From IMG/VR virus record IMGVR_UViG_3300018080_008418: a stretch of DNA of 64,000 nucleotides; one strand, written 5' to 3'. The translations under genes were made by a program, and so were the position numbers. How positions within the stretch are numbered: position 1 is the first letter of the stretch; the number at the start of each line of letters is the position of its first letter. The notes under the pieces are model-generated. The model saw nothing but the letters and a program-made list of their open reading frames with translations, was not told where the DNA came from and ran no database searches. The DNA is from a virus. Shown here piece by piece: positions 1 through 64,000 of this stretch.

Positions 1-261
1 CTAGCGGAACTGTTCTTCGCCTTGTTCGTTGATGTAGTGGACGACATACCCCTTGGTCGAGAAGTATTTGCGGAAGACTTGAATTCTACCTGCATGGATT
101 TTTCGGTGGCATAGAGTACAGCAGGTGACGGTGTTGTGGCGGGTGTATTTCCCGCCTTCTGATCCTGGAATAATGCGGTGTACATCAAGAAGAGCGTAAT
201 CGTCTTCTCCGCAAAAGTGGCACACCTTGTCTATGAGCTTGAACTGCTGTTTCTTTTTCAT
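1..261 (-). CDS. HNH endonuclease
   Basis: 86 aa; CHFCG...H...TCCTLCHRKIH zinc/HNH motif; complete ORF with stop at window edge. Confidence 0.75.
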   Translation of the reverse strand: MKKKQQFKLIDKVCHFCGEDDYALLDVHRIIPGSEGGKYTRHNTVTCCTLCHRKIHAGRIQVFRKYFSTKGYVVHYINEQGEEQFR

Positions 262-318
262 TTCTTTTCATGTCTATTATCTCATAAATACCAGTGTGAT
301 CCAAAGGAGGAGACGAGA

Positions 319-534
319 ATGAATAACTTTTACATTCTTTTCGCTGGTGCTTGGCTGGCTGTTGTTCTCTTCTGTGGATGCCCACAACAGGATCAAGATG
401 TTCTGCCGCCCTACACAGGTCCAGATTACTGTCCTGTTGACATCCAAGAAGTTGAGCCGCCGCCAAGAGAGCCCGAAGTTACTCCTCGTCCAGAACCACC
501 GCCACGGCCCTCGCCGCCGCCCGGAGGTGGGTGA
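319..534 (+). CDS. Pro-rich small lipoprotein (hypothetical)
   Basis: RBS AAGGAGG 9 nt upstream of ATG 319; signal peptide with lipobox LFCGC; PRPEPPPRPSPPP tail; longer ORF 178.. overlaps HNH on opposite strand so trimmed. Confidence 0.4.
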   Translation: MNNFYILFAGAWLAVVLFCGCPQQDQDVLPPYTGPDYCPVDIQEVEPPPREPEVTPRPEPPPRPSPPPGGG

Positions 535-584
535 AGGCCGAGGTGTGAAGGCTGTGCAGTTTGTACAGCAAAAGAAGCCGAAAC

Positions 585-664
585 CCTTGACAAATAAGGA
601 GTTCGGCCTACAATATAGTAGTGGCCCGCCGACGTTTACAATTGAGCGTCGGTGGGCTACAATA
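585..664 (+). promoter_or_regulatory. tandem sigma70-like promoters (TTGACA-N16-TACAAT; TTTACA-N17-TACAAT) upstream of tmRNA
   Basis: near-consensus -35/-10 hexamers with 16-17 bp spacing, immediately upstream of tmRNA 5' end. Confidence 0.5.
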
Positions 665-675
665 CTAGCAGATTC

Positions 676-1052
676 GGGGGGCGCTCCGGTTTCGACTGGG
701 TAGGCTGAACCTGAGTTGCGTGTCGTGGTTGGTCAGCAGGCCACGTAAAAAGCCGACCAAACAATTTTACTTGTCGAAACACCGACATACCGCATGGCTG
801 CGTAAGCTGTGCCGGGTTTAGGAAGCTCGCCCAAGGCGTCCGACAACCCGTCGCAAATTTGGGATAGCCCTGGTTCATGTGGCTACGGCCTGGGTGAAAC
901 AGGTTGTCACTGGTGGACCCGCCGAGTGCGGCCCTGTCGATCTGAACCTTGGTTCACTGTGGTTTGGGTCGGCGAGATTGAACAGTGAACTACACACGTA
1001 GATGCTTGGCGGATGTTACCGCAGGACAGGGGTTCGATTCCCCTCGCCTCCA
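676..1052 (+). ncRNA. ssrA: tmRNA (ssrA)
   Basis: 5' GGGGGCGCUCCGGUUUCGACUGGG resembles tmRNA 5' end; 3' GGACAGGGGUUCGAUUCCCCUCGCCUCCA T-arm/acceptor; acceptor pairs 7 bp with G3:U70; internal tag ORF GCC-GAC...ATGGCTGCGTAA (ADQTILLVETPTYRMAA*); no encoded CCA (ACTT trailer). Confidence 0.65.
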
Positions 1053-1107
1053 CTTGGCTATGCGAAGCTTGCTTTTGCCAGGGCCGCTCCGCATGCCAAA
1101 TTCACGA

Positions 1108-1143
1108 AGCCGCACGGCCTTAGGGCCGTGCGGCTTTTTCTTT
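1108..1143 (+). terminator. rho-independent terminator after tmRNA
   Basis: AGCCGCACGGCC-TTAG-GGCCGTGCGGCT hairpin followed by TTTTTCTTT. Confidence 0.6.
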
Positions 1144-1158
1144 ATCCCACCGCTGGGA

Positions 1159-1186
1159 TTGACATTTTGCCATTTCTGCCTAGAAT
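1159..1186 (+). promoter_or_regulatory. sigma70-like promoter TTGACA-N16-TAGAAT
   Basis: consensus -35, 16-bp spacer, TAGAAT -10. Confidence 0.45.
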
Positions 1187-1373
1187 ATAGTAGCTCTTCG
1201 AGTTCCCCAGGGAACGAGCACGAAGAGGTTTCAGTTGCGGCCCGCCGAGGAGGCTCGCAGGGCACAATCCCACTTCAGCCTGCCGTCACCTCGGTGGGTT
1301 TTTCAAAAAACACAAACGGATTGTACGGGGCACGCCCCGATTATTCCCCCCACCTTGTTTCATGGAGGATAAC

Positions 1374-1649
1374 ATGAAACGTCTTTCTTTGTTGGTGATT
1401 CTGTTGGCTGCCGTTGCATTCGTCGTGGGCTGCCAGCCCGCAGAATCCCAAGGGGCAGAGCCCGCATGCTGCCCGACTGTGTGTGCCGCTGTTGACGGCA
1501 CTTGTTGTCCCGCCACTTGCCACCAGCCCGTGCGAAAGATTGTGCGGGGCGCTGTTTGTGTGGCAACGGCACCCGTTCGATTTGTCGTGGAGAAGAAACC
1601 GGTGCGCCGCTTGTTCTGGCGTGTTCGATGCAGACGATGTTGCTATTAA
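1374..1649 (+). CDS. Cys-rich small lipoprotein (hypothetical)
   Basis: RBS GGAGG upstream of ATG 1374; MKRLSLLVILLAAVAFVVGC lipobox; many CC/CxxC pairs. Confidence 0.45.
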   Translation: MKRLSLLVILLAAVAFVVGCQPAESQGAEPACCPTVCAAVDGTCCPATCHQPVRKIVRGAVCVATAPVRFVVEKKPVRRLFWRVRCRRCCY

Positions 1650-1789
1650 GCGATCTTCTTGGCCAGCCACGGCCATGAAGTTCCTCCTAACCGGACATGG
1701 GCCGTTGGCCCATGCCCGGTTTTTTCATGGATTGACAAACAACACTTCCTGACTTACAATTCTTTGCCGTTCGTTTCTTTCCCCATGCC

Positions 1790-4435
1790 GTGTGTTCAAT
1801 GAAGGAGAACACTGTGAACCCCGAAGGAAAAAGAGAACTTGCATTACCTCCCGGCTCCTACGCCTACATTCAGGATGAAAGCAAGGGGCCAATCCGAGTC
1901 CACGTTGGTGCCAGCGTCATCAACCAAACCGCCCAAGATCGTCCGTGCGTGTACGATCATCAAACACGCCAGTTCAAGCCGGTCGAATTGCATCAGTCCG
2001 TTCGACAGTTCACTCTCGCCGGGGAAGGCGACTACATTGTTCTCGAAAACCCGGCTGCGACCGGGGCGTTCCCCAAAGAAGGAACGACGGAGAACGCCCC
2101 CGAATTGCTGATGGGTCGGAAGCTCAATATTCCGGGGCCGGTCAGCTTCGCCCTGTATCCGGGCCAATGGGCCACGCAGGTGGCGGGCCACAATCTGCGG
2201 TCGAATGAATTCCTCATCGTCCGAATCTACAACGAGGAAGAAGCCGCCAAGAACTGGTCGAAGGCCGTTCTGAAAACTAAAACCGGCGACAGCGAATCGA
2301 CCGAAGAAGAAACGGAAGCGGTCACCAAGTCGGCGGATGAATTGAATTTGACGATGGGCAAGCTGCTCATTATCAAGGGGACGGATGTCAGCTTTTACAT
2401 TCCGCCCACCGGCGTCGAAGTTCTGAAAGACCCGAACACGGGTCAATACGTTCGTCAGGCCGTGACGTTGGAACGCTTGGAATACTGCATCCTCATTGAC
2501 GAGGACGGCAACAAGCGTTACGAGCGGGGACCGCAGGTGGTGTTCCCCGAGCCCACGGAAGAATTCTTCACGAAGGGCGGCAAGCGAAAGTTCACTGCCA
2601 TCGAGTTGAATGAGATCCAAGGCATTCACATCAAGGTCATCGCTCCGTACAACGATGATGGCAGCGCCGTGGATGACCCCGAGAAGGCCGACCACAAGGA
2701 AGGCGACGAGCTTTTCATCAAGGGCGATGAGTGCGCCATCTACTTCCCCCGCCCCGAACACAGCATCATTCGCTACGGTGAGGGGGATCAAAAACAGGAC
2801 AAGCATTACGCTACGGCCATCCCCGTGGGCGAAGGTCGCTACGTGATGAATCGTCGGGACGGCACGATCAAAACGGTGGTCGGCCCGAAGATGCTTCTGC
2901 CCGATCCTCGCTACGAGGTCATCGTTCGCCGCATTTTGTCGGACAAGGAAGTTGATCTTTGGTATCCCGGCAACACCGAAGCCCTGCAATACAACCGACA
3001 ACTTCGTGCGGCCAGTGCTTCGGAAACGGCGCAGTTCGTTTCGGACGATGAACTGCGGGCGAAGCATGCAATTCGTACTCGTGGTGCCACTCGTGGCCTG
3101 GGGGTGCAGACTATCGGTGCAGTGGCCGCTGACATGGCCGACTTCGAGGGCTACGAAGAAGCCGGTTCGGGCATGGTTGGCGAAGAATTCGAGCGACGTT
3201 CCCGACACACCAAGCCTCGCACGCTCACGCTCGACACGAAGTTCGAGGGTGTGCCGAAGATCCAGGTGTGGACGGGTTACGCCGTGATGCTCGTCAAGGC
3301 CAACGGTGACCGTCGTGTTGAAATCGGTCCCAAGCGGATCTTGTTGGACTACGACGAGACGTTGGAAGTTCTGGAGTTGTCCACGGGCAAACCCAAGAAC
3401 ACCGACAACCTGAAGAAGACGGTGTACCTGCGGACCAAGAATAACAAGGTCAGCGACATCGTGATGGTCGAGACCAAAGACCACGCTCCGATCTCCGTGA
3501 AGATGTCCTACAAGGTCAACTTCGAGAACGAACCCACGCTTTGGTTTGACAGCGACAACTACGTCAAGCTGCTTTGCGATCACGTGCGGAGCATGCTCAA
3601 AGGTTCCGTTCGCAAGACCGAAGTCGAAACCTTTTACGGTGACGGCGAAGCCATCGTTCGGGACATCATTCTCGGTAAGAAAGTGCCTCCTTCGGGCGCA
3701 CCTGAGGGTCTCAAGGCCAAGGCCACCCGCCCATTCCTCATCTTTGAGGAGAACGGCATGAAGGTGGCGGACGTTGAAATCCTCGGCATCAAGATCGAGG
3801 ACGATAGGATCGCCCAACTGCTGTCTGGCGCTCAACGTCGCACGGTGGAGCAGAACATCGAACTGAACCGTGCCGAAAAAGATCTCAAGGTGCGAAAGCG
3901 CAAGGAAGAGATCGATCAAGAAATTGCCGAGGCAGAACAGAAGACCGTCAGCCTCAAGAACAAGCTGCAAATCCTCGGCATCGAGGAAACGCAACAGGTT
4001 CAAGCGGCAGCGGCCACCTCCAACCAGCAACGGGAAGAACAGGCCAAGTTGTTGGCAGATCTTCAACAGGCCGTGCAACAAGTGGCGTTTGATGCCGATT
4101 TGGCTCGTCGGAAAGATAACGCTGCCCAAGTGCAGGCCGAAGAGGAAGCCAAGCTTGCCACCGACAAGGCTCGCCTGGAGGCCGAGACGAAGGCAGTCGT
4201 GGACAAGTTTGCCGCAGCCCAACCGGCTTTCGCCGAGTGCATCCTGGCCTTGTCGAATGCCGAAACCCTCACCAAGATCGCTCAGGCGCACAGCGTCGAA
4301 ACCCTCATTGGGGGCGAGAGCGTCGTAGACGCCCTCAAGAAGATCTTCGGTGACGGTGTGTTGCAGGACGGTCTTGGCAACATCACCAACCGGATGAGAG
4401 GCGGCAAGCCCGCCATGGCCAGCCCCAGGGATTAA
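1790..4435 (+). CDS. Major vault protein (MVP) homolog
   Basis: 881 aa; N-terminal repeats resemble vault repeats (LALPPGSYAYIQDESKGPIRVHVG vs MVP IRIPPYHYIHVLD..VSRVEVGP); shoulder-like segment ELSTGKPKN..VMVETKDHAPISVKMSYKVNFE resembles MVP [31 protein letters not shown]; long C-terminal coiled coil. Start uncertain (ATG 1790/1799 or GTG 1815 after AAGGAG). Confidence 0.65.
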   Translation: MCSMKENTVNPEGKRELALPPGSYAYIQDESKGPIRVHVGASVINQTAQDRPCVYDHQTRQFKPVELHQSVRQFTLAGEGDYIVLENPAATGAFPKEGTTENAPELLMGRKLNIPGPVSFALYPGQWATQVAGHNLRSNEFLIVRIYNEEEAAKNWSKAVLKTKTGDSESTEEETEAVTKSADELNLTMGKLLIIKGTDVSFYIPPTGVEVLKDPNTGQYVRQAVTLERLEYCILIDEDGNKRYERGPQVVFPEPTEEFFTKGGKRKFTAIELNEIQGIHIKVIAPYNDDGSAVDDPEKADHKEGDELFIKGDECAIYFPRPEHSIIRYGEGDQKQDKHYATAIPVGEGRYVMNRRDGTIKTVVGPKMLLPDPRYEVIVRRILSDKEVDLWYPGNTEALQYNRQLRAASASETAQFVSDDELRAKHAIRTRGATRGLGVQTIGAVAADMADFEGYEEAGSGMVGEEFERRSRHTKPRTLTLDTKFEGVPKIQVWTGYAVMLVKANGDRRVEIGPKRILLDYDETLEVLELSTGKPKNTDNLKKTVYLRTKNNKVSDIVMVETKDHAPISVKMSYKVNFENEPTLWFDSDNYVKLLCDHVRSMLKGSVRKTEVETFYGDGEAIVRDIILGKKVPPSGAPEGLKAKATRPFLIFEENGMKVADVEILGIKIEDDRIAQLLSGAQRRTVEQNIELNRAEKDLKVRKRKEEIDQEIAEAEQKTVSLKNKLQILGIEETQQVQAAAATSNQQREEQAKLLADLQQAVQQVAFDADLARRKDNAAQVQAEEEAKLATDKARLEAETKAVVDKFAAAQPAFAECILALSNAETLTKIAQAHSVETLIGGESVVDALKKIFGDGVLQDGLGNITNRMRGGKPAMASPRD

Positions 4436-4458
4436 CGGTCGGCCCGCACCACCGCCGA

Positions 4459-4489
4459 GCCCACCCGGCCTAGCCGGGTGGGCTTTTTT
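4459..4489 (+). terminator. rho-independent terminator
   Basis: GCCCACCCGGCC-TAG-CCGGGTGGGC + TTTTTT; same stem reused at 25844 and 36481. Confidence 0.65.
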
Positions 4490-4511
4490 CGTTGAATAGC
4501 TAAATAGTCAT

Positions 4512-5351
4512 ATGAAATCAGGGTTAAATTTTAGAACGTGGATGGAAATGTACTCTCGGCCTGTTTTGGGGTTGAAGAGGTATTTGCTCGACAGGCCCAT
4601 GGACGCCTACGACAATACGTTTTGGATTGTTCAGTGGCTAGAAAGCAATCCTGATGTCGCAGATGACCATCAAGTTGACACCGACAAACTCCAAGCCATG
4701 TTGAATGATAGTAATTATGATGGGGTTCATGAGATTCTTGAAAAGGTGGTCGGTAGGTTGACTCCCGACCAGCGGCAGGAGATCGCCGACTACATCAACC
4801 GTCATGATTCATCCGAGGCCCCCACTTGGAGCCATATGGATTACAGCCGAATGGTAAAGCCCAACACGTGGTTGATACACTTCAGCGATGAAGCCCACGC
4901 CATTTCTTACAAGGGATTTACGAGGGGGGTGGACGATCTTACGAAGCTGGGACTAACGACCTATCTGGGAAAGGACATGAAAGACTATGGCGGGTACAAT
5001 TTCGCCTTTCGTGCGGATGGGCGACATGCGAATTGGGCGGCACACAAGAACAAGTACGGTGAGGCTGCTGTGATGTTCCGTGCTTCTGGCGTGGAGGCGT
5101 ATCACTACGGAGATGAAGAAGACCAAGTAATCTTTTATGGGTCTTCGGTGGACCCAGGCCAAGTGGTTTTATTGACACGGGATGAAGGGGATTGGTGTGT
5201 GAACATGGAGGGCGCACGTAGCGACAGGGAGTGCGCCTTCCGAGGGGACTTCTCGAATGCGGTTCAATGGGTGATGAGAAACTTCGATCAATATCGAAAG
5301 AGGATAACAAATAGCATGCAGAAGTGGAAGCGGCCTACTTGGGTGGCGTAG
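4512..5351 (+). CDS. hypothetical protein (NFRTW N-terminal motif family)
   Basis: 279 aa ORF; N-terminus LNFRTWMEM shared with ORFs at 38239 and 38727. Confidence 0.5.
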   Translation: MKSGLNFRTWMEMYSRPVLGLKRYLLDRPMDAYDNTFWIVQWLESNPDVADDHQVDTDKLQAMLNDSNYDGVHEILEKVVGRLTPDQRQEIADYINRHDSSEAPTWSHMDYSRMVKPNTWLIHFSDEAHAISYKGFTRGVDDLTKLGLTTYLGKDMKDYGGYNFAFRADGRHANWAAHKNKYGEAAVMFRASGVEAYHYGDEEDQVIFYGSSVDPGQVVLLTRDEGDWCVNMEGARSDRECAFRGDFSNAVQWVMRNFDQYRKRITNSMQKWKRPTWVA

Positions 5352-5559
5352 AGTCTTCTACGCCCCACTTGATCCAGTTGTACCAGATTCGTTCATGGAT
5401 ATAGTACAGGATAATTTTGAAAACGAAATCGGAGACGCCAATGAGGCCCCCGATTTTTACATCGCCGGTGAGAGCGAAGCCAATGCAGGCTGTGATAAGG
5501 CTGCCCCCGACTCGGTAGGTAATGGCTTTAAGAAGATGTCTTTTCCTACTGACTGACAT
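5335..5559 (-). CDS. small membrane protein (DUF2061-like)
   Basis: 74 aa; KAITYRVGGSLITA...GLIGV two-TM pattern typical of DUF2061-type proteins. Confidence 0.4.
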   Translation of the reverse strand: MSVSRKRHLLKAITYRVGGSLITACIGFALTGDVKIGGLIGVSDFVFKIILYYIHERIWYNWIKWGVEDSTPPK

Positions 5560-5564
5560 GTGGA

Positions 5565-6329
5565 CTATGCAATTTTCTTTCCACGGACTTCCTCTTCGGT
5601 GGCGGCTCGCCCTTCAACCGGAACGAATAGGTTAACCACATGGAATCCTGGCTTGTAATAGACCCCATCATATCCTGCCTCTTCGATCAGTCCAAACATT
5701 TTATCGAAATCGTAGTTCGTGCCGACCAGTCGTGTCTCTTCTTTGAACCCGAGGGGGTCTTGGATTATGTTGTAAATTCTATCGGCGGGAAATTCTGCGA
5801 CATATAGATGGTTGCCCACCAGCCCTTCTTTTTCATCGATGTCCAGGTAAAAGAAGGTTCTTGGCTTGCTGCTGCGGTTGAAGTCGTTACGGGAATATCC
5901 GTGTGCTTTACCCGCCGCCCTCTTGGGGTCGATTAGATAGGTCTCTCCACGGTCGCCGTGTGAATAGCGATAAAGGCGTACAATTCCCCCTGGCAATACA
6001 AACTGTGATGGAACGCCTGCCATTGGGCCGCTCACACTCTCTAGCCATTTCTTGAAGTGCAGGGCGTGTTCTGTTTTTTCTCTTGTTGCCGTCATATGCA
6101 CAAAGCTTTTGCCCCCTCGGCGATAGGCGGGAGTTTTATCAACATCCCATCTGCGGGTTCTCCACCAACGTTCCAGACTTTTGGCTTCCTTGCTGGAAAG
6201 TGCCCTATCCCCTGTTAAATCGAGCTTCTTTGCTTTCTTCATGCAATTATCTATGAATCTTTCTTCTATTATGCCATAGGAGATTGATTCATGAAAAGAG
6301 TTGATGAAAGTAAGTTGCCCGGCGTACAC
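5565..6329 (-). CDS. hypothetical protein
   Basis: 254 aa ORF on minus strand, no recognised motifs. Confidence 0.45.
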   Translation of the reverse strand: MYAGQLTFINSFHESISYGIIEERFIDNCMKKAKKLDLTGDRALSSKEAKSLERWWRTRRWDVDKTPAYRRGGKSFVHMTATREKTEHALHFKKWLESVSGPMAGVPSQFVLPGGIVRLYRYSHGDRGETYLIDPKRAAGKAHGYSRNDFNRSSKPRTFFYLDIDEKEGLVGNHLYVAEFPADRIYNIIQDPLGFKEETRLVGTNYDFDKMFGLIEEAGYDGVYYKPGFHVVNLFVPVEGRAATEEEVRGKKIA

Positions 6330-6812
6330 ATTTTTGAAATTCCCAAATTCGAGGATGGCCGTGGTTGGCTGATGGAACTATTTCGTTCAGATGAACTTGA
6401 GTTTATGCCAGAGATGGCGTATGTTAGCCAGACTTTGCCCGGTGTCATGCGTGGCCCGCACGAGCACGCAGAACAAACTGACTTTTTTGTGTTCATCGGG
6501 CCGGGGGATTTTGAGTTGCATTTGTGGGGGCCACCGGGCAATTGGATTGCTCCCGCTGCCAGGGGCGGTCCTAAACAGCTTCCGGATTTACATGAAATTC
6601 ACGAGGTAGGCGAGAGCCGACCTAGAGCAGTGGTTGTGCCTCCTGGAGTGATCCATGGATACAAGTGTGTATCCGAGGCTTCAGGCATCGTGTTCAATGC
6701 ACCGGACGCACTTTACGCAGGCCCAGGCAAGATGTATCCAGTGGATGAAATCCGCCATGAAGACGATCCAGAACACGTGAAGTGGCTCTTGGATCTGCCA
6801 TTCTCCTTCTGA
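6291..6812 (+). CDS. RmlC-like cupin (dTDP-4-dehydrorhamnose 3,5-epimerase family)
   Basis: FEDGRGWLMELFR and RGPHEH motifs typical of RmlC cupins. Confidence 0.6.
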   Translation: MKRVDESKLPGVHIFEIPKFEDGRGWLMELFRSDELEFMPEMAYVSQTLPGVMRGPHEHAEQTDFFVFIGPGDFELHLWGPPGNWIAPAARGGPKQLPDLHEIHEVGESRPRAVVVPPGVIHGYKCVSEASGIVFNAPDALYAGPGKMYPVDEIRHEDDPEHVKWLLDLPFSF

Positions 6813-6841
6813 AAAATTTATTAACGACACTACTATAGCGT

Positions 6842-7108
6842 ATGTATCGATGCGACATTTGCGGCTGTCTCGTGCCCCCTGGCACGAGATGCAACAAGAT
6901 TGTTTCCAAACAGAGGGAGAAGGTATATCCCCATCGCAAAAAAGCCAATCCTGGCTTTCTGAAGAAGTTCGGTGTGCAGACTTCGCTCCGTAGCAGGCGA
7001 AACAGCGACAGAAATGACGATTCTGGTGGCGAGGGCCACGAAACAGCCAAGGAAATCAACGCCTGTCCGAAATGCTTCCTGGAGCACCAAAAAAGTAATT
7101 CTGGCTGA
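6842..7108 (+). CDS. zinc-ribbon protein (hypothetical)
   Basis: CDICGC...CNK and CPKC pairs; no clear SD. Confidence 0.3.
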   Translation: MYRCDICGCLVPPGTRCNKIVSKQREKVYPHRKKANPGFLKKFGVQTSLRSRRNSDRNDDSGGEGHETAKEINACPKCFLEHQKSNSG

Positions 7109-7189
7109 ACTTTACAATCCCAATTTCCAGGGCTACAATATCTGCACAAGCACTTTGCCGTTTCTCAACCGAACACGAAGGAAAACGCC

Positions 7190-7429
7190 GTGAGCATATC
7201 TGAGCGGGTGATCGATGTGATTGCCCAGCAAATAGGGGTGGAGCCCGAGAACGTAAGCAGGTCTTCCACCATGCAATCGTTGGGGGCCGATTCCCTGGAC
7301 ACAGTGGAAGCGGTGATGGAACTTGAGGAAGAGTTCGACATCAGCATCTCCGACGATGCCTTTTCCGACATTGCATGCACCACCGTGGGAGACATCATCG
7401 CCTTTGTTGAGGATAAAACAAACCGATGA
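7190..7429 (+). CDS. acpP: acyl carrier protein
   Basis: 79 aa; LGADSLDTVE phosphopantetheine-attachment motif; GTG start after AAGGAAAA. Confidence 0.8.
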   Translation: MSISERVIDVIAQQIGVEPENVSRSSTMQSLGADSLDTVEAVMELEEEFDISISDDAFSDIACTTVGDIIAFVEDKTNR

Positions 7430-7932
7430 AAGTGATTTCTGGCGGGCAAACCGGAGCGGACTTCGGTGGGCTTGCAGCAGCTTACCAGTTTGGTTTGGAG
7501 ACTGGCGGCTGGATGCCACCGGGCTTTATGACTGAGGCTGGATCGAAGCCCCATTGGGCAAAAAAGTTTGGACTCAAGACAATTGCAACAAGTGGGCATC
7601 CGGTTGCGGATTATGTCGCTCGAACTTACGCCAATGCACGAGACTCCGATGCGACAATTCGATTCGCAACCCACTTCGATTCCAAGGGCGAGAAATGCAC
7701 TCTCCGTGCAATCAAAAAATTCGACAAGCCCTATTGTGATGTCAACCCTGACAACCCACCACCTGTTTCGGATGTGGTGGATTGGATAATCCAAAATGAC
7801 GTAAAGGTTCTGAATGTAGCGGGAAATCGTGAGAGCAAAAGTCCTGGCCTGGGAAGATTCGTAATCGGTTTCCTGTCCCAAGTATTCCAAGAAATGGGCC
7901 ACAAGCAAAAGGAGGAGTTCCGTGGAAAGTAA
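7426..7932 (+). CDS. SLOG-fold protein (YpsA / MoCo-carrier-like)
   Basis: N-terminal ISGGQTGADFGGLAAA matches the GGQTG(A/V)D signature of the MoCo-carrier/SLOG family. Confidence 0.5.
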   Translation: MKVISGGQTGADFGGLAAAYQFGLETGGWMPPGFMTEAGSKPHWAKKFGLKTIATSGHPVADYVARTYANARDSDATIRFATHFDSKGEKCTLRAIKKFDKPYCDVNPDNPPPVSDVVDWIIQNDVKVLNVAGNRESKSPGLGRFVIGFLSQVFQEMGHKQKEEFRGK

Positions 7933-9523
7933 CATGCCAAAATGGTTGGTTCTCGGTGCCATTGTGATCGTGTTTGTGCTGTTTGTTCCGCTCTTCGTGT
8001 ACAACGAGTGCCGGATCAACGTGCCGTCGTATCACCAAGCCGTACTCATCAAGCGCACCGGCAAAGATTTGCCGAACAGCCTGGAAATTGCCCCCGACGC
8101 TTCGTACAAGGGCGTCCAGGCAGAAGTGCTCGGTGAAGGTCGCTACTATTACAACCCGTACAGTTGGGATTGGGTTGTGGTTCCGCAGATTGAAATTCCC
8201 GAAGGCAAGCTGGGTGTTCTCACTCGGCTGTTTGGCGACCAGCCCAAGGATGGCGGCATTATTGCCTGGAACGAAAATGAGAAAGGCATTGTGCCCGATG
8301 TTCTCCGTCCCGGTCGTTATGCGATCAACGCCAAGTTGGAGGGCACGCCCGCCCGAGAGCAGGGCGACAGCTATCTTTATCACGTCGAGTTGTTCACGCC
8401 CGTTACGATCCCGGCAGGTTACAAAGGTATTGTGACGAACCTCAGTGCCGAAATGCCCGAAGACCCCAACGTTCTTTTGGTCGAGAACGGCAAGCGTGGC
8501 ATTCAGAAGGAAACACTCGCACCGGCCACGTACTATGTGAATCCGTACATCACACGGATCAACCTCCTTGATTGCCGCAGCCAGCGATTCAACCTGACTG
8601 GGGCCACCACGGATAAAGCCGCAGAAAGGTTTGGCTTCCCGACGAAGGATGGGTTCTGGGTTACCCTCGAAGGCATCATTGAATTCAGGGTCAAGCCCGA
8701 AGAGGCGGCGTCCGTTTTTGTGACTTATAACGACGCAACCAATGGCGATGCCATCGACGAGGAGATCATTTCTAAGATCATCCTGCCCAACGCCAGAAGT
8801 TATTGCCGCCTGCGAGGATCGAACCAGTCCGGTAAGGATTTCATCAGCGGCGATGCCCGAGTGGCCTTTCAAGAGGATTTCGAGAAGAACATTTTTGCCA
8901 CCTGTGATGCACAGGGGGTTGAAATCGTGCAGGCGTTGGTGACGAGAATTCGACCGCCCGAGAAGATTGCCGATCCCGTGCGTAAGCGTGAAATCGCCGT
9001 GCGAGAAGAAGAGCAGTTCGGTCGGCAGATTGAGCAACAACTTTCAGAACAACAGTTGAAAACTGAACAGATGTTGGTCGTTCAGAAGCAAGAATTGGTG
9101 GATGCCGAACGTCAGGTGGTCGAACAGGTCACTCAGGCCAATCAGGAAAAAGAGGTCGCCCTGGTTGAAGCCAATAAGCGATTGGCCGTTGCCCAGCTTC
9201 AACTGGATGCGGCTCAAGACAAGGCTGCCGCTGTTCTCGCCAAGGGCAAGGCCGAGGCCGACGTTATTGCGTTTGACAATGAGGCAACGGCTGCCGAATG
9301 GAAGAAGGCCATCGAGGCGTTCAGTGGCGACGGTGACGAATATGCCCGGTTTATTTTGTGGCAGAAGTTGGCCCCGTCCTTCCAAGACTTGATGGTCAAT
9401 ACGGCGGACTCGCCACTCATGGAGATTTTCAAGGCTTACGATGGCAGCGGCCCGAGGGCAGCGTCCCCGCCCCCGCCCCGAACCTCGCCTTCTCCCGTCG
9501 CCGTAACTCCGTCCAACAATTAA
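7922..9523 (+). CDS. SPFH/band-7 (flotillin-like) membrane protein 1
   Basis: N-terminal TM helix, PHB-like core, long E/Q/A-rich coiled coil, Pro-rich tail. Confidence 0.55.
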   Translation: MESNMPKWLVLGAIVIVFVLFVPLFVYNECRINVPSYHQAVLIKRTGKDLPNSLEIAPDASYKGVQAEVLGEGRYYYNPYSWDWVVVPQIEIPEGKLGVLTRLFGDQPKDGGIIAWNENEKGIVPDVLRPGRYAINAKLEGTPAREQGDSYLYHVELFTPVTIPAGYKGIVTNLSAEMPEDPNVLLVENGKRGIQKETLAPATYYVNPYITRINLLDCRSQRFNLTGATTDKAAERFGFPTKDGFWVTLEGIIEFRVKPEEAASVFVTYNDATNGDAIDEEIISKIILPNARSYCRLRGSNQSGKDFISGDARVAFQEDFEKNIFATCDAQGVEIVQALVTRIRPPEKIADPVRKREIAVREEEQFGRQIEQQLSEQQLKTEQMLVVQKQELVDAERQVVEQVTQANQEKEVALVEANKRLAVAQLQLDAAQDKAAAVLAKGKAEADVIAFDNEATAAEWKKAIEAFSGDGDEYARFILWQKLAPSFQDLMVNTADSPLMEIFKAYDGSGPRAASPPPPRTSPSPVAVTPSNN

Positions 9524-9569
9524 ACACGCCCTCGTCGTTCAGTGAACGCAAGAAAGGAGACTTTCCAAC

Positions 9570-18887: not shown

Positions 18888-20369
18888 TTAAATTATCCAC
18901 CAATTCGATCCATCACTAACAACGAGCATAGTGTCGTAAGCTCCATCGATATATACCACTAATCCATTATCTATAGTTTCACCTCCATTAGCGTCAACAA
19001 TAACTTGATATCCGTCCTCTGTAATCTTTTTGATAGTTATTTGAGCGTTTGCGTTTGATGCAGCAGGAGGAAGCGTGATGGTAAATTCTCCTCCGGAGGT
19101 ATTGCAGAGGACAATATCGCCAGCGACAGCATTATAGTTTGCTGTTTTGGTGGTGACCGTTCCGCCAGTAGGGGCACTATCAACATATGCTTTTGTTGCT
19201 GCATCGGTGCTCGCTGTAGGCGTTGCTAGATTGACAATTTTGTTGTTGCCCAAATCAACATTGCCTGTGGCAGCGCCAAATCCCGACAGGGGTATGTTGG
19301 ACTTGTCTAGCTTGGCATTTGTTATTCCCCCATCTTTAACACGGAGGGTGTCTGAATTTATTTCAATGGTAGAATCATCTACATTGACATCGAAGTCGGT
19401 GCCGTTTTGGCTAAGTCCCTCTCCCGGCGTTAGAGTGGTAGCAGATGAAAATTGAGACCATTCAATATCAGTTGTATCTATCGTGATAGGATCGGGAGTT
19501 GTGATAACCCAGCCAGTTGTTGAATTTGCGGTTCCCTCTTCAACAAACACAAATGTTCCGTTAGTTGCCTCAGAATCTTCATCAAAATCGGTGGCTCTGG
19601 TAAGAATCCAGGGAGTGCCCCCATCTCCAATTTGGCTCACATAATAAACGCCATTTTGGGTGGCGGTATTTTGATTCTTCACTAACACTCTGTCATCAGC
19701 ATCCAAAGATACGCCATCGATGCTGATTGCTCCATTTCCGCTTGCGGTTAAGTCTCCAGCTAAATAGGTGGATGCCAAGTTTGCAGTTGTAGCCACTCTT
19801 GTAGCATCAAGGATGTTTAGTCCAGAGGCCAAGCCATCCACATAAGATTTTGGTGTGGCGTCGGTGTTTGAAGTGGGCGTTGGTAGACCGGTAATTTTGT
19901 TGCCATCGGCATCAATAGGGCCAGCAAGCGTATTCCCAACTGTTCTAGCCTGTTCTAGGCTTACCGAGTGAGGATTGCTGCTGCTGGCTATGTGGGTGTC
20001 AATTTGGGTGTGGGTATTCGACCCTACGTTTTGAATAGCGTTGTGGTCGATGTCGCCTTCGGTGAAATGGACGGTTATATCTGTGGAGTGGTTTTCTAAG
20101 TTTTGTTGAACTGTTGCCGCAGACCCCAAAGCATCAGCACCAACCTGTAGAGCCGTAACATCATGCGGGTTTCCGGTATCGGCGATATGGGCGTCCAGAC
20201 CTTCGCTGTCGCCTCCGTCCCCAGAGACTTGCGATCTATACTTGTCATCTTCAATGGAAAAGGCAGGAAGGTTTTCCGTTCTTTTTAGGATCTTGATTAC
20301 ATCGCCCAGTCCCCGCACCGGTCCTTCTGCCGATCCTTTTCCTGTTCCTGTAACTGATGATGCTCCCAT
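18888..20369 (-). CDS. phage tail fibre protein
   Basis: repeated NPH(D/S)V/NTHTQIDTHI motifs, Gly/Thr/Asn-rich, NKITGLPTPTSNTDATPKSYVD block typical of phage tail fibres. Confidence 0.7.
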   Translation of the reverse strand: MGASSVTGTGKGSAEGPVRGLGDVIKILKRTENLPAFSIEDDKYRSQVSGDGGDSEGLDAHIADTGNPHDVTALQVGADALGSAATVQQNLENHSTDITVHFTEGDIDHNAIQNVGSNTHTQIDTHIASSSNPHSVSLEQARTVGNTLAGPIDADGNKITGLPTPTSNTDATPKSYVDGLASGLNILDATRVATTANLASTYLAGDLTASGNGAISIDGVSLDADDRVLVKNQNTATQNGVYYVSQIGDGGTPWILTRATDFDEDSEATNGTFVFVEEGTANSTTGWVITTPDPITIDTTDIEWSQFSSATTLTPGEGLSQNGTDFDVNVDDSTIEINSDTLRVKDGGITNAKLDKSNIPLSGFGAATGNVDLGNNKIVNLATPTASTDAATKAYVDSAPTGGTVTTKTANYNAVAGDIVLCNTSGGEFTITLPPAASNANAQITIKKITEDGYQVIVDANGGETIDNGLVVYIDGAYDTMLVVSDGSNWWII

Positions 20370-20402
20370 GCCAATATCTAGGATGGTTACTATCTTATTT
20401 TC

Positions 20403-20588
20403 ATGAGAAAGAACTTTATCATTCGATGTCCCAAGTGTCGGTGGTCTAGGATGTCAACCGGCTTATCCGATGACGTGAAAGACTTGAAAGAAGTGCGCCC
20501 GTGTGTGAATTGTGGAAGGCCCAGGGAGTTTCGCTGCCCGAAGTGCGGGAATAACGCCAAGATGATAAGAGTCAGAGGAAACAAATGA
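20403..20588 (+). CDS. zinc-ribbon protein (hypothetical)
   Basis: two CxxC pairs twice (CPKC..CVNC..CPKC). Confidence 0.35.
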   Translation: MRKNFIIRCPKCRWSRMSTGLSDDVKDLKEVRPCVNCGRPREFRCPKCGNNAKMIRVRGNK

Positions 20589-21751
20589 AGTTCATTAAGC
20601 CAAAACCACTCAATCCGGGAGATCACACCAGGATAGAAGAAGAAGAGATTGAGGAGGATGTTTCTTTTAACATCCACAAGTTCACAAACCGTCCCCGTCC
20701 GAAAGATCCTCGTCGCATACTCATTGTTTCTTGTTTTTCGGAGTTTGGGTGTGAAACCGTAGGTGCGCTTTATTGTATTCCTCGCATTTTGCAAGAGTAT
20801 GCAGGGCACTACAGCATCATTATGGGCTGGTATGGCCGACAATACCTGTATCGACATTTGGTGGATGAATTCTGGGAAGTGAAGGAAGAACACCAGCATC
20901 TTCGGGAGTATTGCCGGGCCTTTCACCACGACTCGAAGAACTTGAGGAGGCTGGAGTTCGAGGCTGCTAATTATGGTCGTGTGATGACCTCCCAACATGT
21001 GGGCAAGTTCGCTGTTGCGCATCGCTGTCGGGATTGCAAGTATTGTTGGCATGGAGACGAGGGCTTGCAGTGCGACAACTGCAAAAGCACCAACATTATG
21101 CGGTCGTTGTTCTCGGATGTCCAAGAGGGGAAGAAAGAAAGGGTTCCTCTACCGCCGCCAAGCAGAGAGAAGTTGGAAGAGGCGGATGCCCTGCTGGGAG
21201 AAAATCCTGTGGCTGTCTTTGCTCGTGGCCGCAAATGCTATGGAAGAAATCTTCAACCTGAGTTCTATGTCAAGTTGGTTGGGCTATTGAGACGCAAGGG
21301 TTATTCGCCGATTTGGTTGGGCGAGAAAGCTACAACTCAGCCCTGTCCTGTGGACGATGTGGTTGATTTGACACGCACTGACAAGGCCAGAGATTTCGAG
21401 TTGACTCTAGCGATTGTTTCCCGTTGTCGTTTTACCGTTCAATTCTGGACGGCTTCTACACGTCTAGCAGGCATGATGGGTGTGCCCTACATCTTGTTTG
21501 AGAGTCCGGACCAAATTTGGGGCAATGGTCAGGAGGGGTATCGAAGAAATCTGGTCGATCAAGGCCCCCGCAAGTTGGCCGTGTGCCATTTCAAGAATGT
21601 GTACGAGAACAATGATCGTGGCATTGAGGTTGTTGAGCGGTGTATTGATGAACTAAACGCTGGCAATTATGAAGACTTGTTTGGCATGCTGGAGACCGAT
21701 GTCATTGCTCAACGGATGAAGTATGAAAATGAGCAACGTATAGGAGGGTAG
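20585..21751 (+). CDS. hypothetical protein (tandem paralog A, Cys-cluster)
   Basis: 388 aa; CRDCKYCWH..CDNCKS; N-terminal region alignable with next ORF. Confidence 0.45.
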   Translation: MKFIKPKPLNPGDHTRIEEEEIEEDVSFNIHKFTNRPRPKDPRRILIVSCFSEFGCETVGALYCIPRILQEYAGHYSIIMGWYGRQYLYRHLVDEFWEVKEEHQHLREYCRAFHHDSKNLRRLEFEAANYGRVMTSQHVGKFAVAHRCRDCKYCWHGDEGLQCDNCKSTNIMRSLFSDVQEGKKERVPLPPPSREKLEEADALLGENPVAVFARGRKCYGRNLQPEFYVKLVGLLRRKGYSPIWLGEKATTQPCPVDDVVDLTRTDKARDFELTLAIVSRCRFTVQFWTASTRLAGMMGVPYILFESPDQIWGNGQEGYRRNLVDQGPRKLAVCHFKNVYENNDRGIEVVERCIDELNAGNYEDLFGMLETDVIAQRMKYENEQRIGG

Positions 21752-21752
21752 C

Positions 21753-22895
21753 ATGAATGATGTTCCTTCTTATCTCAAGAGGGCTGCTGAACAAAGCGGG
21801 TTCAAGCGTGCTCGTTACAATGATGCCAATCTTCCATCTCGGCCTGAAGATATTTGCGTAATGGTTTTCTTTGGGGATATGCGATCTGCATTCATCCTCT
21901 CTTCCATCTTGCTGAAGCGGTATCGTGAGCAAATCAAAGGCTCCAAATATTTCATTCTTTGTGGCTGGCCGGGCTATGAGGGGTTGTTTCCTTATGTGGA
22001 TGAATATTGGGGGATCAAAAGCGAAGAGGTGTTGGAGCGATTCCACAAGGGGGCGGTAGGGTTTTACAACATTTCCCAGTCCGAATTTTCATATCGACGG
22101 AAGCTAAATTGGTTTTTTGAGGACGTGGTAGACTTCTCTGTGTTGGAGCCCTACTACGACAACGGTATCACCCAGGAGTTTTGGGAACGGTTTAAGCATG
22201 TAAAGCGCACCTTGCCTTCTATTCCCTCCATCGGTGTCATGGATAAGGGCTTCTTAAACAGTTTGGTGAAAACGGAGGGAGATAAGGCTGTTATTTATCC
22301 GGTGAAGTATGTTCAGCATTTTAGGCATGGTCGCTTGGTTTTCTTGCGAGGCGAGAGGAATTTCTGGTTGGGTCTTGCAGAACGAATGTTGGCCGACAAT
22401 ATCACGCCTGTAGTTTTTCAGGATCATTCGACTTACGATCTTTCCACCACCCTAGCCAATGAATGTCTTTATGTGGCCGAGCAGGATGTGTCCAGGCGGC
22501 TGGGCGTTATGAGGCATGTGGGCTGTGTGGTTGATATTTGTTCTGGCATCTCTAGATTGGCGATTGCGGCTCGCACGCCTTTTGTTTCATGTGATGAGCG
22601 GGCCCGCTATGTGGGCCTTAAAGAATACGAGATTGACGGGCTGTGCTGCGAAAATGCCCTCCCCAGGGAATATATTTTCTCTTTCGCTACTATAATAAAC
22701 CGAGGGACAGAAGGTCTTTGGGAGGTCAACTTCTTTGATAATGTTGTCAACAAATTGAAGAATCTCATCAAAGACATAGATAAAGATGCCCTCCCCTCAA
22801 CATCGGAATGCACCACTGTGGTGCCTTATGAAAATGTCCGCAAAAGAAAAGTGTTGAGACTGGGAACACGGTTTATTAAGGTGAACCAGGATTGA
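21753..22895 (+). CDS. hypothetical protein (tandem paralog B)
   Basis: 380 aa; shares ...W.G...L....VDE(F/Y)W..K.E block with 20585 ORF. Confidence 0.45.
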   Translation: MNDVPSYLKRAAEQSGFKRARYNDANLPSRPEDICVMVFFGDMRSAFILSSILLKRYREQIKGSKYFILCGWPGYEGLFPYVDEYWGIKSEEVLERFHKGAVGFYNISQSEFSYRRKLNWFFEDVVDFSVLEPYYDNGITQEFWERFKHVKRTLPSIPSIGVMDKGFLNSLVKTEGDKAVIYPVKYVQHFRHGRLVFLRGERNFWLGLAERMLADNITPVVFQDHSTYDLSTTLANECLYVAEQDVSRRLGVMRHVGCVVDICSGISRLAIAARTPFVSCDERARYVGLKEYEIDGLCCENALPREYIFSFATIINRGTEGLWEVNFFDNVVNKLKNLIKDIDKDALPSTSECTTVVPYENVRKRKVLRLGTRFIKVNQD

Positions 22896-22908
22896 AAGGA
22901 GAGAGGCA

Positions 22909-23157
22909 ATGGCCAACATGACCCGAGTCCGTGTGGAATTGCGGGAAACCGGAAAGAGCGGTTATTACGACAAGGAAAGACAGTTTAAGGCCATGCATTC
23001 TGCTTTCAAGCGGGCCGTGAATGACGAGGGTATTATTCCTCTCTGGAAGCAAAAACAATTCCACGAGTCCAAGGGAGAGAAACGCCGTCGCAAGAGGAAA
23101 GAGGCGATGCTTAATAGAAGAAAAGAGCAGAATAAACGTAAATACTTGGGAAGGTAA
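22909..23157 (+). CDS. rpsU: ribosomal protein bS21
   Basis: 82 aa basic protein; V.V.......AL..FKR.....G........R..E.P...R..KR pattern of S21; RBS GGAGAGAGG. Confidence 0.6.
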   Translation: MANMTRVRVELRETGKSGYYDKERQFKAMHSAFKRAVNDEGIIPLWKQKQFHESKGEKRRRKRKEAMLNRRKEQNKRKYLGR

Positions 23158-23169
23158 GTAGGAATTGCT

Positions 23170-23463
23170 ATGGCAAAGAAACAACATGAAATAATGAGCC
23201 TCTCGGTAGAGCCGGATATGGTGGAACTATTAAACACTTCTGCCAAGAAGATGGGGTGGTCACGGTCGGAGTTAGTTCGCCGACTTGTCAGGAAGCACCT
23301 GGATCTTCTGGTTAATGAAGATGAAAAGATTCCGGTGATCCTTAGAGTGCCACAGGAGTTGAAGGGGAACGAGGAAGAGTTGCGAGCGTGGTTGGCCCAG
23401 AAGGTAGAGGGAATTACAGCCGCTCTTTGCAAGCCTCCAGTTGATGGCGGCATCTCTTCTTGA
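23170..23463 (+). CDS. ribbon-helix-helix (CopG/Arc-like) DNA-binding protein
   Basis: MGWSRSELVRRLVRKHL RHH signature. Confidence 0.5.
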   Translation: MAKKQHEIMSLSVEPDMVELLNTSAKKMGWSRSELVRRLVRKHLDLLVNEDEKIPVILRVPQELKGNEEELRAWLAQKVEGITAALCKPPVDGGISS

Positions 23464-23494
23464 CGGTATTCGGATACGGAGGTATCCTGCGTTT

Positions 23495-24010
23495 ATGGAA
23501 ATCGTACCTGTTGAACTCATACCGAAAAAAGACTCTATTGAAAATGCCCCCGAAAATGATCTGGTGGGCGTTTTTAAAATTTGCCAGCAGTTGGAGCAGA
23601 TCTGTACGCTGGAGAACGGTATCGGTCTGTCTGCCGTTCAAGTTGGTTTGCCATGGAGGTTGTTCGCCGTTCGGAACGAAGATGGGCTCTATGACTTCTA
23701 TCTGAATTGTGAGTATAAGCCCGCTTCCGGCGCTGAAAAGGTGGTCACGCATGAGGGCTGTCTGTCTTTGAGGGCGGATGATGGATCACTGCGGAGATTT
23801 CGAGTGGAAAGGTGGGACCGAATCATTCTTTCGGGGAAAAGATTGATTACCGAAGGGAAGCTCGCCCTCAATGATTTGGTGGACGTGGAGATTGGTGATA
23901 CATTATATGCTGTGGTTTTTCAACACGAGATCGACCATCAAGAGGGTATCTTGATTTCTGATCTTGGCGAGGAAATGCACATTTGGGACCGCAGTGAGAG
24001 GAAAAGTTAA
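23495..24010 (+). CDS. def: peptide deformylase
   Basis: all three PDF motifs: GIGLSAVQVG, EGCLS, QHEIDHQEG; start taken at internal ATG after GGAGG. Confidence 0.85.
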   Translation: MEIVPVELIPKKDSIENAPENDLVGVFKICQQLEQICTLENGIGLSAVQVGLPWRLFAVRNEDGLYDFYLNCEYKPASGAEKVVTHEGCLSLRADDGSLRRFRVERWDRIILSGKRLITEGKLALNDLVDVEIGDTLYAVVFQHEIDHQEGILISDLGEEMHIWDRSERKS

Positions 24011-24297
24011 TGCTATCGGATAAACACCTGCAAGATGTATGTTTGGCGGGCACAAGAGATCACAGGCAGTGCCGCTATCTAGCACAGGATGATATGGATT
24101 GGCGGAAGTGGTACTGCCACAAGAAGATGGCAGCCAAGAAAAAGAAGATTGATGATACGGTTCGCCAGTATGTCGATAAGTGCAAAAAGGGAGGGCTAGA
24201 TCCACACGCTCAGGGTGTCCCGCTGGGGGACAATTGCAGTGGCTACCCGATTCTTCGGCATATTTCACAGGGCTACGATCAGGATGACGATGATTGA
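24010..24297 (+). CDS. hypothetical protein
   Basis: 95 aa, acidic tail DQDDDD. Confidence 0.35.
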   Translation: MLSDKHLQDVCLAGTRDHRQCRYLAQDDMDWRKWYCHKKMAAKKKKIDDTVRQYVDKCKKGGLDPHAQGVPLGDNCSGYPILRHISQGYDQDDDD

Positions 24298-24806
24298 GAT
24301 TTCATCATGTTGGCAACATGTCCTTGGCTTTTCACCATGAGGTGGTAAACTTCCCCCTCCGCTTTCGTGTTCATTGCCGCCATGAAAATCTGGTCGTTCA
24401 AGTCGGTGTCGTCGTATAGCGCCACTTGTTGAGCCAAAATTTCACTCGCCTCTTTGTTTTGCAGCATCTTCGTGCGGTAGTGGTAGATTAAGAACATAGC
24501 AAAGCCGATAAGTAGCACGCCGCCGATAATGAAGCCGTCACCTATCTTGATGCCACTGTTCTGATCGATGAAGTTTCCTTGTGCCTGCTGGAAGCTTTCG
24601 ATCTTTTCGGCCATGATGGTGTTCTCTTGGCGCAATCTTTGAAGTTCCAAAACGAGGCTGTCTTGGACCGTCTCGATTTCCTCGATGTCGCCCTCTACGC
24701 CTTCGATCCGGTTTCGGTTTTCTGGGCTGAACGGAGATATGTCGGGGCACCCCGGAATGAAGATCAAAAAGGCGACAGCAATGGTAGCAAGAAGCATCCG
24801 TTTCAT
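24279..24806 (-). CDS. lipoprotein with coiled coil and C-terminal TM
   Basis: MKRMLLATIAVAFLIFIPGC lipobox; start trimmed to internal Met. Confidence 0.45.
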   Translation of the reverse strand: MKRMLLATIAVAFLIFIPGCPDISPFSPENRNRIEGVEGDIEEIETVQDSLVLELQRLRQENTIMAEKIESFQQAQGNFIDQNSGIKIGDGFIIGGVLLIGFAMFLIYHYRTKMLQNKEASEILAQQVALYDDTDLNDQIFMAAMNTKAEGEVYHLMVKSQGHVANMMKSQSSSS

Positions 24807-25048
24807 GTTTCCCCCTTTGCAAATGCAATTTGTGGCACAGGCTGCCACATTACTATTAAAATGTTAATATGGGCAGGCCAATGTTTCTACAAGTATGTAT
24901 TGACGTGCTCGCAGAAATATCCTATTATGCCCAATCGATGATTGGGAAGGTTGGCACGATTTGTGCATTTCTCTGGTAGAAAGGAGACCTGAATGAGTTG
25001 GGTGTAGTGTGATGCAAAATCACGGCCATCAATCGAAAGGAGGACCAG

Positions 25049-25528
25049 ATGGCAGTAGCTTTGCAAGAGCGAGACTTGGATAAAGGCATGCTTGCGGACG
25101 GATACGAAGAGCATGCGATTGAAGATGTTAGCGAAGAGTTGGTCCCCGAGGATATTGACAAGGAGTATCTCGATCAATTCCTCTGGGACGCCGCAGTGTA
25201 TGCCCAGGTGTGCATCGACAAATTCTTCGAGGGGAAAGAAATGTATGGTGGCGGACCCATTCCCCACCGGCTGCTCAGTGCCCCTCGCTACTTGTCGTTG
25301 GTTCTTAATGCCGACATGGATGCCATCCCATACGCATATGCGGCCATGAAAAAAGCAGGACACCCTACAACGCAAAAGGTGTCGAAGTTGGCCACCGTGC
25401 CGAGGGATGTGAAGTTGATTATTTCCATCCTGAACCACTGTTACATTTTGGGCGTGCCTCAAAAGTTCGTCTACGGCATGATGTTAATGTATTTGGAGAT
25501 TTGCGAAGGGGTTTCGATCATTGACTGA
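25049..25528 (+). CDS. hypothetical protein
   Basis: 159 aa ORF. Confidence 0.4.
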   Translation: MAVALQERDLDKGMLADGYEEHAIEDVSEELVPEDIDKEYLDQFLWDAAVYAQVCIDKFFEGKEMYGGGPIPHRLLSAPRYLSLVLNADMDAIPYAYAAMKKAGHPTTQKVSKLATVPRDVKLIISILNHCYILGVPQKFVYGMMLMYLEICEGVSIID

Positions 25529-25841
25529 TCCTGAGTGGGAGTTTGTATCCGGCAAAATATTCGATACGGAGCTACCAAAGGAGAAACGCTTCCTGTGGAA
25601 ATACTTCACCACAGACATGCAACGTTTGTTTGTGAAGTATTACTTGACCTACGGAAGTTACACTCGCTTTACGGAGCATACGGGCTGTTATTGCAGCAAG
25701 CGCTGGATACGACACCTTAAAAGAAAGCTCCAGAAAATACTCGCAACCCACGAGGAGGCCAAGCAAGCAGCCCGATCTGGCGATTTTGAAACTCTCGCCA
25801 ACATCGAGTCGGGAAAACACAACTTTGGGAAAATATCCTGA
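25521..25841 (+). CDS. hypothetical protein
   Basis: 106 aa ORF, 4-nt overlap coupling. Confidence 0.4.
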   Translation: MTDPEWEFVSGKIFDTELPKEKRFLWKYFTTDMQRLFVKYYLTYGSYTRFTEHTGCYCSKRWIRHLKRKLQKILATHEEAKQAARSGDFETLANIESGKHNFGKIS

Positions 25842-25843
25842 AA

Positions 25844-25874
25844 GCCCACCCGGCGTGCCGGGTGGGCTTTTCTT
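25844..25874 (+). terminator. rho-independent terminator
   Basis: GCCCACCCGGCG-TGCCGGGTGGGC + TTTTCTT. Confidence 0.65.
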
Positions 25875-25916
25875 GTTGAGTTGCTATATATTGTTGATTA
25901 CAATGTAGGAGGCAGT

Positions 25917-26117
25917 ATGGCTTTAATGAGTTATAAAGATTGGAAGCTGCTGCAAGGCGAATCAAGTGCTTTTACTCGCACGAGGAATGCTGCGGCCAAG
26001 GGTCTTGGTCCGAAGATTCCTGCGGCGTCTGTTCACAGCCGAAGCACTGGCAGCCCATTGGAGACATGCAAGATTGCTGGCAGGTGCAGCAAGAAAAAGA
26101 AAAAGAAAAAGAAGTGA
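25917..26117 (+). CDS. small protein with poly-Lys C-terminus (hypothetical)
   Basis: RBS AGGAGG; ends ...CSKKKKKKKK encoded by (AAGAAA)n tract. Confidence 0.3.
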   Translation: MALMSYKDWKLLQGESSAFTRTRNAAAKGLGPKIPAASVHSRSTGSPLETCKIAGRCSKKKKKKKK

Positions 26118-26121
26118 TCTT

Positions 26122-26607
26122 ATGCCAAGTCCGACTCTCGATTTTTCGCAGTTGGTAAATGACATTAGGATAAAAGCGAAGAAACGCCAACCACGGCAAG
26201 AAGCCGCTGAGGTGGATGCTGGGATAATCGAAGAGTTGCATGGCCAGATAAAAGTCCTACCTGTTGTTGAACGCACCTTTCTTGTGGCGTTGGCCATTCA
26301 TAGCAATCCGGACAAAAACGTTGCTACTCGTTTAACCAGCCACGGCACGCCCATATGTGGGTGTGGATACGACTGTGTGAATGATTACTATGGGGTGAAT
26401 TGTCTTGACCACCTCAATCTCGGTGCTGTTCCCATTGCCTTCAAGTTGTCGATAGAGGGCAACAGTAGGTGGGAGCCTTTTGTGCCAATTCCCGAATGCG
26501 TCATCATGCATTATCTTGCGCCCGAGCAGAAGATTGACTTGGAGTCATTCAAAGCCGTGTATGACGCCGAAGAAATATGTATTGAATTTTTGCAGATGAT
26601 AGAGTAA
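26122..26607 (+). CDS. hypothetical protein
   Basis: internal Met start after stop of previous ORF. Confidence 0.4.
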   Translation: MPSPTLDFSQLVNDIRIKAKKRQPRQEAAEVDAGIIEELHGQIKVLPVVERTFLVALAIHSNPDKNVATRLTSHGTPICGCGYDCVNDYYGVNCLDHLNLGAVPIAFKLSIEGNSRWEPFVPIPECVIMHYLAPEQKIDLESFKAVYDAEEICIEFLQMIE

Positions 26608-27137
26608 TGTTAAACTTCATCACGCCCTTTGGCATTGAGAGAGATCGTGAAAAGTTCATCCGTTCCGTGAACCGCAAGGCGGGCAAGGGGAATTGGTTTT
26701 GGGTTTTCCGGGTCGGCAAGAAACTGTATTCCTATGAATTGGGAATGCAACTATATGAGGATGCCTATTGGGTGCTCCTAAGGAAGAGAACGGATCTTCT
26801 GAAGGAAGTGATGGACCATTTCGATGTGTATGTGATAAATCGGCATGACTTGGATTCGGGCCTATCCTACAAGAAGCAGGAACACCCGTATAACGAGCAT
26901 TATGCCGACATTGCTGTTAGACGTTGTTTGCGAAGGTATGGAACTTGGTTTCGAGGGAAGGAACTGATGCCCCTGAAGGGCACATCTCTGGATGACAGGG
27001 AGGTTCCGTTTCACCTGCCTCATTTGGTGAGCAATCCCGAGAAATCAGCCAGATCGTGGTTGGAATCCAACCGTTTGATAGTTGTTGCTAAAACAATAGA
27101 AGATGAAGCGAAACTAGCAGAGGTGTTAGTACGATGA
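26607..27137 (+). CDS. hypothetical protein
   Basis: 176 aa. Confidence 0.4.
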   Translation: MLNFITPFGIERDREKFIRSVNRKAGKGNWFWVFRVGKKLYSYELGMQLYEDAYWVLLRKRTDLLKEVMDHFDVYVINRHDLDSGLSYKKQEHPYNEHYADIAVRRCLRRYGTWFRGKELMPLKGTSLDDREVPFHLPHLVSNPEKSARSWLESNRLIVVAKTIEDEAKLAEVLVR

Positions 27138-27682
27138 CAAAGGATAAAGTGCCGCCACGCCCCACTCCCGACCGGGATAAGAAATACATGGGTCTAGCGT
27201 TTATGTACGCCGCCCTTTCTAAAGATCCTAGAACCCAACACGGGGCGCAGATCGTAACACCAGAAAACGATCCGCTCGGTTGGGGCTACAATGGTCCGCC
27301 CAAGCAAATGGACGACGAAGATCTGAATTGGGATCGGCCAGACAAATATCCTTACATGGTGCATTCTGAGCCCAATGCCATTTCTCATTCCGACAAGGAG
27401 AAGCTGGAGGGTTCCATCATGTATGTGACCGGCAAGCCCTGTGCAAAATGCATGTTGGATATTGTTCGAGCGGGCATCAAGGAAGTAGTCTATTACGAAG
27501 ACGAGTCGCATCACGATTCCAACTCCATGTGCGTCAACCCAGAGCACATGGACACAACCGAGGACATTGCCGAGCGAGGCGGGGTAAAGATGCGGGCCTA
27601 CAGCGGCGACCTAGATTGGTTGCGGGATCGGGTTGCAGTCTTAGAAGGGTTCGGTGTTTTCTCATGTCGTTCGTTAAAGTGA
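27134..27682 (+). CDS. dCMP (deoxycytidylate) deaminase
   Basis: HSEPNAI and PCAKCMLDIVRAGIKEVVY zinc-binding CDA motifs. Confidence 0.75.
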   Translation: MTKDKVPPRPTPDRDKKYMGLAFMYAALSKDPRTQHGAQIVTPENDPLGWGYNGPPKQMDDEDLNWDRPDKYPYMVHSEPNAISHSDKEKLEGSIMYVTGKPCAKCMLDIVRAGIKEVVYYEDESHHDSNSMCVNPEHMDTTEDIAERGGVKMRAYSGDLDWLRDRVAVLEGFGVFSCRSLK

Positions 27683-27882
27683 AGGCCGATAGCGGATACC
27701 GTTTTAGCAAGCCCACGTTGGTCTGGCTTAACACCAGATATATAACCGACGTGTCTTTGGAGCGCCTGGAAGGCGGTAAGAAGCGATTGAAGGTGTACTA
27801 CAGCCCTGGCACCAATCATTACGTGTATCTCACTGGCCGGAATGCCCAACTAGTGATCGACGCAATGGAAGCTCAAATCTAG
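27664..27882 (+). CDS. hypothetical protein
   Basis: internal Met of ORF 27448..27882; N-terminal part overlaps dCMP deaminase. Confidence 0.3.
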   Translation: MSFVKVKADSGYRFSKPTLVWLNTRYITDVSLERLEGGKKRLKVYYSPGTNHYVYLTGRNAQLVIDAMEAQI

Positions 27883-27892
27883 GAACAGAAGC

Positions 27893-28099
27893 ATGTACGT
27901 TTTGTTGAGAGGCTACTATTCACTGGAGTCGGATAGCCCCTTTCAGGTTTTTGCCAATCTGATCCAGATTCAAAATGTCAAGTTTTGGATCAGGAAGGAA
28001 GAGCCTGTGGCCATGGTTCAGTTTCGTGGCGATTCGTTCTTCGTTCGTGGGGCCGAAGATGTCCAAGAATTACAAGATCGCCTGAAATCTGAGATTTGA
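27893..28099 (+). CDS. hypothetical protein
   Basis: 68 aa. Confidence 0.35.
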   Translation: MYVLLRGYYSLESDSPFQVFANLIQIQNVKFWIRKEEPVAMVQFRGDSFFVRGAEDVQELQDRLKSEI

Positions 28100-28917
28100 T
28101 TCCGGTTGCTCTATATACCTGCATGAGCATTCAAGGTGTAAGCACAGGCGTAGCCAACAACTGGTCAATCAGCGAATCTTGCCCCAATGTCTTGGGGTGC
28201 AAGGCCAACGAGTGTCCTGACTTCGTTATTAAGCGTCACGACACTAAGCCCTCATTCAAGGTAGCGGTCGAGGACTGTGACGGTCCATTTGATTTGACCG
28301 ATACTACTCTAATCACAGAAGTCAACATGTGGGCGACCGGAAAGTTGCGTAAAGCAATTGATGCAGATGTCACTTATTTCCAGCTTGCCGACAACATAGG
28401 CTTTGACCAGATCATGGTCGGCGACATTATTGTGATGGATCAGGTGCGTGCGCCTGAGCATATGTTGGTCACCAATTTTGACGAGGTGAACAGCTTTGTG
28501 CAGGTGCAGCGAGCGTACAATGGGACTCTTCCCAGGGCGTGGTCCAAAGGCGCTGCCATGAGGATTTTTCGTGTGATGAACGCCCCTGCCGAGTACGAGA
28601 CCGTTTATGATGATGTTCTCCAGGCAGATGGTTCGACACTTCAAGACCAGCTTATGCAAAGCTTTCTTGTTTATGAGTGGACGGACAATGATACTTGCTT
28701 GCCGGGCTGTTACCTGCTAGAATTCAAGTTGTTAAAGATGCAGTCCGAAGAGGAACTTACACTTTCCATTCAACAGAATACAGTTCCCAGTTGGTCGCCG
28801 TCTACGGTTGATTATGGTTGTGCCAAGGGGGCGGGCGTAGAATGGATTCGCAGGTTCCCCGCAGACAAAGAAGGGTTTTTAATACAAGTGGTAAACTCTC
28901 CTACTGCGGAGATGTAA
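28096..28917 (+). CDS. hypothetical protein
   Basis: 273 aa. Confidence 0.45.
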   Translation: MIPVALYTCMSIQGVSTGVANNWSISESCPNVLGCKANECPDFVIKRHDTKPSFKVAVEDCDGPFDLTDTTLITEVNMWATGKLRKAIDADVTYFQLADNIGFDQIMVGDIIVMDQVRAPEHMLVTNFDEVNSFVQVQRAYNGTLPRAWSKGAAMRIFRVMNAPAEYETVYDDVLQADGSTLQDQLMQSFLVYEWTDNDTCLPGCYLLEFKLLKMQSEEELTLSIQQNTVPSWSPSTVDYGCAKGAGVEWIRRFPADKEGFLIQVVNSPTAEM

Positions 28918-28934
28918 TTCACAGGTAGATTCAT

Positions 28935-30473
28935 ATGCCCAATGTTGCAAACTTTCTTATCGAGAGAATTTCCAATGCCGAGGTTCAACATGTCTTTGGA
29001 TGCGCAGACAGGTTGAGCGACACGTTCTTCAAGAACTTTGATGATAAACTAGAATGCATTTGCACCACAGATGAAAACCATGCGGGGATAGCCGCAGATG
29101 CATATTCAAGGGCCAAGGGAGTGGGTTGTGCATGCATATCCGGACAGCGTGGGGCCCTACAAATCTCCAGTGCTGTTGCATGTGCTTATGCGGAGCACTC
29201 TCCTGTTATTGTCGTTGGCTGCATGCCAGATGGTTTAAGCCAGACTGGTGTTTTCAAAAAAATTACATGTGCTCGCACGAGTCTCGCATCTCCCAACACA
29301 GCGGGTTTTGAGATAGATCGTGTGTTGGAAGAGATGCACTATCATAAGCAGCCGGTTTATATTGAATTGCTTGAAAGCGTGGTGAATAAGCCAATAGCCT
29401 ATGATGTCTACAAGCAGGGCACTCCTACAGCACCCGAGACTGTCCAAAAGAATCTCGATGAAGCTTTAGAAGAAGTGGGTGTCATGTTGGCCCAATCAAA
29501 ACGCCCTCTTATTTGGGCGGGTGTTTTAGTGGCTCGCTTCAGCTTGACGAAAGAACTGGAGAAGTTTGTGGCCAAGACGGGCGTGCCAGTGGTGACCACT
29601 CCTTTGAGCAAGTCGGCCATTAGCGAATTGCATGCTTCTTCTGTTGGCGTGTGTATGGAGAAAGCCACACCAGATCACGTTCGAGAGAAGATCGAAGAGT
29701 CGGATTGTGTAATCGTTTTGGGTTCGGTTGACGGCCTGCGGTTCGTAGATCCTGACAAAAGCGTTGTTGCTTCTGTGGGGCATGTGAAGGTGAAAAATCA
29801 TATCTATCCCTCGGTTGGCTTTCAAGATTTTGTGCGGGCTCTGTTGAAGAGGGAGGATTTGCCCGTCATTACCCCTCAGAGAAGCAGCAAGGTGCGTCCG
29901 TCGTTTACGCCTCAGGATGGTCCAATCACAACGCAGCGATTTTTTGAGAAGATAAATTCCATCTTGAATCCCGATTTGGCGGTTGTCGTAGATTGCGGTG
30001 ACAGCCTGTTTGGCGCAATTGATTTGGTGACAGATCATTACCATTTCTTGTGCCCGGCTCATTATAATAACAGCGGTTTCGCCATTCCCGGTGCCTTGGG
30101 GGCACAGTTGGCGCAACCCAAAGTCCGTCCACTTGTGTTGGTGGGCGATGGCTCATTTCAGAAATCATGCAATGAATTGGGAACAATCGCTGGATTGGGT
30201 CTCAATCCCATTGTCTTGGTCCTGAATAACCGCAGCCATGCTAGTTGCAGGCTGTGGAGTAAAAAGGATGTTCCAGAAATCGCCGAATGGAGCTATCATG
30301 ATATGATTCATGTTGTGGGCGGTGACGGCATCAAGGTACAAGAAGAAAAACATTTGGAGACAGCATTGAGTACAGCGTTACTAGACAAACGCAATCTTCA
30401 CATCATCAACGTGATTGTGGACAAGAAGGATATTTCTCCCGCACTAAAGAGGGCGACAGAAGCCGATGATTAA
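28935..30473 (+). CDS. thiamine-pyrophosphate-dependent decarboxylase (pyruvate/indolepyruvate decarboxylase family)
   Basis: N-terminal Pyr domain like PDC; TPP motif LVLVGDGSFQ...LVLNN. Confidence 0.7.
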   Translation: MPNVANFLIERISNAEVQHVFGCADRLSDTFFKNFDDKLECICTTDENHAGIAADAYSRAKGVGCACISGQRGALQISSAVACAYAEHSPVIVVGCMPDGLSQTGVFKKITCARTSLASPNTAGFEIDRVLEEMHYHKQPVYIELLESVVNKPIAYDVYKQGTPTAPETVQKNLDEALEEVGVMLAQSKRPLIWAGVLVARFSLTKELEKFVAKTGVPVVTTPLSKSAISELHASSVGVCMEKATPDHVREKIEESDCVIVLGSVDGLRFVDPDKSVVASVGHVKVKNHIYPSVGFQDFVRALLKREDLPVITPQRSSKVRPSFTPQDGPITTQRFFEKINSILNPDLAVVVDCGDSLFGAIDLVTDHYHFLCPAHYNNSGFAIPGALGAQLAQPKVRPLVLVGDGSFQKSCNELGTIAGLGLNPIVLVLNNRSHASCRLWSKKDVPEIAEWSYHDMIHVVGGDGIKVQEEKHLETALSTALLDKRNLHIINVIVDKKDISPALKRATEADD

Positions 30474-31017
30474 GAAAAAGAACAAGAAGTTCGGCAGCGA
30501 TCAAAAGAAGTATCCCGTTAGAGTCAATGAAAGGATTCGCTGGTCACCAGTGAGGGTGGTGGATGCCAATGGGGAAAATTTGGGTGTTATTCCCACAAAG
30601 GATGCCCAAGCGATGGCACGAAAGCAAGGGCTTGATTTGGTAGAGGTGGCTCCCAATAGTCGCCCGCCAGTTTGTCGCATTATGGATTATGGGAAGTTCA
30701 AGTACGAACAAAGCATTCGGGAGAAGAAGCAGAGTCAGGGGAACGCCCCAAAGATGAAAGAACTCAAACTCTCCCCGGCTATCGATTCCCATGATCTAGA
30801 GACGAAGTTGGGGATGGCCAAGAAGTTCTTGGAAGCAGGCCATAAGGTCCACTTCCGCCTTCAATTCCGCAAGCGACAAATAGCTCATAAGGACCGAGGC
30901 TTTGATGTAATGAAGAAGGTGGTTGAGGAGTTGGGTGACATAGGAAATGCCACTCAAAAGCCTCAACTAGAGGGCAGGGTGATAACCTGTATGATTGAGC
31001 CGATGAAAGCCAAATGA
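30466..31017 (+). CDS. infC: translation initiation factor IF-3
   Basis: alignable along full length with bacterial IF3 (VRV.D..G..LGV....A...A...GLDLVE..PN..PPVCRIMDYGKFKYE...). Confidence 0.85.
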   Translation: MIKKKNKKFGSDQKKYPVRVNERIRWSPVRVVDANGENLGVIPTKDAQAMARKQGLDLVEVAPNSRPPVCRIMDYGKFKYEQSIREKKQSQGNAPKMKELKLSPAIDSHDLETKLGMAKKFLEAGHKVHFRLQFRKRQIAHKDRGFDVMKKVVEELGDIGNATQKPQLEGRVITCMIEPMKAK

Positions 31018-31018
31018 G

Positions 31019-32191
31019 ATGAACAAATTGCCAGGGATTGAGGCGGTCCAAGAGAAGATCATAGAGGGTATTTTTGCTCCTGTTGGTCCGGTGCCTCAAA
31101 AACAACTAGAGGGCATTCTGTGGGAGATCTCCAAGGTAGACGAGGAGATGGCGGTCCTGGCATTTGGCAAGTTGGGGAAACGATTGCGTGATTTTGCTCT
31201 CGTGGTAGATAAAGATCACCCCGACCTTCAATCGGTTTTCGATGGTGAGCTTGCGCCTGATGGTGCGATTTCTAAAAGGTTTTGCGAAATTCTTCGGCTG
31301 TGCCAACATGCCAAAGAGCAGGGGATGACAGAAGTCTTTCCCCATCTGAGCAAAGCTTCTTCTTATGCTCTCCCAAAAGAGTTGAAGTCCATTGATGACC
31401 CCAGGAGGGTGAATCGTTGGATTCGTCTTTTGCGAAGTGAAAAGTTCAAGGCTAGAGAAACGAAGCAGCCCCAAGAAGTGTTTGTTGACCGTCGCCGTTT
31501 ATCGCAGATGTGGGATGCGGTGCCTGATGATTTCGGCATGTTTATGAGATACGATGAGCAATATCGTAATGAAATGAAGATTGCAGAAGAGCAGGCTCGA
31601 CGCTACGAAGAGTTGGGGTGCCCCTCAAATGCTAAGGTGATTCGTGAAGAGATAGAAAAATTCGGCAACCGCTTCAGTCATTGTTATCATGGTTTTCATC
31701 GTATTACGGTTATGGAAGCGGCGCTCATTCTTGCTAAAATGCATGGTGCTAAGTTGGCGCTTGATAAATTGCGGCTGGGTAGCTCGGAGCCGCCCTATGT
31801 TGAATTCGATCAATTTTCTTCTTGGGGCTTAAAGAAATTTGTGCGGGCGGGCATTTCGCCGAGGGAGCTAAGGAAGGGTGAAGCTGGTTACAAACCTATG
31901 GTCTATCCGGCCCATTCGGTTCCAGTACCCAGCGACAAGATGGTGGAGGTGCTCGATTATTTGGAGGGTTACCCTGGGTTGAACAGGCGGTCTCTTTTCG
32001 ACCACGCTTTGGTCGTGTGGCCCGAGGTGGACCTGAGCACCCACTTTAAGTTGTATGAGCGACAGGATGAGAGGGTTTGGGATGTGTTCCAGAGAGAGTG
32101 CTACGATCATCTTGTCCAGCAGAGGGAATTGGTTCCGGTTTTGCTGGGCGAGAGAGATGGGAAGTGTTATTTCATATGCTATTGGATGTAA
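31019..32191 (+). CDS. hypothetical protein
   Basis: 390 aa. Confidence 0.45.
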   Translation: MNKLPGIEAVQEKIIEGIFAPVGPVPQKQLEGILWEISKVDEEMAVLAFGKLGKRLRDFALVVDKDHPDLQSVFDGELAPDGAISKRFCEILRLCQHAKEQGMTEVFPHLSKASSYALPKELKSIDDPRRVNRWIRLLRSEKFKARETKQPQEVFVDRRRLSQMWDAVPDDFGMFMRYDEQYRNEMKIAEEQARRYEELGCPSNAKVIREEIEKFGNRFSHCYHGFHRITVMEAALILAKMHGAKLALDKLRLGSSEPPYVEFDQFSSWGLKKFVRAGISPRELRKGEAGYKPMVYPAHSVPVPSDKMVEVLDYLEGYPGLNRRSLFDHALVVWPEVDLSTHFKLYERQDERVWDVFQRECYDHLVQQRELVPVLLGERDGKCYFICYWM

Positions 32192-32527
32192 ATGATGAAA
32201 GAATATAGGGTGGGCGAAGAGGATCTTTTCGAGCTTTTGTGTCAAGCGTATCAGGAGGGGTACGAGGGCTATAAGGAGATGGGCGAAAGCGTGGCCCGTA
32301 AGCTTGCAAAGAGGTTTCTAAAGAGCAAAAAAGAAGCAAAGGCAGAGTTGTCGAAGGGTGATGTTTTAGAAAGCAGCGTGATTTTGGATGGTGGCGGACA
32401 CCAGTGGCATGTCGGCGAGGGGGCCCAAGTCACCTTTGTGGCTGACAGTCATTCTCAACCAGATGGAGAAATTATTCTTCCCAACACTACCTTAAACTCA
32501 TGGGACACCTTAGGTATTGAGGAGTAA
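32192..32527 (+). CDS. hypothetical protein
   Basis: 111 aa. Confidence 0.4.
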   Translation: MMKEYRVGEEDLFELLCQAYQEGYEGYKEMGESVARKLAKRFLKSKKEAKAELSKGDVLESSVILDGGGHQWHVGEGAQVTFVADSHSQPDGEIILPNTTLNSWDTLGIEE

Positions 32528-32529
32528 AT

Positions 32530-32886
32530 ATGAGAAAGGTAGTGGATTGTAACCCGGTGGGGTTTACCATTTTAGTGGAGCTTTTGACATCGCAGGAAGT
32601 GTTGGGGACAAGAATTCACGTGGGCGGTGACCAGAAGGTGGGCGCACCGCAGGCGTATATCAGGAAGATTGGTCCGTTTGTCAAAGAGGATAAGGATTAC
32701 AACTTCGAGGTGGGTGACAGGGTTCTGCTCTCTGGCAACTACACCCCTGTCCCGGACATGGAAGGCAAAGGCGAAAACGAAAGAACGTTCGGTATCGTCG
32801 AGCCACATGCCATCAAGGCCGTCTTGTCAGAAGGCGAAGAAGTACCCGAACTAGCAATTGCCCAGAACAAGCTCATTGTTGAATAA
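32530..32886 (+). CDS. GroES-like co-chaperonin (tentative)
   Basis: ~118 aa, beta-rich, VGDRVL motif and position directly upstream of dnaJ; weak. Confidence 0.3.
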   Translation: MRKVVDCNPVGFTILVELLTSQEVLGTRIHVGGDQKVGAPQAYIRKIGPFVKEDKDYNFEVGDRVLLSGNYTPVPDMEGKGENERTFGIVEPHAIKAVLSEGEEVPELAIAQNKLIVE

Positions 32887-33938
32887 TGGACTACTATGAC
32901 ATCCTGGGTGTTAAGAAAGATGCCACGCAGGATGACATCAGTAAGGCGTATCGTCAGAAGGCGATGCGATACCACCCAGATGTCAGCAAGGAAGAGGGAG
33001 CTTCCGAGAAGTTCAAGGAAATTGCTGAGGCGTATGAAGTTCTTAACGACCCGCAGAAAAGAGATCAGTATGACCGCTATGGAACGGTAGGCGCTGCCGG
33101 TCCATCTGCGGGTGGCTTTGATCCGTTTGAGATATTCAACCGGATGCGTCGTGGCCACGGGCGCAGTCGCAAGAGAGGTAGGGACAGGCTTGTTGAAGCC
33201 GAGCTTTCTTTTGAGGAGGCTGTGGCTGGTTGTAACAAAGACATCAAGGTTACCTACAAGGATGCCTGTGAGAAGTGCAAAGGGACCGGTGTCAAGACAT
33301 GGAAGAATTGTGAGACCTGCCAAGGCCGAGGCCGTCAAACCATTCAACAGAGTCCATTCATTCTTGAAGTAGGCTGCACAGCTTGCGGAGGGCATGGACG
33401 GATGCCCGATGAGAAATGTGCAGAATGTAATGGTGATGGTCTAAAAAAGGCAAGGGAAGAAACGGTTACGGTTAAAATTCCCGCAGGTGTTGATACCGGC
33501 ATGCAGGTGCGACTGCTCGGTCTCGGCGATTTCGATTCTACCAATTCTGTACGTGGCGACCTCTACGTCACTCTTAAAATCCAACCACATGAATTTTTCA
33601 CCAGGGAAGGTGTGGATTTGTGGTGTCGTGTTTACGTTCCATACACCAAGTTGGTTCTCGGAACTAAGTTGGATGTTCCCACTTTGGATAAAGTGGTGGA
33701 AGTGAAAATTCCACCAAATACATCGCCGGGCACGAAGCTGCGGTTGAAAGGCCATGGATTGCCGGATATTCATCGTCCAAACCGCCTCGGTGACATCATG
33801 ATTATTGTGGATTTGGACATGCCAAAAGCCAAAGGGGATTACAAAAAGAAGTTGAGAGAACTATCTACATTGGAGGATGAATTCCTCTCGCCACAGCGAG
33901 AGGAATTTAATAACTATGTGGAGCGTATAAGACGATGA
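32886..33938 (+). CDS. dnaJ: DnaJ (Hsp40) co-chaperone
   Basis: J-domain YYDILGV...HPD; four CxxCxGxG zinc-finger repeats. Confidence 0.8.
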   Translation: MDYYDILGVKKDATQDDISKAYRQKAMRYHPDVSKEEGASEKFKEIAEAYEVLNDPQKRDQYDRYGTVGAAGPSAGGFDPFEIFNRMRRGHGRSRKRGRDRLVEAELSFEEAVAGCNKDIKVTYKDACEKCKGTGVKTWKNCETCQGRGRQTIQQSPFILEVGCTACGGHGRMPDEKCAECNGDGLKKAREETVTVKIPAGVDTGMQVRLLGLGDFDSTNSVRGDLYVTLKIQPHEFFTREGVDLWCRVYVPYTKLVLGTKLDVPTLDKVVEVKIPPNTSPGTKLRLKGHGLPDIHRPNRLGDIMIIVDLDMPKAKGDYKKKLRELSTLEDEFLSPQREEFNNYVERIRR

Positions 33939-34237
33939 ACCTAAATAACATTCCCAATGACAAGATGATGATGTACGGGCTGATTGCAGGGTGCGTGGCC
34001 TTATTCCTTTCTTTTGCAATTGCTGCGGTAGGCATGAAAGCCATTACGAATAGCACAACCGATGCCGTCATTGAAAAGTTGCAGAGATATACGCCCGGCC
34101 CTTACCATCCAGCGTTTGATCCAGATAAGGTAAGTCCTGATCTCTGGCGTCAGGGGCAAGGGCAACAACCGTCACCTCAGCAACCTAACGACCCAAATGA
34201 TCCGTGGCACGATAATTGGACAAAGTTGAGGCACTAG
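33935..34237 (+). CDS. small membrane protein
   Basis: one TM helix, Q/P-rich tail. Confidence 0.4.
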   Translation: MNLNNIPNDKMMMYGLIAGCVALFLSFAIAAVGMKAITNSTTDAVIEKLQRYTPGPYHPAFDPDKVSPDLWRQGQGQQPSPQQPNDPNDPWHDNWTKLRH

Positions 34238-34641
34238 TGACAGCGGCAGCTTAGTATCTGCGATGTTTCTTCTTTTCCGGCTTTGGGGTTTCTTTGGAAA
34301 GTGACCGTTAGCTGTTTGCCACGCTCCGGTTCAGACCCTTCAATTCTCTTGAATTGATCCCAACTGAAATGCAATTTAGTCCCGTCTTGGAGCATTACCA
34401 GGATGGGATTTTTGTTGCGCTCTACGAATGCCACGGTGCTTGTTCGGCTGACTGTCGGAATTGCGAAGTCTAGGCTGGGCAGCCATTGGGGGTGCCCCAA
34501 CATCGCTTTGGTTGGGTCTTGTTCACTTCCTGTTTGGTCTGATCCCAAGTAGGCACCACCTGTTTGCACGAAGCCGCTACCCGGCCCGTCGTTGTGATAG
34601 CCTACTGTATTCTGCTCTAAGAACTCTCGGAAAGTCAACAT
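34234..34641 (-). CDS. hypothetical protein
   Basis: 135 aa minus-strand ORF. Confidence 0.35.
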   Translation of the reverse strand: MLTFREFLEQNTVGYHNDGPGSGFVQTGGAYLGSDQTGSEQDPTKAMLGHPQWLPSLDFAIPTVSRTSTVAFVERNKNPILVMLQDGTKLHFSWDQFKRIEGSEPERGKQLTVTFQRNPKAGKEETSQILSCRCH

Positions 34642-34688
34642 GGTCCACTCTATATTAGGTTACAAGTATTTATGCGAGAGGATCTTAA

Positions 34689-34931
34689 ATGCCAGAGAAA
34701 TTGAATGTCAAGGTATCGGCACCTGAAAACAAGAAGGATATTCCGCCCATTCAGATAAAACCTGATCTTCGAGGGGTTATCAATTGGATACGAGCCAAGA
34801 ATTTAGAACCCACTTTAGAGAAGGCGATGATTAAGAAGGTCCAACGATGGCCCCATCAGGCCCTAATGAAATTCGTGGAAACTTTTCAGGATCATGTTAT
34901 TAAGGTCCAGGAGAAGAGAAATAGCCAATGA
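34689..34931 (+). CDS. hypothetical protein
   Basis: 80 aa. Confidence 0.35.
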   Translation: MPEKLNVKVSAPENKKDIPPIQIKPDLRGVINWIRAKNLEPTLEKAMIKKVQRWPHQALMKFVETFQDHVIKVQEKRNSQ

Positions 34932-34960
34932 TTACTCTCCTATAGCAAAGGAGAATATTC

Positions 34961-35443
34961 ATGGCCAAGAAAAAGTCAAAGAGGAAGGGGCAAGCAAGTA
35001 CCGTACTGCCTCCGTCTCCCGCTAAGGATTATGAAGCCCCAAAACTTCATACCGTGGCTACGAAGATAGTTGTAGACGAAGAGATGTTTGTCCCGCAGTA
35101 TGCGCCTGATGCATCCAGCGCAACTCTCGTGGCTAATCTAGCCCCAGATCATGCTGGTGAAAAACGAGTGACACTTCCGCACCGTGCTACTGTCGAGGTG
35201 GATTGCGGCGTATCTATCGAACTTCCTGCCAGTTTTCGTGTGGTCGTAAGAGCATTGCCCGCCTTGGCCAACAAGGGTCTTACCATCAACGAGAGTCCAC
35301 ACATTATTGACAAGTCGAATCAGGGCAGAATTCGTCCGATGGTAACTAATGTAGGGAAAGAGATTATCGTTATCAACCACGGCGATCCAATTGCCGAGAT
35401 GTATATCGAACCAGTTTATCAGTTTGATTGGATAATGGAATGA
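34961..35443 (+). CDS. dUTPase/dCTP-deaminase-fold protein
   Basis: ALANKGLTINESPHIID..GRIRPMVTNVGKEIIVINHGDPIAEMYIEPV resembles dUTPase motifs 2-4 but the DY of motif 3 is absent. Confidence 0.45.
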   Translation: MAKKKSKRKGQASTVLPPSPAKDYEAPKLHTVATKIVVDEEMFVPQYAPDASSATLVANLAPDHAGEKRVTLPHRATVEVDCGVSIELPASFRVVVRALPALANKGLTINESPHIIDKSNQGRIRPMVTNVGKEIIVINHGDPIAEMYIEPVYQFDWIME

Positions 35444-35676
35444 CAGTTTTCGCAGTAATCACAATTGCTCGGCAGATAGAGGGTGAATACGTTTTCATAA
35501 AAACGGAAAAAGCTTTCAAGTCGGCGGGTAAGGCAGATGCTCTTCTCCAAAAGTTGAAGAAGAACTATTCCACCCTAGATGGCAAGGTGAAGCCTGTGAA
35601 GATTTCCACGCCGCAAGGAGATGCAGAGTGTTTCTGCGAGGTGGGCGCTTTTGAATTGGAAGTGGTGGACGAATGA
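35428..35676 (+). CDS. hypothetical protein
   Basis: 82 aa. Confidence 0.35.
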   Translation: MDNGMTVFAVITIARQIEGEYVFIKTEKAFKSAGKADALLQKLKKNYSTLDGKVKPVKISTPQGDAECFCEVGAFELEVVDE

Positions 35677-35713
35677 AAGAGCACTTATCTAGAGTCACAA
35701 TAAAGGAGACATA

Positions 35714-36469
35714 ATGGCAGACACAATTACTCCTCACAATCCTCTGGAAGGGGAAAAACCGGAGTTGAATATAAACCTGCACGATGGAAGCGAAGAACAA
35801 GTTTCAATCATTGTTGTTCACAAGGATCGGCCCGAATACTTAAACATTTGCCTCCAATCCATAGCAGTCACCAGCTACAATAACAACTACGAGATCATCG
35901 TGGTTGACAACGGTTCTGGGCAAGACAGCCAGGAATTCCTTGAAGAGGTAGCTGGCGAGGTGAAAGTGGTTCGCAATGAGAAGAACCTCTATTGGGCGGC
36001 AGCGTGCAACAAAGGTGCAGAAGCAGCGGACAAGAATTCCAAATATCTCATCTTTCTTCATTGCGACGTGGTTATCACCAACCCCGCTTGGATCGATTTG
36101 TTAATCAATGTGTCTGAGGCGCAGGCAACCGGCATGGTAGGCGTGGAACTTCAGTCCTATTTCATGCAGCAGCAGAAGGTGGACTTTGTTCAGGAATATT
36201 GCCTGTTGGTAAGCCGAGAGTGTTGGGAAGGCATTGGCCCTTGGCCTGAGGAACTGCCCCAGGTAGGCCCGGCCTTCATTTTCACAGTTCGAGCCCAGCA
36301 AGCTGGTTTTAAGCCCCAGGTAATGCGGAACCCCATTTGCCACCACTACCGAATCTTTAGCCTGGACATCAATGAATATGAGAAGTTGACCGAGCAGGCA
36401 ATGGTGACCATTCCCAAGTTGCTTAGAGATTTGCAGAGTACGGCTGTTCCACCCGCAGCCGTAAGTTGA
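35714..36469 (+). CDS. family-2 glycosyltransferase
   Basis: IIVVHKDRPEYL...EIIVVDNGS GT2 signature. Confidence 0.7.
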   Translation: MADTITPHNPLEGEKPELNINLHDGSEEQVSIIVVHKDRPEYLNICLQSIAVTSYNNNYEIIVVDNGSGQDSQEFLEEVAGEVKVVRNEKNLYWAAACNKGAEAADKNSKYLIFLHCDVVITNPAWIDLLINVSEAQATGMVGVELQSYFMQQQKVDFVQEYCLLVSRECWEGIGPWPEELPQVGPAFIFTVRAQQAGFKPQVMRNPICHHYRIFSLDINEYEKLTEQAMVTIPKLLRDLQSTAVPPAAVS

Positions 36470-36480
36470 TGCAAAGAAAA

Positions 36481-36510
36481 AACCCACCCGGCTGAGCCGG
36501 GTGGGTTTTG
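36481..36510. terminator. bidirectional rho-independent terminator
   Basis: AACCCACCCGGC-TGAG-CCGGGTGGGTT flanked by A-run and T-run between convergent genes. Confidence 0.65.
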
Positions 36511-36512
36511 AT

Positions 36513-37346
36513 TTAGCCTCGCCCTTCTTTCATCCGCTCTTCCCAGTGGGCCACCAATTCCTCGGCGGCTACGTTCCCACGTATGTTTATAAATTGCTTA
36601 GCAAATTCCTTTTTGATTCTTACTCGATCTAGGGCGCTGAAGTAGGCTCCCAGTTCGATCTCAATATCCTTAAATTCTACAATAGGTGCATGGGCCTGGG
36701 GGATGCCCAGGGTTTCGTGGTGGTCACGTCGTCGGATGTAGTCCTGTCTCTGACTGAGACTCATGCCATCCCACCAATTTTGGAAGGCAATGGATTCTCG
36801 GTATTCTCTTTCTCCGATCAGTTCGTCGATATGGTCGAGAATTCTCTTTTCCTCCAATTCTAGCCTGTGGAGGTAGTAATCAGCGGATACTCTCCATTCA
36901 TCGACGGTTTCGTATTTGCGGCCACGGATGACCATGTGAGGGTCTTCTTTTGGCGGCAGGACACCTTTGGCGATCAATTCGGCTTCTCTTTCCTTGAGGG
37001 CGTGTCTGCGTTCGGCGTCGTCTAGTTTTTTCTCCCATCTGTCGAGATGGTTTTCAGAACGGATGCGTTCGGCATAATCATCCTGAATTTTCCAATTCGT
37101 GCGAATTCGTTGGTCTTCGTTCTCAATGTACTGTTTGCGGGCGACTTCTGATTCGATCATGTAGTTTCCTACACTGTCTAGGTAGTCGCCAACACCTCTC
37201 CACCAGCGGCTCCAGCCGGTCAAAATGCCTTCTTCGGCTGTGCTGGCGTGTCGATAAGTGGGCCGTTCATAGTACCATGGGCCTCCTGCAAATGCGGTGC
37301 TGCACAAGGAGCCCAATACCATAACGGCGATGAGTGTATATTTCAT
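36513..37346 (-). CDS. secreted protein (hypothetical)
   Basis: start trimmed to MKYTLIAVMVLGSLCSTAFA signal peptide. Confidence 0.45.
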   Translation of the reverse strand: MKYTLIAVMVLGSLCSTAFAGGPWYYERPTYRHASTAEEGILTGWSRWWRGVGDYLDSVGNYMIESEVARKQYIENEDQRIRTNWKIQDDYAERIRSENHLDRWEKKLDDAERRHALKEREAELIAKGVLPPKEDPHMVIRGRKYETVDEWRVSADYYLHRLELEEKRILDHIDELIGEREYRESIAFQNWWDGMSLSQRQDYIRRRDHHETLGIPQAHAPIVEFKDIEIELGAYFSALDRVRIKKEFAKQFINIRGNVAAEELVAHWEERMKEGRG

Positions 37347-37391
37347 CTTTCCTCCATTGTGATTATTCTTGGGCCACAGGTATATACAGTT

Positions 37392-37583
37392 ATGAAGCGC
37401 AAGACGTTTGAGGATTATGTTAAGGAGCAAGAAATCATCACTACGCCCTCTGACCCACGGGGGACGCTGGAGGACATTATGGGTTTCTTGAACAGTCTGG
37501 AACCCAAGGATGTGGCCGACTGCCAAGACCTTTTAATCGAGCTTCAGAAGGTTTTGAATAGCATTATGAGTGGAGGGGAGTAG
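37392..37583 (+). CDS. hypothetical small protein
   Basis: internal Met of ORF 37248..; avoids overlap with divergent gene. Confidence 0.3.
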   Translation: MKRKTFEDYVKEQEIITTPSDPRGTLEDIMGFLNSLEPKDVADCQDLLIELQKVLNSIMSGGE

Positions 37584-37585
37584 TT

Positions 37586-38242
37586 ATGGCTGGGGAGCGA
37601 CATTATCGTGCCTGGGTAGGTCCGCCAAAAAGATACGATATTGCCGGTGCTCAACAATTCAGCCTACTCACCAACTGTTTGGGCCTGCGAGAGGGCCACA
37701 CGGTTCTGGACATTGGGTGTGGATCTCTGAGGCTTGGCAGATTTCTTATTGTTTATCTGCGGGCTGGTCATTACTTTGGAGTTGAGCCAGAGGAGTGGCT
37801 GGTTAAAGATGGTTTGCAAGAGAATCTAGGCCAAGATCTGGTCGAGAAGAAGAAGCCTAGAATTATTCACAATGCGGAATTCGATTTTGATTTTGATGGG
37901 CAGAAGTTTAATTACATAATCGCTCAGTCTGTATTTTCTCACGCATCGCTCCCTCAGGTGGGGGCGTGTATGGATTCGGCAAAGGAGGCTCTTGTTGAGC
38001 CGGATGGCATCTTTGTGTTTAATGTTGGTTACGGCAAGAAGGATTACCTTGGCAAAGAGTGGGCGTATCCCAAATGCGTTAAGTATAGGCGGTCAACAAT
38101 AGAGGCTGAAGTCGAGAGGCGGGGTATGGTGTATAGGCACATCATTGTTCCCCTTTCTTCTAAGGCAGAGTGGACCATAGTGGCGTTTAATCAAAAAGCC
38201 ATTGACAAAAAAGTGGGTTGGATGTCTAAGGTGGTGACATGA
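37586..38242 (+). CDS. class I SAM-dependent methyltransferase
   Basis: VLDIGCGSLRLG motif I. Confidence 0.6.
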   Translation: MAGERHYRAWVGPPKRYDIAGAQQFSLLTNCLGLREGHTVLDIGCGSLRLGRFLIVYLRAGHYFGVEPEEWLVKDGLQENLGQDLVEKKKPRIIHNAEFDFDFDGQKFNYIIAQSVFSHASLPQVGACMDSAKEALVEPDGIFVFNVGYGKKDYLGKEWAYPKCVKYRRSTIEAEVERRGMVYRHIIVPLSSKAEWTIVAFNQKAIDKKVGWMSKVVT

Positions 38243-38730
38243 ATTTTAGAACGTGGTTTGAGTCCACAGTCAAGTTTGCTGATATACAAGATGCGATCCA
38301 GAAGACTCTGGAATTTGTGGTGGATGACGGTCGCTGGAAGTTCGAGCCCAAGCCATACGGCATGAGTGGCATAAAGACCGTGACTGTTGCGGGGCATTTC
38401 TATTGCAGTAAGGGTCATTTCTTCTTGACCGCCAACACCGTAGATGGGGCTATTGACTCTTATGATTCCGTCACTGGCGACATTGACGGCAACTCCAAGA
38501 TAGAGATCATAGGGTCTTTGGCAATCATTTCAGACAACAACCCCAATGGCCGTCGTCTCATGAAGGTTGCTGAGCGCAGCAACACGACGAAGGGTGGCCG
38601 GTTGCATACCCCCTATGAATTAGCCAATTGGGTCAAAAGCGTGATTGATGGCTGGCACCCAGGTGGTGACGATGAAGATGATGATGCACCGGTTCCAGAT
38701 CCAGTAGACAATCAGTTGGTGGGAGTATGA
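38239..38730 (+). CDS. hypothetical protein (NFRTW family)
   Basis: N-terminus MNFRTWFES. Confidence 0.45.
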   Translation: MNFRTWFESTVKFADIQDAIQKTLEFVVDDGRWKFEPKPYGMSGIKTVTVAGHFYCSKGHFFLTANTVDGAIDSYDSVTGDIDGNSKIEIIGSLAIISDNNPNGRRLMKVAERSNTTKGGRLHTPYELANWVKSVIDGWHPGGDDEDDDAPVPDPVDNQLVGV

Positions 38731-48580: not shown

Positions 48581-49204
48581 ATGAGTATCATCTTTTCTTC
48601 TCGGAAGCAGGTTTCTGAGGTCAAGAGGGAAAAGCGATTGGGTTCTTTTTCAATCGCATCGGACCCACTTACTTGGGTGGGCTGTCGAGATCATTTCTTG
48701 ACTGTGTTTCATGCCGAGACCCCTGGATTTTTCTTTACGGTTCCTACCGGTGAACATGAGCGTGTCCCTGCGTTCGTTTTGCGAACTGAAGAAATACTTG
48801 ATATTCAAGGCAAGGGCTTCCCTAGTTCTAGGTTTGCTTTGACGAACAGAAGCTATGTTCTCTGGATAGACCCTTCAATGTTTTGGCGAGAAAGCGAAAT
48901 GAAGAGGTCGTTCTTTTCCGCTCTGGTTCGTGCTGGCTTGGAATACCTTCCTGAGTACAACAACTACGAAGAAGCGCTGTACAAGAAGAGATATTTTCGG
49001 GAAACCAAGTCGGCCACTATCAGATTCTTGTTTGGCCATACAGAATTTACATCTAGTGGCCACGTACCTCGAACAGCGTCGAGGCGGGGGTGGCACAACA
49101 CTTTTTCCAGGGAAGATGACAGGGTGGTGCGAAAAAAATTGGTCACACCTGAGGATGAGGAAAAGCGTACTAGTTTAATAGGCGCTGGAAGCTTATGGAG
49201 ATAG
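48581..49204 (+). CDS. hypothetical protein (paralog of 14500..15114)
   Basis: shared conserved block with ORF 14500. Confidence 0.45.
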   Translation: MSIIFSSRKQVSEVKREKRLGSFSIASDPLTWVGCRDHFLTVFHAETPGFFFTVPTGEHERVPAFVLRTEEILDIQGKGFPSSRFALTNRSYVLWIDPSMFWRESEMKRSFFSALVRAGLEYLPEYNNYEEALYKKRYFRETKSATIRFLFGHTEFTSSGHVPRTASRRGWHNTFSREDDRVVRKKLVTPEDEEKRTSLIGAGSLWR

Positions 49205-49542
49205 CCATGGACAATGTTAAAACATATAACAGTCTGAATTTTGATGAAGAGGTAATCAATGCCCAAGAGCCGGTCTTGGTGGATGTTTGGGCCCCTTGGT
49301 GTGGTCCCTGTAATGCCATGACCCCCGTGATGATTGAGGTGTCGAGAAAGTACACCGTGGGCAAGCTCAACATGGATGAGAATCTCGAATTATGCAGGAA
49401 GTATAATGTGTCTGCCATCCCTACCTTTTTGTTCTTTAAAAATGGCGAGGTGGTGGATCGTCTGCTTGGTATTCAATCAGGCAGTGAATTGATGAAAAGA
49501 ATGCGAGAGCTACACGATACGCCGGGTGCGTTGGAAGGATAA
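49195..49542 (+). CDS. trxA: thioredoxin
   Basis: WAPWCGPC active site. Confidence 0.85.
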   Translation: MEIAMDNVKTYNSLNFDEEVINAQEPVLVDVWAPWCGPCNAMTPVMIEVSRKYTVGKLNMDENLELCRKYNVSAIPTFLFFKNGEVVDRLLGIQSGSELMKRMRELHDTPGALEG

Positions 49543-50692
49543 AGTTATGCCAAAGAGAGTTTTGTTGACTGGGGCTGGTGGTTTCATTGGCTCTCATTGT
49601 GTGCAGTATTGGTTGGAAAATACCGATTGGGAGATCATTTGTTTGGACAGTTTTCGTCACAAGGGGTACGTAAGTCGTATTCAAGAGGTTGGCGGAAGAC
49701 TGGCCAATATCAATTGGACGGGTGATTGGGAAAAGCGTGTGAAGATTTACACGCATGACCTAACAGTTCCAATTGATCCGCCGCTTGAGAATTTGATTAT
49801 GGGTCGTTCCTTGGACGACCGAGGTGTGGTTACCGAAAAACCTCTGCACGCCATCGTGAGCATGGCGAGCGATAGTGCCGTCGAACGTTCGGCTACAGAC
49901 CCGACACATTGTTGGCACAACAACTGCACTTTGATTGCTACGATGTTGGAATTTGCACGGAAAGTGAAGCCGGGCATATTCCTCCAGGTTTCGACAGACG
50001 AAGTGTATGGCGAGGCACCACCGAAACCGCATCCTGGCCATCATGAGTGGGATGTGATTATGCCAAGTAATCCTTATGCGGCATCCAAGGCGGCTCAAGA
50101 GGCTTTATGTGTTGCCTATTGGCGGACCTACAAAGTTCCTGTTGTCATCACAAACTGCATGAACATTGTTGCTGAGTGGCAAGATCCGGAAAAGTTCCTG
50201 CCGAAGATTATTCAGTTTGTTGCTCAAGGCAAGAAGGACATGCCGATCTATGCGGATCGGGTTGTGGAGCCAGAAGAGGGCAAGGGGTACACACGTGATT
50301 CTTTCAATCATATGGAAGGCAACATTGCCTGGAATATCGGTTCACGTGTGTATCTAGATGCAAGGAATAAAGCAGATGCGTTAATGTTTCTGATGAACCA
50401 GCCGCCCGTGATGTACGATGGCACTGGGCACAACAGGCCGGATCGCTACAACATTTGTGGCGACGTGGAGGTCAATAATCTTGAGTTGGCTCAGATGGTC
50501 GCCGAGATCATGGGCAAGAAATTGGAGTACAAGCTGGTTCCCAGTGAATCCGCTCGACCCGGTTATGATCGCCGGTATGCTTTGGACGGGGCGAAATTGA
50601 GGGAAATGGGCTGGAAACAGCCAATTTCTTTCCGAGAGACCCTGGAAAGAGTGGTTAAGTGGAGCATGGCCCACCCCCACTGGTTGGTGTGA
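49526..50692 (+). CDS. NAD-dependent epimerase/dehydratase (dTDP-glucose 4,6-dehydratase-like)
   Basis: LLTGAGGFIGSH Rossmann; YAASK catalytic YxxxK. Confidence 0.7.
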   Translation: MRWKDKVMPKRVLLTGAGGFIGSHCVQYWLENTDWEIICLDSFRHKGYVSRIQEVGGRLANINWTGDWEKRVKIYTHDLTVPIDPPLENLIMGRSLDDRGVVTEKPLHAIVSMASDSAVERSATDPTHCWHNNCTLIATMLEFARKVKPGIFLQVSTDEVYGEAPPKPHPGHHEWDVIMPSNPYAASKAAQEALCVAYWRTYKVPVVITNCMNIVAEWQDPEKFLPKIIQFVAQGKKDMPIYADRVVEPEEGKGYTRDSFNHMEGNIAWNIGSRVYLDARNKADALMFLMNQPPVMYDGTGHNRPDRYNICGDVEVNNLELAQMVAEIMGKKLEYKLVPSESARPGYDRRYALDGAKLREMGWKQPISFRETLERVVKWSMAHPHWLV

Positions 50693-50758
50693 GTTTACAG
50701 TTCGCCACAGGCGGACTACAATACTAGCGTGATTTTTGTCGATTTACGCTAACCCCCT

Positions 50759-51157
50759 GTGGAGGTACGCATGGAGACCATCAAAAAGCTGTGGTGTGGG
50801 TTCTGGGGCTGGGTTGCCAGTTGGTTCAGCGGCTCGAAGGACGACATTGCGTCGAGTTACCAAAAGGTATTGAACCACACGTTTTTTTCAAAAACCGAAC
50901 TCCTCAAGGTGAAGCTGGGGCGGATTCCCAGTGAAATCGAACTGGCCGAGGCTTTCAAGGAAGCCTGCGAGGAGGTCGTCGGTGTGATGGATGCCAAGTT
51001 GCGCATCTATCAAGAAGGTGCCAGTGCTGTGGCGGAAACGGCTGACGTTAGGCCGGTACAACCGCCACCCCCTCCGACCGAAGAGTCCGCCGAGAAGGCG
51101 GAAGTAGTTACCGAAGAGTCGTCTTCAGAGGAAGGAGGCGACAAGGAAGGAGATTAA
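50759..51157 (+). CDS. hypothetical acidic protein
   Basis: 132 aa. Confidence 0.4.
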   Translation: MEVRMETIKKLWCGFWGWVASWFSGSKDDIASSYQKVLNHTFFSKTELLKVKLGRIPSEIELAEAFKEACEEVVGVMDAKLRIYQEGASAVAETADVRPVQPPPPPTEESAEKAEVVTEESSSEEGGDKEGD

Positions 51158-51850
51158 ATGGATTGGTTTACAGCAGACTTGCATTTTAGGCATAACAACA
51201 TTGTAAAGCACAGTCTGCGAACGTTGTTTATGTCGGAGAGTGAAAGAGAAGTAGTTGAAAGAGGCGACCGAAGAGAAATCGAGAGGCTGCGGATCAGTCG
51301 TGAATCGACTGACAGAATGAATGATGGATTCACCGATGAAATCAATCGAGTAGTCCAGCCGCATGACCGACTGTGGATTCTGGGGGATTTTGCTTACCCC
51401 CGAAGAAGCGATAGTCCACATGAGGTTTGTAGAGTGTATCGCTTCTACCGAGAGAGGTTCAATTGCCGGAACGTGGTCCTCGTGTGGGGCAACCACGATC
51501 CGCCAACGGATTCCAAGGCCCGAGATCTGATTAGCAGGGTTTTCAGCAAGACATACGACAAGCTGACAACTAGGGTCGAAGGCCAGAAGATCCACATGAA
51601 CCATGAACCTGTCGCCATCTGGGATGGCCGACATCACGGGGTTTGGCACCTATACGGCCACACCCACAGCAACGGTGAGCCGTGGCTTGAAGAGGTGATG
51701 CCGGGCCGATTTGGGATGGATGTTGGCGTGGATAACGCCTTCAAGATTCTCGGTGAGTATCGACCGTTTTCCTTCAAGGAGATTGGCGACATCATGAGAA
51801 ACAAGTCTGGCTTTGGTTTACTGAAGTCCAGGCAGTACCATCACAATTGA
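51158..51850 (+). CDS. calcineurin-like metallophosphoesterase
   Basis: DLHF.H...LWILGDFAY...VWGNHD...YGHTH motifs. Confidence 0.65.
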   Translation: MDWFTADLHFRHNNIVKHSLRTLFMSESEREVVERGDRREIERLRISRESTDRMNDGFTDEINRVVQPHDRLWILGDFAYPRRSDSPHEVCRVYRFYRERFNCRNVVLVWGNHDPPTDSKARDLISRVFSKTYDKLTTRVEGQKIHMNHEPVAIWDGRHHGVWHLYGHTHSNGEPWLEEVMPGRFGMDVGVDNAFKILGEYRPFSFKEIGDIMRNKSGFGLLKSRQYHHN

Positions 51851-51851
51851 C

Positions 51852-52286
51852 ATGTTTCAATCACAAGGTAAGTTGCGATACAGCCCTCAACTGATCGGTT
51901 CGAGGGCTGATTCTTTTTCATGGTGGCTCGTGGTGGACTGCGATCCAGAGATCGGCAGGTACTACCGACACCTGTATTCTCTTGCGCATAATAAATGTCG
52001 AAATCTCCTGCGCCCTTCTTGGCGTGAGCATATTTCTGTCATCAGAGATGAAGAGCCACCCGAGAACAAGAAGCATCTGTGGAAAAAATACGATGGTCAG
52101 GTGGTGATTTTTCGATACCGCCCGGAAATCGACCACGATGGACTGTATTTCTGGCTGGATGTGGAATGCGATTTCTTGCTGGATTTACGGGTGGAAATCG
52201 GTCTGTCGAGACACCCGGAATACTCCCTCCACCTGACGGTGGGGAATGCCAGATTTCCAAACTCTCCAGTTTCACAATTGGAATAG
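51852..52286 (+). CDS. hypothetical protein
   Basis: 144 aa. Confidence 0.4.
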   Translation: MFQSQGKLRYSPQLIGSRADSFSWWLVVDCDPEIGRYYRHLYSLAHNKCRNLLRPSWREHISVIRDEEPPENKKHLWKKYDGQVVIFRYRPEIDHDGLYFWLDVECDFLLDLRVEIGLSRHPEYSLHLTVGNARFPNSPVSQLE

Positions 52287-52334
52287 CCTGTGCTACAATA
52301 TCATTGGCTATTTTGCAAGAGGATGTAAGTTGTT

Positions 52335-52556
52335 ATGCCAAAAGAAGATTCAATCGAGTCCACCGGTACAGTGGTGGAAGCACTCAGGGATAGTAAATTT
52401 CGTGTCCAGTTGGACGAAACAAATCATTTGGCCCTTTGCACGCTGGCGGGGAAGTTGAGGAAGCACTTTATCCGCATCGTGCCCGGTGACAAGGTAAAGG
52501 TGGAGTTGAGTCCATATGATTTATCTCGTGGCCGGATTACCTACAGGAATAAATGA
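52335..52556 (+). CDS. infA: translation initiation factor IF-1
   Basis: 73 aa; near-colinear with bacterial IF1 (KEDSIE..GTVVEAL....FRV.L.......GK.RK..IRI..GDKV.VEL.PYDL..GRI..R). Confidence 0.85.
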
Positions 52557-54823
52557 ACATGAGTGAGATCAAGAAGCAGTGTGACGAACTTGAAGTTGTC
52601 ATTGTCCACTTGGACACGGAGTATGAGTTGGGCAATGACTGCATGCTTCCCGATGACGTATCGGACTGGCTGTGTGAGGAGTTTGGCGTTGATCCGGACG
52701 TTCCGGTGCCCGATTCTCGTTACGACGCCATGCGTCGATTCTTGAAAGACAATCGCCCCGACTCCAAGATCCTCAAGACCGCCACCGCTTCCAAAGTGGA
52801 CAGTGCTGCCAAGAAGGTGGTGCATGATCCACCGCTCACATCTATCGAAAAAGCAGGGCACGAAGTATTGGCCAAGAAGGAGGGCATGCTTTTTAAGTGG
52901 CTGTTTGATCGCACAGGCCAAGCCGACGACGCTGTTCGCAAAGGCCCGGTGTACGATCTGGATGAGAAGGAGTTGCCAGAAGTTGATCCCAAAACCAAGA
53001 AGCCGACTGGTAAAAAGGTTAAGCACGACAAGCGGATCTACGACCCTGATCTTACGCCCGGCATCCCCTCGAAATTTCACGGCAAGGTTGTCACCTACCC
53101 CCGAGGGGATTACTTTTCCATGTCCTACAAGTGGGACGGTGTGGCGCTGGCGTTGTACTATGAGAACGGCAAATTGGTGCGAGCCGGTCTTCGCCCCAGA
53201 GATGGCGTCAACGGCGAAGACGTTACGGAGAACGTCAAGTACGTGAAGGGCATCCCTCAAACGTTGCCTGAGCCTCTCACCATTCGCATCACCGGCGAGT
53301 TGATCTGCCCGAATTCCGAATTCCCCAAGGTTCAAGCTTGGAAGAAGAAGCAGAAGGAAAAGGAATTCGCCAACACCCGAGCGGCCACTGTGGGCGGCAT
53401 TCGACAGTTTAAGGAGCCTGAAAAAACCAAACACCACCGTTTGATCTTCTGTGGCTACGGTGTTGAGGGCCACAACAATCCGCCGTACAAGACGGAAGTG
53501 GAAAGGGCTAAGTGGTGTAACCAAGTGTTGAAGGTGAAGTTCGTTCAGACCTTGCCTTTTGATTTTTATATCCTGGCCTTTATGGAAGCGCACGCTCCCC
53601 ACCTGGATTATGAAGTGGATGGTGTTGTGATCTCCGTTAACAATCTGGAGGCCCAGGAACAGTGCGGTCGCCATGGCGATCCGAAGACCGGCAACCCCAA
53701 GGGCAAGGTGGCGTGGAAGTTTGCAGAGGAAGTTGCCGAGCCGCCCTTGAAGAGCCTGGATTGGCAGGTCGGTCGAACCGGTGTCATTAAACCGGTTGCC
53801 AACTTCGATCCCGTTCGACTCGCTGAAACCGATGTTCGCCGTGCCACGTGTCACAATCTCGGCTTCTTGAAGAAACACAGGATCGATGTCGGCACCGTCT
53901 TGAGGGTGCTGAAAGCAGGGAAAATTATCCCGAAAGTGATTGGAGTGGCAAAAAATCCATGTTCTGGCGAACCTTCTTACCCGAAGGAGTGTCCATCTTG
54001 TAGGGAGAAGACCACCGTGCGTCATTCTCCCGCCAAAGGCAAGCAAGAAGAGAAGTGGGAGTTGGTGTGTGAGAACCCGAATTGTCCAGCACGCCAACTG
54101 AATACCTACACCCACTATCTGCAAAAACTGGGGGTCTTGGGCCTGGGTGATGCGACCGTGACGGCGCTGCTGGCATCAGGGGTGTTGAAGTCACGAGCGG
54201 ATTACTATGAACTGGATGAGGCGAAGTGCAAGGCTGCTGGTTTCTCTGATCGAGAGGGCCTGTTGATCCTGGGTGGAATCTTGATGATTCATGATCCCTC
54301 CCACGAGGACGACGCCGCCCTCCGTAAAAAGATTGCGGTGGCCCAAACGGACAAGTTGTCGATTCCGGCTTGGAAGTTCTTCGCCGCTCTCGGCATCCCC
54401 ACCGCTGGCGAATCGGCAGGCAAGGCGTTGGTGGATCACTTTGGCGACTTCGATGCCATCCGACAGGCGACTGCGGATGAACTGGAAGCCGTGGACGAGA
54501 TCGGCCACAAGACTGCCGGTATTGTTGCGACATACCTGGAAGAGCATGCGGACGAGATCGATGCTTTGTTGACGCACATTGAATTGGAGTTGCCGAAGCA
54601 GGGTAAGTTGAGTGGCAAGACGTTTTGCCTCAGCGGCAGTTTCACCGAAGGAAAGAAGCACTGGCAGGACGCCATCGAGGATGAAGGTGGTAAGTGCGTG
54701 GGGAACGTGAGCAAGAAATGCGACTACCTTGTGGCTGGGCCTGGGTCCGGTTCCAAGAGCGAGAAAGCTGACAAGTTGGGCATTCCAATCCTTGACGTGA
54801 AGGGGCTCCAGAAACTTCTGTGA
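52553..54823 (+). CDS. ligA: NAD-dependent DNA ligase
   Basis: KxDG adenylation motif (YKWDGVA), Cys4 zinc finger, HhH region, C-terminal BRCT. Confidence 0.85.
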
Positions 54824-54863
54824 GTCTGATATATAGTTCATAATCCTCAAGGAGTTATGAACT

Positions 54864-55493
54864 ATGTTGAGCTTGCGTCAGTGGAAATTCGCCCAGCAAT
54901 TGAACGAAAGCAACCTCTCACGAATTTACGAGCATATCATGGATCACGAGTGTGCCATTATCACAGCGTTCCGTGCAGACCCGTTTGATAGGTTGGGGTG
55001 TGTTGATCCAGAGCCTCTTCCCTATTCGGATGATGAGCACAACGCCTTGAGCGCCAACAAACTCAACAATCGTGATCTCAAAGCAGTGTTGCTTTCCATG
55101 GGGTTTGGTGTCACCGATGTGGACGGAAGCTTTATCGAGAACTTCAAAACCAGCAGAGCCATAGAGGTCAAAGAGGATTCGCTGTTCGTTGCCAACCTGA
55201 AAGACGACCAAGGCTTCTTTGAGACCATCATTAGGTTGGGCAAGAAGTTTTGCCAAGACTCTGTGTTGCTTATTCCTCGGGGTGGCAAAGGGGCTTATCT
55301 CTACGGAACAAACAAGTCGGAATTCCCCGGCCTTGACCAAAAAGTGGAGGTTGGAGATTGGAAGGGCGGCAAAGATGCCGAATTCATGACCAAGGTTAGA
55401 GGTCGGCCTTTCACTTTTGAGACCTATCAGGGCCTCTCTCGATTAGAACGAATGGCCGCTAAGGCTATCGCAAAAGGTCTGAAACTCGACTGA
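54864..55493 (+). CDS. hypothetical protein
   Basis: 209 aa. Confidence 0.45.
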   Translation: MLSLRQWKFAQQLNESNLSRIYEHIMDHECAIITAFRADPFDRLGCVDPEPLPYSDDEHNALSANKLNNRDLKAVLLSMGFGVTDVDGSFIENFKTSRAIEVKEDSLFVANLKDDQGFFETIIRLGKKFCQDSVLLIPRGGKGAYLYGTNKSEFPGLDQKVEVGDWKGGKDAEFMTKVRGRPFTFETYQGLSRLERMAAKAIAKGLKLD

Positions 55494-55502
55494 GGGTGAA
55501 TC

Positions 55503-56060
55503 ATGAAAATTATTACACTCCCATGTTTCAACATTATTGTGCGCCTGGGCATTGACGAGGGTGATAGCCCCGAAGCCCAACAGGCCCGAGAAAATGGTGT
55601 TGATGCAGACATTCATGCTGAATGGCCCGAGGCGAAGGTGAAAGAGGGTGATGTTTGTTGGCAGGATGCTTATCGCAATGCCCTTTCAGGCTTTGAGGAT
55701 TTGATTCTGCATCACGCTCGACATGACGTGCAGATCAAGAGCGACGGTTACATCGAGGGGCTCAAGGATGCTGTCAAGCAACTTCAAGAGTTGTATCAAC
55801 TCGGTTCAGAATGCTATGGGGGCGATGAAGCGGAACTGCCGGAAGAGGGCTACGTTTTTTGTGAAGACTACGTGACCGCCACCAATGTCGCACACAGCCT
55901 TTTGTTGAAAGATCAGACCTTTTTGTACGAACACAGGAATGGGCAGTACGTGTTCTTCATCCATCCCCAAGCCAAGGAATCCGGAAATGGATCTTCAAGA
56001 AGCGGCGAAGATAGTGATCGACGAAGCACGGCAGCCCAAGAAGAATCCCCCGGAGCTTAA
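55503..56060 (+). CDS. hypothetical protein
   Basis: 185 aa; 3' end may be shorter (low-complexity tail). Confidence 0.4.
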   Translation: MKIITLPCFNIIVRLGIDEGDSPEAQQARENGVDADIHAEWPEAKVKEGDVCWQDAYRNALSGFEDLILHHARHDVQIKSDGYIEGLKDAVKQLQELYQLGSECYGGDEAELPEEGYVFCEDYVTATNVAHSLLLKDQTFLYEHRNGQYVFFIHPQAKESGNGSSRSGEDSDRRSTAAQEESPGA

Positions 56061-56550
56061 TGGGGGTGAATTCATCTCCATGAAGGGCGATCAGTTGCAG
56101 GCGTCTGCGGGCGGCTCGATGTTGGCTGCCTTAGACAAGATCAAATCCCATCAGTGGCACGATGAGATGTCGGAAGCTCAGCGGCAGGTGGCCGAATTCA
56201 TTTGGGATAAAATGGGGCGGCACCAACAGGAGCGTGAGCCTTTCATTGCGGGGTTTTTGAAAGAATACAACATGAGCCACGAACTTGTTGTCTGGTTGCG
56301 GCTCACTTACATTTTTGAGCAGTTTACCGCTCGGTATCGTTCGGAGAAGAAGGAAAATGTAATGGCTGTTCTGTGCGGCCTTTCTTTAGGGTTCTCCAAA
56401 TCAATCAATATCATTGAGAGTGCTGCCCGACGCCGGTACTTGCGAGAACTTATCAATGAGACTCAGCGTGAGGGGACAACTCATTTCGGCGATGTAAATT
56501 TTGAAATCATCGGCGAATGGGAGTCTCTCCAAACCAATCCACCCTACTAG
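55987..56550 (+). CDS. hypothetical protein
   Basis: internal Met of ORF 55939.. Confidence 0.4.
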   Translation: MDLQEAAKIVIDEARQPKKNPPELNGGEFISMKGDQLQASAGGSMLAALDKIKSHQWHDEMSEAQRQVAEFIWDKMGRHQQEREPFIAGFLKEYNMSHELVVWLRLTYIFEQFTARYRSEKKENVMAVLCGLSLGFSKSINIIESAARRRYLRELINETQREGTTHFGDVNFEIIGEWESLQTNPPY

Positions 56551-56556
56551 GAGGCC

Positions 56557-57357
56557 ATGATGGCGGAACCAGAACGGATTAGCGGAACCCGAGAGTGGGC
56601 GGTTGCCAATGTTAATTGCGTTACCGGATGCGAGCACAACTGCCGTTATTGTTATGCTCGTTTCAATGCGGTACAGCGATTCAAGCGGGTTGCCAATAAC
56701 GATGCGTGGGAAAAGCCCCAAGTGCGAGAGCACGACGTTAGGAAAAGCCGACGCAAGATTGACGGGACGATCATGTTCCCAACCACGCATGATATTACAC
56801 CGGCTGTTTTGGAGCCGTGCGTGGAGGTTTTGGGCAAACTGTTGGGTGCGGGGAATCACGTGCTAGTGGTCAGCAAACCGCATCTCTCTTGCATCGAACG
56901 CATCTGTTCCGACTTCACCTCACACAAGGATCAAATCCTTTTCCGCTTTACTATTGGGGCCTATGATGATACCATTCTAGAACATTGGGAGCCCGGCGCT
57001 CCCCGGTTTCTAGAGCGGTTCAACGCCCTCCAACACGCTTTTAAGCAAGGCTTCGATACCAGTGTGAGTGTTGAGCCCATGCTGGACTCCGACAACATCG
57101 TTCAACTCTACGATATGCTGGAACCGTTTGTCACCGATGCCATTTGGATCGGCAAGATGAACAAGGTCCGCCAGCGTGTGGACATCTTTACGGAAGAGGA
57201 TGAAAGACATGTGGAGCTTATTGAGGTTGGCCAGACTGATGCTCGAATTAAGGGGATATACGAAGCTCTTAAAGGACGTGGTAAAGTCAAGTGGAAAGAG
57301 TCCGTCAAAGAAGTCGTCGGACTCGCCCTCGCCACCGAAGCCGGAACCGACGAATGA
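56557..57357 (+). CDS. radical SAM protein (SplB-like)
   Basis: CEHNCRYC CxxxCxxC cluster near N-terminus. Confidence 0.55.
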   Translation: MMAEPERISGTREWAVANVNCVTGCEHNCRYCYARFNAVQRFKRVANNDAWEKPQVREHDVRKSRRKIDGTIMFPTTHDITPAVLEPCVEVLGKLLGAGNHVLVVSKPHLSCIERICSDFTSHKDQILFRFTIGAYDDTILEHWEPGAPRFLERFNALQHAFKQGFDTSVSVEPMLDSDNIVQLYDMLEPFVTDAIWIGKMNKVRQRVDIFTEEDERHVELIEVGQTDARIKGIYEALKGRGKVKWKESVKEVVGLALATEAGTDE

Positions 57358-57406
57358 TAGCGGCGAAGAGGTGTCCCCTCTTGAACAGTTTGACAAAATC
57401 AAGTGC

Positions 57407-57892
57407 ATGGAATACACCTGCCCTCATTGTGGCAAGATTTGGCGAACCCATCGGAAGAACGTCACGTCTTGCTTTTATTGTGAACGGTCCCTGATTGAAG
57501 AAGGAGAAGAAGAAGTGGCTGTAGATCCAAAAGAAAGAGATGCGTTCCCCTTTCCCGACCTTTCCAGTTTGTTCGAGAAAGTCGGGCAACTTTTTGAAAA
57601 AGAGCGGGTGGTCAATGTCACTGAGCAGACCGCCCTGCCCGGTCAACAGGGCGTAACCATGAAGTCCACCCTGTTGATCGTGCCTCGGAGCGTAGATCTC
57701 AACGAGGCTAAGACTCACTGGGCGGATTGGTGCAAGAAAACCTTCGTGGAATACCTTGTGGAATTCAAGAATGCGAAGGTCATTGAGGTGGAAGAGTTTT
57801 CCATTGTGGCCAAGAGCGAACCGGTCTGGAGATCTGAGGCTCCTGGCCACAGGAAAGAGACCGCCCGAGGGAGTCAAATTCCGGAAGGGTAA
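57407..57892 (+). CDS. zinc-ribbon protein (hypothetical)
   Basis: CPHCG...CFYC; start trimmed to internal Met to avoid overlap with radical SAM gene. Confidence 0.35.
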   Translation: MEYTCPHCGKIWRTHRKNVTSCFYCERSLIEEGEEEVAVDPKERDAFPFPDLSSLFEKVGQLFEKERVVNVTEQTALPGQQGVTMKSTLLIVPRSVDLNEAKTHWADWCKKTFVEYLVEFKNAKVIEVEEFSIVAKSEPVWRSEAPGHRKETARGSQIPEG

Positions 57893-57895
57893 ACC

Positions 57896-58531
57896 ATGTC
57901 CATTAACATGACGCAAGAATTCGTGTTCGATACGGATGATCTGGGGTCGTTTGAGAAGATGCTCCAGGTTATTGGGGAGATTTTGTTCGGTGGCCGCAAG
58001 TTCGGCGACTCTTCCAAACTCCATATCCAGGTCAAGGACGAACACTACGGATTTCCCGATGGCAGGAATCACAGGGCGGCTTTTGCCGAACAGCCCGAGG
58101 TGTTGGCCGAGGGAGGCAAATACTTCCTGTTGAAGCCCCACAGGATTTTCGGTGGAGCGTCATTTAGGACAAAGGGCAAGTCATTTACCGACAAAGACGA
58201 GGCGGCGAAGGCTTCTTGTAGCAAATACAAGGAGCCCAAGCCGTCCAGAAAATGGATTGCCACGATTAACGATTGGGGCGGTGATCTGGATAGAGCAGAA
58301 GAGGGCTCGGTTATTCTCTGTCCAGATGTAAGTGACATGGTGCGTGCTGCAATGGAATTGATGCGTGCCGCAGACAAGAAAGATTTCCTCAAGGAATTTG
58401 GTGATGGCTACCACTACGGCTTCAACAGCTTTGATGGTAGCATAGGAGTGGGTTATCGAATGGAGTGGAGTCCTTCTGGCGCACAAGATCTTTTACACCT
58501 TTCAATGGTTCACGCTTACTATGGAAAATAA
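57896..58531 (+). CDS. hypothetical protein
   Basis: 211 aa. Confidence 0.45.
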   Translation: MSINMTQEFVFDTDDLGSFEKMLQVIGEILFGGRKFGDSSKLHIQVKDEHYGFPDGRNHRAAFAEQPEVLAEGGKYFLLKPHRIFGGASFRTKGKSFTDKDEAAKASCSKYKEPKPSRKWIATINDWGGDLDRAEEGSVILCPDVSDMVRAAMELMRAADKKDFLKEFGDGYHYGFNSFDGSIGVGYRMEWSPSGAQDLLHLSMVHAYYGK

Positions 58532-58883
58532 AAGGACGCCTAAGATAATGGGAGCCGCTGATCCTCAATGGGAATACTTCTGGAGCTTGCTCATAATTGA
58601 AACGAAAGAGCTTGCCAAGGAAGATGTGAAGATGACGCAGAAGGTTGCTGCCTTCAAGAAGGCGATGCACAGAGCGTTTACGGCTGGTCGGAAGGCAGGA
58701 CGGGAAGATGCGGCGAGCACCAAATCTGCCGCCGATGCTTTTGCGGATTTTAGAACGCCTCTTACTCAATCAGAAGTAGAATCCGCAAAAGAAGCATTGA
58801 AGGGGTTTGAGAATCTATTTGGATTCACCCCTGGAAAGTTTGATACAGATGAAAAAGGAACTGACAAACCGACTGGTTTATGA
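58521..58883 (+). CDS. hypothetical protein
   Basis: 120 aa. Confidence 0.4.
   Translation: MENKRTPKIMGAADPQWEYFWSLLIIETKELAKEDVKMTQKVAAFKKAMHRAFTAGRKAGREDAASTKSAADAFADFRTPLTQSEVESAKEALKGFENLFGFTPGKFDTDEKGTDKPTGL

Positions 58884-64000: not shown

What the first reader, a model, noticed from the sequence alone, without database searches (positions are those of the whole stretch)
676..54823. Unusually complete translation-takeover gene set for a phage-like element
Recognisable by sequence: tmRNA (676-1052), bS21 (22909-23157), peptide deformylase (23495-24010), IF-3 (30466-31017), IF-1 (52335-52556), DnaJ plus a GroES-like protein (32530-33938), several tRNAs and a sigma factor. Phage bS21 and PDF are known. 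IF-1 and IF-3 together are not, to my knowledge, commonly reported, and suggest re-programming of initiation on phage mRNAs.
Basis: partly seen in the sequence, partly recalled or inferred. Interest (0 to 1): 0.7.

Follow-up and report, generated by a model that had tools for sequence, protein, structure and literature searches.

The report
Huge-phage translation genes, a known kind
This window is part of a huge bacteriophage genome that really does carry its own tmRNA, ribosomal protein bS21, peptide deformylase, initiation factors IF-1 and IF-3, chaperone helpers and tRNAs. That combination is already documented in published huge phages, so the gene set is ordinary for its kind, and the odd part is that several of its tRNA genes are interrupted by a conserved small structured RNA element.

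Summary
These are tmRNA (Rfam 130 bits), bS21, PDF with intact catalytic motifs, a full two-domain IF-3 (infC equivalog 172.6 bits), IF-1 (infA equivalog 96.4 bits), type-I DnaJ, a divergent Cpn10/GroES-like protein (confirmed by fold) and a sigma factor.

The element is a huge phage. It has virion genes and is syntenic with about 11 large phage contigs, including the published 595-kb genome LR756511.1. In all nine relatives examined, bS21, PDF, IF-3, Cpn10-like and DnaJ sit in the same gene order at 35–65% amino-acid identity. The set is therefore an old, vertically inherited clade feature.

The novelty claim fails. Al-Shayeb et al. 2020 list IF1, IF3, S21, PDF and tmRNA in huge phages. Cultured phages (AP-J-162, Phosso) carry similar sets. 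Selective reprogramming of initiation is untested, and both factors look canonical.

By-catch: the tRNA array at 59.6–61.1 kb has at least six tRNA genes, three to four of them interrupted in the D-arm region. The insert is a conserved ~54-nt two-helix element that shows covariation, is absent from Rfam, recurs in about 30 metagenomic contigs and in LR756511.1, and restores a detectable tRNA when removed in silico.

The parts
677..1055 (+). tmRNA (one-piece). The inferred tag is VETPTYRMAA.
   Evidence: Rfam RF00023, 130.1 bits, full length. The tag was read by eye from the alignment. No SmpB was found among the ORFs scanned.
22909..23157 (+). Ribosomal protein bS21 homologue
   Evidence: Pfam 36.9 bits and NCBIfam 30.1 against 28.95. 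An ortholog sits at the same syntenic position in all 9 clade loci, found with a clade HMM at E 1e-20 to 1e-38.
23170..23463 (+). Small conserved protein between bS21 and PDF, weakly CopG/RHH-like
   Evidence: PHROG transcription-regulator families at E 3e-4 to 2e-3. Conserved in every relative.
23495..24010 (+). Peptide deformylase (the ORF could also start at TTG 23441)
   Evidence: Pfam Pep_deformylase 59.5 bits. Motifs GIGLSAVQ, EGCLS and HEIDH are present. Syntenic in all relatives.
28935..30473 (+). TPP-dependent decarboxylase/acetolactate-synthase-like enzyme, always directly upstream of IF-3. Its stop overlaps the IF-3 start by 8 nt.
   Evidence: Pfam TPP_enzyme N, M and C domains. NCBIfam indolepyruvate/phenylpyruvate decarboxylase 225 bits, below the cut-off. 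The adjacency is conserved.
30466..31017 (+). Translation initiation factor IF-3, full two-domain protein with an ATG start
   Evidence: Residues matching E. coli Y75, D106, K110 and H137 are invariant in the clade. All nine clade orthologs start at ATG.
31019..32191 (+). Clade-specific 390-aa protein of unknown fold that follows IF-3 in most relatives
32530..32886 (+). Divergent Cpn10/GroES-like co-chaperonin (comparable to T4 gp31)
32886..33938 (+). Type-I DnaJ (J domain, zinc-finger domain, C-terminal domain)
   Evidence: Pfam 92.9, 37.4 and 145.7 bits. NCBIfam DnaJ_bact 338.6 bits against a cut-off of 377.
45174..45716 (+). Small sigma-70-family (ECF-sized) sigma factor
   Evidence: Sigma70_r2 46.9 bits and a weak r4 hit. 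Syntenic in L020.
52335..52556 (+). Translation initiation factor IF-1, directly upstream of an NAD-dependent DNA ligase (52553-54823)
   Evidence: The same position, between a metallophosphoesterase and the ligase, is seen in L020, and L024 shares the upstream genes.
59652..59791 (+). tRNA-Phe(GAA) gene interrupted in the D-loop by a ~67-nt element (about 59665-59731)
   Evidence: The acceptor (GGACGGG/CCCGUCC) and D stem (GCUU/AAGC) pair across the insert, with compensatory changes in L208 (GGAGGGG/CCCCUCC, GUUU/AAAC). ARAGORN calls Phe-GAA after in-silico excision.
60050..60188 (+). tRNA-Asn(AUU)-like gene interrupted by the same element (the element ends at 60128)
60258..60379 (+). tRNA-Trp(CCA)-like gene interrupted by the same element (the element ends at 60326). 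ARAGORN does not recognise it after excision.
   Evidence: Read by eye. Element hits. Negative ARAGORN result.
60410..60479 (+). Intact tRNA-Arg(UCU). Its 5' end abuts the 3' half of the element, and the 5' half of the element lies downstream.
   Evidence: Rfam 51.4 bits. ARAGORN. Flanks.
60826..60953 (+). tRNA-Arg(ACG) gene interrupted by the same element (the element ends at 60892)
60985..61059 (+). Intact tRNA-Leu(AAG) with C33 and an A1:A72 mismatch, flanked by the same half-elements

Best explanation
The window is a stretch of a huge tailed-phage genome from the clade that contains the published 595-kb genome LR756511.1. It carries auxiliary translation and protein-folding genes that this clade has inherited vertically for a long time.

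Shown:
- tmRNA, bS21, PDF, IF-3, IF-1, DnaJ, a Cpn10-like protein and a sigma factor are genuine, intact family members.
- bS21, PDF, IF-3, Cpn10-like and DnaJ keep the same gene order in all nine clade loci examined, despite only 35-65% amino-acid identity. IF-1 keeps its place in the two relatives where that region was recovered.

Inferred, from the established roles of these families:
- The phage makes its own copies so that translation capacity holds up after host gene expression is shut down or damaged during a long infection by a very large genome.
- IF-3 and IF-1 would keep a pool of free, initiation-competent 30S subunits and enforce canonical AUG/Shine-Dalgarno starts, which the phage genes use.
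- bS21 would complete 30S platforms. PDF would process the burst of new N-termini. tmRNA, with host SmpB, would rescue ribosomes stalled on broken mRNAs.
- DnaJ and the Cpn10-like protein would recruit host DnaK and GroEL to fold phage proteins. tRNAs would top up decoding.
- Phage IF-3 starts at ATG and is translationally coupled to the upstream gene. It therefore probably escapes the rare-start-codon autoregulation of bacterial infC.

Any bias towards phage mRNAs would be a quantitative side-effect, not a new specificity.
For: - Gene identities.
- Phage nature: virion structural protein phrog_1645 at 3.6e-78, a head-decoration-like protein, and PhoH.
- Synteny with L001, L002/L003, L004, L005, L015/L019 and L016 (IMG/VR contigs up to 572 kb), with LR756511.1 (L030), and with MAG-binned contigs L033-L035.
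- bS21 ortholog in all nine clade loci.
- The IF-1 locus is syntenic in L020 and L024, and L020 and L004 come from one contig that carries both IF-1 and IF-3.
- Canonical IF-3 residues and ATG starts.
- Shine-Dalgarno motifs upstream of 36 of 81 ORFs against a 15% background, and ATG in 61 of 81 starts.
- Published precedent: PMC7162821, PMC11242549, PMC11895373.
Against: - There are no expression or functional data, so 'supplementation' cannot be separated from 'selective takeover' by sequence alone.
- PDF and DnaJ fall below the NCBIfam equivalog cut-offs, and bS21 passes only marginally, so divergent function cannot be excluded.
- No SmpB, GroEL or DnaK was found in the window. The tmRNA and co-chaperones must therefore work with host partners, which is assumed, not shown.
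- The host is unknown. The MAG labels of related contigs disagree with one another (Chloracidobacterium, Bacteriovoracaceae, Myxococcales).
- tmRNA conservation across the clade could not be tested.
Confidence: 0.8

Rival explanations
1. Selective reprogramming. Phage IF-1, IF-3 and bS21 would assemble phage-specific 30S initiation complexes that prefer phage mRNAs over host mRNAs.
For: - Three initiation-related proteins co-occur and are conserved across the clade.
- Phage IF-3 has lost the AUU-type start.
- Several basic residues in the IF-3 C-terminal domain vary within the clade (R99, R112, R116, R129, R131).
Against: - IF-3 and IF-1 align end to end with bacterial factors. The residues tied to start-codon fidelity (Y75, D106, K110, H137) are invariant.
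- Phage genes use ordinary AGGAG-type Shine-Dalgarno motifs and mostly ATG, so no special mRNA signal is visible for a modified 30S to recognise.
- The variable Arg positions also vary among the Thermus and Geobacillus IF-3s.
Confidence: 0.15
2. Counter-defence spare parts. The copies would replace host translation components that are cleaved or inactivated by abortive-infection systems. tmRNA would clear ribosomes stalled on mRNAs cut by toxin or CRISPR RNases, and the phage RNA-ligase-like gene would repair cut tRNAs.
For: - The window also has an RNA-ligase-like protein (39184-40908, weak Pfam hit), a DHH phosphoesterase and a metallophosphoesterase.
Against: - To my knowledge, no defence system is known that targets IF-1, IF-3 or bS21.
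- The RNA ligase hit is below the Pfam cut-off (20.7 bits against 27).
- Nothing in the window links these genes to anti-defence loci, though PADLOC was not run.
Confidence: 0.1
3. Not a phage. The window would be a fragment of a small-genome bacterium or a megaplasmid, and the translation genes its ordinary housekeeping set.
For: - Related contigs are binned into bacterial MAGs.
- Al-Shayeb et al. note that large plasmid-like elements carry analogous gene suites.
Against: - Virion structural genes are present.
- There is no infC-rpmI-rplT arrangement. IF-3 lies between a TPP enzyme and an orphan gene, and IF-1 between a phosphoesterase and a ligase.
- No rRNA or other ribosomal protein genes are present.
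- Most ORFs have no Pfam family.
- The relatives are IMG/VR viral contigs and LR756511.1, 'uncultured phage'.
Confidence: 0.03
4. Decaying passenger genes recently picked up from a host, with no role in infection.
For: The tmRNA end of the window (1-12 kb) has higher G+C (50-56%) than the core (45-50%), which is compatible with a later acquisition of that part.
Against: - Orthologs keep their position and remain intact ORFs at 35-65% identity across at least nine diverged genomes.
- Catalytic and binding motifs are intact.
- The closest IF-3 relatives are other unnamed metagenomic (phage-like) proteins. Named bacterial IF-3s appear only from about 50% identity and come from several phyla.
Confidence: 0.02

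Closest known systems
Huge phages of Al-Shayeb et al. 2020 (Nature 578:425), in particular LR756511.1 (595,163 bp)
   Same: The order DNA polymerase ... PDF ... TPP enzyme - IF-3 - orphan ... Cpn10-like - DnaJ is conserved with the window at 26-71% amino-acid identity, and a bS21 ortholog sits at the same place. IF-1 is present elsewhere in that genome, and the same tRNA-insert element occurs there in 10-11 copies. The paper lists IF1, IF3, S21, PDF and tmRNA as huge-phage genes.
   Different: There is no nucleotide-level similarity over window 28000-52900 (megablast found nothing). The window phage is a separate, diverged member. IF-1 lies in a different context in LR756511.1. Membership of the named 'Mahaphage' clade was not tested, because the window has no terminase or capsid tree marker.
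Cultured jumbo rhizobiophages AP-J-162, Phosso and Atu_ph07 (470-490 kb)
   Same: AP-J-162 is reported to have tmRNA, IF-3, bS21, PDF and DnaJ in one genome. Phosso is annotated with IF-3 and S21, and tblastn with IF-1 found one Sinorhizobium phage record.
   Different: IF-3 is only 35% identical and sits in another context, next to ClpX and topoisomerase. There is no synteny with the window. They also carry bL12 and 33-66 tRNAs.
Phage T4 gp31 / GroES (Cpn10 family)
   Same: The protein at 32530-32886 has the Cpn10 fold. T4 gp31 (1g31_A, 2cgt_O) and GroES are among the top structural matches.
   Different: Sequence identity is 13-21%. The window protein itself has no direct Pfam hit. A mobile loop and GroEL binding were not tested.
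Phage bS21 (Mizuno 2019; Chen et al. 2022) and cyanophage PDF (Frank 2013)
   Same: These are single translation-related auxiliary genes in phages, with the proposed roles of competing for the 30S platform and sustaining N-terminal processing (references listed; paper found).
   Different: Here both genes sit two genes apart in a clade-conserved block, on the same strand as the flanking genes. I did not study expression timing.
'Enigmatic' tRNA introns of Lak megaphages (Devoto et al. 2019, Nat Microbiol 4:693)
   Same: These are phage tRNA genes that are too long for tRNA finders and are restored when an internal segment is removed. The authors also predicted at least 4 intron-bearing tRNAs in a 595,573-bp phage and suggested that introns are common in large phages.
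   Different: That paper gives no shared intron motif or structure. The element described here is a defined ~54-nt two-helix RNA with conserved loop sequences, inserted in the D-arm region instead of the anticodon loop, and it also flanks intact tRNAs. Whether the Lak introns belong to the same class was not tested.
Theta (HDV-like) ribozymes next to phage tRNAs (Kienbeck et al. 2024)
   Same: These are small structured RNAs physically joined to phage tRNA genes and proposed to take over tRNA end processing from host RNases.
   Different: Theta ribozymes sit within about 5 nt of the tRNA end, with a proposed role in 3'-trailer processing, and have the HDV double-pseudoknot fold. The element here lies inside the 5' half of the tRNA or upstream of it. 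It is a simple stem, internal loop, stem and tetraloop, and no Rfam ribozyme family matched it. Self-cleavage is untested.

Membership tests
Bacterial IF-3 (infC) | Both the N-terminal and C-terminal IF-3 domains, joined by a Lys-rich linker, scoring above the curated equivalog threshold | tested here: met
   IF3_N 111.1 bits, IF3_C 97.8 bits, TIGR00168 172.6 bits against a cut-off of 60. Aligns over 160-170 residues to IF-3 of Thermus, Geobacillus and E. coli.
Bacterial IF-3 (infC) | Residues implicated in start-codon and initiator-tRNA discrimination and in 30S binding (E. coli Y75, K110, R131/R133, R168; the residue roles are recalled from the literature) | tested here: met
   In the window protein Y75, D106, K110, R131, R133, H137 and R168 are identical, R116 and R147 are replaced by K, and R99, R112 and R129 are substituted (the first two as in Geobacillus and Thermus respectively). 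Y75, D106, K110 and H137 are invariant in the phage clade.
Bacterial IF-3 (infC) | Rare start codon (AUU/AUA) for autoregulation, and the thrS-infC-rpmI-rplT context | tested here: not met
   The window and all eight clade relatives examined start at ATG. The neighbours are a TPP enzyme upstream and an orphan protein downstream. This is a feature of the bacterial operon, not of the protein family.
Bacterial IF-1 (infA) | Single S1-like OB-fold protein of about 72 aa scoring above the infA equivalog threshold, not just a generic S1/OB hit | tested here: met
   TIGR00008 96.4 bits against 61.15. eIF-1a 76.8 bits. The other OB families (RsgA_N, RNase II S1) score below their cut-offs. End-to-end alignment to solved IF-1 structures.
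Ribosomal protein bS21 | S21 domain above the curated thresholds | tested here: met
   Pfam 36.9 bits against 27. TIGR00030 30.1 bits against 28.95, which is marginal. Ribosome incorporation cannot be tested with these tools.
Peptide deformylase | The three metal-binding and catalytic motifs G-x-G-x-A-A-x-Q, E-G-C-L-S and H-E-x-x-H | tested here: met
   GIGLSAVQ, EGCLS and HEIDH are seen in the translation. Pfam 59.5 bits against 22.8. The protein scores below the NCBIfam equivalog cut-off (51.3 against 103.95), so it is a divergent member.
tmRNA (SsrA) | tRNA-like domain, pseudoknots and an internal tag reading frame ending in a hydrophobic ..AA degron. SmpB is the required partner. | tested here: met
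   Full-length RF00023 match at 130 bits. The tag VETPTYRMAA was read by eye. No SmpB was found among the scanned ORFs, so it is presumably host-supplied (inference).
Cpn10/GroES co-chaperonin | Cpn10 beta-barrel fold and family-level sequence signal | tested here: met
   15 of 24 close homologues hit PF00166. A clade profile hits Cpn10 chains at E 7e-4. hhalign against GroES gives probability 53%, E 1.3e-4. The top 35 Foldseek hits are Cpn10, GroES, Hsp10 and gp31. GroEL binding was not tested.
Type-I DnaJ/Hsp40 | J domain with HPD, a Cys-rich zinc-finger domain and the C-terminal substrate-binding domains | tested here: met
   PF00226 92.9 bits, PF00684 37.4 bits, PF01556 145.7 bits. Just under the DnaJ_bact equivalog cut-off, 338.6 bits against 377.2. 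I did not inspect the HPD tripeptide or the Gly/Phe-rich region.
LR756511-like huge-phage clade | Shared gene order over tens of kb, with orthologs of clade-specific proteins | tested here: met
   15-25 collinear orthologs per locus in most of the syntenic loci. The orphan protein family at 31019-32191 is rare (19 members), with several members on contigs of 200-634 kb. No terminase or capsid phylogeny was possible from this window.
Group I tRNA introns (for the tRNA insert) | A ribozyme core of 200 nt or more (P3-P9), inserted in the anticodon loop | tested here: not met
   The insert is 45-75 nt and lies in the D-arm region, with a 5' exon of 7-24 nt. There is no Rfam intron hit.
HDV-like / theta ribozymes (for the tRNA insert) | Nested double-pseudoknot fold, with the cleavage site at the ribozyme's 5' end abutting the tRNA 3' end | tested here: not met
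   No HDV-family hit lies on the elements at E<=1; the only one, a weak CPEB3 match, is on the opposite strand and away from them. The supported structure is two coaxial helices with an internal loop. The position is inside or upstream of the tRNA. A pseudoknot was not searched for systematically.
Archaeal-type bulge-helix-bulge tRNA introns (for the tRNA insert) | Two 3-nt bulges separated by a 4-bp helix at the exon-intron junctions, and a splicing endonuclease | not tested
   The exact splice junctions are ambiguous, because many boundary combinations restore a tRNA. No endonuclease gene was looked for.

The most novel reading that the evidence does not exclude
The tRNA genes of this phage clade carry a previously undescribed class of small intron-like RNA element.

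- It is a ~54-nt module: a 6-bp helix closes a conserved internal loop (..CGACUU / CCCCUAC..), followed by a 6-bp tetraloop hairpin and a UACAAAC tail.
- It sits at varying positions in the D-arm region of many tRNA isotypes. In split form it brackets intact tRNAs.
- It would be removed, or would direct end-processing, by a phage-specified route that does not depend on the host's usual tRNA maturation. Candidates are self-cleavage or a dedicated endonuclease plus ligase.
- If so, the phage's translation takeover would extend to a private tRNA maturation system.
Probability: 0.35. Interest if true: 0.75.

Novelty: new member of a known kind. Interest (0 to 1): 0.3.

Why it matters
For the finding as given, the value is confirmatory.

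- It adds one more diverged member to a huge-phage clade.
- It shows that bS21, PDF, IF-3, a Cpn10-like protein and DnaJ form a fixed, syntenic, long-conserved block, with IF-1 keeping its own place in the relatives where that region was recovered. That pattern argues for selected function, not accidental capture.
- It does not open a new question, because the co-occurrence of IF-1 and IF-3 in phages has been in print since 2020.

The by-catch could matter more. A defined, covarying RNA motif that interrupts dozens of phage tRNA genes gives the 'enigmatic introns' of megaphage tRNAs a concrete sequence and structure. That structure can be synthesised and tested for self-cleavage or splicing. 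It also means that tRNA counts in huge phages are underestimated by standard finders.

Tried and rejected
Searches that led nowhere:
- Megablast of 25 kb against the phage collection found nothing, and an exact 59-mer scan of IMG/VR also found nothing, so the source genome is not in those collections.
- Single-protein related-locus scans with the DNA ligase and with the vault-like protein found nothing, because the chosen peptides were not conserved.
blastn with the tmRNA found only T-arm-sized matches. I therefore could not say whether the tmRNA is conserved in the clade.
- The promoter and terminator scan was uninformative: 18 promoter-like sites against 18.2 expected.

Host inference failed:
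- The MAG labels of related contigs disagree with one another.
- Named bacterial IF-3 relatives, at about 50% identity, come from several phyla.

The orphan protein after IF-3 (31019-32191):
- I suspected a hidden translation factor. The AF2 model is confident, but it matches nothing in the PDB.

Ideas considered for the tRNA insert:
- Hammerhead, HDV-like and group I assignments were rejected (no Rfam hit, wrong size or topology).
- A DNA-level REP/IS200-type hairpin reading is disfavoured, because G·U pairs and GNRA/UUCG loops are specific to the tRNA-sense strand.
- A promoter with +1 at the tRNA 5' end is not excluded for the copies that abut intact tRNAs.

Full report

Yes. Rfam places a full-length tmRNA at 677-1055 (130.1 bits; gathering score 47), although ARAGORN does not call it. 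Reading the alignment by eye, the tag frame is GUC GAA ACA CCG ACA UAC CGC AUG GCU GCG UAA (VETPTYRMAA). That is ten codons ending in a hydrophobic-Ala-Ala tail, like ordinary degradation tags.

Pfam and NCBIfam scans of the named ORFs give the following:
- bS21 (22909-23157): 36.9 bits, and 30.1 bits against a cut-off of 28.95.
- Peptide deformylase (23441/23495-24010): Pfam 59.5 bits, but below the NCBIfam equivalog cut-off.
- IF-3 (30466-31017): IF3_N 111 bits, IF3_C 98 bits, infC equivalog 172.6 bits against 60.
- IF-1 (52335-52556): infA equivalog 96.4 bits against 61.15.
- DnaJ (32886-33938): all three domains.

The PDF translation shows the three catalytic motifs GIGLSAVQ, EGCLS and HEIDH. 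The sigma factor is at 45174-45716 (Sigma70_r2 46.9 bits). The generic OB families score below their cut-offs, while infA passes its equivalog threshold.

The 'GroES-like' ORF (32530-32886) has no direct family hit, so I tested it separately:
- A profile of eight clade orthologs hits ten Cpn10/Hsp10/GroES chains at the top of the PDB list, best E 7e-4.
- 15 of 24 database homologues hit Pfam Cpn10, and some are named GroES by JGI.
- An AlphaFold model (pLDDT 79.6) has Cpn10, GroES, Hsp10 and T4 gp31 as its top 35 Foldseek matches.

It is a divergent Cpn10.

**2. What is the element?**

It is a phage, and a huge one.
- The window encodes a virion structural protein (phrog_1645, E 3.6e-78), a head-decoration/fibre-like protein, a large DNA polymerase and PhoH. 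It also carries nucleotide- and sugar-modifying genes. Most ORFs have no Pfam family.
- It has no nucleotide-level match in the phage collection over 28000-52900.
- A back-translated search with IF-3 found 19 IMG/VR loci. In eight of them, on contigs up to 436 and 572 kb, 15-25 window proteins have collinear orthologs at 25-81% identity.
- The shared order is g20585 - g21753 - bS21 - small RHH-like protein - PDF - g24010 ... g28096 - TPP enzyme - IF-3 - (orphan g31019) - Cpn10-like - DnaJ ... GT2 ... PhoH.
- The same order holds in LR756511.1, a 595-kb 'uncultured phage' of the Al-Shayeb data set. It also holds in three contigs binned into MAGs with mutually inconsistent taxonomic labels, one of them 546 kb.
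- tblastn missed bS21 in some relatives. An HMM built from the detected copies finds it at the syntenic spot in all nine loci.
- IF-1 lies between a metallophosphoesterase and the NAD-ligase in the window and in L020, and L024 shares the genes upstream of IF-1. L020 is from the same contig as the IF-3 locus L004.

The translation genes are therefore long-standing, vertically inherited members of this clade's core. They are not recent captures.

**3. Do the factors look special?**

IF-3 aligns over its whole length with solved bacterial IF-3s. I mapped E. coli positions onto the clade alignment; the residue roles come from my knowledge of the IF-3 literature.
- Y75, D106, K110 and H137 are invariant. 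Y70 is nearly so. The window protein keeps R131, R133 and R168.
- The substitutions at R99 and R112 are also seen in Geobacillus and Thermus respectively.
- All nine clade IF-3 genes start at ATG. In the window, the start overlaps the stop of the upstream TPP-enzyme gene by 8 nt.
- Bacterial infC is autoregulated through a rare start codon (established knowledge). The phage copy probably escapes that control (inference).

IF-1 is 49-63% identical to the IF-1 copies found in phage-collection records and aligns end to end with solved structures.

Phage ORFs carry AGGAG-type Shine-Dalgarno motifs (36 of 81 against a 15% background) and mostly ATG starts. I see no unusual leader signal. Nothing in the sequences calls for a new initiation specificity.

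**4. Comparison with what is known**

- Al-Shayeb et al. 2020 state that many huge phages carry IF1 and IF3, ribosomal proteins S4, S1, S21 and L7/L12, elongation and release factors, PDF, tmRNA and SmpB. They also say that no huge phage encodes all of them.
- Cultured phage AP-J-162 (471.5 kb) is reported to have tmRNA, IF-3, S21, L7/L12, PDF and DnaJ.
- Phage Phosso is annotated with IF-3 and S21, and tblastn with IF-1 found one Sinorhizobium phage record. The E. coli jumbo phage Sharanji has IF-3.
- PHROGs holds families for both factors.
- The closest IF-3 proteins in a 5.8-billion-protein search are unnamed metagenomic sequences at 50-71% identity. Named bacterial IF-3s, from several phyla, appear at about 50% and below.

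The set is typical for its kind, and the claim of rarity is out of date.

**5. Mechanism**

Best-supported reading (gene identities and conservation shown; function inferred from the families): the phage tops up the parts of the host translation and folding machinery that become limiting during a long, demanding infection.
- IF-3 and IF-1 would keep 30S subunits free and initiation accurate.
- bS21 would complete 30S subunits, and PDF would process nascent chains.
- tmRNA, with host SmpB, would rescue stalled ribosomes.
- DnaJ and the Cpn10-like protein would recruit host DnaK and GroEL.
- The tRNAs would supplement decoding.

A true selective takeover remains possible, but no sequence feature supports it. 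The bacterial-fragment and decaying-passenger readings are contradicted by the virion genes, the gene context and the conserved synteny.

**6. By-catch: interrupted tRNA genes**

The tRNA region (59.6-61.1 kb) lies outside the stated range but is part of the claim. It turned out to be the strangest thing in the window.

*What is in the window.*
- The decamer GCTTACAAAC (at most 1 mismatch) occurs 8 times in 1.3 kb, against 2 elsewhere in the window.
- Reading the sequence, the decamer is the end of a repeated unit: a short helix..CGACUU, a hairpin GGAYRG-tetraloop-CYRUCC, CCCCUAC, about 3 nt, the second strand of the first helix, then UAC AAAC.
- Four tRNA-like bodies have their 5' acceptor strands, and in one case their D-stem strand, about 70 nt upstream of the rest. 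The unit lies in between.
- For tRNA-Phe(GAA), the homologous gene in IMG/VR contig L208 has compensatory changes in both stems across the insert: GGACGGG/CCCGUCC becomes GGAGGGG/CCCCUCC, and GCUU/AAGC becomes GUUU/AAAC. The interrupted gene is therefore under selection to fold as a tRNA.
- In a 239-kb contig (L190), the same unit is inserted after an intact D-arm in tRNA-Gly and tRNA-Arg, so the insertion point moves.
- The two intact tRNAs of the window (Arg-UCU, Leu-AAG) begin exactly at the AAAC of a hairpin-less copy. They are followed by the missing hairpin strand, which gives 10 bp of leader-trailer complementarity.

*How widespread it is.*
- An exact-pattern scan of metagenome contigs found 38 loci, many with 2-5 copies.
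- A covariance model of the hairpin part found 132 hits, 101 of them unique. A second model that includes the outer helix found 91 hits.
- LR756511.1 has 10-11 copies in a ~4-kb stretch (L249 5711-9867); ARAGORN finds only three tRNAs in the 12-kb locus.

*Structure.*
- Pair counts support both helices: 91.5% of cells paired, against 77.9% in shuffles and 30-51% with slid partners.
- The outer helix has 4 of 6 pairs changed on both sides. The hairpin has 5 of 6.
- The alignments were fitted to the model, which favours the structure, but the slid controls are far lower.
- Frequent U·G pairs and GNRA/UUCG loops exist only on the tRNA-sense strand, which argues for an RNA-level structure.

*In-silico excision.*
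- Removing the unit restores an ARAGORN-recognisable tRNA spanning the junction for 52 of 101 units. About 15 isotypes are restored, with 5' exons mostly 7-24 nt long.
- A control with the excision displaced by 30 nt restored 1 of 101.

*Prior knowledge.*
- Rfam 15 has no family for the unit.
- Devoto et al. 2019 reported 'enigmatic introns' in Lak megaphage tRNAs and predicted at least 4 in a 595,573-bp phage, without a motif or a mechanism.
- I found no later paper explaining them.
- Theta ribozymes are a different thing: HDV-like and located at the tRNA end, with a proposed 3'-trailer-processing role.

How the element is removed, or whether it is removed at all, is unknown.

**7. Verdict**

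As a translation-gene set, this is a new member of a known kind and of modest interest. The conserved tRNA-embedded element deserves its own follow-up.

Noticed in passing
window 59652-61149 (+); also L208 3300-4400 (-), L190 2000-3560 (-), L249 5711-9867 (+), L211-L248: A conserved ~54-nt two-helix RNA element interrupts tRNA genes in the D-arm region and brackets intact tRNAs. It consists of an outer 6-bp helix, an internal loop ..CGACUU / CCCCUAC.., a 6-bp hairpin with a GNRA/UUCG loop, and a 3' tail UACAAAC. There are 101 unique copies in about 30 contigs, and both helices covary. In-silico excision restores a tRNA for 52 of 101 units, against 1 of 101 in the control. It is not in Rfam. 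Standard tRNA finders miss the affected genes.
   Followed up: partly
window 60410-60479 and 60985-61059: The two intact tRNAs have an A1:A72 mismatch at the top of the acceptor stem. tRNA-Leu(AAG) has C instead of U at position 33. tRNA-Arg(UCU) has an atypical T-loop (UGUCAAA).
   Followed up: no
window 1790-4435 (+), 7922-9523 (+), 9570-11177 (+): An 881-aa protein has Major Vault Protein shoulder (75.8 bits) and Vault_3 repeat domains. A few kb downstream lie two paralogous SPFH/Band-7 proteins. This 5' part of the window, which also holds the tmRNA, has higher G+C (50-56%) than the rest (45-50%). In relative L034 the SPFH pair is absent between the cpYpsA gene and the DNA polymerase.
   Followed up: no
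window 28935-30473 (+): A TPP-dependent enzyme (indolepyruvate/phenylpyruvate-decarboxylase-like or acetolactate-synthase-like, below all equivalog cut-offs) lies immediately upstream of IF-3 in every clade member, and in the window its stop overlaps the IF-3 start by 8 nt. Its substrate is unknown. The window also has several sugar-nucleotide-type genes (an epimerase/dehydratase, GT2, a dTDP-sugar isomerase-like fragment) and a methyltransferase.
   Followed up: no
[not shown]
   Followed up: yes
window 60558-60782 (+) and L208 (about 3510-3715, minus strand): A conserved 74-aa ORF is embedded inside the tRNA/element array, followed by a G+C-rich terminator-like hairpin (60790-60822). It is conserved in the related array of L208. 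Its function is unknown.
   Followed up: no
window 7426-7932 (+), 54864-55493 (+), 39184-40908 (-): These are a circularly permuted YpsA/SLOG-family protein (112.9 bits), an S-adenosylmethionine lyase family protein (31.5 bits; typically anti-restriction, from my own knowledge) and a 574-aa protein with a sub-threshold RNA-ligase domain. They are possible anti-defence or RNA-repair genes.
   Followed up: no
L158 12518-13366 (beyond the 3' end of the window, same phage): The ENA contig of the same phage encodes a second sigma-factor-like protein (282 aa, Sigma70_r4) shortly past the window's 3' end. The phage therefore has at least two sigma-like genes.
   Followed up: no

Follow-up and report, generated by a model that had tools for sequence, protein, structure and literature searches.

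Near its start, the 64-kb window (the whole stretch of 64,000 nucleotides that we analysed) carries a one-piece tmRNA gene with its own promoter and terminator, followed 735 nt downstream by a gene for a homologue of the major vault protein (MVP). Most of the window consists of ORFans. The genes that could be identified include a virion structural protein (phrog_1645, E 4e-78), a set of replication and nucleic-acid genes (a T4 Rnl1-like RNA ligase, a DnaE-type polymerase and an NAD-dependent ligase), and genes for a SAM lyase, PhoH, a sigma-70-like factor, dCMP deaminase, IF3, DnaJ and tRNAs. The best phage match of the DnaE-type polymerase, at 41% identity, is to a 595-kb uncultured huge phage. 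The DNA derives from an 83.8-kb contig, ENA ERZ27256796 k141_1002656. A first, sequence-only reading of this DNA had called the tmRNA phage-borne, and the virion protein, Rnl1-like ligase, DnaE, SAM lyase and IF3 place it within phage DNA as claimed. The features of the locus are as follows.

587-614, plus strand: sigma-70-type promoter P1, TTGACA, 16-nt spacer, TACAAT (11 of 12 consensus matches)
621-660, plus strand: 5' leader hairpin of 18 bp (RNAfold dG -33.4 kcal/mol, z -5.7)
635-663, plus strand: weaker promoter-like site, TTTACA-17-TACAAT (10 of 12 consensus matches), inside the leader hairpin
677-1052, plus strand: one-piece tmRNA gene, mature 5' end to discriminator A (full RF00023 model; ARAGORN 677-1053 after in-silico change)
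677-683, plus strand: acceptor 5' strand, GGGGGCG (sequence, covariance-model alignment)
684-696, plus strand: D-loop analogue, CUCCGGUUUCGAC (sequence, covariance-model alignment)
724-760, plus strand: pseudoknot PK1 (complementarity in the sequence, in register with the Rfam PK1 columns)
761-772, plus strand: single-stranded stretch of 12 nt between PK1 and the resume codon
768-772, plus strand: frame-setting bases U(-5) A(-4) C U U, with CUU as the -1 triplet (sequence)
773-805, plus strand: tag frame GUC GAA ACA CCG ACA UAC CGC AUG GCU GCG UAA (covariance-model alignment)
792-798 and 806-812, plus strand: helix 5, GCAUGGC/GCUGUGC, 7 bp (RNAfold of 760-825, Rfam alignment)
813-973, plus strand: PK2-PK4 domain, approximate limits (Rfam alignment, lower posterior probability)
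813-850, 869-921 and 936-973, plus strand: PK2, PK3 and PK4, approximate (Rfam alignment, lower posterior probability)
993-1023, plus strand: helix 2, 3' strand (covariance-model alignment, high posterior probability)
1027-1044, plus strand: T arm, loop UUCGAUU (covariance-model alignment, high posterior probability)
1045-1051, plus strand: acceptor 3' strand, CGCCUCC (CGCCTCC in DNA; covariance-model alignment, high posterior probability)
1053-1055, plus strand: CUU where CCA would be (sequence)
1054-1099, plus strand: 3' trailer hairpin, UUGGCUAUGCG...CGCAUGCCAA (fold)
1106-1143, plus strand: intrinsic terminator, 14-bp GC-rich stem followed by a T run (terminator scan, fold)

The identification of the gene rests on an Rfam cmscan match of 677-1055(+) to the full RF00023 model, positions 1-374, with 130.1 bits against a gathering score of 47 (E=1.3e-50). 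This full-length match bears out the earlier view of the RNA as a bona fide tmRNA. The acceptor stem is formed by 7 bp between 677-683 and 1045-1051 and contains the G3:U70 alanine identity pair that had been proposed, as G679:U1049. With A1052 as the discriminator (A73) and a T arm of the GGUUCGAnUCC type, the tRNA-like domain (TLD) is of the alanine type. The limits first given for the gene, 676-1052, are exact at the discriminator A and one base early at the 5' end, which lies at 677. The D-loop analogue contains, within GGUUUCGAC (688-696), a predicted SmpB-contact sequence of the UUCGAC type with its GAC at 694-696; in Helicobacter pylori SsrA, the SmpB site that was mutated is G19-A20-C21 (PMC2584231). 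Read from the sequence, PK1 comprises pairings of CGUGG (724-728) with CCACG (741-745) and of UUGGUC (729-734) with GACCAA (755-760), and the stop codon of the tag frame sits in the 7-nt loop of helix 5.

The encoded tag is VETPTYRMAA, ten codons from a GUC (Val) resume codon at 773-775 to a UAA stop at 803-805, which with the tmRNA-borne alanine included gives the peptide A-VETPTYRMAA. U768 and A769 occupy positions -5 and -4 relative to the resume codon. The counterpart of the latter in Escherichia coli, A86, is nearly invariant and sets the frame, and certain mutants of the -1 triplet are inactive in that species (PMC2481249); a Val resume codon, GUA, works in H. pylori (PMC2584231). We place the resume codon at 773 rather than 776 because this puts A at -4; GAA 776 was rejected as a resume codon, since it would put U there instead. 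The other frames yielded neither a tag-like nor a canonical tag peptide. The covariance model, matched over its full length, thus returns the tag frame that the sequence-only reading had proposed, with its ...YRMAA ending.

ARAGORN, the other check that had been suggested, did not call the natural gene, even at an 80% score threshold, but called the same frame once the resume region was altered in silico. Changing GTC to GCC led to a call at 677-1053 with the tag AETPTYRMAA, and changing the -1 triplet from CTT to GTC led to a call over the same interval with VETPTYRMAA. No call was restored by ATG to CTG, CGC to GCC or CTT to CCA. We attribute the miss to the resume region, with its Val codon after CUU, and not to the MAA ending or the absent CCA. 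Two independent arguments, the A at -4 and the ARAGORN rescue, agree with the covariance model on where translation would resume. Two full-length tmRNAs from IMG/VR, L015 and L038 (tag GEVSTLALAA), are also missed by ARAGORN.

The promoter upstream of the tmRNA belongs to a class, TTGAC-N17/18-TANAAT, with four sites in the 64-kb window against about 0.14 expected. The four lie at the tmRNA, at 1159, at the MVP gene and at the tRNA array, and TTCGGCCTAYAAT occurs both in the tmRNA promoter and in that of the array (59549-59576). None of 200 shuffled sequences folds as well as the 5' leader hairpin at 621-660. Downstream, the gene ends in ...CCTCC-A-CTTGGCT, so that CCA is not encoded and CTT follows A1052, as had been noted, and the fold of 1050-1145 that covers the trailer hairpin and terminator has a dG of -50.7 (z -6.3).

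The same trailer had been noticed on the interrupted tRNAs of the window, in contrast to the encoded CCA of the contiguous ones, and their 3' ends show this to be correct over a stretch of 3-6 nt. The interrupted tRNAs end in ..CCCGTCC-A-CTTG, ..CTCCCGC-A-CTTG, ..CCCCTCC-G-CTTTG and ..ACCCGGC-A-CTTTTG, whereas the contiguous tRNAs end in ..GTGTTA-C-CCA, ..ATTGTTG-A-CCA and ..CAGTTCC-G-CCA. In the tRNA array at 59.7-61.1 kb, tRNA-like 3' ends are followed by CTTG(G). Here the sequence belongs to a module of about 45 nt, consisting of ACUUGG, a hairpin P2, the motif CCCUAC-N7-RCWUAC and then AAAC, with ACTTGG as its invariant 5' edge. In an alignment of 10 copies, a two-helix structure accounts for pairing in 88% of cells, compared with 32-55% in slid controls; seven of its pairs show compensatory changes, and none of 500 shuffles reaches the observed score. 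A covariance model of the module, run in cmsearch with filters off, finds nine copies at 59678-61149, and the module also occurs in the tRNA arrays of two further IMG/VR phages. It has no match in Rfam even at E<=5. The possibility that it is an HDV-like theta ribozyme was set aside on reading rather than by a formal test, as the expected P1 pairing appears to be absent.

We considered whether the tmRNA trailer is a further copy of this module. With filters off, the module model finds nothing at E<=10 near the trailer (1040-1110), and this candidate was rejected: only ACUUGG(CU) is common to the two. A link between the tmRNA and the array module is thus not demonstrable. ACTTGG trailers follow tRNA or tmRNA 3' ends in 25 other IMG/VR contigs. 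The CCA-less end of the tmRNA is most simply explained by trimming to the discriminator and subsequent addition of CCA, as also holds for most theta-ribozyme-linked phage tRNAs, only 4.5% of which encode CCA (PMC10879173). The structured module at 59.7-61.1 kb, which both interrupts the tRNAs and flanks them, is more unusual than the tmRNA.

The sequence-only reading regarded both the tag ending and the trailer as atypical. For comparison we used 212 loci from IMG/VR and GTDB species genomes that share the 5' or 3' tRNA-like sequence of this tmRNA, with tags as given by ARAGORN, of which 103 are unique. In this set, which is not random, being picked by similarity to the tmRNA ends and through ARAGORN and so biased against odd resume codons, 50 of the 103 tags end in LAA, 12 in MAA, 7 in VAA, 7 in AAA, 6 in IAA and 21 in other residues. 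The ...YRMAA ending stands as read, but MAA is not unusual; it is the second-commonest ending after LAA. Bacterial examples are AEDYSYAMAA in Fibrobacteria, GEESFAMAA in Bacteriovoracaceae and ANNNNAFAARMAA in a Deltaproteobacteria MAG, the last a chromosomal tag that ends in RMAA. A literature search on tag peptides such as YAMAA returned no relevant match.

Nor does the trailer set this gene apart. Among the 83 one-piece tmRNAs of the same selected set, CCA is encoded in 49 and absent from 34 (41%), and CTT is the commonest non-CCA trailer, with 10 cases; an encoded CCA is therefore no defining trait of the family. These counts suffice to class both MAA and A-CTT as ordinary variants. Rarer are the GUC resume codon, the CUU -1 triplet and the Arg at -4: within the ARAGORN-biased tag sample the first residue is Ala in 77, Gly in 17, Asp in 5, Val in 3 and Glu in 1 of the 103 tags, and RMAA ends a single one of them. 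The tag VETPTYRMAA is uncommon, yet has precedent. The Val resume codon and the CUU triplet had gone unremarked in the sequence-only reading.

We found no close relative of the gene in IMG/VR, JGI metagenomes or GTDB genomes at the sensitivity of pattern scans. The exact 5' 20-mer has one match in IMG/VR, an unrelated TLD-only RNA, and matches in 58 GTDB genomes, all at most about 60% identical overall; the back-translated tag pattern and the 5' 23-mer have no matches in JGI metagenomes. With blastn, the locus has no match among INPHARED phages, and a 40-nt query from the 3' TLD detects similarity at the level of the T arm only, for example to phiCbK-like and S-CAM1 tmRNAs. None of the fetched tmRNAs exceeds about 60% global identity to this gene.

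A further comparison comes from the neighbouring MVP gene, whose product is about 50% identical to Myxococcota proteins. Scans of IMG/VR with single MVP or SPFH proteins returned nothing; a scan with an alignment of MVP homologues returned 16 loci. One of these belongs to a phage-like element of 498.6 kb, IMGVR_UViG_3300020429_000529 (L259/L262), which occurs at about the same size in 11 sample blocks. Its readable locus of 22.7 kb consists mainly of ORFans with scattered tRNAs, and contains a one-piece tmRNA on the same strand as the MVP gene and 1.3 kb from it, with the tag ANSNTLRMAA and an A-CTT trailer. The R-M-A-A of the two tags is coded by the identical 12 nt, CCGCAUGGCUGC. In other respects the two loci differ: the L259 tmRNA is 57% identical overall to the one described here and has an Ala (GCC) resume codon, the order of the genes is reversed, with MVP upstream of the tmRNA, and no genes common to the 22.7-kb locus and our window were found besides the tmRNA and MVP.

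Because RMAA and CTT are each minority traits in our sample, their joint recurrence beside MVP is unlikely to be due to chance, and it suggests either that the two tmRNAs descend from a common ancestor or that the phages share a host lineage and copy its degron. The adjacency of tmRNA and MVP is not general, since in the AT-rich huge phages LR756500 and LR756501, which also encode MVP, the region within 12 kb of that gene lacks a tmRNA. The nearest relatives of the MVP protein itself (66% and 61% identity) lie on 3-kb contigs, on which there is no tmRNA. As to the host, the MVP gene hints at Myxococcota-like bacteria, and partial similarity of the tmRNA hints at Verrucomicrobiales; neither signal is strong, and the IF3 homologues gave no informative one.

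The interpretation that we favour, with a probability of roughly 70%, is that the locus encodes a functional, standard one-piece tmRNA that would act as a working rescuer, supplementing the host system during infection. We favour it because all sequence elements needed for trans-translation are intact: the G3:U70 pair with the A discriminator, the T loop, UUCGAC, PK1, U-5 and A-4 followed by a G-initial codon, a frame of ten codons with Ala-Ala at its end, and a stop codon within the loop of helix 5. Counting against it are the uncommon CUU triplet and GUC codon, the low posterior probability of the PK2-PK4 alignment and the lack of a close relative in the scans. In the proposed pathway, transcription would start at the gene's own strong sigma-70-type promoter, which shares its class with the promoter of the tRNA array. 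RNase P would remove the 5' leader, host nucleases would trim the 3' trailer to A1052, and a CCA-adding enzyme would supply CCA, after which AlaRS could charge the tmRNA by way of G3:U70. Together with host SmpB and EF-Tu, the charged RNA would enter stalled ribosomes, and translation would resume at GUC 773 to add A-VETPTYRMAA. Ribosomes would thus be freed in the course of infection, and the truncated proteins would be marked for AAA+ proteolysis by the ssrA-like ...YRMAA-COOH degron. Neither smpB nor a CCA-adding enzyme was found among the approximately 60 ORFs scanned, and for this reason we expect the tmRNA to need factors from the host or genes that lie beyond the window. It may form part of a translation toolkit along with the IF3, DnaJ, tRNAs and RNA ligase encoded in the window.

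How the tag would be read by host proteases bears directly on the suggestion, made in the sequence-only reading, that a variant ending could redirect tagged proteins away from ClpXP. A screen of random C-terminal tags in E. coli yielded the ClpXP-dependent consensus [L/F/Y/W]-[L/A/R]-L-A-A; Tyr at its first position and Arg at its second favour ClpXP-dependent proteolysis, and the residues depleted at the third do not include Met (PMC10862746). By sequence comparison, YRMAA agrees with this consensus at four of five positions, the fifth being a conservative replacement of Leu by Met, and VETPTYRMAA retains a C-terminal Ala-Ala-COOH preceded by a hydrophobic residue at -3. With MAA and RMAA also present in chromosomal bacterial tags, the suggestion finds no support, and escape of VETPTYRMAA from ClpXP appears unlikely on this comparison. 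The recurrence of RMAA in a phage-like element and a bacterial MAG argues that it may represent a working type of degron.

Put as a specificity switch, the same idea would have RMAA and the residues upstream of it steer tagged proteins off ClpXP, or off an SspB-type adaptor, towards another protease or towards stability, to the benefit of the phage. Changes in a tag can switch the protease, as in Mycoplasma, where the ssrA tag is degraded by Lon. VETPTY is unlike adaptor-binding sequences of the AANDENY type, Arg at -4 is rare in our sample (RMAA in 1 of 103 tags), and RMAA appears again in a second phage-like element. We nevertheless regard such a switch as very unlikely, since the critical Ala-Ala-COOH is kept, Tyr and Arg at the first two positions favour ClpXP-dependent loss in the E. 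coli screen, where Met is not depleted at the third (PMC10862746), MAA is the second-commonest ending among bacterial and viral-contig tags, and RMAA itself is used on a Deltaproteobacteria MAG chromosome. We give slightly less credence still to the notion that the xRMAA tags mark a separate tmRNA lineage of some MVP-encoding huge phages, with the RMAA end and the resume region tuned to a particular adaptor or protease. If it were true, host proteins tagged by the phage would meet a fate other than that conferred by the host's own tag, and the repeated adjacency to MVP could mean that the RNA is tied to a vault-like particle.

Two further accounts dispense with tagging as the purpose of the gene. 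As a decoy or competitor, the RNA would sequester host SmpB, AlaRS or EF-Tu, or displace the host tmRNA by competition, and so dampen trans-translation. Such a role has been proposed for phage RNAs made of a TLD only. TLD-only tmRNA-like genes are known in phage DS6A (PMC4131195), and we encountered others at five loci of this analysis; the non-consensus -1 triplet would also suit a decoy. This account seems improbable to us, as a pure decoy would have no need of the mRNA-like domain, the predicted PK1-PK4, the A at -4, the open frame and the stop in the helix 5 loop, all of which are kept. The gene could instead be a captured host ssrA with no adaptive role, either acquired recently as a passenger when an element excised imprecisely at an ssrA attachment site, or now in decay. 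The 3' ends of ssrA genes are common integration sites, many IMG/VR matches to the 3' TLD are partial copies, and the adjoining MVP gene looks host-derived. Here, too, the odds appear low: the gene is of full length with no decayed element, neither an integrase nor smpB was identified among the neighbouring ORFs scanned, and the gene shares its promoter class with the phage tRNA array. Recent capture is further opposed by the identity of at most about 60% to every fetched bacterial tmRNA. A decoy and a passively captured gene are therefore possible but less likely than a working rescuer, given that the mRNA-like domain is whole and the sequence is far from those of the fetched bacterial tmRNAs.

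In architecture, the RNA resembles one-piece bacterial SsrA, as in E. coli and H. pylori, in its alanine-type domain with G3:U70, in PK1, U-5/A-4 and the predicted PK2-PK4, and in a short startless frame that ends in Ala-Ala with its stop in the helix 5 loop. A Val resume codon is also found in H. pylori SsrA, as GUA where GUC is used here. It differs from bacterial SsrA in the Arg -4/Met -3 tag, the CUU -1 triplet, the lack of CCA, the phage locus and the array-type promoter. As a degron, the tag would share with the ClpXP-recognised ssrA tag its Ala-Ala-COOH after a hydrophobic residue; it differs from that of E. coli in having Met for Leu at -3 and upstream residues that do not resemble SspB-binding ones. 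Nothing in this tmRNA challenges the current understanding of trans-translation.

Among phages, carriers of tmRNA genes include the mycobacteriophage Bxz1 group, Bacillus phage G, Caulobacter phiCbK-like phages, Synechococcus phage S-CAM1 and the huge phages described by Al-Shayeb et al. (2020). We re-found the two-piece tmRNAs of phiCbK and S-CAM1 with their variant tags; these are permuted, in contrast to the one-piece gene described here, and that of S-CAM1 likewise lacks an encoded CCA (A-CTC). Phage-borne tmRNAs are documented (PMC4131195; PMC7162821), and the present gene is like them in being complete and in lying in a large phage alongside tRNAs and translation factors, and unlike them in having no nucleotide match to INPHARED phages beyond the T arm. 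The survey of huge phages used ARAGORN as its detector (PMC7162821), which misses this gene. Surveys based on ARAGORN can therefore miss phage tmRNAs with non-Ala resume codons, and the frequency of such genes may be underestimated. That RMAA is found in two giant elements with an MVP gene, and again in a Deltaproteobacteria MAG, provides a small lead on host range or degron specificity, and the gene itself is a divergent addition to the tmRNAs of large phages.

The tRNA array of this phage is organised around a structured module of about 45 nt, and the open reading frame that follows the array has a counterpart beside a module-bearing array elsewhere:

59640-61270, plus strand: tRNA array with the structured module, which also occurs in L105 and L106 (two IMG/VR phages)
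59652, 60051 and 60263: acceptor 5' strands preceding the module (GGACGGG, GCGGGAG and GGGGGGG, respectively)
61348-62913, plus strand: 521-aa open reading frame, immediately 3' of the array
L106, 8398-9705, reverse complement: homologue of the 521-aa open reading frame

The layout of the module is conserved, running from ACUUGG through a hairpin, P2, to CCCUAC-N7-RCWUAC and then AAAC, and covariation supports two of its helices. Nine copies lie in the window, with further ones in the tRNA arrays of L105 and L106, and no Rfam family matches it. In some tRNAs the module sits 3' of the 7-nt acceptor 5' strand; the contiguous tRNAs, those with an encoded CCA, are flanked by permuted module halves whose arms, GUCCGUCC and GGACGGAC, are able to pair. 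One possibility is that the module is a new element for processing or splicing. The 521-aa protein is a candidate for its partner: it contains no Pfam domain, matches phrog_850 ('RNA-binding protein') weakly, and has a homologue of 65% identity in the equivalent place beside a module-bearing array on IMG/VR contig 3300018080_004888 (L106).

At the other end of the window, the tmRNA is followed by a promoter and then by a gene for a major vault protein (MVP):

1159-1305, plus strand: promoter and structured stretch that separate the tmRNA from the MVP gene
1790-4435, plus strand: MVP homologue with MVP shoulder and Vault_3 domains

The promoter (1159-1186, TTGACA-16-TAGAAT) is strong, and the roughly 110 nt 3' of it are highly structured (dG -50 for 1190-1312), closing with a terminator-like hairpin and T run at 1283-1297. 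For this stretch, a role as small RNA or as leader is possible. The vault protein is about 50% identical to proteins from Myxococcota MAGs and 44-46% identical to homologues from two huge phages, LR756500 and LR756501. Homologues occur in 16 IMG/VR contigs, and the gene adjoins a tmRNA in two places, the window and the 498-kb phage-like element L259. Other genes in the window include:

7426-11177, plus strand: circularly permuted YpsA (SLOG) protein, then a pair of SPFH/Band-7 paralogues (each about 530 aa), the group lying directly 5' of a DnaE-type polymerase gene
30466-31017, 32886-33938, 45174-45716 and 41376-42047, plus strand: translation initiation factor IF3, full DnaJ, sigma-70 region 2 protein and PhoH (coordinates in this order), a translation and takeover toolkit typical for very large phages
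39184-40908, minus strand: T4 Rnl1-like RNA ligase, matching phrog_562 (E 5e-41) and, weakly, Pfam RNA_ligase

IMG/VR viral contigs hold further tmRNA-like genes, some of them scarcely more than a tRNA-like domain (70-140 nt):

L015, 628-984, and L038, 1364-1720: full-length tmRNAs that score 102 bits against Rfam and encode the tag GEVSTLALAA
L040, 1914-1983; L017, 11474-11613; L227, L231 and L238: miniature tmRNA-like genes

ARAGORN calls neither the L015 nor the L038 tmRNA, and its blind spot therefore extends beyond Val resume codons. The L040 and L017 miniatures, the two that were scanned, score above the Rfam threshold, and the miniature genes resemble the RNA of phage DS6A, which consists of the tRNA-like domain only.

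An Rnl1-like RNA ligase and CCA-less, interrupted tRNAs coexist in the window phage. RNA ligase and the CCA-adding enzyme are similarly enriched in theta-ribozyme phages (PMC10879173).
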